Shown here in pieces: positions 1 to 64,000 of a DNA stretch of 64,000 nucleotides. How positions within the stretch are numbered: position 1 is the first letter of the stretch; each line of letters opens with the position of its first letter. The position numbers and the translations under genes are program-made. The notes under the pieces are model-generated. The model ran no database searches. It had not been told where the DNA came from and saw only the letters and a list, made by a program, of their open reading frames with translations. Source of the DNA: a virus; IMG/VR virus record IMGVR_UViG_3300042503_000838, positions 61,843 to 125,842 of that record, one strand, 5' to 3'.

Positions 1-68
1 CCTACTCCTTCAGCCTTGAAAATCCTTGTTAACAGAATTCTAGCTCAAGCAACTTTTAAGTGCTACAG

Positions 69-395
69 TCAAGAACTTGCCGATGCAGCCAAGTTGTAAG
101 CCTGGTTGAAACCTGTCGGCAAGCGCATTTTGCTTTCAACTAAAGATGTGGGATTATTTTGCAACGCAAGGAAACGCTGGAACATGCTCCCAGGATCTTT
201 CTGTTCCGACTTGAATTTACTCAAGCGATCAAAGCCAACACTTGTGTATGTTGGCTGATCCTTGCCGCTCAGGTCACCGAAAGAATAGGGGAGATCGCCA
301 AAGGATGTGTAGCGTTCTCCCTTAAGCAGCTCAGATACTTCCCCAGGGGTGTAATCTGAACCTAGATAAGTTTGTCGGTTTTTGAGACTTGTCAT
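69..395 (-). CDS. hypothetical protein (virion module)
   Basis: 108-aa ORF abutting the lysozyme gene, same strand as the structural module. Confidence 0.55.
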   Translation of the reverse strand: MTSLKNRQTYLGSDYTPGEVSELLKGERYTSFGDLPYSFGDLSGKDQPTYTSVGFDRLSKFKSEQKDPGSMFQRFLALQNNPTSLVESKMRLPTGFNQAYNLAASASS

Positions 396-1090
396 TATTC
401 AAACATCCTCATGGCATCAAGTGGAGTCAAATTATATGGATTTGACGCCTTTAGGAGATCTTCCGGAGACATCGTTGCATTCGTGACGCCTGCACTGAGA
501 CTGTTCTTGAGAACATACCCAAGCAACGCATCGGCAAGTGAATTGCCTTTCTCTACTGCTTTTGCAGTTTCCGGTGATGGAGTTGAAGCAGGTGCGGTTG
601 GTTGTACATCCTGACCATAAACTTTCTGTAGTTCAGAAAGCTTTTTGACAGGCTGCCCGTAATAGCTTCTACCCGTTTCCGTTGGAAGAGATGCCCACTC
701 TGGAGCCAGGGCTGCTGATACACGAGGACTAAACCCTTCTTTTTCAAGGGTAGCCAAGCCACCAATTGGCATCAGGCGATTACGCATCGCACGTGTTGCC
801 GCGATGTCTTGGTTAGCAGCACTGAAGTCTTGAAGCCCTAAAGCACTGGCATGTGACTGCCAGCTTGGTGTCAAGAACTGATAAGCACCAGCAGCAGAGC
901 TTGCGTACCCACCGGTGTTAATTACCCTGTCGGGATGACGCTTTAGGTCTGGTGCCAAGCCACCGCCAAACATGACCCGATAAGAATCGGGACCACCCCT
1001 TTCGGTGCCTTCTGCAAAGCGAAGAACTCGCAGTGCATTCTGCACGCTTGGACTTTTGACTTTTTGTTCCAGTAGCTGGCGTTCGTTCAT
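395..1090 (-). CDS. lambda-R-like lysozyme / lytic transglycosylase (GH104-like), probably virion-associated
   Basis: Motifs LRFAEGT (catalytic Glu), YRVMFGG, SSAAGAYQFL, QD.AA and EWASLP are typical of lambda-type lysozymes; followed by a Pro/Ala linker and C-terminal tail. Confidence 0.85.
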   Translation of the reverse strand: MNERQLLEQKVKSPSVQNALRVLRFAEGTERGGPDSYRVMFGGGLAPDLKRHPDRVINTGGYASSAAGAYQFLTPSWQSHASALGLQDFSAANQDIAATRAMRNRLMPIGGLATLEKEGFSPRVSAALAPEWASLPTETGRSYYGQPVKKLSELQKVYGQDVQPTAPASTPSPETAKAVEKGNSLADALLGYVLKNSLSAGVTNATMSPEDLLKASNPYNLTPLDAMRMFE

Positions 1091-1100
1091 AATGATGCTC

Positions 1101-1217
1101 TTATTCTCCTACCCAGTTTGAACTTGCTTTGAGACCAGGAATGAATACGGTTTGCAGCGAAAGGGCCGTAGCCAAATAGGTCAAAGTACGTTTAACAAAC
1201 TTAGGGCAGAGAATCAT
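1101..1217 (-). CDS. small hydrophobic ORF (38 aa, MILCPKFVKRTLTYLATALSLQTVFIPGLKASSNWVGE)
   Basis: Read by eye in the 1090-1303 gap; below the ORF-track cutoff. Confidence 0.35.
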   Translation of the reverse strand: MILCPKFVKRTLTYLATALSLQTVFIPGLKASSNWVGE

Positions 1218-1302
1218 GGTTTTAAAGCAACAACACTGGCCCCCGTAGATCAAAGATCTATGTCCAGTTGGCTGGGCTTACATGCCTTGCAATGCCAGAG
1301 AA

Positions 1303-2127
1303 TTACTTTTGAGTAGAAAAGATCGAGTCTTTAAACATTTCAAGAAGCTTTTGGGCTTCTGCACCCTTGGGATCAAACTTCGGAAGCTCAGACCCTACAG
1401 GCTGTAGGCCCGTTGCACCAGCATAAGAAGCACTTGGCATATCAGTGGGCATGCCGAGGGGAGCACTCTGTAAAGTTTGGCCTTGATTAAACCCTGCATA
1501 AGGTGCTGCAGAAGCACCTGCAAAAGAATTTGCAGGTAAAGGTGAGAGACCTAAACCTTGGGCAACCTTTGCAACACCATACGATTCTGGGGAAACGGGA
1601 GGTGTCGTACCAAGGGGGGAGCTGTTATCAAATGGGAAGTTCATGGGAGAGCCCATTTGACCCACCCCAAGAGTGCGTTGGATTGCATCGTAACCGGCTT
1701 GGCCAGGCTTAACTTTTGCTGCAAGTTTGGGATTGGCTTTTGCCCACATCTGCATCCCCATATCTTCTGCAGATTGCTCAGCGGCAGAACCAGGGCCAGC
1801 AGCAACTGCTTCTTTGCGAGCCTTTTCGTAACGCTGAAGTTCTGGGTCTTGTGCGGTCAGCTGGGCAACGCGAGATGCTTCTTGCTGATACGCACGCTCT
1901 GCAGCAGGATTAATGCCTGCACTAGGAATTGGCTTCTGGGCACTGCCGGGAACGTAGCGACCATACATGCCAGTTTTCTGCGCTTGCTGAGAAGGCTCCG
2001 TATAAGGAAGGCGCCCTTTTAACAGCTGACCACCTGCGTAACGCATTTCATTCCCCAAGCCTGCAAGCAATGGGTTTGTCAAAGGTGCAGGAAAAAACCG
2101 ATTAAGTAGATCAGACATTAACGCCAA
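1303..2127 (-). CDS. hypothetical virion protein (Pro/Gly/Ala-rich)
   Basis: 274-aa ORF inside the structural operon. Confidence 0.6.
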   Translation of the reverse strand: MALMSDLLNRFFPAPLTNPLLAGLGNEMRYAGGQLLKGRLPYTEPSQQAQKTGMYGRYVPGSAQKPIPSAGINPAAERAYQQEASRVAQLTAQDPELQRYEKARKEAVAAGPGSAAEQSAEDMGMQMWAKANPKLAAKVKPGQAGYDAIQRTLGVGQMGSPMNFPFDNSSPLGTTPPVSPESYGVAKVAQGLGLSPLPANSFAGASAAPYAGFNQGQTLQSAPLGMPTDMPSASYAGATGLQPVGSELPKFDPKGAEAQKLLEMFKDSIFSTQK

Positions 2128-2579
2128 ACCTCATGTAAATAAATACGGGTGCCTACGGAAACATCGGCAGGTCCAGGTAAAGCCTGGATAAATTCTGCGC
2201 CAGAGCGTTCGTAGCGATAACGAGCCTGGAACGGATCTTTATAGTTGGGCACATAAAGAATCTGCGCCAACCTATTGGTTTCGTAGAGATAGATCTCATC
2301 CCAAACCTTTAACGCTTCTTTGGCATTGCTGGAGCGAATCGTACGATCCACGTCACCCGCAATACTTTCGAGACGTGTAGAGGGCGAAGTTGCTACTTCT
2401 GTTTTCTTTTCAGCTGTGTCGCAACGACCAAGTTGAATAGAAATTTTATCGTAGAAGTAAGAGTCCGGAATGGTGTTCATCGCCTCTTCCAGACGAGCGT
2501 AGTCACCCGCCGGAACAGATACGGTGAAATACCCCAAATGGTACCTGACTTTGCTTTTATCGAAATCCGATAATTGCAC
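2118..2579 (-). CDS. putative head-completion / head-tail adaptor protein
   Basis: Helical ORF downstream of capsid genes; likely GTG start at 2579 with TATAAT at 2602-2607; function inferred from position only. Confidence 0.45.
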   Translation of the reverse strand: MQLSDFDKSKVRYHLGYFTVSVPAGDYARLEEAMNTIPDSYFYDKISIQLGRCDTAEKKTEVATSPSTRLESIAGDVDRTIRSSNAKEALKVWDEIYLYETNRLAQILYVPNYKDPFQARYRYERSGAEFIQALPGPADVSVGTRIYLHEVWR

Positions 2580-2618
2580 TTCTACTTCCCTTTGTTCTTC
2601 AATTATAAATGCATACAA

Positions 2619-3317
2619 TCACGCAAACTGATCTAAGATGCTTGCATCAATTGTGTAACCTTCATATGGATCAAACGTGCTTGCTTTGCGTTTGGTGGCG
2701 CCAGTGAGGAGGTCACCTAGTGTCTGTCCTAGTAATTGCTCAGCAAGATTCTGTTTCTTTTCTTCAGGTTTCTGCTCCACTGAAAATAAAGATTTAAGCA
2801 TCTCAAGCGCCGCATCACTGGAGGGTGTGCTTGCCGTTGGCTTGGGTGCGGTAGAACGTGCACCTGCAGCTTGTTGTCCCAGGTCTTTTAAATGACCAAC
2901 ACCAATCTCGTACCGTTGATCAGGCGTAATAAAAGTACCGAGATTGCCGTAGCCCCCTTGGTTCTGCTTGGGTGCATACGTTCCGCCATCAGAGACGTAC
3001 TTAAGCTGTGTCCCCTCAGGTCCAGCAAGATCCCAACCTTGGTGAAAAGTAGATGCCCCTGCCGTTGGCTGAGCCCTTGGTCCATACTTGGAGGTGAGCG
3101 TCAAACCAGCAGCGGGATTTAAATCTAATTGTCCTTGTTGATTTGCAGTGATTAAAGGGATTTCTTTTTCGCCTACACGAAATCCTGTCAAGCGACTCTT
3201 GATGGTGCCAGGGTCAATGTACTTGTTAGATGCCAAGTCTTTGACATAGAAGTGCCCATGGGGACCAGTCGAGGTCCCAGTGGAACCAATTGTTCCAAAG
3301 TAATATTTTTGGCCCAT
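2619..3317 (-). CDS. M23/LytM-family peptidase, circularly permuted
   Basis: GSTGTSTGPHGHF (HxH) at the N-terminus, then FHQGWD (HxxxD), GGYGN and GHL. Confidence 0.75.
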   Translation of the reverse strand: MGQKYYFGTIGSTGTSTGPHGHFYVKDLASNKYIDPGTIKSRLTGFRVGEKEIPLITANQQGQLDLNPAAGLTLTSKYGPRAQPTAGASTFHQGWDLAGPEGTQLKYVSDGGTYAPKQNQGGYGNLGTFITPDQRYEIGVGHLKDLGQQAAGARSTAPKPTASTPSSDAALEMLKSLFSVEQKPEEKKQNLAEQLLGQTLGDLLTGATKRKASTFDPYEGYTIDASILDQFA

Positions 3318-3346
3318 ATCAACTAAGCATTGTATTCATTTTAAAA

Positions 3347-3370
3347 TAAAAACCCCTGGTTTCCCAGGGG
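3347..3370 (-). terminator. intrinsic terminator
   Basis: Minus strand CCCCTGG-GAAA-CCAGGGG followed by a U-tract, just downstream of 3384..3794. Confidence 0.85.
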
Positions 3371-3383
3371 CCTACTTTGTTTA

Positions 3384-3794
3384 TCAAACTCGAATCAGAT
3401 CAGCCGCAAGAACTGCTCCCCAGTCCACTCTTTTAATCTGTTTGAGTTGCTCCAAGTTATTGAATCGCTCACCCGATAAAGACATCTGTAGATCCTTGAT
3501 TTCTCGGGCAGTTTTAAGACCGATACCCTTGATATGATCAGCGATCATTTGGGCGGTAGCGGAATTAATATTCAAACGATTATCAGGAGGAAAAGCACGG
3601 GGCTCTTCTTTTGCGGCTTTATCTTTTACCTGAAGAGTTTGTACCGTTTTAGTGGCTGTCTCATCAGGCAGCAACTCGCTTTTGTAGGCGGTGTAAAGGC
3701 GTCCGTCCTGGTCTTCAACCATGAACCAATCACCATTATCGAACTCACTTACAACTTTGACGCGAGCGCCTGTTTTTCTGTGCTGATACAACAT
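3384..3794 (-). CDS. helix-hairpin-helix DNA-binding protein (ComEA/HHH_3-like C-terminus)
   Basis: RLNINSATAQMI..IKGIGLKTA.EI HhH signature. Confidence 0.75.
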   Translation of the reverse strand: MLYQHRKTGARVKVVSEFDNGDWFMVEDQDGRLYTAYKSELLPDETATKTVQTLQVKDKAAKEEPRAFPPDNRLNINSATAQMIADHIKGIGLKTAREIKDLQMSLSGERFNNLEQLKQIKRVDWGAVLAADLIRV

Positions 3795-3834
3795 AAGGAC
3801 CAGGGAGTTAATCTCTGGTCCTAGTTTACCCTAA

Positions 3835-4638
3835 TCAGCTGACAGTGCGACCGGTCAGGTAGCCGTCGATGTCTTCGTAACCAGGGGCTTCATCGGGCTG
3901 GATGTAGCACACTTCCACAACCAGGTAACCGGTGCGGCCTGCGCTTGCATCACCACTGGAGATGTAGAAGCCACCGGAAGTGGTGGTGCTGTTGGCGGTT
4001 TCCTTAGCAAACACCCGAAGGGTGGTAGCAGCAGTAGCAGCGTAGTTAACAGTACCAGGAGCAACGCCAGTGGCGCCGGTGATGGTCAGGAAGGGGTTGG
4101 TGCCATAACCAGCGGTGCCACCAGCGAAGTAGATTTCGCCAGCCTGGGTGCCGGAAACGGTGGAGGTCAGGTTGGCCTGAATAACACCTTCGCCCACGCC
4201 AGAAGCGGCGGTGGGGTTGTTGGAGCTCACGCGACCGAACGAGATCACGTTACCGGTAGCGGCATACACACCAGAGGCCACGCGGCCATCACCCCAGCCA
4301 GAGGCCACGGAGATAGCAGTACGGTACACGTAAGCAGGCAGGGTGCTGTTACCAGAGATCACCATGCCGGTGATGTCGGTACGGGTGTCGTCATTCCGGT
4401 AGGGGGAAGGAACGATCACGCTTGCCGAAGCAACAGGACCAGAGCCAGAGGTAGCAGTAACTGCTACATAACCACGTTGCTGGAAGTAGCGGTAGCCAGG
4501 GAGAGCCAGCACCGAAGTGGGGCCACCATTCGAGCCATCAACGCTGCCAGAATAATCGGCGTCAATGTTCTTATACCAGCCGTTCAGGGGCTCAGCCCAG
4601 TTGCCGGGATAGATTTTCTTAGCGGACAAATAGGTCAT
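3835..4638 (-). CDS. putative capsid decoration / minor capsid protein
   Basis: Immediately after the major capsid gene, same strongly biased codon usage, Gly/Ser/Thr-rich beta protein. Confidence 0.55.
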   Translation of the reverse strand: MTYLSAKKIYPGNWAEPLNGWYKNIDADYSGSVDGSNGGPTSVLALPGYRYFQQRGYVAVTATSGSGPVASASVIVPSPYRNDDTRTDITGMVISGNSTLPAYVYRTAISVASGWGDGRVASGVYAATGNVISFGRVSSNNPTAASGVGEGVIQANLTSTVSGTQAGEIYFAGGTAGYGTNPFLTITGATGVAPGTVNYAATAATTLRVFAKETANSTTTSGGFYISSGDASAGRTGYLVVEVCYIQPDEAPGYEDIDGYLTGRTVS

Positions 4639-4672
4639 TTATTTTTCCTGTAGTTTAGTTATTGTTTATTGA

Positions 4673-5839
4673 TCAGATGGTGCCGTCATCTTGCACATAG
4701 CTGAACGCGGTGGTCACAAAGTCCTTGTTCAGGATTTCGAAACCGGCGTACAGTTGCCAAATTAAGATAATAAAACGGCTGAAGTCATCGTTGTTGTTGA
4801 TGAGCACCTGAGCGTTCGGGCCACCGATACCCACGCCAATGGCTTGAGGACCGAAGAAATAACCCTGGGCCACTTCCTTGGAAGCGTAGGTACCACCGGT
4901 GCCGTTGAAAGAAGTGTTGATGCTCTTGGTCGGGAAGTTGGTCGACTCGAAGAACTTGACACCTTCAAACTGCACGCCGGTAGGCATGACAGGTTCACCG
5001 GCCAGGAAGTAAGCTTGACCAGCCTGGGGACCTTGGAAGAAGCTGGCGTTGTTAGGCATCATGGGGTTGCCCATGTACATGCCTTGGCCAGGATTACCAG
5101 CGTAACGAGCGATCTCACGGAAGTCGGGATCACGACGCAGGTGCATCATGAAGGTAGGATCGCAGATGCAGCGATACAGACCATCAGCGTAAGTAGGAAC
5201 GTTGCGCTTGCGCAGGTCCTTAACAACGGTCAGCAGGTCGGTACGCACCTGGAACTGTTGAACTTCGTTGTCGTACTCGGTAGAGGTGTAGGCAATACGG
5301 CCAGAAGCGTCCTTGACCTTGCCACCGGGGAAGTAGTAACCACCTTGGGTAGTGCCAGCAGCACCGTTAGCTTCAGCTTTGGCGAGTTCATCAATGAACA
5401 CGCGGTCGCGCCAACGACGGTAGTCATCCAGCAGCGTCAGGCTACCGATGGACTGGTGGAACATGTTGAGGTTGCCAGTGTCCAGCAGCAGGCGCTGAGC
5501 AGTGACCAGGGTCTCACGGGCAATCTTGAAGGTCGAAGGCTGGGTAGGATCACCCGGGTCTGCAGGACCGGTGTATTCCTTAAGCACCACCAGGACTTTC
5601 TCCTTGGTGATGTTACGGCTGTTAGCGGTACCGATGGTTTGGTCGGCAATACGCTCACGGCTGTCCTTAGTACCAGGGGTACCCCAGAACTTATAGCGGT
5701 CTAACTGAACGGTTTGACCGGGTTGGCGGGTGAAGTCGTGGACAACCACAGGCTCCACTGCCATCTCGGCAATGTAGGCAGGGTGGGGACGGTAAAGTTC
5801 CGCACCAAGGATCTTTGGAAAGTCGGTATCAAGAAACAC
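4673..5839 (-). CDS. major capsid protein (N4-gp56-like)
   Basis: 388 aa, strong GGAGG SD, highly biased codons, follows scaffold and portal; PGQTVQLDRY E-loop-like segment. Confidence 0.8.
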   Translation of the reverse strand: MFLDTDFPKILGAELYRPHPAYIAEMAVEPVVVHDFTRQPGQTVQLDRYKFWGTPGTKDSRERIADQTIGTANSRNITKEKVLVVLKEYTGPADPGDPTQPSTFKIARETLVTAQRLLLDTGNLNMFHQSIGSLTLLDDYRRWRDRVFIDELAKAEANGAAGTTQGGYYFPGGKVKDASGRIAYTSTEYDNEVQQFQVRTDLLTVVKDLRKRNVPTYADGLYRCICDPTFMMHLRRDPDFREIARYAGNPGQGMYMGNPMMPNNASFFQGPQAGQAYFLAGEPVMPTGVQFEGVKFFESTNFPTKSINTSFNGTGGTYASKEVAQGYFFGPQAIGVGIGGPNAQVLINNNDDFSRFIILIWQLYAGFEILNKDFVTTAFSYVQDDGTI

Positions 5840-5945
5840 TTTGTTTTATCCTCCAATATCGCAGGAAGTGTTTTATCGGGTAAAAGATTCAGACATCAGT
5901 GTGTCTTATCTAACACAAATTTTAGCAGTTGGTAATTTAAAAAAA

Positions 5946-6527
5946 TTACATGTACTGCATTGTAGGCGTTTTGTAACGCGCACCAGCGGAATTGCTGGAA
6001 CCATAGGACTCAGGATCAACTGGCCCGCTTTGCTGGAAACCGGGTACACCCATAGATGCAGGGATGGCACCAAGTGCAACACCACCTAAACCAGCAATGG
6101 CCCCACCAGCAGGAACTAGACCGGCAGCAAGGCCACCACTAATATTCCGTTGTACGTTCTGGGTGGGGAAAGGAAGTGCAGCTGACATCCCAGCGACAGG
6201 ATTACCAAAAAGACGCGTGTCTACTGCATCTACGACATCAGCAGCAACATTAGCTGCTCCACGACGCAATCCTTTTTCCGGAAGATCACGTGCAACATCG
6301 CCAAGTTTATTGCCTAGTTTAGTTGTTTGCTTTTGTGCTGCAGCAACCAAAGCTGGATTGTATTTACCAGCGAGGGCACGTGCTCCGAGTAAACCAGCCG
6401 CCCCACCCAATGCGCCGGCACCAGCAGCAAGAGCAGTAGTGCCGGGATCTTCGCCTTGAGAAAGGGCGTACCCACCCGTGGCTAAGCCAGCTGCAGCAGG
6501 TACACCTAATTTAAGGAGTGGACGCAT
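5946..6527 (-). CDS. Gly/Ala-rich hypothetical virion protein
   Basis: 193-aa ORF with hydrophobic Gly/Ala segments between scaffold and capsid genes. Confidence 0.6.
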   Translation of the reverse strand: MRPLLKLGVPAAAGLATGGYALSQGEDPGTTALAAGAGALGGAAGLLGARALAGKYNPALVAAAQKQTTKLGNKLGDVARDLPEKGLRRGAANVAADVVDAVDTRLFGNPVAGMSAALPFPTQNVQRNISGGLAAGLVPAGGAIAGLGGVALGAIPASMGVPGFQQSGPVDPESYGSSNSAGARYKTPTMQYM

Positions 6528-6531
6528 CGCC

Positions 6532-7506
6532 TCACTCCATCACAAACAGTTTGTTTGCAACAACTTGAGGCTGAGCCTGGTTCAGGAGACGCCAAGCATT
6601 CTGGGGATCACGGGCCATTTGCTCACCGAAAGAACCCCAGAAGTTTTCAGGAGCTTGGGGAGCGGCAGCAGCAGGAGGTGCAGGGAACTGACCAAGTTGG
6701 GGTTGTTCCAGGGCCTGGGTCGGATACCCACGAGTCTCTAATTGAGCTTCGTTTTCGTACACAGGATACGGACCTTCGGGACCAAAAAACTTCAGCGTGT
6801 AATCGCTGAGCACATCGGGGTTGGTCAGGATCTCGTTGTACGCCAGGTTTTCCTGGTGCTCGTTGACCGCAAAGTTAGCGTAACCGGTCAGTGCATCAGC
6901 GGCGCGGTTTCCCCACGCGACGGCGCTGTCCAGCATCCCTTCCAGATTCAGGGCGTAGTTGTTCAGCAGAGCCGGAGCTTCCACCCCGTACGCGTCGATT
7001 ACCATCCGGCTTTCCTGGCTCAGCCCCAGGTAATCCGCGATCTCCGCCAAGGACGGACTGGAGGAGGTTTGGGAATAGTTGGGCGAGGATTCCTGGCTGA
7101 GATACGAGGTCGGCGCTACCGATTGTTGCGTATTGGGGCCGCTGATCTGGCCGTAATTGGCTGGGGTATACGCTGTCGGCGCCTGCGAGGGTGCTCCCTG
7201 GAACGGGGATTGAACTGGAGCGCTCAGCAGGTTCACCACCTTGTTGAACGCCGATTCCCATGGGTTCCCCGTCGATTCCGCCGGTTGGGATTGGGGGGCG
7301 TACTGCGTAGGGGCTGATTGGTAGCTGGGGATCGCCTGAGGTACCGCTTGGGGGTAGCTGGTACCCACCTGATAAGCCACTGGAGCCGCCTGGTAGCTGG
7401 CCGGAGTTGCCTGAGGAGCCGGAGCTGCCATCACGTAACTGCTCGGAGCGACGGCCGCTGGTGCTTGGCTCGTCTGTGGGATCGATTGGACGGTAGCGTC
7501 CTGCAT
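6532..7506 (-). CDS. putative capsid scaffolding protein
   Basis: Low-complexity Pro/Ala/Gln N-half and helical C-half; upstream of MCP; GGAG SD 7 nt before the ATG; overlaps the portal 3' end in another frame. Confidence 0.6.
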   Translation of the reverse strand: MQDATVQSIPQTSQAPAAVAPSSYVMAAPAPQATPASYQAAPVAYQVGTSYPQAVPQAIPSYQSAPTQYAPQSQPAESTGNPWESAFNKVVNLLSAPVQSPFQGAPSQAPTAYTPANYGQISGPNTQQSVAPTSYLSQESSPNYSQTSSSPSLAEIADYLGLSQESRMVIDAYGVEAPALLNNYALNLEGMLDSAVAWGNRAADALTGYANFAVNEHQENLAYNEILTNPDVLSDYTLKFFGPEGPYPVYENEAQLETRGYPTQALEQPQLGQFPAPPAAAAPQAPENFWGSFGEQMARDPQNAWRLLNQAQPQVVANKLFVME

Positions 7507-9256
7507 AACTCATCTCCTTTTGTAGAGCTTCTAAAGTGCGATACAGATATGGAGTTAAATCCAATCGTGGATCTGCAGCCATCGGTAAGTCCGGTGATTG
7601 CGGATGGGGGGTCTGCATCATTCCACCCACCAGGCGAGCAAATTGAGAGTAAGCACCCTGCAATTCATTCACCATCCTGAACGGGAAACCTGATAGCATC
7701 CCGGCCCTTTCTTCATCCGTCTTAGACGGGAAGAGGTACTTCAGTGCTTCAATGCTATCAACACCTAATTCTTGCAGATTTCGAACAACAATGGAGTTGT
7801 TCAGTACATCTTGCGTGGAATCTTCATATACAGGTCCCAACCAACGCCACTGCATTGTGACATCACCATCTGGAATCAACCCAAGTACACCAGGGGGGAT
7901 CTGCTGAGTCTTCAAGCAAGCCATCATCAATTGCTTGACCTGATCCTCGAATGCACTCATTGCATCGTTGTAAGCAGCAATGTCTGCGTCAGATGCAGTT
8001 TCAGGTAGTTCCAGGGGTTTCTCTAGTCCTGCCGCTGCCGCCAACGTCTCTCGGAACAAGCGTTCTTCCTGGTAAATAATGAGTTCCAGGCAACGGCACA
8101 CACCATAGGTGTAAATGGCGTTTGCTTTTTTCTTCGATGTTGCGGAAACACGTCCAAACAAGGACTTGTACTCTGTTGCGGTAACACCTGCAGAAATAGA
8201 AAGCTCGTCAACGCCACCTAAGGCAGTGCGTATTTCTTCTCGATACTGACGCGCAAAAGAATTCTGGTCACCAGTGATGGCATCTGGGACAATGTAACCA
8301 ACTCGGTCATTGGGTTCCAAGTTTGCAATCACCCTTGGCACACGGATCTGACCGTCAACACCACGGGAGATAGGATCTGCCTTGAACCGAGACTGGCTCA
8401 TTGCACCCATGCCAGCAAAGCCTGAGTTGGCTGCGATAGAAGGACGCTGTACAGATACATCCCCACCAGCTTCCATCAGGTCCGTCTTGGGACGAGACGA
8501 AAGAAGGGTTGGGTTACCAAAGAACTGCACGTTCTTCCGCATGGTGCGGACCATCTCATCATGCGTGCAGATGTGGTTGGCTAACGCTTCAAACTCACCA
8601 ACACCTTCAGTCGAGAAGCCTTTGGGATTATTGAAGATTTCAACGCAGGGAATAAATCCAAGCGTATTTTTAAACGTTTTAGTTTTACCTGGATTCGCTT
8701 GATAAACAGTATCAAAAGAAAGTTCGCCTTCCGAATGAGTCTCCTCAATTGTTCGACGTTTGATTGAAAGGCGAATGTAGCGTTTTGCTCCGCCTTGTCC
8801 CATATAAGCAGGGCCTGTCAGGTTGTTGCTGGCAATATCCTGCTGGAAGCCAAGACCCTGGCGGACCTTGTAGCTATAGATGATTACAACTTCGTCAAGC
8901 TCGCCGTCAATGTTGTAGAAAGAACGATATTCGTGACGCCTGAAATAATAGAGGCGATAGTTGTTTTGCGTGGGCCGGATATAAAAGATACCCTGGCCAT
9001 CACACATGAAATAGTCCCAGATTGAATCCAGGCGTGTGTCAATTTGATTGTATTTGACTACGCGATCAATAAAGTCTTTGCGTTGATTACCGAAGTTATC
9101 TTGTGCAGGGAAAAACTCAACACCTTGGCGGATGCCAAAGAGCTTCATCTGTGCAAGGTGTGACGCTACGATGCCCGTATCAATAGACGCGCCGCCGTCT
9201 TTATCGAGATACGAGTCGACAATTTCTTTAAGGCGTGATTTAGCGTCTACGGCCAT
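6896..9256 (-). CDS. portal protein with long C-terminal extension
   Basis: 786-aa ORF between terminase and scaffold; portal-sized helical core (about 580 aa) plus a Gly/Ser/Pro-rich tail. Confidence 0.7.
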   Translation of the reverse strand: MAVDAKSRLKEIVDSYLDKDGGASIDTGIVASHLAQMKLFGIRQGVEFFPAQDNFGNQRKDFIDRVVKYNQIDTRLDSIWDYFMCDGQGIFYIRPTQNNYRLYYFRRHEYRSFYNIDGELDEVVIIYSYKVRQGLGFQQDIASNNLTGPAYMGQGGAKRYIRLSIKRRTIEETHSEGELSFDTVYQANPGKTKTFKNTLGFIPCVEIFNNPKGFSTEGVGEFEALANHICTHDEMVRTMRKNVQFFGNPTLLSSRPKTDLMEAGGDVSVQRPSIAANSGFAGMGAMSQSRFKADPISRGVDGQIRVPRVIANLEPNDRVGYIVPDAITGDQNSFARQYREEIRTALGGVDELSISAGVTATEYKSLFGRVSATSKKKANAIYTYGVCRCLELIIYQEERLFRETLAAAAGLEKPLELPETASDADIAAYNDAMSAFEDQVKQLMMACLKTQQIPPGVLGLIPDGDVTMQWRWLGPVYEDSTQDVLNNSIVVRNLQELGVDSIEALKYLFPSKTDEERAGMLSGFPFRMVNELQGAYSQFARLVGGMMQTPHPQSPDLPMAADPRLDLTPYLYRTLEALQKEMSYAGRYRPIDPTDEPSTSGRRSEQLRDGSSGSSGNSGQLPGGSSGLSGGYQLPPSGTSGDPQLPISPYAVRPPIPTGGIDGEPMGIGVQQGGEPAERSSSIPVPGSTLAGADSVYPSQLRPDQRPQYATIGSADLVSQPGILAQLFPNLLQSVLGGDRGLPGAEPGKPDGNRRVRGGSSGSAEQLRPESGRDAGQRRRVGKPRR

Positions 9257-9295
9257 TAACTATTTACCCCTTGTTCTGTTAATACTAACAATAAA

Positions 9296-9640
9296 TCAGA
9301 CAACTGTCTTGCCAATAAAACCTTGGGGGAGCTGCCCACCAGGGAAGAAGGCAGCATTACCCATGGGGACACCCCCTTGGAACCCACCCATGGCAAGTGG
9401 AAGTTGGGGGCCTGCACCAGGCATGATGCCACGCCGCTTGAGTTCTTCGTTTAGCTGTTGATTTTGTTGCGTGCCGCCCTCGTAAAGACGCTTGAGCTGT
9501 TCGCCAGAACGGCCACCTAATGCACCTGCGCCCTTATTGATGTCAAAGCTGGGGGAACCAGCGACCAAATCGTTTGCATTCCCAACCCCGGCCATATTGC
9601 CTGCGGGAAAACCGTAATCGCCATTATAGTAACGAATCAT
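9296..9640 (-). CDS. hypothetical protein
   Basis: 114-aa Gly-rich ORF in the structural operon. Confidence 0.55.
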   Translation of the reverse strand: MIRYYNGDYGFPAGNMAGVGNANDLVAGSPSFDINKGAGALGGRSGEQLKRLYEGGTQQNQQLNEELKRRGIMPGAGPQLPLAMGGFQGGVPMGNAAFFPGGQLPQGFIGKTVV

Positions 9641-9823
9641 TTAATCCTCCAGTACTTCGTAGCCTGCTATGTCATTCAGTCTACTCAATACAATTCCATT
9701 TCCTTTTAAATTCCACTCGAGAATATCACCCTCTTCCCAGCCAAGTTCTTCTGTTATCTCCTCCGGAAACGAAATGAAAATATCTCCGTTCTCATCTTCT
9801 TGAACTTCAAGGATGTAGCTCAT
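9641..9823 (-). CDS. AbrB/MazE/SpoVT-like DNA-binding protein
   Basis: ISFPEEITEELGWEEGDILEW matches the swapped-hairpin pattern (I.IP..I...LG...GD.L.W). Confidence 0.7.
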   Translation of the reverse strand: MSYILEVQEDENGDIFISFPEEITEELGWEEGDILEWNLKGNGIVLSRLNDIAGYEVLED

Positions 9824-10113
9824 TTTGCCAAAAGCTTTTCCATAAGCTTATCAAGCTTAATATTGATCTGCTTAAAGTTGTCATGCATTTCTTGGATCTC
9901 CCTGAGGAAGTCCACTTTTAAAACGTATTCAAGCGGCATGCGATTGACTTGATTTTCAAGAGAAGTCACTTTATTCTCTTGTGTTATCAACATGTCATGT
10001 AATTGTTTCATGCGCTCATACGAGCGGCCTAATATTTTATTTGCGACCCAAGACCCCCCTGTAAGTGCGGAAATTACCGCTGTCAAACCAAGGGCTAAGT
10101 ACTCTGGTCCCAC
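9820..10113 (-). CDS. small membrane-anchored coiled-coil protein (possible lysis accessory)
   Basis: N-terminal hydrophobic helix followed by heptad coiled-coil. Confidence 0.55.
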   Translation of the reverse strand: MGPEYLALGLTAVISALTGGSWVANKILGRSYERMKQLHDMLITQENKVTSLENQVNRMPLEYVLKVDFLREIQEMHDNFKQINIKLDKLMEKLLAK

Positions 10114-10185
10114 GACTGCAAATGCTTTTTTATTGATTCTAATTCTTAGTAATCAAGATGAAGCTGCCCCTTGCGTGCAAGTCCG

Positions 10186-10632
10186 TTAACAAGCCAAACC
10201 AACTTTATTTAAGCGTTGCTCGTACGTTTTTATGCGATGGCAATTGGCGCATAATACTTGGCATTTTTTTATTTCTTCTTTTAATGCCTCAATATTGGTT
10301 GTATGCATTTTGGCGATATCGCGTGATTTGGTAACAGGGTCTAAATGATCAAAATCAAGGGCAGCATGATGATCCTTGTATCCACATTTTTCGCAACCAC
10401 GTTTTAATTTTTCATTTTTAATAATTTTTGCATTACGTTTTTGTGCTCTTTTTGCGGCATCGCGACAGCTAGTCTCTCTTTTTGCCCATGCCTCCGGACT
10501 GAGCCAATTCATCTGAAATGTTCCGTCTTTATTGATTCTTGATTTACGTCTATATCCCAAAAAAATCCGTCCGTCAAGACCGACTTCACCATACTTCCAG
10601 GGTTTATTTGTTTCAGGATTGACACGTTCCAT
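10186..10632 (-). CDS. HNH endonuclease (free-standing)
   Basis: CEKCG...LDFDHLDP...LCANCHRIKT; AT-rich; directly downstream of terL. Confidence 0.8.
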   Translation of the reverse strand: MERVNPETNKPWKYGEVGLDGRIFLGYRRKSRINKDGTFQMNWLSPEAWAKRETSCRDAAKRAQKRNAKIIKNEKLKRGCEKCGYKDHHAALDFDHLDPVTKSRDIAKMHTTNIEALKEEIKKCQVLCANCHRIKTYEQRLNKVGLAC

Positions 10633-12158
10633 TAATAATCAAGGTGTAGTTGGCCTTTGCGGGCGAGGCCATTGACTAACCATACTAACGCGTCGACCGT
10701 GTCATCGTGACTACTGACACCAAAGTTTGTCAGTTCTTCAAACATGTTTGTGAAGTTACGGTAACGATTGAAGATAATCTTACGATCCTCGAACATGCCA
10801 ATAATGCCACGGAAACGAGCCAATTTATCTGCTCTAAATCCCTTAACTGGATGCCACAGTAAGTTGTAAAGACCTTCGTTGCTTAGGCAGACTCTCTTGA
10901 AGTCCGCCTCCAGGGACGCTTGGTACTGGACTGCTTCCGACCAAATGTCGCAAGTTGAATAAGTCGGAAAGTAATTCCCGTTATCATCGCGACCAAGAAT
11001 AGACCAATCATTGAGTAGCTCTTTCATTGCGTCAAGTTTTTCCAGGTTGCCCATTACGCGAATGCGGCGATAATCAATGATGTGTATACGATCATCAACA
11101 CGACCACCTAGCACCATTACGGTGTAGTCATTCTTTTCCTTGATGCCTGCGGATAGGTCGACACCAATGCCAAGAGCGTCAAATTCAGTTGAGATTTCAG
11201 CTTTAACAATTAGCTCTGGTGCCAGGGAGAGCTCGTTCTGTCTAATAACTTGATTCATGTATTGGAACGAAAAGGCAATTGGCGCCTGCCTTTTCTTTTC
11301 CTTTAGGTAATCAAGGGACCACATCTCAGGCCAATAGGACTCTTCGTCTCCGGTGACGGGATCATTTTGAATTGCAGAGAGAACAATCTGCGTCCAGTTG
11401 TTTTGTTCGTTGAATGTGGTTGCGTGAATGTCATCATGTCGGAAGCGAGTTCCAAGGCAGATGGCCCGTCCACCTTCAAACATGGTTGGTGCAATCACTG
11501 CGTTCCAGTTCTCCTGCATCATTTTTCTGATGTCAGGGTTTGCGATATCCGCCGAACTTTTAATGGCGTCATCAATGCAAACCAGATGACTACGCTTGGA
11601 GGTCACCGAACCTTTGAGGCCTGCAGCGCAGAGCGTGAACTGTTCGTCACCCGTGGTCTCAATACCAGCAAAGCGATGGTCAATTGACCAGTACTCATTA
11701 CTGGTTACGTTCTTGAGAAGACGTACCTTTGGAAATACTTCTTGGTAACGCTTGCTCTCAATGATACGTTTGATTGTTGCCGACTTAGAACGAGCAATGT
11801 CAACCGTATACGACAGATAAAGAATCTGAAGGGGCATCTTGGCTGTGGTATGCACGCCAATTGCCCATGCAGTGAACAACCCCAAGCTTGTGGACTTGGC
11901 GCTACCCCTGGGCGCCAATAAGTCAATATTGGGGCCAGCAACTTTAATCAGGCAGTTACTATCTTCCCCTGTAACGAAATGACGATGCCATTCCTTATGG
12001 TGCTTCGCAGGAGGTTTATCGGCTACATACTCACAAAAAAAGCTGAAATCTTCTCGCGCTAACGCAAGAGAATCTTCGTTTTTTGGTTTTCTAAGTTGTT
12101 GGTTCTTAGCTGCTGCCTTTGCGTTTCGCCTGTGTGTTAAGTGAAGATACGAAGGCAC
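10632..12158 (-). CDS. terL: terminase large subunit
   Basis: Walker A LAPRGSAKST, Walker B VCIDD, nuclease motifs GVDLS and HDDTVDAL. Confidence 0.92.
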   Translation of the reverse strand: MPSYLHLTHRRNAKAAAKNQQLRKPKNEDSLALAREDFSFFCEYVADKPPAKHHKEWHRHFVTGEDSNCLIKVAGPNIDLLAPRGSAKSTSLGLFTAWAIGVHTTAKMPLQILYLSYTVDIARSKSATIKRIIESKRYQEVFPKVRLLKNVTSNEYWSIDHRFAGIETTGDEQFTLCAAGLKGSVTSKRSHLVCIDDAIKSSADIANPDIRKMMQENWNAVIAPTMFEGGRAICLGTRFRHDDIHATTFNEQNNWTQIVLSAIQNDPVTGDEESYWPEMWSLDYLKEKKRQAPIAFSFQYMNQVIRQNELSLAPELIVKAEISTEFDALGIGVDLSAGIKEKNDYTVMVLGGRVDDRIHIIDYRRIRVMGNLEKLDAMKELLNDWSILGRDDNGNYFPTYSTCDIWSEAVQYQASLEADFKRVCLSNEGLYNLLWHPVKGFRADKLARFRGIIGMFEDRKIIFNRYRNFTNMFEELTNFGVSSHDDTVDALVWLVNGLARKGQLHLDY

Positions 12159-12190
12159 GACTAGTATTTAACGTATCTTTAAATACTACC

Positions 12191-12355
12191 CTATTTTTTT
12201 TCTTTCTGCTTTCGCTTTTCGTCCTGGTACTTACGCGCTTTATCTAAAGCAGCCTTGCGTTTTTCCTTGTCTGACATCTCAGACCCATCTTGGTTCTTTG
12301 CTTCTTTTTTCTTGAGGTATTCAAGAAACTGAGGAGGCATCTTACCTTTTGCCAT
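12191..12355 (-). CDS. small Lys-rich basic protein (54 aa)
   Basis: MAKGKMPPQFLEYLKKKEAK...KRKQKEKK read by eye; TGATG coupling to the upstream ORF. Confidence 0.65.
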   Translation of the reverse strand: MAKGKMPPQFLEYLKKKEAKNQDGSEMSDKEKRKAALDKARKYQDEKRKQKEKK

Positions 12356-12657
12356 CAGCGCATACCTTGACGAATACGAGCAATCATCTGCTGGTAGGCA
12401 GGAGATCCTTCAGCTTCTCCTTCAAGAGTACGCATTGCGCGGCCGGGACCAAAAGAAATTCCCGGTGGTGTTCCACGGGTTAAGCCTTCTGATACTGCTG
12501 CGCTACCGGAGATATCCCCTTCTTCCGTCATGGGGCTACCCATGGGTGCAGGAGCCGTTGACAGTGCCTGACGACGACGGCTGACACCTTCGCTAGCCAT
12601 CTGCTGCTGTTGGCGAGCCCTGCCGGCAAGCTGGGTATTATTTGCGTTTGCGCCCAT
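12355..12657 (-). CDS. hypothetical protein
   Basis: 100-aa ORF in the structural operon. Confidence 0.55.
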   Translation of the reverse strand: MGANANNTQLAGRARQQQQMASEGVSRRRQALSTAPAPMGSPMTEEGDISGSAAVSEGLTRGTPPGISFGPGRAMRTLEGEAEGSPAYQQMIARIRQGMR

Positions 12658-12693
12658 GCCTGGTAACTGGATTTAAACCTATCTTAGTACGGA

Positions 12694-13311
12694 CTATTCT
12701 TCTAGTTGCATGCGAGACCACACGCTCATTGACGCTTCTTCCAGGGGGATCTCAATTGGATCATCTTTGAAAATCGAGAGGAGTTCTCGAATAGCACGAT
12801 CTGCACCAGCCATCAAGAGGCCCTTGCGATCTTTATTGGAGGTATAAGTTTCTACTTGTGCAATTGTGCCACGTAATTCTTTTTGCATGGATGCAAGACG
12901 TGCCACGCCTGCATCACGCTTGACGAGACCCTGCTCTACATCTTCGCGTAACTTACGCATATCCTCTTGCATCTCATCGATTTCGTACAAGAGTTTTTTA
13001 CGGTGGTCTGGCTTGACGTAACGGTCCTTAATCCAGAGCTCACACGGAATTGCACTACCTTTGTATCCAAGGAATCTTGAATACAGATAGATTTCAATTG
13101 TTGAGTAGTTATCGGATGCAAAAGAGAGAAATGATTCTTGAGTAGAAGCGTCTAAGTTATCTACCCAAGCGTCAAATATCTCAATATCGATAAGCTCGCT
13201 GGGCCTGGTTGTAGTCTCGCTCTTCGTCCCTCTGCTTGAACTGCTGACCTTGTTCGGCGGAAGTGCGCTGCTCGGTTGCGCCTTTACCGATTGTTTCACG
13301 TTCTTGTTCAC
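12694..13311 (-). CDS. hypothetical helical protein, possible terminase small subunit
   Basis: Upstream of terL with a coiled-coil C-half; likely GTG start at 13311 with GGAG SD 7 nt upstream; TerS identity is positional inference. Confidence 0.45.
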   Translation of the reverse strand: MNKNVKQSVKAQPSSALPPNKVSSSSRGTKSETTTRPSELIDIEIFDAWVDNLDASTQESFLSFASDNYSTIEIYLYSRFLGYKGSAIPCELWIKDRYVKPDHRKKLLYEIDEMQEDMRKLREDVEQGLVKRDAGVARLASMQKELRGTIAQVETYTSNKDRKGLLMAGADRAIRELLSIFKDDPIEIPLEEASMSVWSRMQLEE

Positions 13312-13438
13312 CAGCAGTCTCCATTTTTTTCTTAGAGAATTCGTAAGCAACGCCAGCAGCTTGACGATATTTATCTAGATCAAACCAGTCGTCTTCACTT
13401 GACTGGCCAACCGGAACATCGGCAAAGCTGCTGGTCAT
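13181..13438 (-). CDS. hypothetical virion protein
   Basis: 85-aa ORF; paralogous N-terminal motif shared with 13464..13640. Confidence 0.6.
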   Translation of the reverse strand: MTSSFADVPVGQSSEDDWFDLDKYRQAAGVAYEFSKKKMETAGEQERETIGKGATEQRTSAEQGQQFKQRDEERDYNQAQRAYRY

Positions 13439-13463
13439 GGCTTATAAAGTCTACGAGAAAAAA

Positions 13464-13640
13464 TCAGAAGTTGCTCATCATACTGGCAAGACCTTGGGCA
13501 TAAATATCCCGACGGCTTTCCAGAGATTTTTGACGCTGTTGACGACCCTTGGAACCCTCTAAGCGCTGGAGCAGCTGCTCGAACTTATTAATATCAAAGT
13601 AGTCGTCAGAGTCGGCTTGACCAGTAGGAGTAGAAGCCAT
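13464..13640 (-). CDS. hypothetical virion protein (58 aa)
   Basis: MASTPTGQADSDDYFDINKFEQLLQRLEG... read by eye; TATAAT at 13665-13670. Confidence 0.65.
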   Translation of the reverse strand: MASTPTGQADSDDYFDINKFEQLLQRLEGSKGRQQRQKSLESRRDIYAQGLASMMSNF

Positions 13641-13680
13641 ACATTTAAATCATTAACTGTTTTAATTATACCCGATACAT

Positions 13681-14580
13681 TTACGAGAAATTAAATGCAC
13701 CAACCAATTGTTTGTAAATGTCGCCCTGTGCGCTAATCTTCGCTAACTGCTTAGTGCCTTCATTTTTAAGGGTCTGGGTTTCTTTATCAATCTCACCCTG
13801 AAGGTTGGTTAGGCCAGCACTATACAGGTACTGGCGAGTATCCCTGAGATTTTGCTGCTGTTCTTCAATTTCGGCGGGTGTTCCAGTGAAGCTACTGCCG
13901 AAGTCAGGGGTTGTTACCTTGGTACGGCCAGCTAAATCACCGCCGTATTTAGGCAGCAAGTTCTGTGCAAAAGTAAATGCACGCTTGCCGGTACGCTCAC
14001 CTTTTTCGTCGGTAGTTTGCTTACCGAACATAGTGTCGTAGTAATTATCTAAGTAACTCTGGTTGAACTTCTTTTGATACTCGGAACCTTTTTGAACAGA
14101 CTCCTTAAGATCATTGATATCACGGTAATAACCTTGGTTGAACCGTGATAAAGCAGTGCTTTTCTCTTCTTCTGTAGCTTGGCGGCCAAGAAGTTCTTCA
14201 TAGGTGGCGCCAATACCGGTCTGTAGTTGGCCGGGACGCACCTCTTTCTGGTAGATGTCCGACAGTGAAGAAACATCCGCTTCAGGCGGCGTTAAGTCGT
14301 ATTTAGCAGCGTAATCCCTTAGGCGAGATGCAGCGTCTTGATAACTAAGCAGGCCAGACCTAAGCTCGGATTCAGCTCCAGCCTTTAAGCCCGCATAACC
14401 TGCAGCACCTGCCGCTTTACGTGCATCGGCCTCGCGTTTAGCCTCAGCTCTTTCAGCTGCCGCACGCTGTTCAGCTGCCGATTCACGCTCCTGCTGATAC
14501 TTTAAATAATTCGCAAAAGTATCATCCTTCTGGACTTGAGGAGGTTGATAATTTACGTTAGTTCCGCGTCCGCCACCCAT
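13681..14580 (-). CDS. putative internal virion protein
   Basis: 299-aa helical/coiled-coil ORF in the structural module. Confidence 0.55.
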   Translation of the reverse strand: MGGGRGTNVNYQPPQVQKDDTFANYLKYQQERESAAEQRAAAERAEAKREADARKAAGAAGYAGLKAGAESELRSGLLSYQDAASRLRDYAAKYDLTPPEADVSSLSDIYQKEVRPGQLQTGIGATYEELLGRQATEEEKSTALSRFNQGYYRDINDLKESVQKGSEYQKKFNQSYLDNYYDTMFGKQTTDEKGERTGKRAFTFAQNLLPKYGGDLAGRTKVTTPDFGSSFTGTPAEIEEQQQNLRDTRQYLYSAGLTNLQGEIDKETQTLKNEGTKQLAKISAQGDIYKQLVGAFNFS

Positions 14581-14595
14581 AGTTCAGTACCCTGA

Positions 14596-15093
14596 TTAAA
14601 TAACCATAGAGCTAACATTTGTCGGAGCTTTACGCCCAAACATTGCAGCCATTGGCGCTTCTGCCAGCGCTTGCCCTCTCTTCATAGCTAAAAGATTTTC
14701 AAACCGTTGGGCCTGTTGCCTTTCCGGGCTGATAGCAGCAGATCTTTCTCGCCTTGAAGCCTCTGAACCATAGCCAAAGGCCAGGTCAGCCAGTCGGCCA
14801 CCAAGCTCGGATTCACGTGCTTCTTTTTGACGACCAAACGCCAGATCTTCAGCAGTCTGTCCAAATACCCTGGCACCCAAGCTTTCGCCCAGCTGACCGT
14901 ACATGCCCTCCCTGCTGAGCATTGCATTGGTTTCCAGTGCAGAGTTCTGTGCACGAAGCTGGGCTTCAAGCCCAGAGCGCATAATGTCTTGCTGCCGACG
15001 CTGACCAGCGATCTGAAAAGGAAGGCCAATAAGCCCTAGGCCGGCCGACGCAAGAGGTCCGCCAGCCCCTGACCAAAAATCTGATGCAGCCAT
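14596..15093 (-). CDS. putative internal virion (ejection/pilot-like) protein
   Basis: N-terminal Gly-rich hydrophobic segment plus Gln/Arg coiled-coil. Confidence 0.5.
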   Translation of the reverse strand: MAASDFWSGAGGPLASAGLGLIGLPFQIAGQRRQQDIMRSGLEAQLRAQNSALETNAMLSREGMYGQLGESLGARVFGQTAEDLAFGRQKEARESELGGRLADLAFGYGSEASRRERSAAISPERQQAQRFENLLAMKRGQALAEAPMAAMFGRKAPTNVSSMVI

Positions 15094-15132
15094 ACGTTCG
15101 ACCTATTATTGTTTTTATTTTAATACAGGTAT

Positions 15133-15639
15133 TCAGCCACGCCCAAAATATTGGGTGCTAGGTGCAGCACTGCCAACTGGTTGAATGGTACGTTGAGGGA
15201 ACGTGCGATAGGTCTCGGAAACAATTGCAGGAATGTTTCCGTAAGTACCAAGCATTAATTGCAGGTCCCCGGCGCCGCCAAATGCACTGGCAATTTTATC
15301 TGGCAGCTTGTTAATTTGATTGTACATGGAAGCAATGCCCAGGCTTTCTTTGCCTAGCAGCTGCCTTTCCTTTGCTTGGCGCAACTGACGGGCTTCTTCT
15401 TCGGCTCGTTCTAACGTGTTGGCTGCTCTGTCTTCTCTTCGTGCCTGGGTCAGATAGTTTGTAAGTGTTGCTAGGTCTGACTGAGGGCCCTCGGGAGCAG
15501 GGAAGCCCCCTGGAGTGGCTCCACTACCTGGCGTAAATGCCATATTAATACCAGGGCTTGAAAGATCTACTCCCTTGTCCCAGCCAAACTTGGCGGCGCC
15601 CTTCGTGATATTAGGAGGAACTGTTAGTGCCATGATCAA
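15133..15639 (-). CDS. putative internal virion protein
   Basis: 168-aa ORF with central coiled-coil. Confidence 0.5.
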   Translation of the reverse strand: MIMALTVPPNITKGAAKFGWDKGVDLSSPGINMAFTPGSGATPGGFPAPEGPQSDLATLTNYLTQARREDRAANTLERAEEEARQLRQAKERQLLGKESLGIASMYNQINKLPDKIASAFGGAGDLQLMLGTYGNIPAIVSETYRTFPQRTIQPVGSAAPSTQYFGRG

Positions 15640-16643
15640 CCAAAGCTGATGGACGGAGCGGAGAGAGTTGCGTTTGCATACGGATTATTTGCAATCATGG
15701 TACGCAGGGTGGCACCCGCTTCTGCTTGTGCACCACCAGCTAACTTGAACATGCCTGCTTGACGACCAAGGTTTTGGTAGATTGCACCTTGACTTGCTTG
15801 AAGCTGCTGAGCAGCAATTAAGTTCTGGCGACGTTCGTGATCAGCGATGGGCAGAAGACCCTTTTGTAATTCAATTTGCTTGTTAAGAGCGTAATCCGTA
15901 ATCTCTTTCGTTTTGGCGATATCGTAATTACCCATCGTCTGTGCTTCTTTCAGACGGTTGGCAAGATCGCGTTCAAATTGGTTTTGCTCAAGACCAGCCT
16001 GGTTCAAGGCAATACTTGTACCAGGGACGTACATCGGCGTGCCGCCTACAGGAGCATTAGCACCTGCTTCTACTTTGCCCGTTGCTGCTTTAACTGCACC
16101 TGCTGTTGCTTGTTGAGCTGCACCACCAACCAGGCCAGGAATTAAGAAGCGAGCAGCGAGACCAGCTGCTTTTGCTGCGGGAGGGCCAGCCATCAAACCT
16201 TTTGTTAACGCAGTGGTTGCTGCGTTTGCACCCATGCCTGCAAGCACGCCAACAGGAGCACTGACCGCAGCGCCAAGGGGATCACCGGAAAGCAGCGTAC
16301 CTACTGCACCAAGAGCCGCGCCCGATTTACCACCGGCTGCGCCACGATAAGCACCTGCCTGGTTCTTGAACATACCACCAGGCTTCAACAGTTCTTCCCT
16401 CGCAGACTGCGCAGTTTGGCCAGCCCTGCCTAAAAGATCTTTTCCTTTTTCCTTAAGGCTTGCCATATGAGCCTGAAAGGCATCAGGTTCAGCAGTTTGG
16501 GGTGTAAATTGCGGAGCTTGTTGAGCTTGCGTTTGCGCAAATTTTAAAACACGTTGACCAGTAGCAGGGTCTACCGTGTAGTCAATTGGAACACGTTTTC
16601 CTGTAGCTGGATCTACCGTGTACCCCAATGCTTCAGTGGCCAT
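15636..16643 (-). CDS. putative internal virion (ejection/pilot-like) protein
   Basis: Long Gly/Ala hydrophobic stretches and C-terminal coiled-coil; N-terminal duplicated YTVDPATG motif. Confidence 0.55.
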   Translation of the reverse strand: MATEALGYTVDPATGKRVPIDYTVDPATGQRVLKFAQTQAQQAPQFTPQTAEPDAFQAHMASLKEKGKDLLGRAGQTAQSAREELLKPGGMFKNQAGAYRGAAGGKSGAALGAVGTLLSGDPLGAAVSAPVGVLAGMGANAATTALTKGLMAGPPAAKAAGLAARFLIPGLVGGAAQQATAGAVKAATGKVEAGANAPVGGTPMYVPGTSIALNQAGLEQNQFERDLANRLKEAQTMGNYDIAKTKEITDYALNKQIELQKGLLPIADHERRQNLIAAQQLQASQGAIYQNLGRQAGMFKLAGGAQAEAGATLRTMIANNPYANATLSAPSISFG

Positions 16644-16686
16644 TACTATATTTACCTTTATTTTTAAATTCTATCAGTACCTTAGT

Positions 16687-17673
16687 TTAAGACATTGGCA
16701 GCTGTGTATCTAACTGTTTTGCTGCTAATGCCTGGTTTGTTAACACGCCAAGGATGGCTCCACCTGACGCACCTGCCAAGCCACCGATAACACCACGGCG
16801 ACCTTGCTGTTTAGGTTGGATTGCAGTGTCAATATCAGTGGCTTTGGCTCCAGGGATTAGGTTCAGTTGTTGCGCCTGTGGGGGCCGTGGTGCAGTAGCT
16901 AAACCAATACGTGCCCCAGCGATGCCACCAGCCAACGTTGTTACCGTTGGAATGCTTACGGGATAACCAAAGACACGTGCCTCGGGAACACCCTCTAAGT
17001 TCTCACTTGTCGCCTTGACGGATCCAAGGAGGGCTGGTTCGTTATACAAGAAATTCAGGTAGTTTGCATAACGCCCCTTGGTAAGGCTTGGGATTTCTTC
17101 TTTTGCTTTTTCGTATGCAAGGGGACGACCCTGCCGGCCCTGCATGAAACGCTCAAAAACTTCTGTGGCTGGATCTAACGATTGCGTTGGATCCTCTGGA
17201 TCTGGCCGATTTTGCTTGTAGCCTTTTGGCCGCCCCAGCTCTGCAATATTGGTGGGGTCGTATGCACCGCTCAAAGCAAAAGCAGGAGTTACAACGGAAC
17301 CAATAATGGCTGCTGATGTGTAACGCGGCAATTCACGTTTGGGATCAATTATTTTGGCGGCTGCTTTATCAGCCATTGCAATGGGATGGTTTACAGCCCA
17401 CCATAGGTTTCTTGTTTCCTGGTTGATGATATCTCCTGCTACACGTGCAGTGTATGCACCAAGAAAAGCACCGGGTGTTTCCCTAGCTGAAATACCAGTC
17501 TCTTTGAGGCTCTGCTTGAATTGTTTATCTCTTAACGTGCTAGGAGCGTACTTACCGCCTTCCATGGCCGTTTGACGCATGACCTCGAGGCCAACATCTA
17601 AACCACCCTTGAAACCCTTAACGTTCAGGGAAGGGCCGCCTTTTTGTCCGATGTAAGAAGGAAGGGTAGCCAT
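16687..17673 (-). CDS. putative internal virion protein with Gly-zipper-like C-terminus
   Basis: 328 aa; LAGGIAGARIG and GGLAGASGGAILG segments. Confidence 0.55.
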   Translation of the reverse strand: MATLPSYIGQKGGPSLNVKGFKGGLDVGLEVMRQTAMEGGKYAPSTLRDKQFKQSLKETGISARETPGAFLGAYTARVAGDIINQETRNLWWAVNHPIAMADKAAAKIIDPKRELPRYTSAAIIGSVVTPAFALSGAYDPTNIAELGRPKGYKQNRPDPEDPTQSLDPATEVFERFMQGRQGRPLAYEKAKEEIPSLTKGRYANYLNFLYNEPALLGSVKATSENLEGVPEARVFGYPVSIPTVTTLAGGIAGARIGLATAPRPPQAQQLNLIPGAKATDIDTAIQPKQQGRRGVIGGLAGASGGAILGVLTNQALAAKQLDTQLPMS

Positions 17674-18233
17674 TAGCCTGCGCTCTGTAACATTGCAAGA
17701 GTTTCAGGGGGAAGCGTTACGCCTGGGTAATGGAACGTATGCTCTAAACCTTGCATTTGGAATTGGGTGCCAGGAGATAAAGCCTGTTGTTGGAGGCGGT
17801 TAATATCCTGGCGTTGGGTAGCCTGCTGATAAATTTGCTGTTCTTGAGATATGTTTGTCGGTTCCACGGGATTTTGATTGTTGTACAGCGCACCTCCGGT
17901 GGCTACATCAACGAGTGGCATCGATGCCAAGGATGCGCCAAGGTTCAAGGCTGACTCTGGCCCAGAAGGCATGTAGGGCAGTTCCTTGGTGATTGTCTTA
18001 CCCCCCTTGGTGACGATAGTTGCAGTGCCCGCTGGAGTACCAGGGAACATCTTCCGTGCTGCACCAACAACCGGATAGTTAAGCAGGAAATCCCCTGCGG
18101 CGTATGCAAGACCGGCCACAGGACCTTGCGTCAGTGTGCCGACACCAAAGTTAAGTGCCGCCCCAGGGAGAGCTGCCTTAGCCGCCTGGCGAGACGTTTG
18201 ACTTGTTATTAGTTTACCTAATGCACCTAACAT
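17673..18233 (-). CDS. putative internal virion protein
   Basis: 186-aa ORF with hydrophobic Gly/Ala segments. Confidence 0.5.
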   Translation of the reverse strand: MLGALGKLITSQTSRQAAKAALPGAALNFGVGTLTQGPVAGLAYAAGDFLLNYPVVGAARKMFPGTPAGTATIVTKGGKTITKELPYMPSGPESALNLGASLASMPLVDVATGGALYNNQNPVEPTNISQEQQIYQQATQRQDINRLQQQALSPGTQFQMQGLEHTFHYPGVTLPPETLAMLQSAG

Positions 18234-18252
18234 TGCTCTTGCGCCTATTGTT

Positions 18253-18927
18253 CTATGTTACTCGTGGTTTTCCTTCTGTTTTACCAGGGGAAGCATTTGT
18301 TTCAACACTATTTTCATTTGCTGTAGTTTCTCCTTCCTCTTCTTCTTTCTTTACGGGCATTGACTTGACTACACCTTTGCGATCCAGGAGCTGTGCAATG
18401 GACGGCTTGTCTTCCACTTCATTTTCCGCACGCTTTTCAGCCATGGCCATGATGTAGCCATTGGGATCCGGATTCCTCATGCGAGGCATGGGATTCTTAG
18501 CGATCTTACCAGGATTCAGTGTGGGGCTGAGCTTGTATGCTTCGATCCACTCTGGCTTGAAGTCGGGTTGATCTTGTGGACGTTGAGAGGTACGCGCCCT
18601 CCCTTCTTCAAAGTCGTAATCATTGGGACGGTTGAAACGACCAAGTCCTTCAAATAATTCGTACTCAGGTGTTACCTCTTCATTTGCATCGAAGAACGGC
18701 GCATTGCCTACGAAGTTCAGTGATGGGTTAAGGGTTTGTTTGCGGGTCATCCCGCGCTTGAGCAAGTCAGCAGACTCAAATCTCGATGGGTTCCAGGGAT
18801 AGTCACCTGTCTCCGGTTTAGAGCGGAACAGCTCATCAAAATCAAGACGCTTTGTGATCTGCCCCTGTCTGTTGAAAGGGTTTTGGATGTACCGTCCAAG
18901 GTCAAGGCGAGGATCTTGCGCCATCAA
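18253..18927 (-). CDS. hypothetical protein
   Basis: 224-aa ORF in the structural module. Confidence 0.55.
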   Translation of the reverse strand: MMAQDPRLDLGRYIQNPFNRQGQITKRLDFDELFRSKPETGDYPWNPSRFESADLLKRGMTRKQTLNPSLNFVGNAPFFDANEEVTPEYELFEGLGRFNRPNDYDFEEGRARTSQRPQDQPDFKPEWIEAYKLSPTLNPGKIAKNPMPRMRNPDPNGYIMAMAEKRAENEVEDKPSIAQLLDRKGVVKSMPVKKEEEEGETTANENSVETNASPGKTEGKPRVT

Positions 18928-19151
18928 TCGTTAGCTGCTTTTGTTTTCTTTTTGTTATGTAAGCCTACAAGGGTCTTGCGTAAGTTTGCTTGCTTCACTG
19001 TTTTCTCGTCGTACTTATCAGGGTTGGAAAGTACGTTCTCTTGTAGCTGGGCGGAGGAGATGCCCTTCTTCTTTGCCTTAGCTGTAAAGGCGCCTTCCTT
19101 GATGTCGGCACCTTGGATCCACTTTTTATCTTTCTTTTTTTCTTTAGTCAT
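18924..19151 (-). CDS. small basic protein
   Basis: KKWIQGADIKEGAFTAKAKK...ANLRKTL; Lys-rich. Confidence 0.6.
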   Translation of the reverse strand: MTKEKKKDKKWIQGADIKEGAFTAKAKKKGISSAQLQENVLSNPDKYDEKTVKQANLRKTLVGLHNKKKTKAAND

Positions 19152-19153
19152 GA

Positions 19154-22081
19154 TTAGTTTTTACGGCTTCCACGGCGGCGTCCTGCTTGAGCTTGTAATT
19201 GTTGCATTACTGCTCCAAGATTAGATACCTCTGGTTCGTAGTATTCTACCGTTTCTACATTGACCGGAGACGTGGCAGAGGGTAAGTTTACCTCTAGCTG
19301 CTCCGGAGAATATTGGTAGTTACCAGATAGAACACGATTTACGGGACCCATTGCAGGGGCGGCTGGACCAGTGTAAGGATTTTGCGTACGCGCAAAAGAA
19401 CCGATGTTCATAGTAGAAACACGCTCGGTGCCTACCTTTTGTCCTGTCAACGGATTGCGAACAGGAACGGCACGCATACCTACACCAGATTGGGGTGTAG
19501 ACATTTGAGAACGTAAGGCAGACATCTGAGCACCCGTAGGGGTGCTACTCATACCAAGCATTGCCTCTGGTGCAACACCACTGCGCATGCCTTCTTGCAT
19601 AACTTTACGCTGAGAGGCAGTATCAATGCGAGGCGCGTAGTATGCAACGTTTTCACCGTCATAGTCATCGCTAATGGTCATGGGGTCGATGCCGCCTTCG
19701 CCACGAACTTGGTAACGTCCGGGGATAGGGCCAGAGGTGCCTTCGGTTTCGTAAATGGGATAACCCCCTTTATTGAAACCTTTAACAACTTTTTTACCTT
19801 CGGGTGACAACTTGATGGGTTCGCCGTAAATGGGAGTGTCTTTCTCTGTTTTAAGCAAGCCCATTACAAAAGCATTGGCCTCTGTCGGGTAATAAGTATT
19901 ACCAGTGGTTTGGCTGACTTGCGGCTTGAGAAGGGGAAGATCAATCCCTTCTTGATTCATTAGATAATCATCAACAGATTTAATGATGAAGCCTTGGTAG
20001 TCATAAGATTCACCAATATCGGCCAAGGTTTTACCTTGCGCCAGACCAATTTTTAATGCATCGGGATTTTTTTCGCGTAAGTAAGCGGCCTTGGCGCTTG
20101 GGTTATTGAAATAATCTGATTGTGCTTGTGCTGCAACATTTTGAATCGTGGCACGATCCAAAGATACAGGCTCTGGTTGTGAACTTTTGAGTGTAGTCCA
20201 ACCAACTTGTTGATCATTTTGTGCCAGGGGGGTACGCCTGATGCCGATTAATGGCGCCTCTCCGGTGATAATGCGTGCTGTCGTTGGTTTATAAGGACGA
20301 CGGATGTTAGTTCCACGGATGGTCTCACCATATATCACGGATGGCGACCAATTGGCAACGGGTTGAGTTGTAATTTTGTCAGGTACAACATCTACGGCAG
20401 TTTCAAAACCACCAATCAATTTATTAGTGCCGACATTAATATCAGCCGTTTCGATCCCCATTCCACCTTTGTAGCCAACATCTTGCATGCGTAAAAGTTG
20501 GCCAAAAGATTTGGTGGGGTCTGGAGAAGCAACGTTGAGGCCTGTGGTCTGAATGCCTTCTGCAGTGCGGCGCAGGGGTAACACAACGTCAGCCGAACGT
20601 AACTGACGCTCGGATCCAGGGGCAGCCCCCGTTGCTTGTTGGATTACACCTGGAATCTGCGTTGTTCCTTTATTGGTGCGTTCACGGAAGGATTCAGTTT
20701 CAATCAATAGATTCCCAACGCCTTCTGTATCGCCATAATCAGTGCCCATCTCGCGATTGGCAGTCATTACCTCGGTTGGGTCGATATCGTAATCGTCGAT
20801 TTCTTGATAGTAATTACCTGTGTTGGGGTCATAAGTAAAACCAGCTTGTTCAAGTTTTTCTTTTTGACCTAGTTGTTTGAGATCAGCCGTTTCTGCATAA
20901 GTCAGCCCTCTTCCACCAACACCAGCGGTTTGTAGTTCTTCCATGGGGGCTTCCGTCATAGAAGCGCGTGCGCCACCGGCAATCTCCATCGTCGGGTTAC
21001 TGCTGACAGCGCCGCCACGAATCTTAGGTGTAGTCCCAAGAAACTCACGAATCTGCTCGCGGGGTACAGCAGGATTCAAGATCTGATCACGGATCTCCCG
21101 TGGATAAGATGCAGCTGCCATCGTACGCTCAAGAACTTCTTGAGGAGTAAAACGACCACGAGGCGTAGCAGAATCAGAGACCGTGCTCAGATCTAAAGCA
21201 CGGCCTGCACTTAAACCTGCTTTAGTTGAAACAGTGCCAATTTTGGCGCCACGCATTGCACGGGCTTGTTGTGGGGACAGTTCCAGCTCACCGGTTAAGT
21301 CTGAAACACTACGTCCGCCTCTTTCATAACGAGCACCGTAGTACTGCTGGGCTTGACGGCCCATCTCCTCAAGCTGTTCTTCCAGTTCCCATACGTTACC
21401 CGTGACTGCTGCACGTGTTGTTTCTTGAGGAAAGTTTTTAACCTGTTTGACAACAGCATCGATTCTTTCAACGCGATCTGCATCGCGACTAAAACTAGCA
21501 AAGTCATTAGCGTTAACGTCACGTTGCTCTGGAATAACAACGCCTCTATTAACAACTTGATCCAGGCCTGGGTCTGTTGCTTCAACCTGCTGCTTAACAA
21601 CCGAAGGGCGCTGCTCAACTTGCACAGAAGTTAAGTCTTCGGCTGGTAATACAGCACCTTTGCTTTCCAGGAAGGAACGGGGCGTGAACTGGGGGGCAGC
21701 AGGTGCTTGCGTTGGTGTTTGAGGTGCAGGCGGCTTGGAGGGTGCAGGCACATCTTCGGAACGCCCTAAATCACGCACCAAACGCTGCGCAGGGCCTCCA
21801 TATTCTTTAGGTGAGGGGGCTACAGCTGTTTTTGCGGGCGCTTTCCGTAAAGCACGGGTAAGTCCGTACGCACCACCGGCGAGACCGGCTGCGGCGGCAC
21901 CAATACCTAGCAAATTGGTGAGGTTAAACCCACCTTCTTGCTCCTGTTGGGGAGCTTTGAGCTGATTACGGCGGAATTCAAGTACTTCAGGGGCCATTTC
22001 GGCCCGTTCCCTGGGATCTTCTGGGACTGGGGCTCCAGTGGCACGGCTGTATGCGTAAAAATCAGCTGGGGAAAGTGCCAT
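19154..22081 (-). CDS. large low-complexity putative internal virion protein
   Basis: 975-aa ORF, first gene of the leftward operon; N-terminal hydrophobic LLGIGAAAAGLAGGAYGL segment. Confidence 0.6.
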   Translation of the reverse strand: MALSPADFYAYSRATGAPVPEDPRERAEMAPEVLEFRRNQLKAPQQEQEGGFNLTNLLGIGAAAAGLAGGAYGLTRALRKAPAKTAVAPSPKEYGGPAQRLVRDLGRSEDVPAPSKPPAPQTPTQAPAAPQFTPRSFLESKGAVLPAEDLTSVQVEQRPSVVKQQVEATDPGLDQVVNRGVVIPEQRDVNANDFASFSRDADRVERIDAVVKQVKNFPQETTRAAVTGNVWELEEQLEEMGRQAQQYYGARYERGGRSVSDLTGELELSPQQARAMRGAKIGTVSTKAGLSAGRALDLSTVSDSATPRGRFTPQEVLERTMAAASYPREIRDQILNPAVPREQIREFLGTTPKIRGGAVSSNPTMEIAGGARASMTEAPMEELQTAGVGGRGLTYAETADLKQLGQKEKLEQAGFTYDPNTGNYYQEIDDYDIDPTEVMTANREMGTDYGDTEGVGNLLIETESFRERTNKGTTQIPGVIQQATGAAPGSERQLRSADVVLPLRRTAEGIQTTGLNVASPDPTKSFGQLLRMQDVGYKGGMGIETADINVGTNKLIGGFETAVDVVPDKITTQPVANWSPSVIYGETIRGTNIRRPYKPTTARIITGEAPLIGIRRTPLAQNDQQVGWTTLKSSQPEPVSLDRATIQNVAAQAQSDYFNNPSAKAAYLREKNPDALKIGLAQGKTLADIGESYDYQGFIIKSVDDYLMNQEGIDLPLLKPQVSQTTGNTYYPTEANAFVMGLLKTEKDTPIYGEPIKLSPEGKKVVKGFNKGGYPIYETEGTSGPIPGRYQVRGEGGIDPMTISDDYDGENVAYYAPRIDTASQRKVMQEGMRSGVAPEAMLGMSSTPTGAQMSALRSQMSTPQSGVGMRAVPVRNPLTGQKVGTERVSTMNIGSFARTQNPYTGPAAPAMGPVNRVLSGNYQYSPEQLEVNLPSATSPVNVETVEYYEPEVSNLGAVMQQLQAQAGRRRGSRKN

Positions 22082-22184
22082 GAGCTGTTATTACTTGTGT
22101 CTTTTATCTTTTGTCATTCTATTGTTTACAAATCTCGGACGTAGTGACGCTATATTTAAAGAATAACTTTAATTCGCACCAGGG

Positions 22185-22397
22185 ATGGACGCTGGTAAAC
22201 GGCAAAAACGAGTTGAAGGTCTCGAAGCCATCAAAGATAAGGCCTTGTCACTTGCACGTGAAGGCCGCGACTCTTTCGAGGTACGTGATTTTGTAACCGA
22301 AGCCAAAAAAGAGCTTGCATATGAGCTTCCCGACGAGAAAGCCTTCACAAAAGCGATGAACGCAACGCTGGCATATAAGCGGCAAAAAGGGAATTAG
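22185..22397 (+). CDS. hypothetical protein
   Basis: 70-aa ORF divergent from the structural operon, followed by a terminator. Confidence 0.6.
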   Translation: MDAGKRQKRVEGLEAIKDKALSLAREGRDSFEVRDFVTEAKKELAYELPDEKAFTKAMNATLAYKRQKGN

Positions 22398-22421
22398 AAA
22401 TTTTTTAAAACTTTGAAATCA

Positions 22422-22448
22422 CCGGGGCTAAACACCCCGGCTTTTTTG
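22422..22448 (+). terminator. intrinsic terminator
   Basis: CCGGGG-CTAAACA-CCCCGG-CTTTTTT. Confidence 0.8.
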
Positions 22449-22671
22449 TGTAAAAATTTGGGGTAGACGGGTATTTTACGTACACAAATCAAAGTTTACT
22501 TCAAAGTAAGGCCCCTATATAGGTCAAAATAGGAAACAAAATTTCCTGACGCTTCTCACAACACCCAACCTAAGTGAAATGTGGGAAGAAAAAAAAGAAT
22601 GGCGGGTAGGTAGATAAGTATATCGGGGGCTGCGCATCCGTACCACGCAGGATACCACCGCATTCAATTCA

Positions 22672-22974
22672 ATGGCTAGTGTTATTGCAACAATCAGCGA
22701 GCAAGAGCTTGATTATCGCATCGAGCAAGCAGCATTTGCGCTATTTGAAGGTAAGCGAGTCAAGCTAAGAGCAGGTTTATTCCGCGCGAGTGGAATTACA
22801 CCGAAGCAACTAATGGATCAATTACTCCAGACCTTGTATTGCCAAGAGCTAGAGATGATCCAGAGTGAGTATGGCGTCGCGTGTGAGTATATCGAGCCAC
22901 GACAGTGGCGAGTAATGATTACACGAAAGCCTGAAGATTATAGCTTCGTTGTACAAGCAACCTGCATTGGTTGA
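22672..22974 (+). CDS. hypothetical early protein
   Basis: 100-aa ORF followed by a terminator. Confidence 0.5.
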   Translation: MASVIATISEQELDYRIEQAAFALFEGKRVKLRAGLFRASGITPKQLMDQLLQTLYCQELEMIQSEYGVACEYIEPRQWRVMITRKPEDYSFVVQATCIG

Positions 22975-22986
22975 CGGTTACATCTT

Positions 22987-23008
22987 CCCCTGGGCAACCA
23001 GGGGTTTA
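22987..23008 (+). terminator. intrinsic terminator
   Basis: CCCCTGG-GCAA-CCAGGGG-TTTA; same stem as the 3347..3370 terminator. Confidence 0.75.
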
Positions 23009-23163
23009 TATAGCCCTCAATGTGTGTAAATCAACACAATTCCGTACTATTTCATCGCGCATATGGGGCGCCGGCATCTTAGCACACCTGTGTTCATATA
23101 GAACAGTTGGCTAATGTCCACCGGATATTATGTGCATATCCCGACGTGAAAGGTCGGGATTAA

Positions 23164-23190
23164 AACGTCAAGCTGGACGTTAAACGTAGC
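23164..23190 (+). ncRNA. leader H-type pseudoknot, copy 1 (divergent)
   Basis: AACGTC-AAGCTG-GACGTT-AAACG-TAGC; loop GCTG pairs with TAGC; 25 nt before ATG 23216. Confidence 0.6.
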
Positions 23191-23215
23191 ATTGACTCTT
23201 TACTAACTCAACAAC

Positions 23216-23404
23216 ATGACCTCATTCAAGAACTGGGCCACATCCGTCTGTGTTGCAGCAATCATCATCGGCATCGGCACGCAAGTAATGATGCACCAAC
23301 TAGATCAAGCAACTGCACAGCAATGTGCTAATCACGACTGGCCCAAGCAAGCACACGACATCCACATGGATTGGTGTGCGGCTAACAATTATTCAACCAA
23401 CTGA
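23216..23404 (+). CDS. hypothetical early protein (N-terminal hydrophobic helix)
   Basis: 62-aa ORF with A/C-rich leader. Confidence 0.6.
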   Translation: MTSFKNWATSVCVAAIIIGIGTQVMMHQLDQATAQQCANHDWPKQAHDIHMDWCAANNYSTN

Positions 23405-23446
23405 GTACCAGGTGTGATGCCAGGGGATCGAATCCCCTACTCAGTA
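23400..23446 (+). ncRNA. tRNA-like minihelix (acceptor stem plus T-arm only)
   Basis: 7-bp ACTGAGT/ACTCAGT stacked on 5-bp AGGGG/CCCCT with 7-nt loop ATCGAAT; 15-nt linker in place of the D and anticodon arms. Confidence 0.6.
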
Positions 23447-23483
23447 TTGCCATCCACTGAAGGTGGCTATAACTCAACTCAAC

Positions 23484-23693
23484 ATGACTGCACTCAACCT
23501 ACGTAAGAACACTGCTCAGTTCCTATTGAGCACTGCTCAGTCTCTATTGAGCACAGCATCTTTTATTGAGCAAGCCAAGGTTCCCAACAAGGAAGATATT
23601 GGCGAAAAGCTGAACGAGTATAGAACTCGGGCTGCGGCACTTATGATGCCGAACGACATGGCATTCGTTATCACACCTAAGACTGAAGCCTGA
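23484..23693 (+). CDS. hypothetical early protein
   Basis: ATG after AACTCAACTCAAC leader. Confidence 0.55.
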   Translation: MTALNLRKNTAQFLLSTAQSLLSTASFIEQAKVPNKEDIGEKLNEYRTRAAALMMPNDMAFVITPKTEA

Positions 23694-23751
23694 CTCCTGC
23701 ACTAAGGGCCTATGGGCCTTTTCTGCAGGACTCAACATCCTGTCATCAAAC
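23691..23751 (+). repeat. intergenic structured repeat A, copy 1
   Basis: Near-identical to 24190..24249; nested hairpin with covariation. Confidence 0.85.
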
Positions 23752-23768
23752 CTACCGAGCTCAACTCA

Positions 23769-23990
23769 ATGCTCTGCTACTATCCACACGAAGGTGCCAC
23801 CGAACGCATCACTTGGCATGGTGGGGAATCAACCATGCTTCACTACCAGGTGCAAGTAGATGACTACAAGGGAGATCCTGATTGGATCGAGCGTGAATCT
23901 CAGACATTCATGGGAGGAATGCCTTGTGGCACCAAGGAACTACTAGCTGCAATGTCTGATTACTACCAAAGCATCGTTCAACCTTACTGA
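23769..23990 (+). CDS. hypothetical early protein
   Basis: ORF between repeat A copies. Confidence 0.55.
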   Translation: MLCYYPHEGATERITWHGGESTMLHYQVQVDDYKGDPDWIERESQTFMGGMPCGTKELLAAMSDYYQSIVQPY

Positions 23991-23991
23991 C

Positions 23992-24192
23992 ATGAACAAC
24001 AACTACTTCACAAACGCTGTGCTTGCCCTCGTTATGGGCGCAGGAGCAGGCATGCTGCTATCTGCTGGAGCACAGCAACTACTCAACAAGCACTACGTCA
24101 AGACATGCCCAGCAAAGCCAGGGCATCAACTCATATACATGCGTAGCTTTCTAGGCGATGCATACTATTGCTTAGATAAGCGCACACTCTGA
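23992..24192 (+). CDS. hypothetical early membrane protein
   Basis: N-terminal hydrophobic helix and Cys pair. Confidence 0.55.
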   Translation: MNNNYFTNAVLALVMGAGAGMLLSAGAQQLLNKHYVKTCPAKPGHQLIYMRSFLGDAYYCLDKRTL

Positions 24193-24249
24193 CTCTTGCA
24201 CTAAGGGGCTTCGGCCCTTTACTGCAGGACTCAATATCCTGCATCAAAC
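24190..24249 (+). repeat. intergenic structured repeat A, copy 2
   Basis: TGACTCTTGCACTAAGGGGCTTCGGCCCTTTACTGCAGGACTCAATATCCTGCATCAAAC. Confidence 0.85.
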
Positions 24250-24266
24250 TTGTAGCTCAACACCAC

Positions 24267-24464
24267 ATGAAACACACAGTTCGTTTGGAACCAGGGCGAT
24301 TTATCCACCTTGATTCTTACTATGCGTCTCATGAGACACGCCTTAGTAAGATCTGCGTGGTAGCCCTGACACTAACCATTGCCGCACTCACTGCAGGTGC
24401 AGTGATCGGCATGGATATCACAAACCCAACTCCTACTCAACACCATGACAACACTCAGCGCTAA
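24267..24464 (+). CDS. hypothetical early membrane protein
   Basis: 65 aa with one TM-like segment. Confidence 0.55.
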   Translation: MKHTVRLEPGRFIHLDSYYASHETRLSKICVVALTLTIAALTAGAVIGMDITNPTPTQHHDNTQR

Positions 24465-24783
24465 CATCAAACTTATCGAAGATCGCATCCAGGAACTCTG
24501 TGATGCACTACAAGATCACTTTTACAAACAGTACCAACGTGTCTGCACATATGAAATTGTGCGAGGCGTTAAGTACTACAAGATCATCCACGTCTGCAAC
24601 CCTGGCTGTGAACGTGAAGGCAGGTCAGTCCATGCATTTGTCGCAAGGCAAACAGGGACTGTATACAAGCCTGCCTCATGGAAAGCACCAGCGAAACATG
24701 CCAGGTACCAGCTACTAGATGACGGATCATTTGCTAGGTGCCTAGAAAAAGCAGACTGGGCTGGAGCGTACCTCTACCTGTAG
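24445..24783 (+). CDS. conserved phage hypothetical protein
   Basis: YYKII...RSVHAFV...G.VYKPASWKAPAK pattern recalled from other cyanophages. Confidence 0.65.
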   Translation: MTTLSANIKLIEDRIQELCDALQDHFYKQYQRVCTYEIVRGVKYYKIIHVCNPGCEREGRSVHAFVARQTGTVYKPASWKAPAKHARYQLLDDGSFARCLEKADWAGAYLYL

Positions 24784-24881
24784 TCACACCACAGGTAGCG
24801 TACCACCCTCGCATCACACTACATGCGTTGTTGCATAGCTAGCAACCAGCATGTAACCTAACTCAGCACCAACCCAACTCC

Positions 24882-25097
24882 ATGGAACTCCTCAATCAAT
24901 TTGATGTTGCTAACCCTGATCACGTCTCAGTGATTACCAGGGATGGCAAGGTTATTATCTCCATCCGCAAGGATGGGACAGATGTAACTATTGGTATTCC
25001 CCATGGGTCTAGCAACAACATCTTTAACACAACCCCCCGGCCCCCTCTACAACAGCCAGCACCACAGATAAAGGCTGTTAAGGAGGTAAGGCCTTAG
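24882..25097 (+). CDS. hypothetical early protein
   Basis: 71-aa ORF with A/C-rich leader. Confidence 0.55.
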   Translation: MELLNQFDVANPDHVSVITRDGKVIISIRKDGTDVTIGIPHGSSNNIFNTTPRPPLQQPAPQIKAVKEVRP

Positions 25098-25160
25098 TTG
25101 TTTTCTTGATAAACAACGGTTATTAGGATTCCAAGTAACTGAACTCACCCCAACACTCCA

Positions 25161-25535
25161 ATGAAATCACGCATCTCTGTCCTTAAAGAAGACCAGATCT
25201 GGGCACTGCGTTGCAAAGGATATCGCTACGACTTGATCGCTAGCATTGTCAACTGCAGCCCAGTATCTATGACACAGGTACTCCGACGGGTAAGGCAACG
25301 TCCTCCCGTCAAGGAAGACCCAATCAAACGTGGCCGTTACCGTGGCTTCCTAAGTGATGCCCAGGTAAATGACATTCGTAACCGTGCCAAGTACAAGGAA
25401 CCCATTGGGTTTATTGCCAGGGCTTACGACATGACACCAGAGGCCATCTATGCAATCGTCAGCTACAGGACCTATAAGGAACCCTGCAAAGATGATGTAT
25501 TTATCCCACGCTTTGCTAACAGACTCATGAGGTAG
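25161..25535 (+). CDS. putative helix-turn-helix protein (two HTH-like segments)
   Basis: LRCKGYRYDLIASIVNCSPVSM and LSDAQVNDIR...IARAYDMTPEAIYAIV. Confidence 0.6.
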   Translation: MKSRISVLKEDQIWALRCKGYRYDLIASIVNCSPVSMTQVLRRVRQRPPVKEDPIKRGRYRGFLSDAQVNDIRNRAKYKEPIGFIARAYDMTPEAIYAIVSYRTYKEPCKDDVFIPRFANRLMR

Positions 25536-25579
25536 TACATAAGTATTATCAATCACCCCACAATGGGGTGATCCTACTC

Positions 25580-25608
25580 ACGTCCTGAGTAAGACGTTAA
25601 ACTGCTCA
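25580..25608 (+). ncRNA. leader H-type pseudoknot, copy 2
   Basis: ACGTC-CTGAGTAA-GACGT-TAAAC-TGCTCA; TGAGTA pairs with TGCTCA. Confidence 0.8.
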
Positions 25609-25630
25609 CCGTTCCATCTCAACTCAGACC

Positions 25631-25774
25631 ATGATTGAACTTGATCAGAACTACAACGCTGACTTGCTTGATGCTATGGCAGACATTGCCTACGAGCAGG
25701 AGCAAGCCATGTTTGAATCCAATCAAGAAGAATGGATTCTAGTTGAACATCCACTTACTTACCAAGGTGACTAA
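25631..25774 (+). CDS. small acidic protein (47 aa)
   Basis: MIELDQNYNADLLDAMADIAYEQEQAMFE... read by eye downstream of pseudoknot 2. Confidence 0.6.
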   Translation: MIELDQNYNADLLDAMADIAYEQEQAMFESNQEEWILVEHPLTYQGD

Positions 25775-25776
25775 CC

Positions 25777-26235
25777 ATGGCCAAATCAATTCAACGCACT
25801 GAAGTGTGGGATGAAGACCCAATCATTCTCTTCATCACACTCATCTCAATCTCAATCACACTCATAGGAGATCTCATCTCATGTCTCTTCAACCTGAACA
25901 ACTGCTCATCGCAGACGCTTTCGGCTACGAACCCTGTGGTCCAGACGAAGCTTCAGAACAGTACCAAGCCTACGCAGACTTCCAAGACGCACCCAAAGGC
26001 GCCATCGCCTGCACTGGTAACGTCTACCGAAACAAGCGTGGAACCCTCCGTTGCTACTGGATCCCAACCGGTGGCAACTACTCAGCCCAGGACAAAGAAG
26101 ATCTCGAAGGATGGTACGACGTCCCAACCAACGAAGAGATCGAGGAGTACACATTCGACAGCTGCTGCCTCACTCCCTGTGGAGACGAAGTCGAACCCGA
26201 TCATTCCGACAGCTGGCTTAGGATTCTCGGCTTGA
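25777..26235 (+). CDS. putative membrane protein with Ser/Thr/Pro-rich tail, overlapping the next gene
   Basis: ATG 2 nt after the upstream stop; TM segment IILFITLISISITLIG; 355-nt overlap with 25881..26240. Confidence 0.45.
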   Translation: MAKSIQRTEVWDEDPIILFITLISISITLIGDLISCLFNLNNCSSQTLSATNPVVQTKLQNSTKPTQTSKTHPKAPSPALVTSTETSVEPSVATGSQPVATTQPRTKKISKDGTTSQPTKRSRSTHSTAAASLPVETKSNPIIPTAGLGFSA

Positions 26236-26240
26236 TCTAA
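25881..26240 (+). CDS. conserved acidic phage hypothetical protein
   Basis: C-terminal EEYTFDSCCLTPCGDEVEPDHSDSWLRILGLI. Confidence 0.65.
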   Translation: MSLQPEQLLIADAFGYEPCGPDEASEQYQAYADFQDAPKGAIACTGNVYRNKRGTLRCYWIPTGGNYSAQDKEDLEGWYDVPTNEEIEEYTFDSCCLTPCGDEVEPDHSDSWLRILGLI

Positions 26241-26306
26241 CCTACATCACATAACACTAGCGTTATGCTGACATGCGCTATTCGCGAATAGCGAACAGTA
26301 AGTACC

Positions 26307-26336
26307 AGGGTATTGCCAGATAACTACTGGCCTACC
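26307..26336 (+). repeat. 30-bp direct repeat B, copy 1 (hairpin)
   Basis: AGGGTATTGCCAGATAACTACTGGCCTACC identical to 26578..26607. Confidence 0.9.
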
Positions 26337-26362
26337 TATCTAAACTCAAAGCGATTAACACA

Positions 26363-26569
26363 ATGCCACAAAGAATTTTTGTTTTCAAAACCACTGAAGT
26401 TACTTCAGATGGCAGACCTTATCTTCTAGCTATACCAGAAGATAAGATAACTGAACTGCGTACAACTTATGGCAGCGATAACATCTATGCAATTGTTAAC
26501 GGCACGAAAGTCAATTGTTCCTTTGAGCGATTGATCAAAGAACTAGGTACGCCTCACAACTGTTTTTAA
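26363..26569 (+). CDS. hypothetical protein flanked by repeat B
   Basis: 68-aa, relatively AT-rich ORF. Confidence 0.55.
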   Translation: MPQRIFVFKTTEVTSDGRPYLLAIPEDKITELRTTYGSDNIYAIVNGTKVNCSFERLIKELGTPHNCF

Positions 26570-26577
26570 ACTCATCA

Positions 26578-26607
26578 AGGGTATTGCCAGATAACTACTG
26601 GCCTACC
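26578..26607 (+). repeat. 30-bp direct repeat B, copy 2
   Basis: Identical to 26307..26336. Confidence 0.9.
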
Positions 26608-26703
26608 CCCTGCACCCCTGCAAGAAGTACCAGAGGTGCACCCTTAATCTATTAGGGAATACCTCTGTACTACACACCATTCATTCACTTACCAACCCAA
26701 GAC

Positions 26704-26991
26704 ATGACACCTACCTACCGTCAACCCAAACTTAATGAGTACCACAAACTCACAGATATTCTTGAAGAACTACAAGCAATGTCTCAACGTGAGAGCAAGA
26801 GGCATGAAATAGATCAACACCTGACTCCATCCATGCTTGCTCTACTGGATAACGAGATCATTCCCATACTTGAGAATGAACTGGAATGGGAACCATCAGA
26901 TGCAGACCTTAGCTGTGATGGTGAACCGCCCCTGACTGCTGATGAAATGCACACTGCAGCATGGCGTCAGCACCAGGAACTGCATAGCTAA
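26704..26991 (+). CDS. hypothetical early protein
   Basis: 95-aa acidic ORF. Confidence 0.6.
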   Translation: MTPTYRQPKLNEYHKLTDILEELQAMSQRESKRHEIDQHLTPSMLALLDNEIIPILENELEWEPSDADLSCDGEPPLTADEMHTAAWRQHQELHS

Positions 26992-27096
26992 CAGCCCTAC
27001 CGCAACATTAAGGAATCATTAAGACCACTGGTCATGGCTTGCTGCCACCTGGTAGACTTGCCGTGACCACACTCAGATCTCACTTGACACCACACC

Positions 27097-27300
27097 ATGT
27101 CCGACAGCATTCGCATCCCAGACTCAATTGATCTTCAGCGTCTACAAGCTATGCAGCTTGTAGCCAAGATGAAAGAATCAGCTGATAAACATGGGGTTGG
27201 TTTCATTGGGGGCTTCATTGCCCCCAATGGAGAGAAATTCATCATGACAAATATGGATGATGAAGATACCCAAGCATTACTACCTGACAATTTGAAATGA
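27097..27300 (+). CDS. hypothetical early protein
   Basis: 67-aa ORF. Confidence 0.6.
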   Translation: MSDSIRIPDSIDLQRLQAMQLVAKMKESADKHGVGFIGGFIAPNGEKFIMTNMDDEDTQALLPDNLK

Positions 27301-27369
27301 CAACCATTGAATTCTTGATTCTATTTGGAATTCTTGTTTGCTTTTCCTTGTTACTTAACTATTTGATTT

Positions 27370-27666
27370 ATGGATAAACACAAAGCAATGATCGATGAGA
27401 TCATTGACAAATTCAACTTTGAACGAGTGCACATTGCTATGACAGCACTTGACTGGCAATGGGCAACCACAGCAGGTAATGGATATGCAATACCAACACT
27501 AACCAAACTCAAAGCAATGGCACGTACTTTGTTACGTGAATCCTTTAATGAAACACAAGTTAGCAGTGGTGGTTTTGTAGCCACTTACCATCCCAAGGAC
27601 GAACTTACCTCTGAGTATTTTGACTTGAAGTTTGTACTCCATCACGCAGATTCTTACGATGACTAA
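27370..27666 (+). CDS. conserved phage hypothetical protein
   Basis: IDEIIDKFNFERVHIAMTALDWQW pattern. Confidence 0.65.
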   Translation: MDKHKAMIDEIIDKFNFERVHIAMTALDWQWATTAGNGYAIPTLTKLKAMARTLLRESFNETQVSSGGFVATYHPKDELTSEYFDLKFVLHHADSYDD

Positions 27667-28009
27667 CCAACAACATCCCATTATTCCGCCACAAGATCTA
27701 CGCAACAAGTGGCTTGATGAGGCGCCAAGTACCAGTGTGTACGACTATCTCATTGACAGCGCAGCACAATGGGGTGCCGACACGGAGCTAGAAGCCTGTT
27801 GTGAGTGGCTTGTAGCACACCAATGGCTTTCGGCATCTGGCGCATGTCTTTTAAATCTTCGTACTGACCGTCGTCCCAGGCCTCTTAGCCTGAAGGAACA
27901 GGCGTTAGCAGTACTTGAAGAAGAACCTGAAGATGCTAAAGAACTTATTGTGTTTGACACAGATCAAGTTAATCTCATCCGCCGCGCACTCGAGGCGTTA
28001 CCTGAATGA
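27659..28009 (+). CDS. hypothetical protein, paralog of 32265..32597
   Basis: HPI.PP...AAQWG.D.ELEACCEW...IRRALEAL shared. Confidence 0.7.
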   Translation: MTNQQHPIIPPQDLRNKWLDEAPSTSVYDYLIDSAAQWGADTELEACCEWLVAHQWLSASGACLLNLRTDRRPRPLSLKEQALAVLEEEPEDAKELIVFDTDQVNLIRRALEALPE

Positions 28010-28203
28010 CTGACAAATCACCCATCAACTTTGATAAGACCATCGCTGGGTTTAACATAACCGAGCATGGTATTAAATCATTCACCAAATCAATTCAACT
28101 TGGTCCGTTCCAGATTACACTTAACGCTAGAGAATCTGGTGTACGTGGATCTATTTCATTGCCTGGCACAGGCTTGAGCAAACGAAACATACGTTTGCTC
28201 TGA
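28006..28203 (+). CDS. DUF4236-like small protein
   Basis: KSIQLGPFQITLNARESGVRGSISLPGTGLS resembles the DUF4236 pattern (SIPGTGLSY). Confidence 0.55.
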   Translation: MTDKSPINFDKTIAGFNITEHGIKSFTKSIQLGPFQITLNARESGVRGSISLPGTGLSKRNIRLL

Positions 28204-28206
28204 TCC

Positions 28207-28235
28207 AAGGACCTGGGATGTCCTTAAACTCATCC
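28207..28235 (+). ncRNA. leader H-type pseudoknot, copy 3
   Basis: AAGGAC-CTGGGAT-GTCCTT-AAACTC-ATCC; stem 1 fully covaried relative to the other copies. Confidence 0.75.
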
Positions 28236-28256
28236 AGTCCAACTCAACCTCATCTC

Positions 28257-28454
28257 ATGAACTCGACCGAACTCCACGCCATGATTGCCCGCATGGACAG
28301 CTATGGCGGCTCATTCGTATCCTCAATAGCACAAGCACTACGCTTTGCTGATCCAAAGAATCGGCAGCGTTTGCTTGATGCATTCCCTGATCTTGTCCAG
28401 AAGTATGGACCTCAAGGTCAGTTTGCCCAAGCCAAACAACTCACACAGGTGTAA
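28257..28454 (+). CDS. conserved phage hypothetical protein
   Basis: YGGSFVSSIAQALRFADPKNRQRLLDAFPD pattern. Confidence 0.65.
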   Translation: MNSTELHAMIARMDSYGGSFVSSIAQALRFADPKNRQRLLDAFPDLVQKYGPQGQFAQAKQLTQV

Positions 28455-28457
28455 CCC

Positions 28458-28706
28458 ATGCAAGTCCTAGCAATCGAAGACACATTCATTGACGGCAACG
28501 ATGTCACAGTTACAGCAGTGGTTGACGAAATGCGTCTCATTCGCAAGTCGACTTACCTCGACCCTGATGAGTACGCTCCTGCACTATGCAGAACAAGCTT
28601 CGAACTGGATGAGGGAGAACAAATCCCTCTTGACGAAGATGGCTTCTGCGATTATCTTGCTTTGCTCAACCCTGACTGGGAATTACTCCCAGTAGATAAC
28701 GACTGA
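28458..28706 (+). CDS. hypothetical acidic protein
   Basis: 82-aa ORF. Confidence 0.6.
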   Translation: MQVLAIEDTFIDGNDVTVTAVVDEMRLIRKSTYLDPDEYAPALCRTSFELDEGEQIPLDEDGFCDYLALLNPDWELLPVDND

Positions 28707-28713
28707 CATCACA

Positions 28714-28741
28714 CGTCCTGGACATGACGCTAAACTGTCCA
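28714..28741 (+). ncRNA. leader H-type pseudoknot, copy 4
   Basis: CGTC-CTGGACAT-GACG-CTAAAC-TGTCCA; TGGACA/TGTCCA. Confidence 0.8.
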
Positions 28742-28769
28742 CTCACTCCGAACCTACTCCGAACTTATC

Positions 28770-30512
28770 ATGCAGTTTCAATTACCCTCGAACCTTCAAA
28801 CAGAACTCCTGGCTTACGATCCCAAGCTCAAGCAGCTTCAACGTGAGCAGAATCCTATATCAACCAAAGCTAAAGCTAAGTTTCCACTTGGTGCAGTCTT
28901 TGATCTGATACCTGCTGATGTTGTTACACCTACAAAGCTTGAGCAAGTAATAACAGATCTCAATGCCAGGGGTGTAGCACATCGCCATACTCAGTTTACC
29001 AAGGTAACAGATATTGCTACACCAAGAGCACGCACTATTACCTATGCCATCATCTATCACTATGAGAAGGTGTGGTATGCAGCATGGCTACCACCCAAAG
29101 GACAAGAGAATGATTATGTATATGGCTATGCATATGCATACAAGAATCTTGATTCAGTACGCAAATCTATTCCAAGTTCGTTGCTTCAAAACAATAGTAC
29201 AACTCCAGTTGAATATGTTAAGTACGGACGCAGTGAGTTCTGTGTTGTACGCCAGAACTTAACCAAGGAAGATATTGCCAACGGCAATACAACTCATTGG
29301 TGGTGCCCTTGCTACGTATCATACGGCAAAGGCGGTAATATCAGGACAGCTATATCCGCATTTGAATCTGCACTTAGCCAAACCATTCCCAAGTGGGATG
29401 ACTCACGTAAATTCTTTGATCGTATTGTCACCAATAATTGGGCTACAATTCTTGGATTAAAACGTTGCAGTAAGTATTGGAATACTTTTGCAGATCCAGA
29501 GCAAGCTATGCGTGATGCAATTCCATCTGCAGATTTGTTTTACGGAATAGCTGATACATACAAGAAGGATAATAATGATTATCACAGCCAAGTATATTGC
29601 ATTGCTCATCGCGTACTGCATATAGTTGGTACACCATTCTTCCGCAAGTGGATTCAATCGCAATGCGATGAAGCCATTGCAATGTTTAATAACCCTGAGA
29701 ACAATCTATTCTGCAAGATAACTCAACCTTGGAATCGTATTGAAAAACTAGTGCAGGCTATTGATTACGTTAATAATATTTGGCCGGACTGCCCTGTTGA
29801 TTTCTATCAGAACCATATTGAATATCTAATTGGCACACGACTTGATCGTTACGTAGGTGAAAAGGCAAAGACTTGGTTGTGCACACATATGCAACCAGCT
29901 TCCTTCTTTCATATCCTCAAGAAAAACTACGAAGATCAGATCAATGATAAATCCAGTAGCTTGTCTTACTACACAAGCACTGAGATAGGCAAGCTTACAT
30001 TCTATTTAACTGAATGGAATGACTCACTATCAATGCTTGATGATGTGCTCAACAATGACATGACCATTGATCCGCCAAGGCGTTGGCGCCTGACTGAGTT
30101 CCATGATCATGTGCAAGCAGAAGCATGGAAGATCAAGCATCCAAACGCTAGCCTGCCCCAGGATCTATTCCCCTCACCTGTCAAGGTTGAAGTGGGTGAT
30201 GAACGCTGGTCATTCTTCCAGCCTCATGACACACATCAATTGTCAGCATGGGGCCAGGCCGTACGTAATTGCGTCGGCAATGCCAGTGAGTATGCCACTG
30301 GTGTACGCAAGAAGAAACATTTCATTGTGCTCTGTATGGTTGACGGCAAACCTCAGTTCACTGTCCAACTCAAAGTTGAGATGGGCATGATGAGCGTTAG
30401 CCAGATCGTTGGTACATCCAACCAGCGGTTGACGCAAGAGCAGAAGGATTCCTACACAGAAGCCTTTGGCAAAGCGTTGAAACTTCAAGCAGATGCGCTA
30501 GAGTCTGTCTAG
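28770..30512 (+). CDS. PcfJ-like domain protein
   Basis: C-terminal EFHDH...LSAWGQAVRNCVG..YA....K.HFIV pattern typical of PcfJ-like phage proteins. Confidence 0.65.
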   Translation: MQFQLPSNLQTELLAYDPKLKQLQREQNPISTKAKAKFPLGAVFDLIPADVVTPTKLEQVITDLNARGVAHRHTQFTKVTDIATPRARTITYAIIYHYEKVWYAAWLPPKGQENDYVYGYAYAYKNLDSVRKSIPSSLLQNNSTTPVEYVKYGRSEFCVVRQNLTKEDIANGNTTHWWCPCYVSYGKGGNIRTAISAFESALSQTIPKWDDSRKFFDRIVTNNWATILGLKRCSKYWNTFADPEQAMRDAIPSADLFYGIADTYKKDNNDYHSQVYCIAHRVLHIVGTPFFRKWIQSQCDEAIAMFNNPENNLFCKITQPWNRIEKLVQAIDYVNNIWPDCPVDFYQNHIEYLIGTRLDRYVGEKAKTWLCTHMQPASFFHILKKNYEDQINDKSSSLSYYTSTEIGKLTFYLTEWNDSLSMLDDVLNNDMTIDPPRRWRLTEFHDHVQAEAWKIKHPNASLPQDLFPSPVKVEVGDERWSFFQPHDTHQLSAWGQAVRNCVGNASEYATGVRKKKHFIVLCMVDGKPQFTVQLKVEMGMMSVSQIVGTSNQRLTQEQKDSYTEAFGKALKLQADALESV

Positions 30513-30563
30513 CGCGCACAGGCTTGCCAGTCGTAGCCTCGATACTAGGGCTGGCATTCATCT

Positions 30564-30788
30564 ATGACTGAGTACACCGACGACCAACTCCTAGCACAAG
30601 CACTCGCCAACATTGGTGAATACATACATACTCATGGCACACCTGATTATGTATTGATTGATGAGCAGGATCCTCGCAATGAGGATGACTACGACACATG
30701 GAGCTATGGCACTGAGCCATTGCCACATGATCACACTTGGCAGCACACATCAATTGATGTGAGTGTAAGTCCAAGTGAGCCCGAGTAG
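30564..30788 (+). CDS. hypothetical acidic protein
   Basis: 74-aa ORF; its 3' end overlaps the tRNA 5' end. Confidence 0.55.
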   Translation: MTEYTDDQLLAQALANIGEYIHTHGTPDYVLIDEQDPRNEDDYDTWSYGTEPLPHDHTWQHTSIDVSVSPSEPE

Positions 30789-30855
30789 CCCAGCGGTAGT
30801 AGGCAAGCGACTTAAAATCGCTACAGCGTGAGTTCGAATCTCACCTCGGGTACCA
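30779..30855 (+). tRNA. trnL: tRNA-Leu(UAA) with encoded CCA and short variable loop
   Basis: GCCCGAG/CTCGGGT acceptor, AGCGA-CTTAAAA-TCGCT anticodon arm, GTGAG-TTCGAAT-CTCAC T-arm, A73, CCA. Confidence 0.9.
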
Positions 30856-30878
30856 ACCTTTCATTCAACTCAAACACA

Positions 30879-31241
30879 ATGAACATCTTTGCCTGCTTCA
30901 AGCACATCGTCCCTGAGTTCCATGCGTACTCAGATCATGACAAGCGCTACAACATTGGCGCCACCTGGACCGCTCAGGATGGCCTGCAAGACTTCCATAA
31001 CCTAGAGCTTCGCTACGTACACAACTCAGAGCGGCTGGCTCTCCAGGGGGATCCTCAGCCTGATGGGAGCTGGAAATACGTGGAGCCCAATGGCAATGTC
31101 CACACCATCAGCGCAGAACGTGCCAAGCACTTCATGGATCAGACCCATGCTCATGCCACCATCATGTGCGACATGTTGGAAAAGTTAAGATCCTCTGGTG
31201 TGATGGGTGATGCACTAGACACCAGCGCTGAACCCGTCTAG
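30879..31241 (+). CDS. hypothetical protein
   Basis: ATG after AACTCAAACACA leader. Confidence 0.6.
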   Translation: MNIFACFKHIVPEFHAYSDHDKRYNIGATWTAQDGLQDFHNLELRYVHNSERLALQGDPQPDGSWKYVEPNGNVHTISAERAKHFMDQTHAHATIMCDMLEKLRSSGVMGDALDTSAEPV

Positions 31242-31260
31242 TATTCATGCGGAATGTTCG

Positions 31261-31289
31261 GACCCCGGCGCAAGTCGGGGTCTTTCTCT
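31261..31289 (+). terminator. intrinsic terminator (GNRA loop)
   Basis: GACCCCGGC-GCAA-GTCGGGGTC-TTTCTCT. Confidence 0.75.
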
Positions 31290-31631
31290 ATGAACCAACC
31301 TAATCTCATTAATCTTGATCTCGTTGATGAAGTAGTCTCCCGTGTTCCAAGTTGGACATGGGCTGCAGTGCGTGACTCACTGGTAGCAAACCTAGTTGAT
31401 GCCATGCCTGGTGCAGTGGTTGAACAACTTACTGGTGACTATGACAACTTTGATCGAGCAGAAGAAATCCTATTGGACTACTACAACCCAACTGAACGCA
31501 ACCGTGATTTAATTATTGATGCATTCAAGATACTAGGTGATGAAAACACTCTGTATATTCTTGATGCATTGCAATTGGATAAGGTTGCTGAACCACAAGA
31601 CAATGCACCTTGCTCTATTGATACACAATGA
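31290..31631 (+). CDS. hypothetical acidic protein
   Basis: ATG at 31290 immediately after the terminator. Confidence 0.6.
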   Translation: MNQPNLINLDLVDEVVSRVPSWTWAAVRDSLVANLVDAMPGAVVEQLTGDYDNFDRAEEILLDYYNPTERNRDLIIDAFKILGDENTLYILDALQLDKVAEPQDNAPCSIDTQ

Positions 31632-31966
31632 GATGTCAATCATGTGACAGCAAGAACACACGTGTTACCTGCACTGACCACAGCGAAACATTTAGTAAAC
31701 GCTACTGCCGCTGTCTCGACTGCGGCTTTAAGTTTCGTACTATTGAGCGTTATGAACATTACCGCCGTGGTCCCAAGAAGGGTGGTAAGCTTGCGGATAC
31801 ACAAGGATCCAACAATGGATTCTCTGTGTTGACTGAGCAGAACATCTTGGACATTCGCAAGTTGAAACGAGAGGGCAAAACTAATTTTGCAATCTCTGTT
31901 ATCTACGGCATCAACCGTGGGCATGTTTCACGTATTGTCAACCGCAAAGTCTGGACTCACATCTGA
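31628..31966 (+). CDS. NrdR-like zinc-ribbon plus C-terminal HTH protein
   Basis: CQSCDSKNTRV...RYCRCLDCGFKFRTIE; LTEQNILDIRKL...ISVIYGINRGHVSRIV. Confidence 0.7.
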   Translation: MRCQSCDSKNTRVTCTDHSETFSKRYCRCLDCGFKFRTIERYEHYRRGPKKGGKLADTQGSNNGFSVLTEQNILDIRKLKREGKTNFAISVIYGINRGHVSRIVNRKVWTHI

Positions 31967-32268
31967 TGACAACCAAAGCTCAATTCATCTATCAAGTTGG
32001 CGACCGTGTTGCCGAACGACCCAAGACTCATGGCTTGATTGCAATCAGGCAAGAGGTTAAGGATCGTATTGCTCAGTACCGCAACCAGCGGTACGGCACT
32101 GTAATTGAAGTGGTCACCAAGCAATTGAAGAGTAAGCGCACCATGAAGATGTTGCGTGTTCAATGGGATCACCTCAAGACACCAACGGAACATGCGCAAT
32201 GTCGCATCTGTCCTGTTGAAGTATTCCCTCAACTCATGGATCAAACCTGTGCATTACTTGGAGAATGA
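31966..32268 (+). CDS. hypothetical protein (KOW/SH3-like)
   Basis: YQVGDRV...YGTVIEV...LRVQWD. Confidence 0.55.
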   Translation: MTTKAQFIYQVGDRVAERPKTHGLIAIRQEVKDRIAQYRNQRYGTVIEVVTKQLKSKRTMKMLRVQWDHLKTPTEHAQCRICPVEVFPQLMDQTCALLGE

Positions 32269-32597
32269 CAATGACTAATCATCCCATCACCCCACCTCGC
32301 GAACTTATGGAGCAGTGGGCCTCGGAAAAATGCTACGACGAACGCGACTGGCTTTATGAATTTCATATTGCCACACGCGCTGCCCAGTGGGGTAGCGACC
32401 AGGAGCTGGAGGCTTGCTGCGAGTGGGTGGAAGATTACGCAGAGTGCGGTAATTCGCTTCGCCTCGCCCGCCGCCCCAAGTCGCCGAGCTTGAACAGTAT
32501 TGCGATGCAGATGCTGGGGACGATTGAGCGCGATGGCCACTACATCCCTGAGATCACTGACACCATCCGCCGCGCCCTAGAGGCCCTCGATGACTGA
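32265..32597 (+). CDS. hypothetical protein, paralog of 27659..28009
   Basis: AAQWGSDQELEACCEW motif. Confidence 0.7.
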   Translation: MTMTNHPITPPRELMEQWASEKCYDERDWLYEFHIATRAAQWGSDQELEACCEWVEDYAECGNSLRLARRPKSPSLNSIAMQMLGTIERDGHYIPEITDTIRRALEALDD

Positions 32598-33078
32598 CCC
32601 CACCCCCACCGACTGGCGAGCGCTGTGCGCTGAGCTGCTGGAGATTGCAGAGATGTACTCCGATGGCGGTCCGGATTACGCTTTATTTGAGCGAGTACTT
32701 GCTCGTGCCCGCGCCGCCCTGGCCCAGCCCGAGCCGCAGGGGCCGACGGATGAAGAGCTGCACGACCTGTGGGATCAGGAAGGCCCTGAGGCTGACTTCC
32801 AAGAGTGCCGCCGCTTTGCCCGCGCTGTCCTTACCCGCTGGGGCCGCCCCGCCATCGAGCCGGTGCCGGAACAGACTGACTTAATTCTTAGGTCTATCAG
32901 AAAGAACACACCGCGTTACAGAATGTCTGTCATTGTTAGTACATATGACAGCGCAATTGACGCCAGGATGCATGTTATCTGGTCTGCTCTTGATCTAAAC
33001 AAAGAAATCCTTGAGTCAGTTTCAATTCCCGAACAACTTCCACCACTGGGCGCTGCCGGTGCCACAGCAGGAGGCTGA
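32590..33078 (+). CDS. modular hypothetical protein
   Basis: TDWRALCAEL / ARAALAQPEPQGPTDEEL / FARAVLTRWGRPAIEPVP modules. Confidence 0.6.
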   Translation: MTDPTPTDWRALCAELLEIAEMYSDGGPDYALFERVLARARAALAQPEPQGPTDEELHDLWDQEGPEADFQECRRFARAVLTRWGRPAIEPVPEQTDLILRSIRKNTPRYRMSVIVSTYDSAIDARMHVIWSALDLNKEILESVSIPEQLPPLGAAGATAGG

Positions 33079-33297
33079 GTGATGGCTGACCTCTCCCCCG
33101 CCGCGCAGGTGGTGCTGGACGCTGCCGATGCGTTTAGCTGTCCTGGTCCAGATGACTGTCTCAACGATGTTTCAAAGGTTGTTGCCGCCGCTCTTCGCGC
33201 TGCTGTTGAGATCTACTCCGAAGAAGGAAACGGTGAAGGGCCTCAGTGGTTTCTCGTTATCGCCGCTGAACTAGAAAACATCCAGCCGCTGAGCTAA
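33079..33297 (+). CDS. hypothetical protein
   Basis: LSPAAQVVLDAA...AAALRAA...IAAELE. Confidence 0.6.
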   Translation: MMADLSPAAQVVLDAADAFSCPGPDDCLNDVSKVVAAALRAAVEIYSEEGNGEGPQWFLVIAAELENIQPLS

Positions 33298-33306
33298 AAA
33301 ACACCC

Positions 33307-33600
33307 ATGGCTAAAGTCAGTTACCTCACCAGGAAGATGTCTGATAAAGACTTCTATCTGTCCCAGGCATCAAGGCCACGGCCAGTCAATGCATTTAGCA
33401 AATACCGTGGCGTAAGTAAAGGCAACAAAGGTATGTATCGTGCCGTGTTGACTTTCAAAGGTAAGCGTTATTACCTTGGCAACTATGAAGATGAACTAGA
33501 TGCAGCACGTGCCTATAACAAGGCAGCGCTTGCAATCATTGGTGACTATGCTTTAATCAATGAACTATCAGAAGAATCCAACGCAATTAAACAACAATGA
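33307..33600 (+). CDS. AP2-domain DNA-binding protein
   Basis: SKYRGV...YRA...KRYYLGNYEDELDAARAYNKAA. Confidence 0.85.
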   Translation: MAKVSYLTRKMSDKDFYLSQASRPRPVNAFSKYRGVSKGNKGMYRAVLTFKGKRYYLGNYEDELDAARAYNKAALAIIGDYALINELSEESNAIKQQ

Positions 33601-33836
33601 ACCCAGGAGAACAACGTTGCCCCAAATGCCACGGTATCATGCGTCTTGTTATGCAAGAGCAGACGTATAACAAACGTGCTAAACGTAAACGTCATGAATG
33701 CTACGAATGCAAACACAGGAGTACAAGTTACGCAGTGAGCGATGAATTCTTTCAGCAGTTAATTGCTGCACATGATATTGTGCAGCGGCTTCAAGGATTT
33801 TACTTTGACCATTGCGATCCATTGGAAGATGACTGA
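33597..33836 (+). CDS. zinc-ribbon protein (NrdR-like N-terminus)
   Basis: CPKCHG...KRKRHECYECKHRSTSY. Confidence 0.65.
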   Translation: MNPGEQRCPKCHGIMRLVMQEQTYNKRAKRKRHECYECKHRSTSYAVSDEFFQQLIAAHDIVQRLQGFYFDHCDPLEDD

Positions 33837-33978
33837 CCCAAAAGAGAGGCTGTGTTCTCAGCAGATTGAAAAACTAATTGAAGACTACAAAGAACCAGGG
33901 AAAGCTAGGCAGTTCCTTATGGATGCCGGGATCATTGATGCGGATGGTAACTTAATGCCACCGTACCAACCTATTTGA
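33829..33978 (+). CDS. small hypothetical protein
   Basis: KARQFLMDAGIIDADGNLMPPY. Confidence 0.55.
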   Translation: MTDPKERLCSQQIEKLIEDYKEPGKARQFLMDAGIIDADGNLMPPYQPI

Positions 33979-34217
33979 ATATGGATTACTCCGTTAAGCA
34001 AATAGCTATTGAATCATGGGAAGCACTTGCTCTTGGCGGTTTAGATACACGGGAGTACGTACATGCAATGCTGTACATCCGCAACGCCTTGGAGTTTGTT
34101 CCAGATGATTTGATGAGTGAGGTGGTGGATGGTGAGTACTCTCGCGTACTGACCTACCCGCCGTCCACCGGCGACGGAATGCCTAGTGACTCCGAAAAAA
34201 CTACGAACGAATCGTAG
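33975..34217 (+). CDS. hypothetical protein
   Basis: 80-aa ORF. Confidence 0.5.
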   Translation: MNMDYSVKQIAIESWEALALGGLDTREYVHAMLYIRNALEFVPDDLMSEVVDGEYSRVLTYPPSTGDGMPSDSEKTTNES

Positions 34218-34259
34218 CACCAAAACCCTTGCACCGCAGGGGATCTGGTAAGATTCAAT

Positions 34260-34287
34260 GGTCCTGGAATGACCTTAAACTTATCCA
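34260..34287 (+). ncRNA. leader H-type pseudoknot, copy 5
   Basis: GGTC-CTGGAAT-GACC-TTAAAC-TTA-TCCA; TGGA/TCCA. Confidence 0.65.
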
Positions 34288-34328
34288 CTGGTTACATTAG
34301 TTTTACTAATCAATCACATTCAACACCA

Positions 34329-35117
34329 ATGCAACTCCTCAAATTTTCCAACGGCAACGGCAAGCTCAAGAACCGTCTGATCTTCTCGCTGCCTGCTGGT
34401 CACTCATGCCCACACGCTGGTGTGTGCAAGACATTTGCTGACCGGGTCACCGGACTCATTACTGATCTGCCCCAGTACACGGGCACAGAAGCAGATGAGT
34501 TCCGTTGCTTTGCTGCCATGGCAGAGGTACGGCCTACCGTTCGTGCGGCACGCTGGCACAACTGGGATCTTATCCGCGAGACTATGCATCGCAATGGGAA
34601 CCAGGCTGTGTTGCTGCGTGACCTGATCGACTTGTCACTCAGTATGCAAGCACCAAAGGAACTGGTGCGGGTCCATGAGTCGGGTGACTTCTGGACTGAG
34701 AATTACATGCGGGCTTGGCTGATGGTTGCTGCCCAGCGGCCCAAGCAAAAGTTCTATGCATACACCAAGTCCCTTGGTATGTGGTACAACTTGCGTGATC
34801 AGATCCCGTCCAACTTTTATCTCACCGCATCTTGCGGTGGGACACTCGATTACTTGATTCCCAAGTATCCGGATGTGTTCCAGCGGGTGGCATACGTTGT
34901 GTACACAGAAGAGGAAGCGGCTGCACGCGGACTTGCTGTGGATCATGACGACAGCCACTGCTTAGGTGACAAACCGTTTGCACTACTGGTACATGGGAGC
35001 CAGCGTGCTGGATCTGAAGCAATGCAAGCTGTTACACAACGCAAGAAGACTGGGGGCTTTGTCGGGTATGGTAAAACATTCCAAAAAGAATCTGTAGAAC
35101 CTTGCGTTGCTAAATAG
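34329..35117 (+). CDS. GP88-like protein
   Basis: NGKL...FSLPAGHSCP...C...CFA...VRVHESGDF pattern of phage gene-product-88 family. Confidence 0.7.
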   Translation: MQLLKFSNGNGKLKNRLIFSLPAGHSCPHAGVCKTFADRVTGLITDLPQYTGTEADEFRCFAAMAEVRPTVRAARWHNWDLIRETMHRNGNQAVLLRDLIDLSLSMQAPKELVRVHESGDFWTENYMRAWLMVAAQRPKQKFYAYTKSLGMWYNLRDQIPSNFYLTASCGGTLDYLIPKYPDVFQRVAYVVYTEEEAAARGLAVDHDDSHCLGDKPFALLVHGSQRAGSEAMQAVTQRKKTGGFVGYGKTFQKESVEPCVAK

Positions 35118-35152
35118 ATGAGGTAACATCTGTCAGTCTTCTTGATTGACAG

Positions 35153-35386
35153 ATGTCTTACATGCTTGCTTGCTGGAGGTGGAATGAACCTTACGGCGTC
35201 ACTGCCTCCAGTTCTTCTAATAAATTTGAACTGATTCCGCTAGACTCAGACTCTGCATTATCCAAGGTCTTCAGTCATCCGTACCGCTCGGGTGCACAGA
35301 AAATCTTGAGCTGGATCAAAGAGAATGACGACAGCATCAACGGTGAAGAACTCTCAATTCAAGATGTTGCCAGGTTCCAAAGATGA
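35153..35386 (+). CDS. hypothetical protein
   Basis: 77-aa ORF; start codon buried in an 11-bp hairpin. Confidence 0.55.
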   Translation: MSYMLACWRWNEPYGVTASSSSNKFELIPLDSDSALSKVFSHPYRSGAQKILSWIKENDDSINGEELSIQDVARFQR

Positions 35387-37190
35387 ACATTGGCTAATAA
35401 TCGATTTGGAGTCCAATGGTCTCTACGATAATGTGACGGTAATCCATTGCATTGTCATTCATGACATTGGACTCCAACAAACTTTTAGTTATGGGCCTGA
35501 TCGCATTGCTGATGCTCTTGCTCATCTGGCAACCGCTGATGTTTTGATTGGCCACAACATTTTGTTTTATGACATTCCAGTCCTAAACAAACTGTATCCA
35601 TCTGTACAACTCAACGGAAGAATCATTGACACACTCATCTGCACCAGGCTCATCTGGCCCAAGGAAATCCTCTACACCCTTGACGATGAACAATATACGC
35701 AGGTTCCGAAGGGACTCAAGGGGTCTGCATCCCTCAAGGCATGGGGATGGAGGTTGGCCGATCACAAGATCAACTTCAAAGACTTCAGTGAATACAGTGA
35801 AGAAATGTTGGCATACTGTCAGCAGGACGTTGCTGTTACTAAGAAGCTTTGGCAGCACATCACAAAAGAAAACTACCCGCAGCCTGCGCTCAAGCTTGAG
35901 CATGATCTTGCCCTGGCAATTGAAAAACAAATTAGAGCAGGCATTCCTTTTGATGTGGATGCATGTCTTGATTTGGTGGATAGTCTCAGAGCAAAAGAAG
36001 CAGAGCTTGAGGCACACCTAAAGGAGATCTTTCCACCTACCAAGATTGAATCAATCTTTGTTCCAAAGGTAAACAACTCGAAACGTGGTTATGTCAAAGG
36101 ACAACCGTTCACTAAAGTTACGTATCAGGAGTTTAATCCTGGGTCTCGCGATCAGATTGTACAACGCCTCACAAAAAAATATGGATGGCAGCCCGAAGCC
36201 ACCACTGAAAAAGGTAATCCAATTCTTAATGATGATGTACTTGATGCTTTGCCGTACCCAGAAGCAAAACCACTAGCTGAATATATGTTAGTCAAGAAAC
36301 GTCTTGGTCAAATTGCTGATGGTAACAATGCTTGGTTAAAGCTTGTTAATAATGATGATGGCCGTATGCACGGTGATCTCATTACCAATGGATGTATTAC
36401 GGGCCGAGCGAGTCATCGTAATCCCAATATGGCCCAAGTGCCAGCAGGTTATTCACCTTACGGTCATGAATGTCGTTCGTTGTTCCATGCTCCTGATGGT
36501 TGGGATCTTATTGGGATCGATGCTAAAGCTTTGGAGCTTAGGTGTCTTGCTGGGTATCTAGCCATCTGGGATGATGGTGAATACTCAGCAATGGTTACAA
36601 ACCCTGAGGTTGACATTCACGTGTACAACCAAAAGATGTTTGGTGTTGAAACCAGAGACATTGCCAAGCGTTTGCTGTATGGGGTTTTGTATGGTGCTGG
36701 TGCACTTAAGGCTGGTACAATTATTGATCCGAATGAAAAAGATGAAGTAGTTCTTAGAAAACTAGGAGCTACTGCAATTAACTCATTCATGGATGGGGTG
36801 CCTGCACTCCGGAAACTCAAACAACTTATTGATGAAACCATTGGCTTACGCGGTTATCTTATCGGCCTTGATCGTCGGACGTTACATTGTCGTTCCGCTT
36901 TTAAAGGATTGAATGTTTTGTTGCAAGCAAGTGGTGCAGCAATCATGAAGCAAGTTGTTGTCACCACGCACAACAACATTGAACAGAACCTTGGCTTGGT
37001 TCACGGCAAGGATTGGGAGCAACTCCTGTTTGTTCACGATGAGATTCAAGTGGCATGTGCTCCACAGCACACTGAGCTGATCAAAGAGCAAGCATTGGCT
37101 GCGTTCCCGCAAGCGCAACAATTCTTTGGATTCCGCTGTCCTATAGAAGGTGATGCTAAGGTGGGCTGCACCTGGGCAATGACACACTGA
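35325..37190 (+). CDS. polA: DNA polymerase family A with 3'-5' exonuclease (T7 gp5-like, Tyr762 type)
   Basis: Exo I DLE, Exo II GHN..FYD, Exo III YCQQD; motif A DAKALELR, motif B RDIAKRLLYGVLYG, motif C VHDE. Confidence 0.93.
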   Translation: MTTASTVKNSQFKMLPGSKDEHWLIIDLESNGLYDNVTVIHCIVIHDIGLQQTFSYGPDRIADALAHLATADVLIGHNILFYDIPVLNKLYPSVQLNGRIIDTLICTRLIWPKEILYTLDDEQYTQVPKGLKGSASLKAWGWRLADHKINFKDFSEYSEEMLAYCQQDVAVTKKLWQHITKENYPQPALKLEHDLALAIEKQIRAGIPFDVDACLDLVDSLRAKEAELEAHLKEIFPPTKIESIFVPKVNNSKRGYVKGQPFTKVTYQEFNPGSRDQIVQRLTKKYGWQPEATTEKGNPILNDDVLDALPYPEAKPLAEYMLVKKRLGQIADGNNAWLKLVNNDDGRMHGDLITNGCITGRASHRNPNMAQVPAGYSPYGHECRSLFHAPDGWDLIGIDAKALELRCLAGYLAIWDDGEYSAMVTNPEVDIHVYNQKMFGVETRDIAKRLLYGVLYGAGALKAGTIIDPNEKDEVVLRKLGATAINSFMDGVPALRKLKQLIDETIGLRGYLIGLDRRTLHCRSAFKGLNVLLQASGAAIMKQVVVTTHNNIEQNLGLVHGKDWEQLLFVHDEIQVACAPQHTELIKEQALAAFPQAQQFFGFRCPIEGDAKVGCTWAMTH

Positions 37191-37195
37191 GTGGT

Positions 37196-37600
37196 ATGGA
37201 CAACAAGCACAGAACAGGAGCGGTAAGCGAGCTAATTGCTCAGACATGGTTTCTTAAAAATGATTACGAAGTATTTGTTCCTGTTGTTCAACAAAATTTA
37301 TATGATTTAGTTGTATACAAAAACAATCAATTTCAAAGTGTACAAGTAAAAACAGCATATCAAATGTGGTCTGGAAAATTAAGTTATTATCTTGTTCGTT
37401 TGGGTAGGACTAGATATCAAAACAGTGGAAAAGTAATAAAAGAATACAAAGAAACAGAAAAATTTGACCTGCTTTTTGTTGTTAGAGAAAATAGCAAATG
37501 GTTGATTCCTTGGAATGAGATACCAAAAAAGAAAACAATTTATTTTAATGGTAAAAATAGAATCGCTGGTTACAACTCAGACGATTGGTTGGTAGATTAG
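37196..37600 (+). CDS. PD-(D/E)XK endonuclease (free-standing, homing-type)
   Basis: GAVSELIA...YDLV...VQVKT...FDLLFVV; markedly AT-rich. Confidence 0.8.
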   Translation: MDNKHRTGAVSELIAQTWFLKNDYEVFVPVVQQNLYDLVVYKNNQFQSVQVKTAYQMWSGKLSYYLVRLGRTRYQNSGKVIKEYKETEKFDLLFVVRENSKWLIPWNEIPKKKTIYFNGKNRIAGYNSDDWLVD

Positions 37601-37606
37601 TTTACT

Positions 37607-37632
37607 CGTCCTTGGCATGACGTTAAACTGCC
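37607..37632 (+). ncRNA. leader H-type pseudoknot, copy 6
   Basis: CGTC-CTTGGCAT-GACG-TTAAAC-TGCC. Confidence 0.75.
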
Positions 37633-37655
37633 TTAACAACTAACTTCTCGAACAC

Positions 37656-38465
37656 ATGAACTTTGTTTCTGTTTGCGCTCAGACCACTGAAGTACCACGT
37701 GAGGTATTCATCAGCGCAAGTTCTACAGCCATGCGTTGCATGGTAATGCTGCCTCCCGTAGGCAAGAAAGCTCCAACGCCAATCGAACTCAATGTGTACG
37801 GTAAGAATGCCGAGCGTTTTTCCCGAGTACCCAAGGGTGCACAGATCTACATTCACGGCGCCAAGCTACGTTTCGAACTTGAGTCCAGAACGTTTTCGTT
37901 ACATGGAGGAATTATTGCTCCGGCTAACGATCAGTTCCCGATCTTCAACACAGTTATCCTCAGCGGTCGCTGCGTCAAAGACATTGATCAAGAAGATGCA
38001 CGAGCCTTCAAGACAACTGCCGATGGTTTGATGATCTGCAACCAAACTCTTTCTGTTAATACAGGAAGGAATCAGGCAGATCTGTTTAACTTCTTTGCCA
38101 TGAACTCGGCAGAAGATAAGTTAAACAATGCAGAACTACTGGTTAACTTCACACGTAAAGGAACTGGTCTTACGATCCAGGGTCGTTTGATCACTGATGC
38201 GTGGAAGGATGCCAACACGGGTGAGAAGCGGTCTAACACCAAGATCCAGCTGGTGTCCATGACCCTGGCACCTAAGGGTCAAGGGGAAGTGAAGCCAATT
38301 GCACCGCAGACAACCGTTGCCTCCAGCGAGAATGTCACTAGTCTGTGGGGTGGCCGTACCGCTGAAGAAGGCTCTGACCCCTGGACGCAAAGCTCTGGTG
38401 GTGGGCTGCCTGATCTCCCCGGTCAGTACGGCTCCGCACCTGACCTTGAAGAAGTTCCCTTTTGA
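37656..38465 (+). CDS. ssb: single-stranded DNA-binding protein with probable tandem OB folds
   Basis: C-half NTVILSGR...KGTGLTIQGRL....WKD..TGEKRS; acidic tail ending DLEEVPF. Confidence 0.8.
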   Translation: MNFVSVCAQTTEVPREVFISASSTAMRCMVMLPPVGKKAPTPIELNVYGKNAERFSRVPKGAQIYIHGAKLRFELESRTFSLHGGIIAPANDQFPIFNTVILSGRCVKDIDQEDARAFKTTADGLMICNQTLSVNTGRNQADLFNFFAMNSAEDKLNNAELLVNFTRKGTGLTIQGRLITDAWKDANTGEKRSNTKIQLVSMTLAPKGQGEVKPIAPQTTVASSENVTSLWGGRTAEEGSDPWTQSSGGGLPDLPGQYGSAPDLEEVPF

Positions 38466-38710
38466 TTATCATGACTAAATCAGATCAACGCATGAAGTTT
38501 ACCCTTGAGGAAGAAGAGTACACCGTCGTATTCCAAAGCGCCGGTGTTACTACTGATGAAATCCTTGAGCACTTCATCATGTTTATGAAGGGCTGTGGGT
38601 ACAAAGAAGACAGTGTTTACGCTGCGCTCCAGGAATCCCTAGATGAACGTGAAGCTTTGTCAAAGGCAGCTGCGCTTTATGACAAGGATGCCTGCAAGGA
38701 CCTAGTGTAG
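38462..38710 (+). CDS. hypothetical protein
   Basis: EILEHFIMFMKGCGY pattern. Confidence 0.6.
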   Translation: MIIMTKSDQRMKFTLEEEEYTVVFQSAGVTTDEILEHFIMFMKGCGYKEDSVYAALQESLDEREALSKAAALYDKDACKDLV

Positions 38711-38715
38711 GTCAC

Positions 38716-38742
38716 CGCCTCGGGATGGCGTTAAAAACGTCC
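38716..38742 (+). ncRNA. leader H-type pseudoknot, copy 7
   Basis: CGCC-TCGGGAT-GGCG-TTAAAAAC-GTCC; stem 1 covaried. Confidence 0.75.
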
Positions 38743-38764
38743 ACGTCCAAACCCTGAACAAACC

Positions 38765-39784
38765 ATGATTGCCTCCATGACTACTAAGAAAACTTCTGCG
38801 CTTGCAACACGTGGACTCGATTCTTTCAAACTTTTTCAATCCAAAGAATTTGTTTCGGGGTACCAGAACCTCGTCACTATCCAGCCCCTCAACAAGTCCA
38901 AGACACGAGGTTGGTTCGTGCGGAACTCAGACCTGGACACTTGCGGCTGGAGTGCCACTGAAGATCAGTTTGCTAAAGGTTCAGTTATCTGGAACTACAA
39001 GCAAACTTTTGGTATGGCTCCCAACACTTCAGTGGAAGAAGGGCTCAATTTTGTTGAGCCTCGAATTCAAATCCTTCTTCGTTCTCCCCTCATGGTTGAG
39101 GAAACCACGGGGATGAGGCAGACGATTGGTACCTTTGACAACCCTGATGTCAAGGAACTGTGGGAAGCTGACAAGATTGCTGCTGACCTGGAAGGTAGCA
39201 AAGGCAATCTCTACAAGCGTAAGTACAGCGTACGCACCAAGTACCTGGTTTACATCCTGACCCAGGACAACAAACGTGCCCATAAGATCCCGATGGTGCT
39301 GACCCTGAAGGGATTGAATGGCACTGATGTTTCCGAAAAAGTCAAGCTGTATGAAAAGGAAATGTCCAAGTGCCTGAGCAAGGCACTGGATGCTGAAGTA
39401 CCCCTGAGCTTCAATGAAAAGTTCTATGCAACTACCGTATTTACTCCGGTACTTGCCAACGAAATGCGCGGAGCCAACAACGTTGAGATCTGTGCAATTG
39501 AATCTTTTGACATTCCTGGTTACAGCACCCAAGAAGAAGCAGTCGAATCATTGAATCGCCTGTCGATTCCTGATGAAGATCGTGAATCTACTTGGAAGTA
39601 CCAAGAGTTGTTCAATGATTACATCAACATCCATGCCAAGCAGGATGCACAGAAGCTTGGTGGTGCCTACGGCATCAAGGATGGTGTCGAGATTCTTCCT
39701 GTGTCTCGTACCATGGATACGGTAGAGGTAAAGGCCCTGCCTGCTCGTGATGAAACCACTGGTGAAGACATTAGTCTTGCCTGA
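38765..39784 (+). CDS. DUF5895-like protein
   Basis: GWFV...GW...PRIQILLRSPL...TKYLVYIL..DN...HKIPMVLTLKG recalled from cyanobacterial/cyanophage DUF5895 proteins. Confidence 0.55.
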   Translation: MIASMTTKKTSALATRGLDSFKLFQSKEFVSGYQNLVTIQPLNKSKTRGWFVRNSDLDTCGWSATEDQFAKGSVIWNYKQTFGMAPNTSVEEGLNFVEPRIQILLRSPLMVEETTGMRQTIGTFDNPDVKELWEADKIAADLEGSKGNLYKRKYSVRTKYLVYILTQDNKRAHKIPMVLTLKGLNGTDVSEKVKLYEKEMSKCLSKALDAEVPLSFNEKFYATTVFTPVLANEMRGANNVEICAIESFDIPGYSTQEEAVESLNRLSIPDEDRESTWKYQELFNDYINIHAKQDAQKLGGAYGIKDGVEILPVSRTMDTVEVKALPARDETTGEDISLA

Positions 39785-40004
39785 TGGAATCAGTGGTGTC
39801 CTTGATCTTGCTTGAGTAATTCTCCTGCATTAAATCAAGGGCATCATTAACTAAACCTTTGATAGCTATCTGCCGTGTTGTTGCAATCTTTGTTAACAGC
39901 ACGGCAATTTCTTTTAACTCACTAAGTGATGTACATTCATTTATTGTTCTGAACATCTTCTCTTGCCAAAACAAATCCTCTGCAGATGATTCGAATTTCA
40001 ACAT
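39771..40004 (-). CDS. candidate NblA-like phycobilisome degradation protein
   Basis: S.E..F...I..S..ELKE..V.L......RQ..I..LV matches the two-helix NblA pattern by eye. Confidence 0.5.
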   Translation of the reverse strand: MLKFESSAEDLFWQEKMFRTINECTSLSELKEIAVLLTKIATTRQIAIKGLVNDALDLMQENYSSKIKDTTDSIRQD

Positions 40005-40085
40005 GAGATTAAATTGTTTAAGTTCATTCTACTTGTTGCATTTAAGCTGATTTGAAACCAATGGATTGTATTAAGGATTACCGCC

Positions 40086-40283
40086 ATGAAGCCTGAGCAC
40101 AAAGCTGTTCTAAAAGTTGGAGGTTCCTTTGGCCTACTTGGTGCGGGTGTCCTTGCTCTTGTGGGCACTCCTGTGGCATGGGCTGCGCTTGCTTACGGAA
40201 CGTACCGTGTATCGCGGGCGGCGTACCAGGATGCCAAGGACCGTGCTACCATCCAGGAAGACGACAGCTCCTGGCACGTCTGA
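40086..40283 (+). CDS. small membrane protein
   Basis: Hydrophobic GLLGAGVLALVGTPVAWAALAYG. Confidence 0.6.
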   Translation: MKPEHKAVLKVGGSFGLLGAGVLALVGTPVAWAALAYGTYRVSRAAYQDAKDRATIQEDDSSWHV

Positions 40284-40307
40284 TCAAACTCAACTCAAAC
40301 TCAACTC

Positions 40308-41255
40308 ATGTCCAACCAAACTCAGCAGGAACTCAACGCGGCGCAGGCTGCGATCTACACACGCACCAACATCGGGCGTGCGTACCAAGGTTTTGATGAC
40401 ACCGAAATCGCTGGTATTTATCTGCGAGGTGATCATTGTATTGTGGTGCGTCGCGATGGTAGTGAGCAGGCTTATGACCGGCAGCTGATCAAGGCTGCCT
40501 TCCAGCAGTATACGCATCGCCTTAAAGATTTCTTTGCTTATCTTGGCCCCAACTACAGGGGGCCAAGTGTCTGGCACAACAATGCTTATGTCATGTTCAA
40601 AGGTTGGAACTATACTCATGCACTTGGACACCTGACATCCAATGCAAAACTTCAACAGCACTGGGCCGACAAATTTATACACCTATCAGACCCTGCCAAA
40701 GTCGTTGCCCTCCTCCAGAATGAGCAGACGGATCTGGGACATTTGGTTGCGCCGGATGGGCTTCGGAGCCCGAATCGGCCAATTGACTTGGAGTCTGAGC
40801 TGGAGGAAAACGCCTCAGGTATTCAGGCCAGCACTCCTGAACCTTACTGCTCATGTGGGTCCTTTCAGCGTCAGCTTCTTAATGTTTCGTTATTCCAACA
40901 GGAAGTTGAAGGATTCAAACCCTGGTGCATCCACCTGACTTGGTTCCATAAATACCGTGAGCTTCTGTGCAAGCGCACTGAAGTGCGTAATGCACTGCCC
41001 AGTGGTACACCGGATAAGTGCGTGGCGTGGTGGTATGCACCGCCTCAGGATCACACCAGTGCTGGTAAGTTTGTACTGCTACATACTAAGTCTGGTGCTC
41101 AGGCTCCCTTGACCCATTGGCGTACCTACAAACCAAGGGAGGTATTCAACCAGGAACATGCCTGGGATCTGTTCTTCAATATGATGGAGGCTGGTTACGT
41201 ACCGTTCCCTGGCATTGCACTACCTCAACTGCAATCTGCAATTAAAAAGAAATGA
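40308..41255 (+). CDS. SWIM-type zinc-finger protein
   Basis: YCSCGSF...PWCIHL (CxC...CxH). Confidence 0.65.
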   Translation: MSNQTQQELNAAQAAIYTRTNIGRAYQGFDDTEIAGIYLRGDHCIVVRRDGSEQAYDRQLIKAAFQQYTHRLKDFFAYLGPNYRGPSVWHNNAYVMFKGWNYTHALGHLTSNAKLQQHWADKFIHLSDPAKVVALLQNEQTDLGHLVAPDGLRSPNRPIDLESELEENASGIQASTPEPYCSCGSFQRQLLNVSLFQQEVEGFKPWCIHLTWFHKYRELLCKRTEVRNALPSGTPDKCVAWWYAPPQDHTSAGKFVLLHTKSGAQAPLTHWRTYKPREVFNQEHAWDLFFNMMEAGYVPFPGIALPQLQSAIKKK

Positions 41256-41443
41256 GCTTTCTTGCTTGGGTTGAAAAACTTCATGTAAAAGTTATTGATG
41301 AGGAGGATGGTGGTTGCATCATCCGCATTGATTGGGATGATGCCGATCCAGATCTTGAATACTGGACAAACCTTGGTGAAGAAGGACAAAAATCCTTTAT
41401 CATTCAAGCATTAATCAACGCACTTGATTGCTATATCGATTAA
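41252..41443 (+). CDS. hypothetical protein
   Basis: 63-aa acidic ORF. Confidence 0.55.
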   Translation: MSFLAWVEKLHVKVIDEEDGGCIIRIDWDDADPDLEYWTNLGEEGQKSFIIQALINALDCYID

Positions 41444-41460
41444 TACTTAGGGGAATCAAT

Positions 41461-41488
41461 CGTCCTGGTCATGACGTAAAACTGACCA
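41461..41488 (+). ncRNA. leader H-type pseudoknot, copy 8
   Basis: CGTC-CTGGTCAT-GACG-TAAAAC-TGACCA; TGGTCA/TGACCA. Confidence 0.8.
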
Positions 41489-41507
41489 CGACCTATACAA
41501 CCAACTC

Positions 41508-41627
41508 ATGCTCGAAGCCATTGCATCCTTTGTTCTTCCTGTTCTTAAAGATATTCTTTGGACAGCGGCCGCAGCGCTGCTGGCCTATGCACTAAACAAA
41601 TTTCAATCCCATCTCCAAAACATCTGA
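41508..41627 (+). CDS. small membrane protein (39 aa)
   Basis: MLEAIASFVLPVLKDILWTAAAALLAYALNKFQSHLQNI read by eye. Confidence 0.6.
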   Translation: MLEAIASFVLPVLKDILWTAAAALLAYALNKFQSHLQNI

Positions 41628-41630
41628 GCC

Positions 41631-42344
41631 ATGACTCAACTCACTCAAGCTAAACTCAAGGATCTAAACATACTCAAACTCTACGAGCACTATGGTGCCT
41701 TGGAACGCAGTCTTCCTCTCCTCACTCCTGAGTCCCAGGAACTGGCGCAAGCTGAGCTGGAGGCCTGTGCCTCTCTCCGTTCAGAGAAGGTCGACCGTAT
41801 CTATTACGCTATGGCGGCCCATGAGGATGCTCTTGAACGCATCAAAAAAGAAGGGGATATCATCACCCAAGCCAAGCGTCATCATGAGTCCCAACTGCGA
41901 TCCCTCAAGGGTTTGCTAAATTGGTTACGGCGTGCACTGCCATCTGATTCCAACAAGATCAGTGGGCGCAATTATCAATTCACCCTCATACGTAAGAAGG
42001 AGTTAACTGTTGAGATCACGTCAGACCCAGAGTTTTGGGACACTGAAGAACGCAGCAAATTCTGCATTGAGCAAGAAACAACCACAACCAAACGAATCGT
42101 GGTACGTTCAATGTCAGGAGAAGTCCTTGATGAAAGGACTGAACCCCGAACCAAACAAGAAGTTCTCCCAAACCTCGATGCCATCCGCAACGCCTACCAA
42201 GCCGGTCAGCACCTACCACACGGAGTCAAAGTTGTCCAAGAATACTCGGTCCGTTCCCAGCGCATCTTCTCAAACAAGTCAGTGGATCTGGAGGCATCCG
42301 AACATCTCGGAGAACTTCTACCAGAAGCTAGAACCCCCGACTGA
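41631..42344 (+). CDS. siphovirus Gp157-like coiled-coil protein
   Basis: EKVDRIYY.......LERIKKE.......KRHHE....SLK.LL pattern. Confidence 0.65.
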   Translation: MTQLTQAKLKDLNILKLYEHYGALERSLPLLTPESQELAQAELEACASLRSEKVDRIYYAMAAHEDALERIKKEGDIITQAKRHHESQLRSLKGLLNWLRRALPSDSNKISGRNYQFTLIRKKELTVEITSDPEFWDTEERSKFCIEQETTTTKRIVVRSMSGEVLDERTEPRTKQEVLPNLDAIRNAYQAGQHLPHGVKVVQEYSVRSQRIFSNKSVDLEASEHLGELLPEARTPD

Positions 42345-42585
42345 TCTCGAGGACGCACACATCCGCATGTCATGTCACAACCATAGTGTTGATGACTTCA
42401 ATCTCCAGATCCAGATGAATGAATTGGAGATGTCCATGCTTTGTGACGGTGACGAGCCAGTGCCTTACCACAACGATAAGGTCGATGAGCTTGAGCAAAA
42501 GAAACTTAAGCTTTTGCTTGGTAAGCGCTTCCACCAGAATGCAGCTCGTGCCTACTGGTACTACCTGGCGCGTGGTGATAAATAA
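42010..42585 (+). CDS. hypothetical protein (true start uncertain; 5' part overlaps the Gp157-like gene)
   Basis: C-terminal 80 aa (42345-42585) lie in an otherwise empty gap. Confidence 0.5.
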   Translation: MRSRQTQSFGTLKNAANSALSKKQPQPNESWYVQCQEKSLMKGLNPEPNKKFSQTSMPSATPTKPVSTYHTESKLSKNTRSVPSASSQTSQWIWRHPNISENFYQKLEPPTDLEDAHIRMSCHNHSVDDFNLQIQMNELEMSMLCDGDEPVPYHNDKVDELEQKKLKLLLGKRFHQNAARAYWYYLARGDK

Positions 42586-42620
42586 GTTGCCATACAATAA
42601 GTAAATATAAGAGGTGCCCC

Positions 42621-42884
42621 ATGTCTGATGAAAGTAAGCTGGTTGATTTACTGGCGGGTTTCACTCAGGCAGGGACACCTCTTCCCGCATTGATTGGCAC
42701 AAAGCTTGAGTGGCAAGTGACAGCGTTAACGGCAGGGATGCTGGCAAATAAAAACCTTGCTGCATCTATGGATGCAACCGAGATGGTTGATGCCGCTATT
42801 AATTACACCCATCTAATTCAAGAACGTCTTGGTTACTACCAGCAAAACCAAGCGCATTCCCTTGAAAGGCTTTTAGGAAACTGA
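42621..42884 (+). CDS. hypothetical protein
   Basis: 87-aa ORF with GAGG SD. Confidence 0.6.
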   Translation: MSDESKLVDLLAGFTQAGTPLPALIGTKLEWQVTALTAGMLANKNLAASMDATEMVDAAINYTHLIQERLGYYQQNQAHSLERLLGN

Positions 42885-42918
42885 CATTAAAATAAAAGAA
42901 CTGAAATAGTTCTTTGAG

Positions 42919-44181
42919 ATGTCGCAAACCAAAGCTCAGTTAATTGATAATCTAGTTCAACCAATCACTGGTGCATTAGGTAGTGCATCTGCACCAACTT
43001 TTAGCTTTACTGCAGACCCAAATACTGGTTTGTATTCCCCAGGGGCAGATCAAGTAGCTATTAGTACAGGTGGTACAGGCCGTTTATTTGTTGATGCAAG
43101 TGGCAATGTTGGTATTGGTACGGCAAGTCCCTCCTCTTCTTTTCATGTTTTAAATCGCGGTTTATTTGATACAGCAAATAGCGGTGTTTCAGGAAACGTA
43201 GGGCTTGCTGTTGGCAATATTGGGGTGGGTTTTAACTGGCAAACAGGAAACGCACTTAGTATTCATACAGCTAACAGCGAACGTTTGCGTATTGATGCCA
43301 GTGGCAGGCTCTTAGTTGGCACGTCTTCGAGCGCTAGCGCTGGCAACGCTCAGTACGCATTAGTTCAAGTTCGTGGCAACTCGTTTAGCACCGCTAATAA
43401 CGCCATACTTGCCATTGGCCGTGGTGAAGCTGCCACATCTATCACAGCTAACGAAGACATTGGCAACATCTCATTTACCGATAGCGCGGGCAATGAGTTT
43501 GCGGAGATTAAATGTAGTGCCGATGCAAATGCCGGATCGGGTGACTATCCAGGCAGGTTAGTGTTCTCCACTACCGCCGACGGAGCGAGCAGCCCGACGG
43601 AGCGGATGAGGATCAGGAATGATGGCGCAGTTCTTATAAATAATACATCAATGCTTCTTAACGAGAGGTTCCATGTCACGAACAGTGGAGCTTCTGCAAG
43701 CACAGCCTGCTTTATATTTGGCTCAACGGATGATCGTCCTATTGTTTCTACATTGCACCAGGGTTCTGGCGGGGCCACTTCTCGCACTCACTACCAGTTT
43801 TACAACAATGGTGGGTTTATTGTTGGATCGATAACAGCCACGGGCTCAGGTACGTCATTCAATACATCTTCTGATTATCGCCTAAAAGAAAACGTCGTTC
43901 CTCTGACCGGCGCAATTGATCGCATCAATCAGCTTGAGGTTCATCGCTTCAACTTCATTGCGGATCCCGACACCACGGTTGATGGCTTCCTTGCCCACGA
44001 AGCTAAGGCCGTAGTTCCTGAGTGCGTCACTGGCGAGAAGGATGCCGTCGATGACGAAGGCAAGCCTAAATACCAAGGCATCGACCAATCCAAGCTGGTG
44101 CCGCTGCTGACGGCTGCGTTGCAGGAGGCGCTGTCTGAGATCGAAAGTCTCAAGGCTCGTGTTACTGCGCTAGAGCCATAA
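42919..44181 (+). CDS. tail fibre protein with C-terminal intramolecular chaperone (peptidase S74-like)
   Basis: GNVGIGTASP and SGRLLVGT repeats; TSSDYRLKEN...GFLAHE...IDQSKLVPLLTAALQE plus coiled-coil. Confidence 0.88.
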   Translation: MSQTKAQLIDNLVQPITGALGSASAPTFSFTADPNTGLYSPGADQVAISTGGTGRLFVDASGNVGIGTASPSSSFHVLNRGLFDTANSGVSGNVGLAVGNIGVGFNWQTGNALSIHTANSERLRIDASGRLLVGTSSSASAGNAQYALVQVRGNSFSTANNAILAIGRGEAATSITANEDIGNISFTDSAGNEFAEIKCSADANAGSGDYPGRLVFSTTADGASSPTERMRIRNDGAVLINNTSMLLNERFHVTNSGASASTACFIFGSTDDRPIVSTLHQGSGGATSRTHYQFYNNGGFIVGSITATGSGTSFNTSSDYRLKENVVPLTGAIDRINQLEVHRFNFIADPDTTVDGFLAHEAKAVVPECVTGEKDAVDDEGKPKYQGIDQSKLVPLLTAALQEALSEIESLKARVTALEP

Positions 44182-52657: not shown

Positions 52658-53257
52658 TTGTTAAAGTGTAAAAGGCAGCGGTGCGTCAACACCCTGCCCA
52701 CGGTAACCACTACTACTGGTCACATGGAAATCCTACCTGGTTTTAAGCTCTGCCGCAAGGGTTTGCACTTGTATGCCGCAGATAAAAAAAGATGTAATGA
52801 GTGTCGCAAGAACACTAAAAATACATGGAACAAAAATAACAAAGAAAAGCTAAAAAAATATAGGCAAAAATATTATAAAAACAACAAAGAGGCACTTTGT
52901 AAAATAAATAAAAAATGGAAGCAAAAGCACCGCAAACAGCATTGTATAACCTGCGCGGCTTGGCACAAAAACAACCCTGGTAAATCAAGGGCGCTTTATG
53001 CAAAGCAGCGTGCAGCCAAAAAGAAAGCAATTGCCCCTTGGGCAAACATGAATAAAATAAAAAAAATATATGAACAAGCAGTAAAGCTAACAAAAGAAAC
53101 AGGTGTCCAGCACCATGTAGACCATGTTTATCCGCTACAAAACAAATATATGTGTGGATTGCATGTAGAAACAAATCTTCAAATTTTAACCGCGCATGAA
53201 AATATTGCTAAAAGCAACAGAAGTTGGCCAGGGCAACTTGACTGTCAGAGAGGGTAG
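52658..53257 (+). CDS. HNH endonuclease (free-standing)
   Basis: [10 protein letters not shown]...[22 protein letters not shown]; very A-rich; start uncertain. Confidence 0.85.
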
Positions 53258-53346
53258 TCTCATGAGACTACCCAACTTTTAAATTTTTTTTGAAATGGAT
53301 TGGCTTAGGCCGTCTAGGATAAGAAGACACACAAGTCAAGCCTCCT

Positions 53347-53532
53347 ATGGAAATCCCGGTTTCCGTAGGCGAGTGGATGAACGCACTCCAAAATCGCATG
53401 ATGAATGCGATGGATGGGGATTGTTTTCTCTTGCCTACTTACATGCATCTTCATGCGTATACGTTGGTGAAGGACGCGGTATTTCCCGAGCGGGACTTTA
53501 AAGTGGAGATCAAGCAGCACACGGAAGCATGA
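53347..53532 (+). CDS. hypothetical protein
   Basis: 61-aa ORF coupled to the primase gene. Confidence 0.6.
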   Translation: MEIPVSVGEWMNALQNRMMNAMDGDCFLLPTYMHLHAYTLVKDAVFPERDFKVEIKQHTEA

Positions 53533-56150
53533 CGAGCAAACAACAATTAGCACTTAAACCCGGTGAGGTACGTTTTGACTACATCCCCAAGGATTGGCCG
53601 CTCACGCCGTTGGGTCCAAACAAAGACCCGTACGTCTCAAGTTGGCAGAACAAGCCGTTTGGCATTTCCGAGATCGAGGAAGAAATCATCGTTGGCGCAT
53701 GCAAAGCCATCGGTCTTCTCAGTGGTCCTGTCTACAACCTTCCTTATGGTTTGGTGTGGGTTGATGTTGATGGACCGAGTGTCTACAAGCTTATCGAAGA
53801 GCTGTCAGACCAACCCTTCGCGACTGCTCTGCCAGATACGCTGACCATTTGTAGTGGTAAAGAAGGACGCGAACGGAAGCTTTATCGGGTAGACCGGGAA
53901 AAGCATAAGCATTTCGTAAGGAACAAATACATTTGGCACGCAGAAGAAAATAAAGAAAAGCTTGAGGTCCTATGGCGTAAGCACCAAGGTGTTCTCATGG
54001 GGACTCACCCTGAGACTGATGGCTATTACACCAGTCCCAACCAAGGTTTCGAGTGGGTTGATTCCCTGCCTGAAATGCCTGATTGGTTAATGAATACCAT
54101 CATTAACAAAAATATCAAGCAGGGGGTTCCAGCAAAGGAGACCACTCGGATTGTCGGTAATGGTTTTGCGATCAACACTCAAATTGAGCTTGATCGTGAC
54201 ATGAAGCTGGCCAGGGAGGCAATGTGGGCCATGCCCCCCGAAGCAGCTGACGACTACGACATCTGGATCACCGTTGGGCAATCACTCCATTCCTTGGATG
54301 AATCTCTGCTTGATGAATGGGACGAATGGTCCAGGCAATCAGAAAAGTATAGGGAAGGTGAGTGCCACAGGCGTTGGCTTTCCTTTAGTCGTGGTGGTGG
54401 TCGGGGTGTTGGCTCCCTTGTTTACATTGCAAAGGAGAATGGTTGGCAGCCGCCCCAGGACCACAAGGTTCATGCCGTTGATGATGAGACACTAGAACAT
54501 GTGTCGAAACTGCTGGAAGAATTAGAAAACGGTCTTGATATGGCTCAGGCAACTGCGGTTGAAGCTCGCCCCCCGCTGGTGAAAAAGACAAAGCGTGTAC
54601 AGGAGGCAAGCTCAGAGGGAAAAGGAAAAGACCAAAAACCCAAAAACCCTTCATCGGACAAAATCACCGACATACTGCTCGACCTGTATAAAGGCAATTT
54701 GCTGTTTAGTCAACCGCACGGGCAATTTTTCTTGTATCAAAAGGATAAGAAGAAAGGACTGTGGTCGCCACTGACCAAGGTTGAAATGCTAGGGGACATC
54801 CGCAACAAGCTTAAAGACCTTGGCGATTACCTGCCCAAAGGGTTCAGCACGAACCTAATGAACGATATCTTCACGCAGCTACAGGCTTCGCTTGTGTTTG
54901 ATGATTGGTATGACGGTGGTCAACACCTGTTGTTCACCAATGGTGTATTGAATATTGATACACGTGAACTACTTCCGTTTAACAGGGAGCTTCACATCAC
55001 GCAACAAATGCCTTACGCCTACGATCCGGCGGCAGGTTGTGAAGAGATTGTTGCCTGGCTTAAGCACACTCAACATGGCAGTTGGGAACGCGCCCAGGTT
55101 CTACGTGCATGGTTGCGGGCCACACTCCTGGGTTGCTACGAGATCCAAAAGTTTATTGAGATTGTGGGCCCAGGTAAGTCTGGTAAATCCACCTATGCAA
55201 ACCTGGCCGTCGCACTGGTCGGTAAGCAGAACACCTACTCAACAGACTTTGAGAATCTGGAGAAGAACAGGTTTGAAGCGGCTAGTTACATGGGTAAAAA
55301 GCTGTTGCTGTTCCAGGATGCAGACCGTTGGGGTGGGTCCGTATCAAAACTGAAAGCCATCACTGGTAATGACTGGATTCGTTCTGAGCGCAAATACCAG
55401 ACTGAAAGTCAAGACCCCTTCCAATACCATGGGGTCGTGATGATTACCGCCAACGAGGCCATTCAGTCCACTGACTACACTTCTGGTCTTGCTCGTCGCC
55501 GTCTCACCATTCCGTTTGATCGTCCATTTGAAGGTGGGCAAGCAGAGCAAAAGGAACTGATCAAGTTCAATTCCAAAGGTGAGCCGGAGGGTGTGTTTGC
55601 TCCCTTGCTGCCAGGTTTGGTGAACTGGTTATTGGACATGTCAGCTGACGACATGCGTACCTACCTCATGGAGCCCAGCAAGAAAATCAACTTCTTTAAG
55701 AAGTATGAGAAGATGCAAAACATGAGGTCCAACCCGTTGCTTGATTGGATGGAGCACAAGGTTGTATTCGATCCAGGGGAGTCGTGTGCTGTTGGTTTTA
55801 CAAAGGTTTCTCCTGGTGGCGCAACAATGTACATGAACTGGAACTCGTGGCTGTATGCAAGCTACGCAGAATTCTGCCGTAGTTCGAATGTGGGCACAAT
55901 GTCCCGCAATCGTTTTGAGCCCTTGTTCATTGACATCTGCAGGCACCAGCTGAAGATCAATGTCTACAGCAACCGCAATACCAAAGGTGTTCGCGTATAC
56001 AACGTGTGCGTGCGCGAAAGCAACCAAAAATATGACGATTGGCCTTCCATTGTGGAAGTATCTGCAGAGCGGGATAAGTACAAAGAATTTTACGGAATGG
56101 CCCTAGATGCGCCTACCAATGAGACAATGGAGGTTGCTGAAGAAAGCTAG
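53529..56150 (+). CDS. primase-helicase (Prim-Pol N-terminus, PriCT-2, D5_N, SF3 helicase)
   Basis: VWVDVDG; YDIWITVGQSLH...WDEWS..SEKY; LLFTNGVLNI; Walker A GPGKSGKST; ITANE motif C. Confidence 0.9.
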   Translation: MTSKQQLALKPGEVRFDYIPKDWPLTPLGPNKDPYVSSWQNKPFGISEIEEEIIVGACKAIGLLSGPVYNLPYGLVWVDVDGPSVYKLIEELSDQPFATALPDTLTICSGKEGRERKLYRVDREKHKHFVRNKYIWHAEENKEKLEVLWRKHQGVLMGTHPETDGYYTSPNQGFEWVDSLPEMPDWLMNTIINKNIKQGVPAKETTRIVGNGFAINTQIELDRDMKLAREAMWAMPPEAADDYDIWITVGQSLHSLDESLLDEWDEWSRQSEKYREGECHRRWLSFSRGGGRGVGSLVYIAKENGWQPPQDHKVHAVDDETLEHVSKLLEELENGLDMAQATAVEARPPLVKKTKRVQEASSEGKGKDQKPKNPSSDKITDILLDLYKGNLLFSQPHGQFFLYQKDKKKGLWSPLTKVEMLGDIRNKLKDLGDYLPKGFSTNLMNDIFTQLQASLVFDDWYDGGQHLLFTNGVLNIDTRELLPFNRELHITQQMPYAYDPAAGCEEIVAWLKHTQHGSWERAQVLRAWLRATLLGCYEIQKFIEIVGPGKSGKSTYANLAVALVGKQNTYSTDFENLEKNRFEAASYMGKKLLLFQDADRWGGSVSKLKAITGNDWIRSERKYQTESQDPFQYHGVVMITANEAIQSTDYTSGLARRRLTIPFDRPFEGGQAEQKELIKFNSKGEPEGVFAPLLPGLVNWLLDMSADDMRTYLMEPSKKINFFKKYEKMQNMRSNPLLDWMEHKVVFDPGESCAVGFTKVSPGGATMYMNWNSWLYASYAEFCRSSNVGTMSRNRFEPLFIDICRHQLKINVYSNRNTKGVRVYNVCVRESNQKYDDWPSIVEVSAERDKYKEFYGMALDAPTNETMEVAEES

Positions 56151-56509
56151 TGAGTAATGGGCGGCACTTAATCCTGGATCTCTATGACTGTGATCCAGCG
56201 TTATTGGATGATTATGAGGAGCTTCAGCGTTTGCTTGAGGCTTCTCTTGTCTTAGCAAAAGCCAATATTCTGCGGATCATTGGTGAAAAATTTAAACCTC
56301 AAGGTGTGACGCTGCTTGCATTGCTGGCTGAGTCCCATGCAAGTATCCATACCTGGCCAGAGATTGGGTATGCAGCAATCGATTTATATACGTGTGGGGA
56401 TACAACGCAAACGCATCGAGCAGCTGAGTTTTTAAAGGCAAAGCTCAAAGCTAAAACAGCGGAAGAAAAAGAACTCGTGCGAGCAACAACTCCTTGCGCT
56501 TCTGTATAG
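56150..56509 (+). CDS. speD: S-adenosylmethionine decarboxylase proenzyme
   Basis: GRHLILDLY...LLAESHASIHTWPE.GYAAIDLYTCG with E-S autocleavage site. Confidence 0.93.
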   Translation: MSNGRHLILDLYDCDPALLDDYEELQRLLEASLVLAKANILRIIGEKFKPQGVTLLALLAESHASIHTWPEIGYAAIDLYTCGDTTQTHRAAEFLKAKLKAKTAEEKELVRATTPCASV

Positions 56510-56532
56510 TTGAGCAAGACGTTCTCTATTAA

Positions 56533-57816
56533 ATGACCAAGAAACCTAAACTGCTTTGGTCCGGTGACATCATCGCCAAGACCGGGTTTGCTCGTGTCAC
56601 GGAAAATGTGCTTGAGCGCATCTGTGAAGAGTATGAAGTTGTAGTGCTCGGCAATAACTGGTGGGGTGACCCGCATCCGCTCTGTGATAAGTACCTGATT
56701 TATCCCTCGTCCACTCGCCACCAGACCGCACCCTTTGGTGAGCAGCGCATTCGAGAGATTGTGGAGAAAGAGAAACCAGATCTCATCTTCATCATGAATG
56801 ATCTGTGGATTCTGAACGAGTTGTATCGTCAGATCCAGGACATCCACAAGACTGGGGCCTTCAAGTTTGTTGGTTACTACCCCATGGACAGCTACGGCTG
56901 GACTGGGTGCATCCTTGACACCATGAATGATTGGGATGCGTCCATCTGTTATACGGAATTTGGCGCAAAAGAAGTTGTGGCCGCTGGTTACCAGAAGCCC
57001 ATCGCTGTAATTCCTCACGGCGTCACCAAGGGTCAGTTCTATCCCATGGATAAGAGTGAGGCCCGTAAGCGTCTTGGTCTGTCGGATGACATCTTTGTGG
57101 TGTTCAACGGTAATCGCAACCAGTTCCGCAAACGGATCGACATTACGGTTGAGGCTTTTGCCAAGTTTGCAAAAGACAAACCGGATACACAACTGTATCT
57201 ACACATGGGACTCAAAGATCAAGGTTGGGACTTGATGCCGATGTTCGCCAGGGCAATGGGTCGGGAAGGGCTGGATCCCAATGGACGCATCATCCTTACT
57301 GCGCAATCTGAAGGGCCGCCGAATGTGGAGGTGGATTTCCTGAATGCGATCTACAACGCAGCTGATGTAGGCGTCAACACTTGCAAGGGTGAGGGCCACG
57401 GGTTGGTCAACCATGAGCATGCGGGTTGCCGTGTTGCTCAGGTGGTGCCTGACCATACCAGTACTAAAGAGATCTTTGAGGGTGCTGGTCGCCTGATCCG
57501 TTGTGACCACGTTGATGTGGATACGAACTACGCACGGGAAATGCCTTGCCCATCAGCTGATCACCTCGCCGAAATCTTGACGGATCTCTATGAGAACCGT
57601 GAGAAACTTGACGAGACTGCACGCCTCTGCTACGAGCGTGCCACCTCTCCCTACTATGACTGGGACAACATCGCACCTCAGTTTGCAGGGCTGTTCCAGG
57701 AGGTCCTAGAGGGCTCCTATGGGGATGCACACTCGACTCCCGTGGAAGCAAAGGAAAACAAGAAGGAGAAGAAAAAAGAAAAACGCAAGAAGCGTCTGGT
57801 AGGCGCAGTAGCCTGA
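56533..57816 (+). CDS. glycosyltransferase (GT-B fold, GT4-like)
   Basis: TGFARV; IPHGV...FYP; NRNQFRKRID; IYNAADVGVNT.KGEG.GL...EHA. Confidence 0.85.
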   Translation: MTKKPKLLWSGDIIAKTGFARVTENVLERICEEYEVVVLGNNWWGDPHPLCDKYLIYPSSTRHQTAPFGEQRIREIVEKEKPDLIFIMNDLWILNELYRQIQDIHKTGAFKFVGYYPMDSYGWTGCILDTMNDWDASICYTEFGAKEVVAAGYQKPIAVIPHGVTKGQFYPMDKSEARKRLGLSDDIFVVFNGNRNQFRKRIDITVEAFAKFAKDKPDTQLYLHMGLKDQGWDLMPMFARAMGREGLDPNGRIILTAQSEGPPNVEVDFLNAIYNAADVGVNTCKGEGHGLVNHEHAGCRVAQVVPDHTSTKEIFEGAGRLIRCDHVDVDTNYAREMPCPSADHLAEILTDLYENREKLDETARLCYERATSPYYDWDNIAPQFAGLFQEVLEGSYGDAHSTPVEAKENKKEKKKEKRKKRLVGAVA

Positions 57817-57830
57817 CCAGGGTGGAGATC

Positions 57831-57856
57831 AACCCTCGCTTCGGCGGGGGTTTTTT
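57831..57856 (+). terminator. intrinsic terminator
   Basis: AACCCTCGC-TTCG-GCGGGGGTT-TTTT. Confidence 0.9.
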
Positions 57857-57904
57857 ATTGGCAAAAAACGGTCAGGTGGGGGCCAGGGGGGACTTTGGGC
57901 GCAA

Positions 57905-58201
57905 TTTCCGACTTTACCTAGTTTTTTATTCTTATATAAGCTGCAATACACTTTCCAATACACTTTGCCCAACAATGTATGGATTCGTCACCCCGTCTCA
58001 AGCGTGTCTTATAAAGAGACTACGTGGCGGTTGGGACGCGGGGTGCGGGGAGCCAACAAGAGGAGCAGTTGTCTCACTTGAGTCTCAATAAAAACAAATC
58101 CGTACACTGTTCAGAACAATGTATTGGTTTATGTATGGATTTGTGTATTGAACAATGTATTGCAGCTTATATAAGAATTAAAATACTGGTATAGTCGGAA
58201 A
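57905..58201. repeat. large inverted repeat with iteron-like TGTATTG units; candidate replication origin
   Basis: Perfect 22-bp IR at 57929-57950 / 58156-58177 inside about 60-bp imperfect arms. Confidence 0.75.
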
Positions 58202-58277
58202 ACACAACCAAAGTCAGCCCTAACGGTGTTTAGTCGACTATTCCAGTGCTACGATCCCTTGGTACCACTGCCTTACC

Positions 58278-58647
58278 AATGGCCCGTTCCTACAAGGAGC
58301 TACTTCCCCTCTGGTACCTACAGACCAAACTCAAGCTTTCCGACCTCTATCCCAGCGGTTTGGAATGGGTTGAGACCACTGGCTGGCACACGGCGGGGGA
58401 GATGGCTGGCAAGTTGATCACGCCAGGGAACTACTACTTGGTACGCATGAACGGCGACCAGTTCCACGCGCATCGTCTGGTGTACTTCCTACGCACAGGC
58501 GAAGACCCTGGCAGTAGGGATGTCGTCTACGCCAAGACCAATCCTGAGCGAGACAACCGAAAAGAGCTGGTACTGCACCAGCGAAAAACCCCAACCCCAC
58601 CCCGTCGCCGCAACGCTCCCCGTGTACAACGAAACATTGATGGCTAA
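58278..58647 (+). CDS. degenerate HNH_3-like protein
   Basis: YYLVRMNGDQFHAHRLVYFL, but the expected DH..NxxDN site reads VVYAKTNPERDN. Confidence 0.6.
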
Positions 58648-59323
58648 TTACAAATCTCAACTTGAGACAATTGAATCCAAAAACAACTTCAGGTTCATCC
58701 AAGACATCGACAGCCTTTCCAGTGAAGAGCTTGAAGGGCACGGCTACTACAAGGGATTTCCCTGCGTCCACAACCACACCATCAGAGACAAGGAACTGCA
58801 CTGGTGCTATCACTGCGTCTTGAAAATCAAAAGCAACATCTGTGGTTTTGACGTTAACTACTTGGATGCGTCCTACAAACACAAGTGTGTTGCCCTATGG
58901 AACAAGATAGGGATTGGTTCGTTTGAAGACTGCTGGGAAATAAAAGGTGATACAGGCCGGACCCCTAAACGGCTGGCGTTTCCCTCTTATCGCACTGCTT
59001 TTTCAGCAAATCGTTCCGAGAATGTCACTGTCCATAAGATCGCCTATCAATGTGCATGGGGCGATATCGGTGCAATGGTGGTCACGCGTGTGTGCCAGAA
59101 CAAAGCCTGCTGTAACCCACTGCACTTAATCTCTTCTTGGAATAGGGTCTACCCACCAAGCAAGGTTTATCCCTTTGAGGTTGAGTTTAAAGCAGAGAAG
59201 CTGATGCAATATGCCAGGGCACGCAAGGAGATAGATCCACGAGTCTTAGCTGAGTCTCAGTATAAGAATACGATTGAACACCCCTTGGCCGTAAACGGAC
59301 CACCCGATTATGACGAGGGGTAA
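58640..59323 (+). CDS. HNH-like protein with zinc-binding loop
   Basis: VHKIAY...VVTRVCQNKACCNPLHL; likely start ATG 58640. Confidence 0.6.
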   Translation: MANYKSQLETIESKNNFRFIQDIDSLSSEELEGHGYYKGFPCVHNHTIRDKELHWCYHCVLKIKSNICGFDVNYLDASYKHKCVALWNKIGIGSFEDCWEIKGDTGRTPKRLAFPSYRTAFSANRSENVTVHKIAYQCAWGDIGAMVVTRVCQNKACCNPLHLISSWNRVYPPSKVYPFEVEFKAEKLMQYARARKEIDPRVLAESQYKNTIEHPLAVNGPPDYDEG

Positions 59324-59365
59324 ATTCCCCGCAAGTACAATAAAGAAAAGGAATTATACCAAATA

Positions 59366-60112
59366 ATGACGCGTAATCAGTCAACTCAACGCCAACGGAC
59401 TGCTCAAGATCCGTTGTTGATTGGGTCGTTTGCAGAAACGTCAATTCGTTATTTGACGGGAACATTGGGCCCGTTGAACCAGGTAGTTGGGCGCTCGGAT
59501 ACTGCACAATATTCCAATGGTGGCTTTGGCGGCGGTACTTACAACCATTGGTTCAAGGTAAAACTTGAGGCACCTGCGTGGATCATTATTACAAAAGGAC
59601 CGCCGCGTCCCAAATACATTCAGGTTTCGCCTTTTGATTTAAATCGGAATCCAATTGAAGGGCGTAGCATATTTGATGCTGACAGCGTATCGGTATCTAC
59701 AGACGGCGAATTGTTTTACCCCTACGTTGGGCACGTCATGAATGCCCAATCAGACTTGTACAACCTTTACGACCCACGACGCTTAGATAAAGGTGACGAC
59801 CGTTACTATCCCCTGGAAATCGGCGAATACCTTTTGTGTGTATCAAGCACTCGAAATGAGCGCATTGAGTATGCCGTCGCTATTGTTATAGAAGTTGCGG
59901 ATCCAACACCAGTTTTACTTCTGGAAGACTACAGTCGATTACTCTATGAAGATACTGAAGAAAGTTTTGTCCTTATGGACACAACGCCAAATTATACCGG
60001 CGCTGAAGATCATGAACACTCCTTGACTGAGTGGAAAACCGCTTGGCGAAGAGAACGTCAAGATTACGTACCCTTCCCTGAAGTACTCGTTCCTTTGACA
60101 ACAAAACCATGA
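59366..60112 (+). CDS. hypothetical protein
   Basis: 248-aa ORF with A-rich leader. Confidence 0.6.
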   Translation: MTRNQSTQRQRTAQDPLLIGSFAETSIRYLTGTLGPLNQVVGRSDTAQYSNGGFGGGTYNHWFKVKLEAPAWIIITKGPPRPKYIQVSPFDLNRNPIEGRSIFDADSVSVSTDGELFYPYVGHVMNAQSDLYNLYDPRRLDKGDDRYYPLEIGEYLLCVSSTRNERIEYAVAIVIEVADPTPVLLLEDYSRLLYEDTEESFVLMDTTPNYTGAEDHEHSLTEWKTAWRRERQDYVPFPEVLVPLTTKP

Positions 60113-60246
60113 CGCACTTTTATAGCTGGATTAAAAACTTATTTGCAAGGCCCAAGAAAAAAACGGCAAAGAAACAAAAAACAAACTTTGAAGTTTACTG
60201 CGAACTAAACCCTTGGGCGCCAGAATGTCGTGTCTATGAAGACTGA
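60109..60246 (+). CDS. cp12: CP12 C-terminal-domain micro-protein (45 aa)
   Basis: Ends FEVYCELNPWAPECRVYED (Cys-x8-Cys CP12 C-terminal motif); lacks the N-terminal Cys pair and AWD_VEEL. Confidence 0.7.
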   Translation: MTHFYSWIKNLFARPKKKTAKKQKTNFEVYCELNPWAPECRVYED

Positions 60247-60252
60247 TGAGCA

Positions 60253-60693
60253 GTGATGCAATCAAGGCAACGACGGATCAAAAAGACTGGGACGATTTTT
60301 TTGCCGCAGGGTATGATTTTAAAACTGCGGTTGATCCCTTGGATTCGTACGCAGAACGGGTGCGTTTGGCTTGCGAGCTTAGCGGTAAGCAAATCAAAAA
60401 GACAAATCAACGACTGGATGAACCAAAGAAAAAAACGTACAGTCCGCCGATTGAGTTCGAATTTGACAGGTAAGCTTGGTCCCAAGACCCAGGCTTTGGC
60501 TATTCGTCAGGTGCGTCAATGGATAATTGAGCTGCCACCAGGGGATTCTATTTGTTTGAAGTGTGAATCAGCACGGCCAGACAAACAGTTTCATGTATGG
60601 AAAAAATGGTTTATGCGCCATGAGGATAGTAAATGGGAAGCCTCAGACGAGCACAAGTCTTTTTTCTTTTACAAATCAATGCTCGTAGAATAA
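60253..60693 (+). CDS. hypothetical protein
   Basis: 146-aa Trp/Arg-rich ORF. Confidence 0.6.
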   Translation: MMQSRQRRIKKTGTIFLPQGMILKLRLIPWIRTQNGCVWLASLAVSKSKRQINDWMNQRKKRTVRRLSSNLTGKLGPKTQALAIRQVRQWIIELPPGDSICLKCESARPDKQFHVWKKWFMRHEDSKWEASDEHKSFFFYKSMLVE

Positions 60694-60711
60694 AAGAAAC
60701 AAGATAAAACC

Positions 60712-60876
60712 ATGGAGCACCTTAACAAGTACCTCGAAGTAGCACTTGCCATTCACGCGGCATGCTCTGCTATCTGTGCCCTGACTCCGACCCCTAAAGA
60801 TAATCGGATTGTCCGCAAAATCTACAGATTGATTGAGATTGGTGGCCTGGTGATTGGGCGCGCTAAGCAACGCTGA
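60712..60876 (+). CDS. small phage protein (54 aa, possibly holin-like)
   Basis: ALTPTPKDN...KIYRLIE..GLVIGRAKQ read by eye; TAGAAT upstream. Confidence 0.6.
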   Translation: MEHLNKYLEVALAIHAACSAICALTPTPKDNRIVRKIYRLIEIGGLVIGRAKQR

Positions 60877-61038
60877 TCAATCAGGTAACACCTGACTCCA
60901 GAACACAACACCATCGTTGTCTTCTACCCATTTTCTAGTTGCGTAAGCCTCTTCTTTACTGAGGGTTGCGCACTTTTTTTCGTCGCCAACTTCCCAGCAA
61001 AGATTGACGCGAATCTTTAAATCTTTATTACGTTTCAC
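60877..61038 (-). CDS. small hypothetical protein (53 aa)
   Basis: VKRNKDLKIRVNLCWEVGDEKKCATL... read by eye. Confidence 0.55.
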   Translation of the reverse strand: MKRNKDLKIRVNLCWEVGDEKKCATLSKEEAYATRKWVEDNDGVVFWSQVLPD

Positions 61039-62147
61039 TTTGATACGGTAATTGCCCAGCCCGTATTTTTGCCGTCACATTCCCAACGGCGCAGCCAATT
61101 TTTCTTGCTGTACTTAACACCTTTGCCACGCGCAGCAGAATTGCTGACGTACCCACCATTTAGCATATCTGCTTTACCATTTGGATCGTTGTGGACAAAA
61201 GTGTCTGACGTAAAACCAATGCAGCAAGTCCAGTGGCCACCACCCGTGGGATAGTTAATGCTTCCCTGGTGCAGCCAACCAACAGCTACCGGCCTGCCGT
61301 TGCGAATTTCATTTTCTAATAAAGCGGAATTACCGTTGGTGATAAAAGTTGCCTTGAGCCCCAAGGAACGCAGTGCTGCAAGCTGAGCATCTTTATTGGT
61401 TGTATCTCCGTACTTTGCGCGAATTTTGTTGTACTCGTCATCTGATTTAACTAAGCCGTAATAGGCCGCAATCATTGCGCAGCTCGAGGAAAAACACTCG
61501 CGATAACCAGTTCCCGATACGTTATCAAGTTGATAAAAATAAGGGACCGACAGTATTTTGGACGTTGTTACATCTTTTGCCTCGACCCCAGGGGTACCAA
61601 GCTGCCGATCCATGATCTGAATTAACTTGGTGCTGTAGCCTGGATCAGTAGCATAATTTTCAGTAACCAATAACTGGGCACAGTTATTCCTACTAGTGGC
61701 TCTGTTCACGCCTTTGTATGTACCGTAGTCTTTGTACCAGCGATCAACTAAGTAGCAAGTACATGTATATAGATCTGGAAAATCAATAAACCCAGCTTTG
61801 ATTGTTATCCATTGATCATTGATAAATTCTCGAGTATTTACTGTCGTGCCAGACCCCTTGAGACCATAGTAATTATGCGCACCTGATGTATTTTTTCCCC
61901 AGTTTGACTCAAGGGCCCACTGCGCGGCTACGCATTCTGGGTATTTTGCCCCAGCGTCTTTACCTGCTTTTAATACACCTTCCCAGGTATTGGGATATTC
62001 CTTGGTAGCTCCGGGGGATTCTCTGTATCTTGAAGCAAAACCAGAGCGCTGCTCTTCCGTCAACTTGGAGTCAAGCCATGCCCAAGCATCAACTTGATGT
62101 TTGAACCGTTTGTCATAGATAACAGCATTGTTCAGTGTTAGGTCCAT
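61035..62147 (-). CDS. endolysin: GH73 glucosaminidase plus C39-like cysteine peptidase
   Basis: AAQWALES.WG, NYYGLKG, YATDP.Y; then ECFSSSCAM...GHW...HNDP. Confidence 0.82.
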   Translation of the reverse strand: MDLTLNNAVIYDKRFKHQVDAWAWLDSKLTEEQRSGFASRYRESPGATKEYPNTWEGVLKAGKDAGAKYPECVAAQWALESNWGKNTSGAHNYYGLKGSGTTVNTREFINDQWITIKAGFIDFPDLYTCTCYLVDRWYKDYGTYKGVNRATSRNNCAQLLVTENYATDPGYSTKLIQIMDRQLGTPGVEAKDVTTSKILSVPYFYQLDNVSGTGYRECFSSSCAMIAAYYGLVKSDDEYNKIRAKYGDTTNKDAQLAALRSLGLKATFITNGNSALLENEIRNGRPVAVGWLHQGSINYPTGGGHWTCCIGFTSDTFVHNDPNGKADMLNGGYVSNSAARGKGVKYSKKNWLRRWECDGKNTGWAITVSK

Positions 62148-62380
62148 TAGCTTAAACCAAACAATTCTTTCAGTTCCGCCACACTCAGCCCAGCCGCCTC
62201 GAGCTTCTGCTCAGTGGTCAGCTCAAGCACGGGCTCGGGCTCAGGGGCAGGCTCGGGGGTGTTGCCCTCATCGAGCCAGCGCAGGTATGCCTGGTAGTCG
62301 GTGTTGGCAGGGTCGGGCGGGATGCAGGCGTTGTCCGCGAGACGGATAATACAGTTGGAGGCAGTAAGTTGGTAAATCAT
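62147..62380 (-). CDS. tail-fibre-associated small protein
   Basis: IPPDPANTDYQAYLRWL..GNTPEPA pattern common beside tail fibres. Confidence 0.65.
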   Translation of the reverse strand: MIYQLTASNCIIRLADNACIPPDPANTDYQAYLRWLDEGNTPEPAPEPEPVLELTTEQKLEAAGLSVAELKELFGLS

Positions 62381-62383
62381 TGG

Positions 62384-64000: not shown

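Follow-up and report, generated by a model that had tools for sequence, protein, structure and literature searches.

Eight copies of a small H-type pseudoknot, 28-31 bases each, stand 5' of early and replication genes of the cyanophage IMGVR_UViG_3300042503_000838. The pseudoknot is well supported and is an RNA-level element. As judged from sequence comparison, its core is nearly letter-for-letter that of coremin, the exoribonuclease-resistant RNA that plant and fungal RNA viruses carry (xrRNA-C, whose Watson-Crick form is xrRNA-WCC). We tentatively propose that the knot is a protein-independent roadblock to 5'-end-dependent decay by RNase J, and perhaps by scanning RNase E, which would stabilise the downstream cistron.

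Eight knots and the genes behind them

The 64-kb window, i.e. the whole stretch of 64,000 nucleotides analysed, was searched with filters off using a covariance model made of stem 1 and sequence. The matches are exactly eight copies, scoring from 37.4 to 19.6 bits, the next match reaching 12.8 bits; a search of the entire 125,842-bp phage record returns the same eight and no others. Positions and stems agree with the first-pass annotation, made from the sequence alone. All eight copies lie on the coding strand with an ATG 19-42 nt downstream. The distance from the end of stem 2 to this ATG is 19-28 nt, as first described, and 42 nt (initially given as 41) for the copy at 34260. The lowest score belongs to the copy at 23164, which has a short stem 2 and A instead of C as its loop 1.

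23165-23192, + strand: copy 1, weak or degenerate; stem 1 ACGUC/GACGU, loop AAGCUG, UAAAC, stem 2 of just 3-4 bp; 19.6 bits
25580-25608, + strand: copy 2; ACGUC/GACGU, stem 2 UGAGUA/UGCUCA with one G-U pair; 37.4 bits
28207-28236, + strand: copy 3; AAGGAC/GUCCUU, 7-nt loop CUGGGAU pairing with AUCCAG, bulged G; 30.3 bits
28714-28741, + strand: copy 4; CGUC/GACG, stem 2 UGGACA/UGUCCA, linker CUAAAC; 35.2 bits
34260-34286, + strand: copy 5; GGUC/GACC, loop CUGGAAU pairing with (U)AUCCA, 42-nt leader; 27.1 bits
37607-37634, + strand: copy 6; CGUC/GACG, stem 2 GGCA/UGCC, upstream TAG 6 nt before its start; 36.7 bits
38716-38742, + strand: copy 7; CGCC/GGCG, loop UCGGGAU, linker UUAAAAAC, stem 2 GGAU/GUCC; 26.4 bits
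41461-41488, + strand: copy 8; CGUC/GACG, stem 2 UGGUCA/UGACCA, linker UAAAAC; 31.6 bits

The proteins encoded behind copies 4 to 7, initially named PcfJ-like, GP88-like, SSB and DUF5895-like, return Pfam matches that agree with these names; the other four genes encode small proteins.

23216-23404, + strand: 62-aa ORF, 3' of copy 1
25631-25774, + strand: 47-aa ORF, 3' of copy 2
28258-28454, + strand: 65-aa ORF, 3' of copy 3
28770-30512, + strand: PcfJ-like protein, 580 aa, 3' of copy 4 (PF14284, E 2.7e-07)
34329-35117, + strand: GP88-family protein, 262 aa, 3' of copy 5 (PF17338, E 2.5e-42)
37656-38465, + strand: SSB, 3' of copy 6 (PF00436, E 3.3e-10; OB fold at residues 97-202 after a 96-aa N-terminal extension)
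38765-39784, + strand: DUF5895 protein, 339 aa, 3' of copy 7 (PF19247, E 2.9e-12)
41508-41627, + strand: 39-aa hydrophobic protein, 3' of copy 8; in relatives an MFE... homologue occupies this place

The spacers between knot and ATG contain 7% G, as compared with 23% in the region, and are near-unfolded, with a mean MFE of -1.3 kcal/mol versus -5.2 kcal/mol for random 35-mers. The A/C-rich leader devoid of a Shine-Dalgarno (SD) sequence, first ascribed to the knot genes, is present, but it is a trait of the early genes of this phage in general, an SD-like word preceding just 9 of the 67 ORFs of the region.

Fold, covariation and distribution of the knot

The knot is of the H-type. Stem 1 comprises 4-6 bp and most often reads CGUC/GACG, one C spans stem 2, and stem 2 itself is formed by 6-7 bp between the hairpin loop and the bases directly following the linker. 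The core reads CGUC / C / loop ending in A-U / GACG / UUAAACU, with a loop of 7-9 nt. Compensatory changes occur in both helices among 75 distinct copies from ~18 S-EIV1-like cyanophages and among 55 bacterial-assembly copies. In the phage set, both partners change in each of the six pairs of stem 2 and in two pairs of stem 1, and none of 500 shuffles attains the observed covariation. This comparison of homologs bears out the two covarying helices initially reported from the window, as well as the view that selection acts on RNA rather than on a DNA site. In the ~18 related phages, the model matches are all on the coding strand (83/83). The loop-closing pair is C-G in 68 of the 75 phage copies, U-G in 4 and never G-C, and it is C-G in all 55 copies of the bacterial set. 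The outermost stem-1 pair of the phage copies is variable (CG 56, UA 6, GC 4, AU 2), and G-U pairs are frequent in stem 2 (18/75 at one pair, 12/75 at another). Since a generic pseudoknot scan anchored on AAAC alone reports many chance matches, it is the conserved family and its covariation, not foldability, that support the structure.

Rfam returns no match at E values up to 10, for a 20-kb stretch or a 76-nt slice. The likeness to preQ1-I and SAM-II riboswitches put forward in the first-pass annotation is a loose resemblance, the closest known relative being coremin, which was not named there. A riboswitch of either class was rejected for the same lack of an Rfam match, and because the knot ends 17-42 nt before the AUG with no SD to sequester.

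The knot is not private to this phage. Pattern scans of IMG/VR and of bacterial assemblies, with stem 2 left out of the pattern, identify it in unrelated phage contigs, which number well over 100, as well as in assemblies of Bacillota, Saccharibacteria, Bacteroidales, Phytoplasma and others, often 5' of capsid-scaffold genes. At least 5 contiguous stem-2 pairs are present in 118 of the 139 IMG/VR pattern matches, while ~1 is expected at 0.375^5, and in 74 of 120 matches from bacterial assemblies. About 90% of 203 diverse copies are intergenic, with the next start most often 10-30 nt downstream, and 17 of 68 genes downstream of diverse copies encode capsid scaffold proteins. Some copies have a terminator directly 3', tandem copies exist, and a Firmicutes contig has the knot directly before a type III hammerhead. 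Because so many unrelated phages and bacterial assemblies carry the same knot, a binding site for a phage protein, one of the functions first suggested, is less likely; its independence of any single phage or host favours a function intrinsic to the RNA.

Resemblance to coremin

Coremin, known from beny-, cucumo- and further RNA viruses of eukaryotes (Dilweg et al. 2019, PMC6546385; 2023, PMC10520033), is an exoribonuclease-resistant motif at which a 5'->3' enzyme halts ~1 nt before hairpin 1. The phage knot shares with it C1 G2 U3 C4, C5 as the first loop base, a loop ending in A then U/A, G9 A10 C11 G12, and U13 U14 A15 A16 A17 C18 U19. Hairpin 1, of 3-5 bp in coremin, is CGUC/GACG with a C-G (pyrimidine-purine) closing pair in both, the natural changes of the phage knot fall at positions found tolerant by mutagenesis of coremin (the outermost pair, U13 and U14), the variants U14A and U13C occur in both families, and both are found in tandem and in intergenic or UTR positions. 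Compared with the coremin spacer UUAAACUAC, in which A16-A20 are essential, U13-U19 are identical, while A20 and C21 are replaced in the phage by G and a variable stem-2 base.

The differences lie mainly in the loop and in what follows it. The phage loop has 7-9 nt, instead of 4-6 nt in coremin, and pairs over 6-7 bp with the bases after UUAAAC. Phage loops do not obey the coremin rule YGAD/YGNNAD, their second base being U or C rather than G and their inner bases pairing downstream, although they keep its first base C (Y), penultimate A and last U/A (D). The second hairpin of coremin is absent from the window copies, in which the sequence 3' of stem 2 contains little G and hardly folds (the -1.3 versus -5.2 kcal/mol given above). 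The hosts and locations also differ, a dsDNA phage or bacterium with the knot upstream of genes as compared with the 3' UTR for coremin. It counts against a nuclease block by the phage knot that coremin depends on hairpin 2 to resist Xrn1 and that small frameshifter pseudoknots of about this size fail to stall this enzyme; xrRNA-WCC, with three pairs including 8 with 18, still needs hairpin 2 (Dilweg et al. 2023, PMC10321173). Like xrRNA-WCC, the phage knot is an antiparallel Watson-Crick pseudoknot that joins loop 1 to the spacer end in the register proposed for that variant, 7 with 19 and 6 with 20, and its loop 1 is one essential base (C in the phage). Within stem 2, conservation is highest at these two pairs, A-U (7 with 19) and C-G or U-G (6 with 20), and four further pairs covary. 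Unlike in xrRNA-WCC, the 8-with-18 pair is not formed, C18 being unpaired, and stem 2 is longer by 3-4 pairs.

If this resemblance reflects a common mechanism, which we regard as possible though somewhat doubtful, the knot would be the first natural xrRNA from prokaryotes and their viruses: a ~28-nt protein-independent fold stopping RNase J and similar enzymes, with a sequence common to bacteriophages, bacterial mobile elements and eukaryotic RNA viruses. The covarying phage stem 2, standing in place of coremin stem 2 and hairpin 2, would then expose the long-sought pseudoknot topology of the plant-virus element.

A putative roadblock to decay and its alternatives

Each copy would be transcribed within a polycistronic early or middle mRNA and would adopt a compact tertiary fold, the A-rich linker UUAAAC running along stem 1, akin to a Watson-Crick coremin variant without hairpin 2. 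Under the roadblock reading, the longer stem 2 must substitute for this missing hairpin. Decay would begin upstream, through an endonucleolytic cut or the removal of the 5' pyrophosphate, and the 5'-end-dependent enzyme would halt at the knot. In the cyanobacterial host this enzyme would be RNase J with its 5'->3' exonuclease activity, and perhaps RNase E as well, starting its scan at a 5' monophosphate. The cistron that follows (SSB, DUF5895, GP88, PcfJ-like or small proteins) would survive with the knot as its 5' cap, and the 17-28-nt G-poor, unstructured leader would be left free for SD-independent 30S binding.

Since the core matches coremin, which stops RNA-degrading enzymes, the knot may well protect the transcript that follows it. 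In vitro, a flaviviral xrRNA stops bacterial RNase J1, pointing to a general mechanical block (PMC5760640), and RNase J is present in cyanobacteria (PMC12464536). Among the three functions initially suggested, the exoribonuclease block is the one that gains specific support, from the characterised coremin and from RNase J1 stopping at an xrRNA fold. The flavivirus and dianthovirus xrRNAs would share with the knot the proposed principle, in which a folded RNA mechanically bars 5'->3' exonucleases without the help of a protein, whereas their 45-70-nt ring-like folds, built on a three-way junction or a stem-loop plus pseudoknot, display no sequence similarity to it. Further observations argue for the roadblock: SSB and capsid scaffold proteins are high-demand products, a terminator directly after some copies is expected for stable 3' fragments, the tandem copies parallel those of coremin and of flavivirus xrRNAs, and the 64-kb window reveals neither a phage RNA polymerase nor a recognisable RNA-binding regulator. 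RNase J is present in the Saccharibacteria, Phytoplasma and alphaproteobacterial carriers, but it is absent from a Paludibacteraceae genome with many copies and from a Zixibacteria genome. The strict link to RNase J drawn at first therefore fails, and this enzyme cannot be the sole target. A knot placed before a hammerhead becomes the 3' terminus of the upstream fragment after cleavage, a position that a pure 5'-cap model leaves unaccounted for.

An unlikely alternative is a translational operator or standby element, in which the knot binds the 30S platform or S1, or serves as the nucleation point for a protein, for instance the phage SSB, and tunes initiation on the downstream leader. The knot ends 17-28 nt before the AUG in most of 78 copies, a fairly constant distance that would suit this role, the leader is G-poor and unstructured, and an SSB gene is among the targets. 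The SSB copy resembles in architecture the T4/T2 gene 32 operator, in which coaxial stems make up a small H-type pseudoknot and an unstructured leader extends from it to the SSB-gene start; there the pseudoknot nucleates the cooperative binding of gp32 to its own leader (PMC3014915). Yet that operator is unrelated in sequence and has a single, gp32-bound target, whereas here there are eight targets, the seven other genes carrying the knot as well, and a core common to unrelated phages; moreover, the SSB is an OB-fold protein of PF00436 and not a relative of gp32. In tisB mRNA, a 5' pseudoknot adjoins a single-stranded stretch used as a standby site by 30S and S1 (PMC7708055), but its stems 1 and 2 are of 9 and 5, it acts ~100 nt from a sequestered RBS and it shows no sequence similarity. 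Coremin itself blocks scanning ribosomes and stimulates frameshifting (Dilweg et al.). Against such a role, the same core is kept in phages of hosts as different as Bacillota, Phytoplasma and Saccharibacteria. To our knowledge, S1-dependent initiation is weak or absent in all three. Many copies in these hosts are separated from any gene by other structures, a hammerhead or a terminator, and a recognisable RNA-binding regulator is absent from the 64-kb window.

Quite improbable is an inter-cistronic boundary element acting on other machines, which would stop ribosomes sliding or reinitiating past the upstream stop, protect the 3' end of the upstream cistron or mark it for processing, or insulate the folding of adjacent RNA. 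Stem 1 starts 0-9 nt past the upstream stop codon in 42 of 73 S-EIV1-like copies, a distance that puts the knot right against a ribosome whose A site holds this codon. In contig L217, four knots directly adjoin type III hammerheads, whose cleavage leaves each knot as the 3' terminus of the upstream fragment, and coremin blocks ribosomes from different sources (Dilweg et al.). However, 41-49 nt and a separate hairpin stand between the upstream stop and the knot in copies 1, 2 and 5, and the conserved spacing is to the downstream start. A programmed frameshift or readthrough pseudoknot fits the stop spacing of the same 42 copies and was rejected, as the copies are intergenic; the read-through frame of copy 6 closes after 11 codons, out of frame with SSB, so that programmed readthrough or fusion is unsupported.

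Lastly, a DNA-level site (a promoter with TAAACT as the -10 box, an operator or a folded single-stranded-DNA signal) is highly improbable: the sequence is strongly conserved with strict strand polarity and TAAACT matches the TAnnnT pattern, but there is no -35 box at a fixed distance, the interleaved inverted repeats change yet stay complementary, as duplex-DNA sites do not, the stem-2 G-U pairs function only in RNA and on the given strand, and the core equals an RNA element of RNA viruses.

Eight knots in the early block of the cyanophage

An IMG/VR virus record of 125,842 bp supplies the window, which is its right half. Among named phages, Synechococcus phage S-EIV1 is the nearest relative of the record, at 72% nucleotide identity between 34.2 and 42 kb. 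At 125.8 kb the record exceeds both S-EIV1 (79 kb) and the related contigs (48-85 kb). The first-pass annotation had described eight H-type pseudoknots (hereafter knots), at 23164, 25580, 28207, 28714, 34260, 37607, 38716 and 41461, and all are present, 28-31 bases long, with their stems as described. Their consensus reads (N)CGUC, C, a 6-nt strand such as UGGnCA, U, GACG(N), UUAAAC, the complement of the loop strand, a G-poor leader and the ATG. Stem 1 is the CGUC/GACG hairpin, and in stem 2 the hairpin loop pairs with the bases after the UUAAAC linker. A covariance model made of stem 1 and sequence, with stem 2 left out, matches exactly these eight copies in the window (37.4-19.6 bits; next match 12.8 bits with filters off), and the same eight and no others in the whole 125,842-bp record. 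The copy at 23164 is the weakest scorer and may be degenerate. All eight are confined to one 18-kb block of the record. A generic pseudoknot scanner anchored on AAAC returned 31 matches in the genome, mostly 4+4 bp chance pairings, and is not usable as evidence. A scan of the window at Rfam gathering thresholds reports one tRNA only and no knot family, and a wider Rfam comparison admitting E-values up to 10, run over 22-42 kb and separately over a slice of 76 nt, matched no family at any copy.

The knots sit in the plus-strand early/replication block (23-41.5 kb), ahead of genes encoding a PcfJ-like protein, GP88, SSB, DUF5895 and four small ORFs, and in the relatives they are borne by the same ortholog groups. 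In 42 of 73 cases only 0-9 nt separate stem 1 from the stop codon that ends the ORF before it, so the knot usually lies between cistrons of a polycistronic RNA. From the end of the knot to the ATG there are 19-28 nt (42 nt for the copy at 34260), and these leaders contain 7% G vs 23% regionally and hardly fold. The lack of a Shine-Dalgarno sequence in them, reported earlier, stands, but not as a trait of the knots: just 9 of the region's 67 ORFs possess an SD-like word, so this phage seems to initiate SD-independently as a rule. Across window 22000-48000, many knot-free plus-strand genes likewise have A/C-rich, G-poor leaders containing words similar to CAACUCAAC (e.g. 40283-40307, 24240-24266 and 24850-24881).

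Covariation and distribution

Twenty S-EIV1-like phage loci were collected via the SSB protein, and the model, run on 16 of them together with the window and the S-EIV1 locus, reports 83 matches, all 83 on the coding strand. S-EIV1, a cultured phage that infects Synechococcus sp. PCCC-A2c, bears at least 7 of these copies within the 37 kb of its genome that were covered. The alignment of 75 distinct rows exhibits changes on both sides in all six stem-2 pairs and in two stem-1 pairs, with 80% of cells paired vs 18-44% when the partner is slid, and none of 500 shuffles reached the observed covariation; the earlier claim of compensatory changes in both helices is therefore borne out. At orthologous positions upstream of SSB, for instance, the window has GGCA/UGCC where S-EIV1 has AAGCA/UGCUU and other relatives have AGGUA/UGCCU. 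The fold has classical H-type pseudoknot geometry: a single base crosses the deep groove of stem 2 (6-7 bp), another sits at the stem junction, and an A-rich strand of 6 nt lies along stem 1 (4-5 bp).

The knot extends well beyond these phages. A pattern in which nothing but stem 1, the linker and the two initial bases of stem 2 was fixed matched at least 116 stretches in IMG/VR, and five or more contiguous stem-2 pairs are formed in 118 of 139 matches, about one being expected by chance. Many of the matched contigs are not S-EIV1-like, as their leaders carry AGGAGG. A stricter pattern, run on one genome per prokaryotic species, returned 111 stretches; at least five stem-2 pairs are found in 74 of 120 matches, most others having four pairs or a bulged stem. 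Aligned with a covariance model, 55 distinct bacterial copies show 88% pairing, a value reached by 0/500 shuffles. The main carriers are Bacillota, Saccharibacteria/Patescibacteria, Paludibacteraceae, Desulfobacterota, Chloroflexi, alphaproteobacterial MAGs and two Phytoplasma, with single matches in one Synechococcus MAG and one Haloarcula; the only beta- and gammaproteobacterial matches are without stem 2 and look like chance. Of 203 diverse copies, about 90% lie between genes, the next start being mostly 10-30 nt downstream, and capsid scaffold proteins account for 17 of 68 downstream proteins. An Enterococcus prophage leader, compared with named phages by BLAST, gave only Latilactobacillus scaffold-gene matches that begin past the knot, and no well-studied model phage was reached in this way.

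Other arrangements comprise knots followed by a terminator and tandem knots, in which a second, more degenerate copy lies within a few bases (contigs L157 ~1375-1434, L207 ~2567-2640, L038 and L130). A variant knot with the loop CCCUCUCCAU occurs in many copies in Paludibacteraceae/Bacteroidales MAGs (L154, L170, L201, L202, L208, L223, L230 and L251); downstream of it come a further hairpin, GUUG...CAAC, and the A-rich tail GUAAAAAAGC. RNase J is missing from one of these genomes. In L217, a Firmicutes CAG:95 contig, four knots each abut a hammerhead-like sequence (CUGUC...CUGAUGA...GAAACAG), and Rfam identifies two of these sequences as type III hammerheads:

2089-2180, minus strand, knot with hammerhead-like sequence
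3071-3162, minus strand, knot with hammerhead-like sequence
~5086-5122, minus strand, knot with hammerhead-like sequence
~5640-5670, minus strand, knot with hammerhead-like sequence

Judging from this arrangement, the knot would lie at the 3' end of the upstream hammerhead cleavage product.

Likeness to coremin

Full-text search with the invariant decamer of the knot led to coremin (xrRNA-C), an exoribonuclease-resistant RNA of plant and fungal RNA viruses. In its hairpin 1, C1 G2 U3 C4 pair with G9 A10 C11 G12 around the loop C5 G6 A7 A8, and the spacer U13 U14 A15 A16 A17 C18 U19 A20 C21 leads into hairpin 2, whose sequence is free; Xrn1 is stalled one base upstream of hairpin 1 (PMC6546385, PMC10520033). 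Hairpin 2 is needed for Xrn1 resistance, and coremin, for which no crystal structure exists, is also a block to scanning ribosomes and promotes -1 frameshifting. In the Watson-Crick form xrRNA-WCC, selected and natural, loop bases 6-8 pair with spacer bases 20-18 (PMC10321173).

The phage consensus is identical to coremin at C1-C5, the penultimate loop A, G9-G12 and U13-U19, and it varies where mutagenesis tolerates change: the loop is closed by C-G, never by G-C, the outermost pair is unconstrained, and the linker variants U14A and U13C are found among phage knots. Stem 2 keeps the register of xrRNA-WCC, 7 with 19 and 6 with 20, but runs on for four or five more pairs through an enlarged loop. 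Unlike coremin, the phage knot fails the loop consensus YGAD/YGNNAD, has A20 and C21 replaced, and is devoid of hairpin 2. As the 6-7 bp of stem 2 approximate the combined length of coremin's 2-3 loop-spacer pairs and a minimal hairpin 2, stem 2 may substitute for both. The canonical tetraloop coremin was also sought in DNA phages: of its 49 IMG/VR matches, nearly all fall on short contigs that resemble RNA viruses and have hairpin 2, and the two on large contigs look like chance; the DNA-phage form is thus a distinct variant.

To our knowledge, exoribonuclease-resistant RNAs have so far come from eukaryotic RNA viruses only, and the literature searched holds no report of a coremin-like or other natural xrRNA in phages or bacteria. 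The phage family offers what coremin research lacks, abundant natural covariation fixing the loop-spacer pairing register, and it raises the question of whether this small fold originated independently in plant/fungal RNA viruses and DNA phages or was transferred between them.

Putative function and other features of the region

We tentatively favor a knot that would act, without protein help, as a roadblock to 5'-end-dependent decay and would thereby stabilize the cistron behind it. Pointing to this are its near-identity to a tested xrRNA, its conservation across hosts sharing no phage proteins, its placement at the 5' edge of high-demand genes, and the published arrest of bacterial RNase J1 by an xrRNA fold, a general mechanical block (PMC5760640). 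Of the five carrier genomes tested, three have RNase J; the two that lack it are a Paludibacteraceae genome rich in copies and a Zixibacteria genome. This rules out a strict association and indicates that RNase J is not the sole target. The roadblock might extend to obstruction of RNase E scanning. If true, an element of 28 nt placed before genes in high demand, SSB and scaffold genes among them, across hundreds of phage and prophage contigs would give bacteria a portable, general mRNA stabilizer, possibly usable as a tool in synthetic operons.

Translational control of the T4 gene 32 or tisB kind, with the knot as operator or standby site, seems unlikely. The position of stem 1 just after stop codons and the type III hammerheads abutting knots would suit a boundary element acting on ribosomes or 3' ends, which we nonetheless regard as improbable. 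A DNA site is hardly credible, since strict strand polarity, frequent G-U pairs and compensatory changes point to RNA rather than duplex DNA. Reading TAAACT as the -10 box of a promoter fails for want of a -35 at a fixed distance and leaves covariation and G-U pairs unexplained; a preQ1-I/SAM-II riboswitch is rejected, with no model match and no RBS sequestration, as is readthrough or frameshifting, since the frames do not continue.

Pfam recognizes no phage RNA polymerase, RNase or RNA-binding regulator in the window, where most ORFs match no family. SSB (window 37656-38465) carries ~96 N-terminal residues without assignment before its OB fold (Pfam match, residues 97-202). In relatives, a TTGACA-N7-TAGACT word, with a spacing unlike that of a sigma-70 promoter, is conserved before the knot of a small MFE... 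protein (L019 ~10030-10073, L018 ~14200-14242, L008 ~8310-8354 and L020 ~5800-5839) and is absent at the window copy at 41461. ARAGORN reports an odd tRNA with a 2-base 'anticodon' at window 48822-48893 (minus strand), without Rfam support. The early block also contains a tRNA-Leu(UAA) at window 30779-30855, and a ~30-nt repeat (GGGTATTGCCAGATAACTACTGGCCTACC, with a CCAG...CTGG hairpin) at window 26316-26350 and 26575-26606 flanks a 68-aa ORF (26363-26569).
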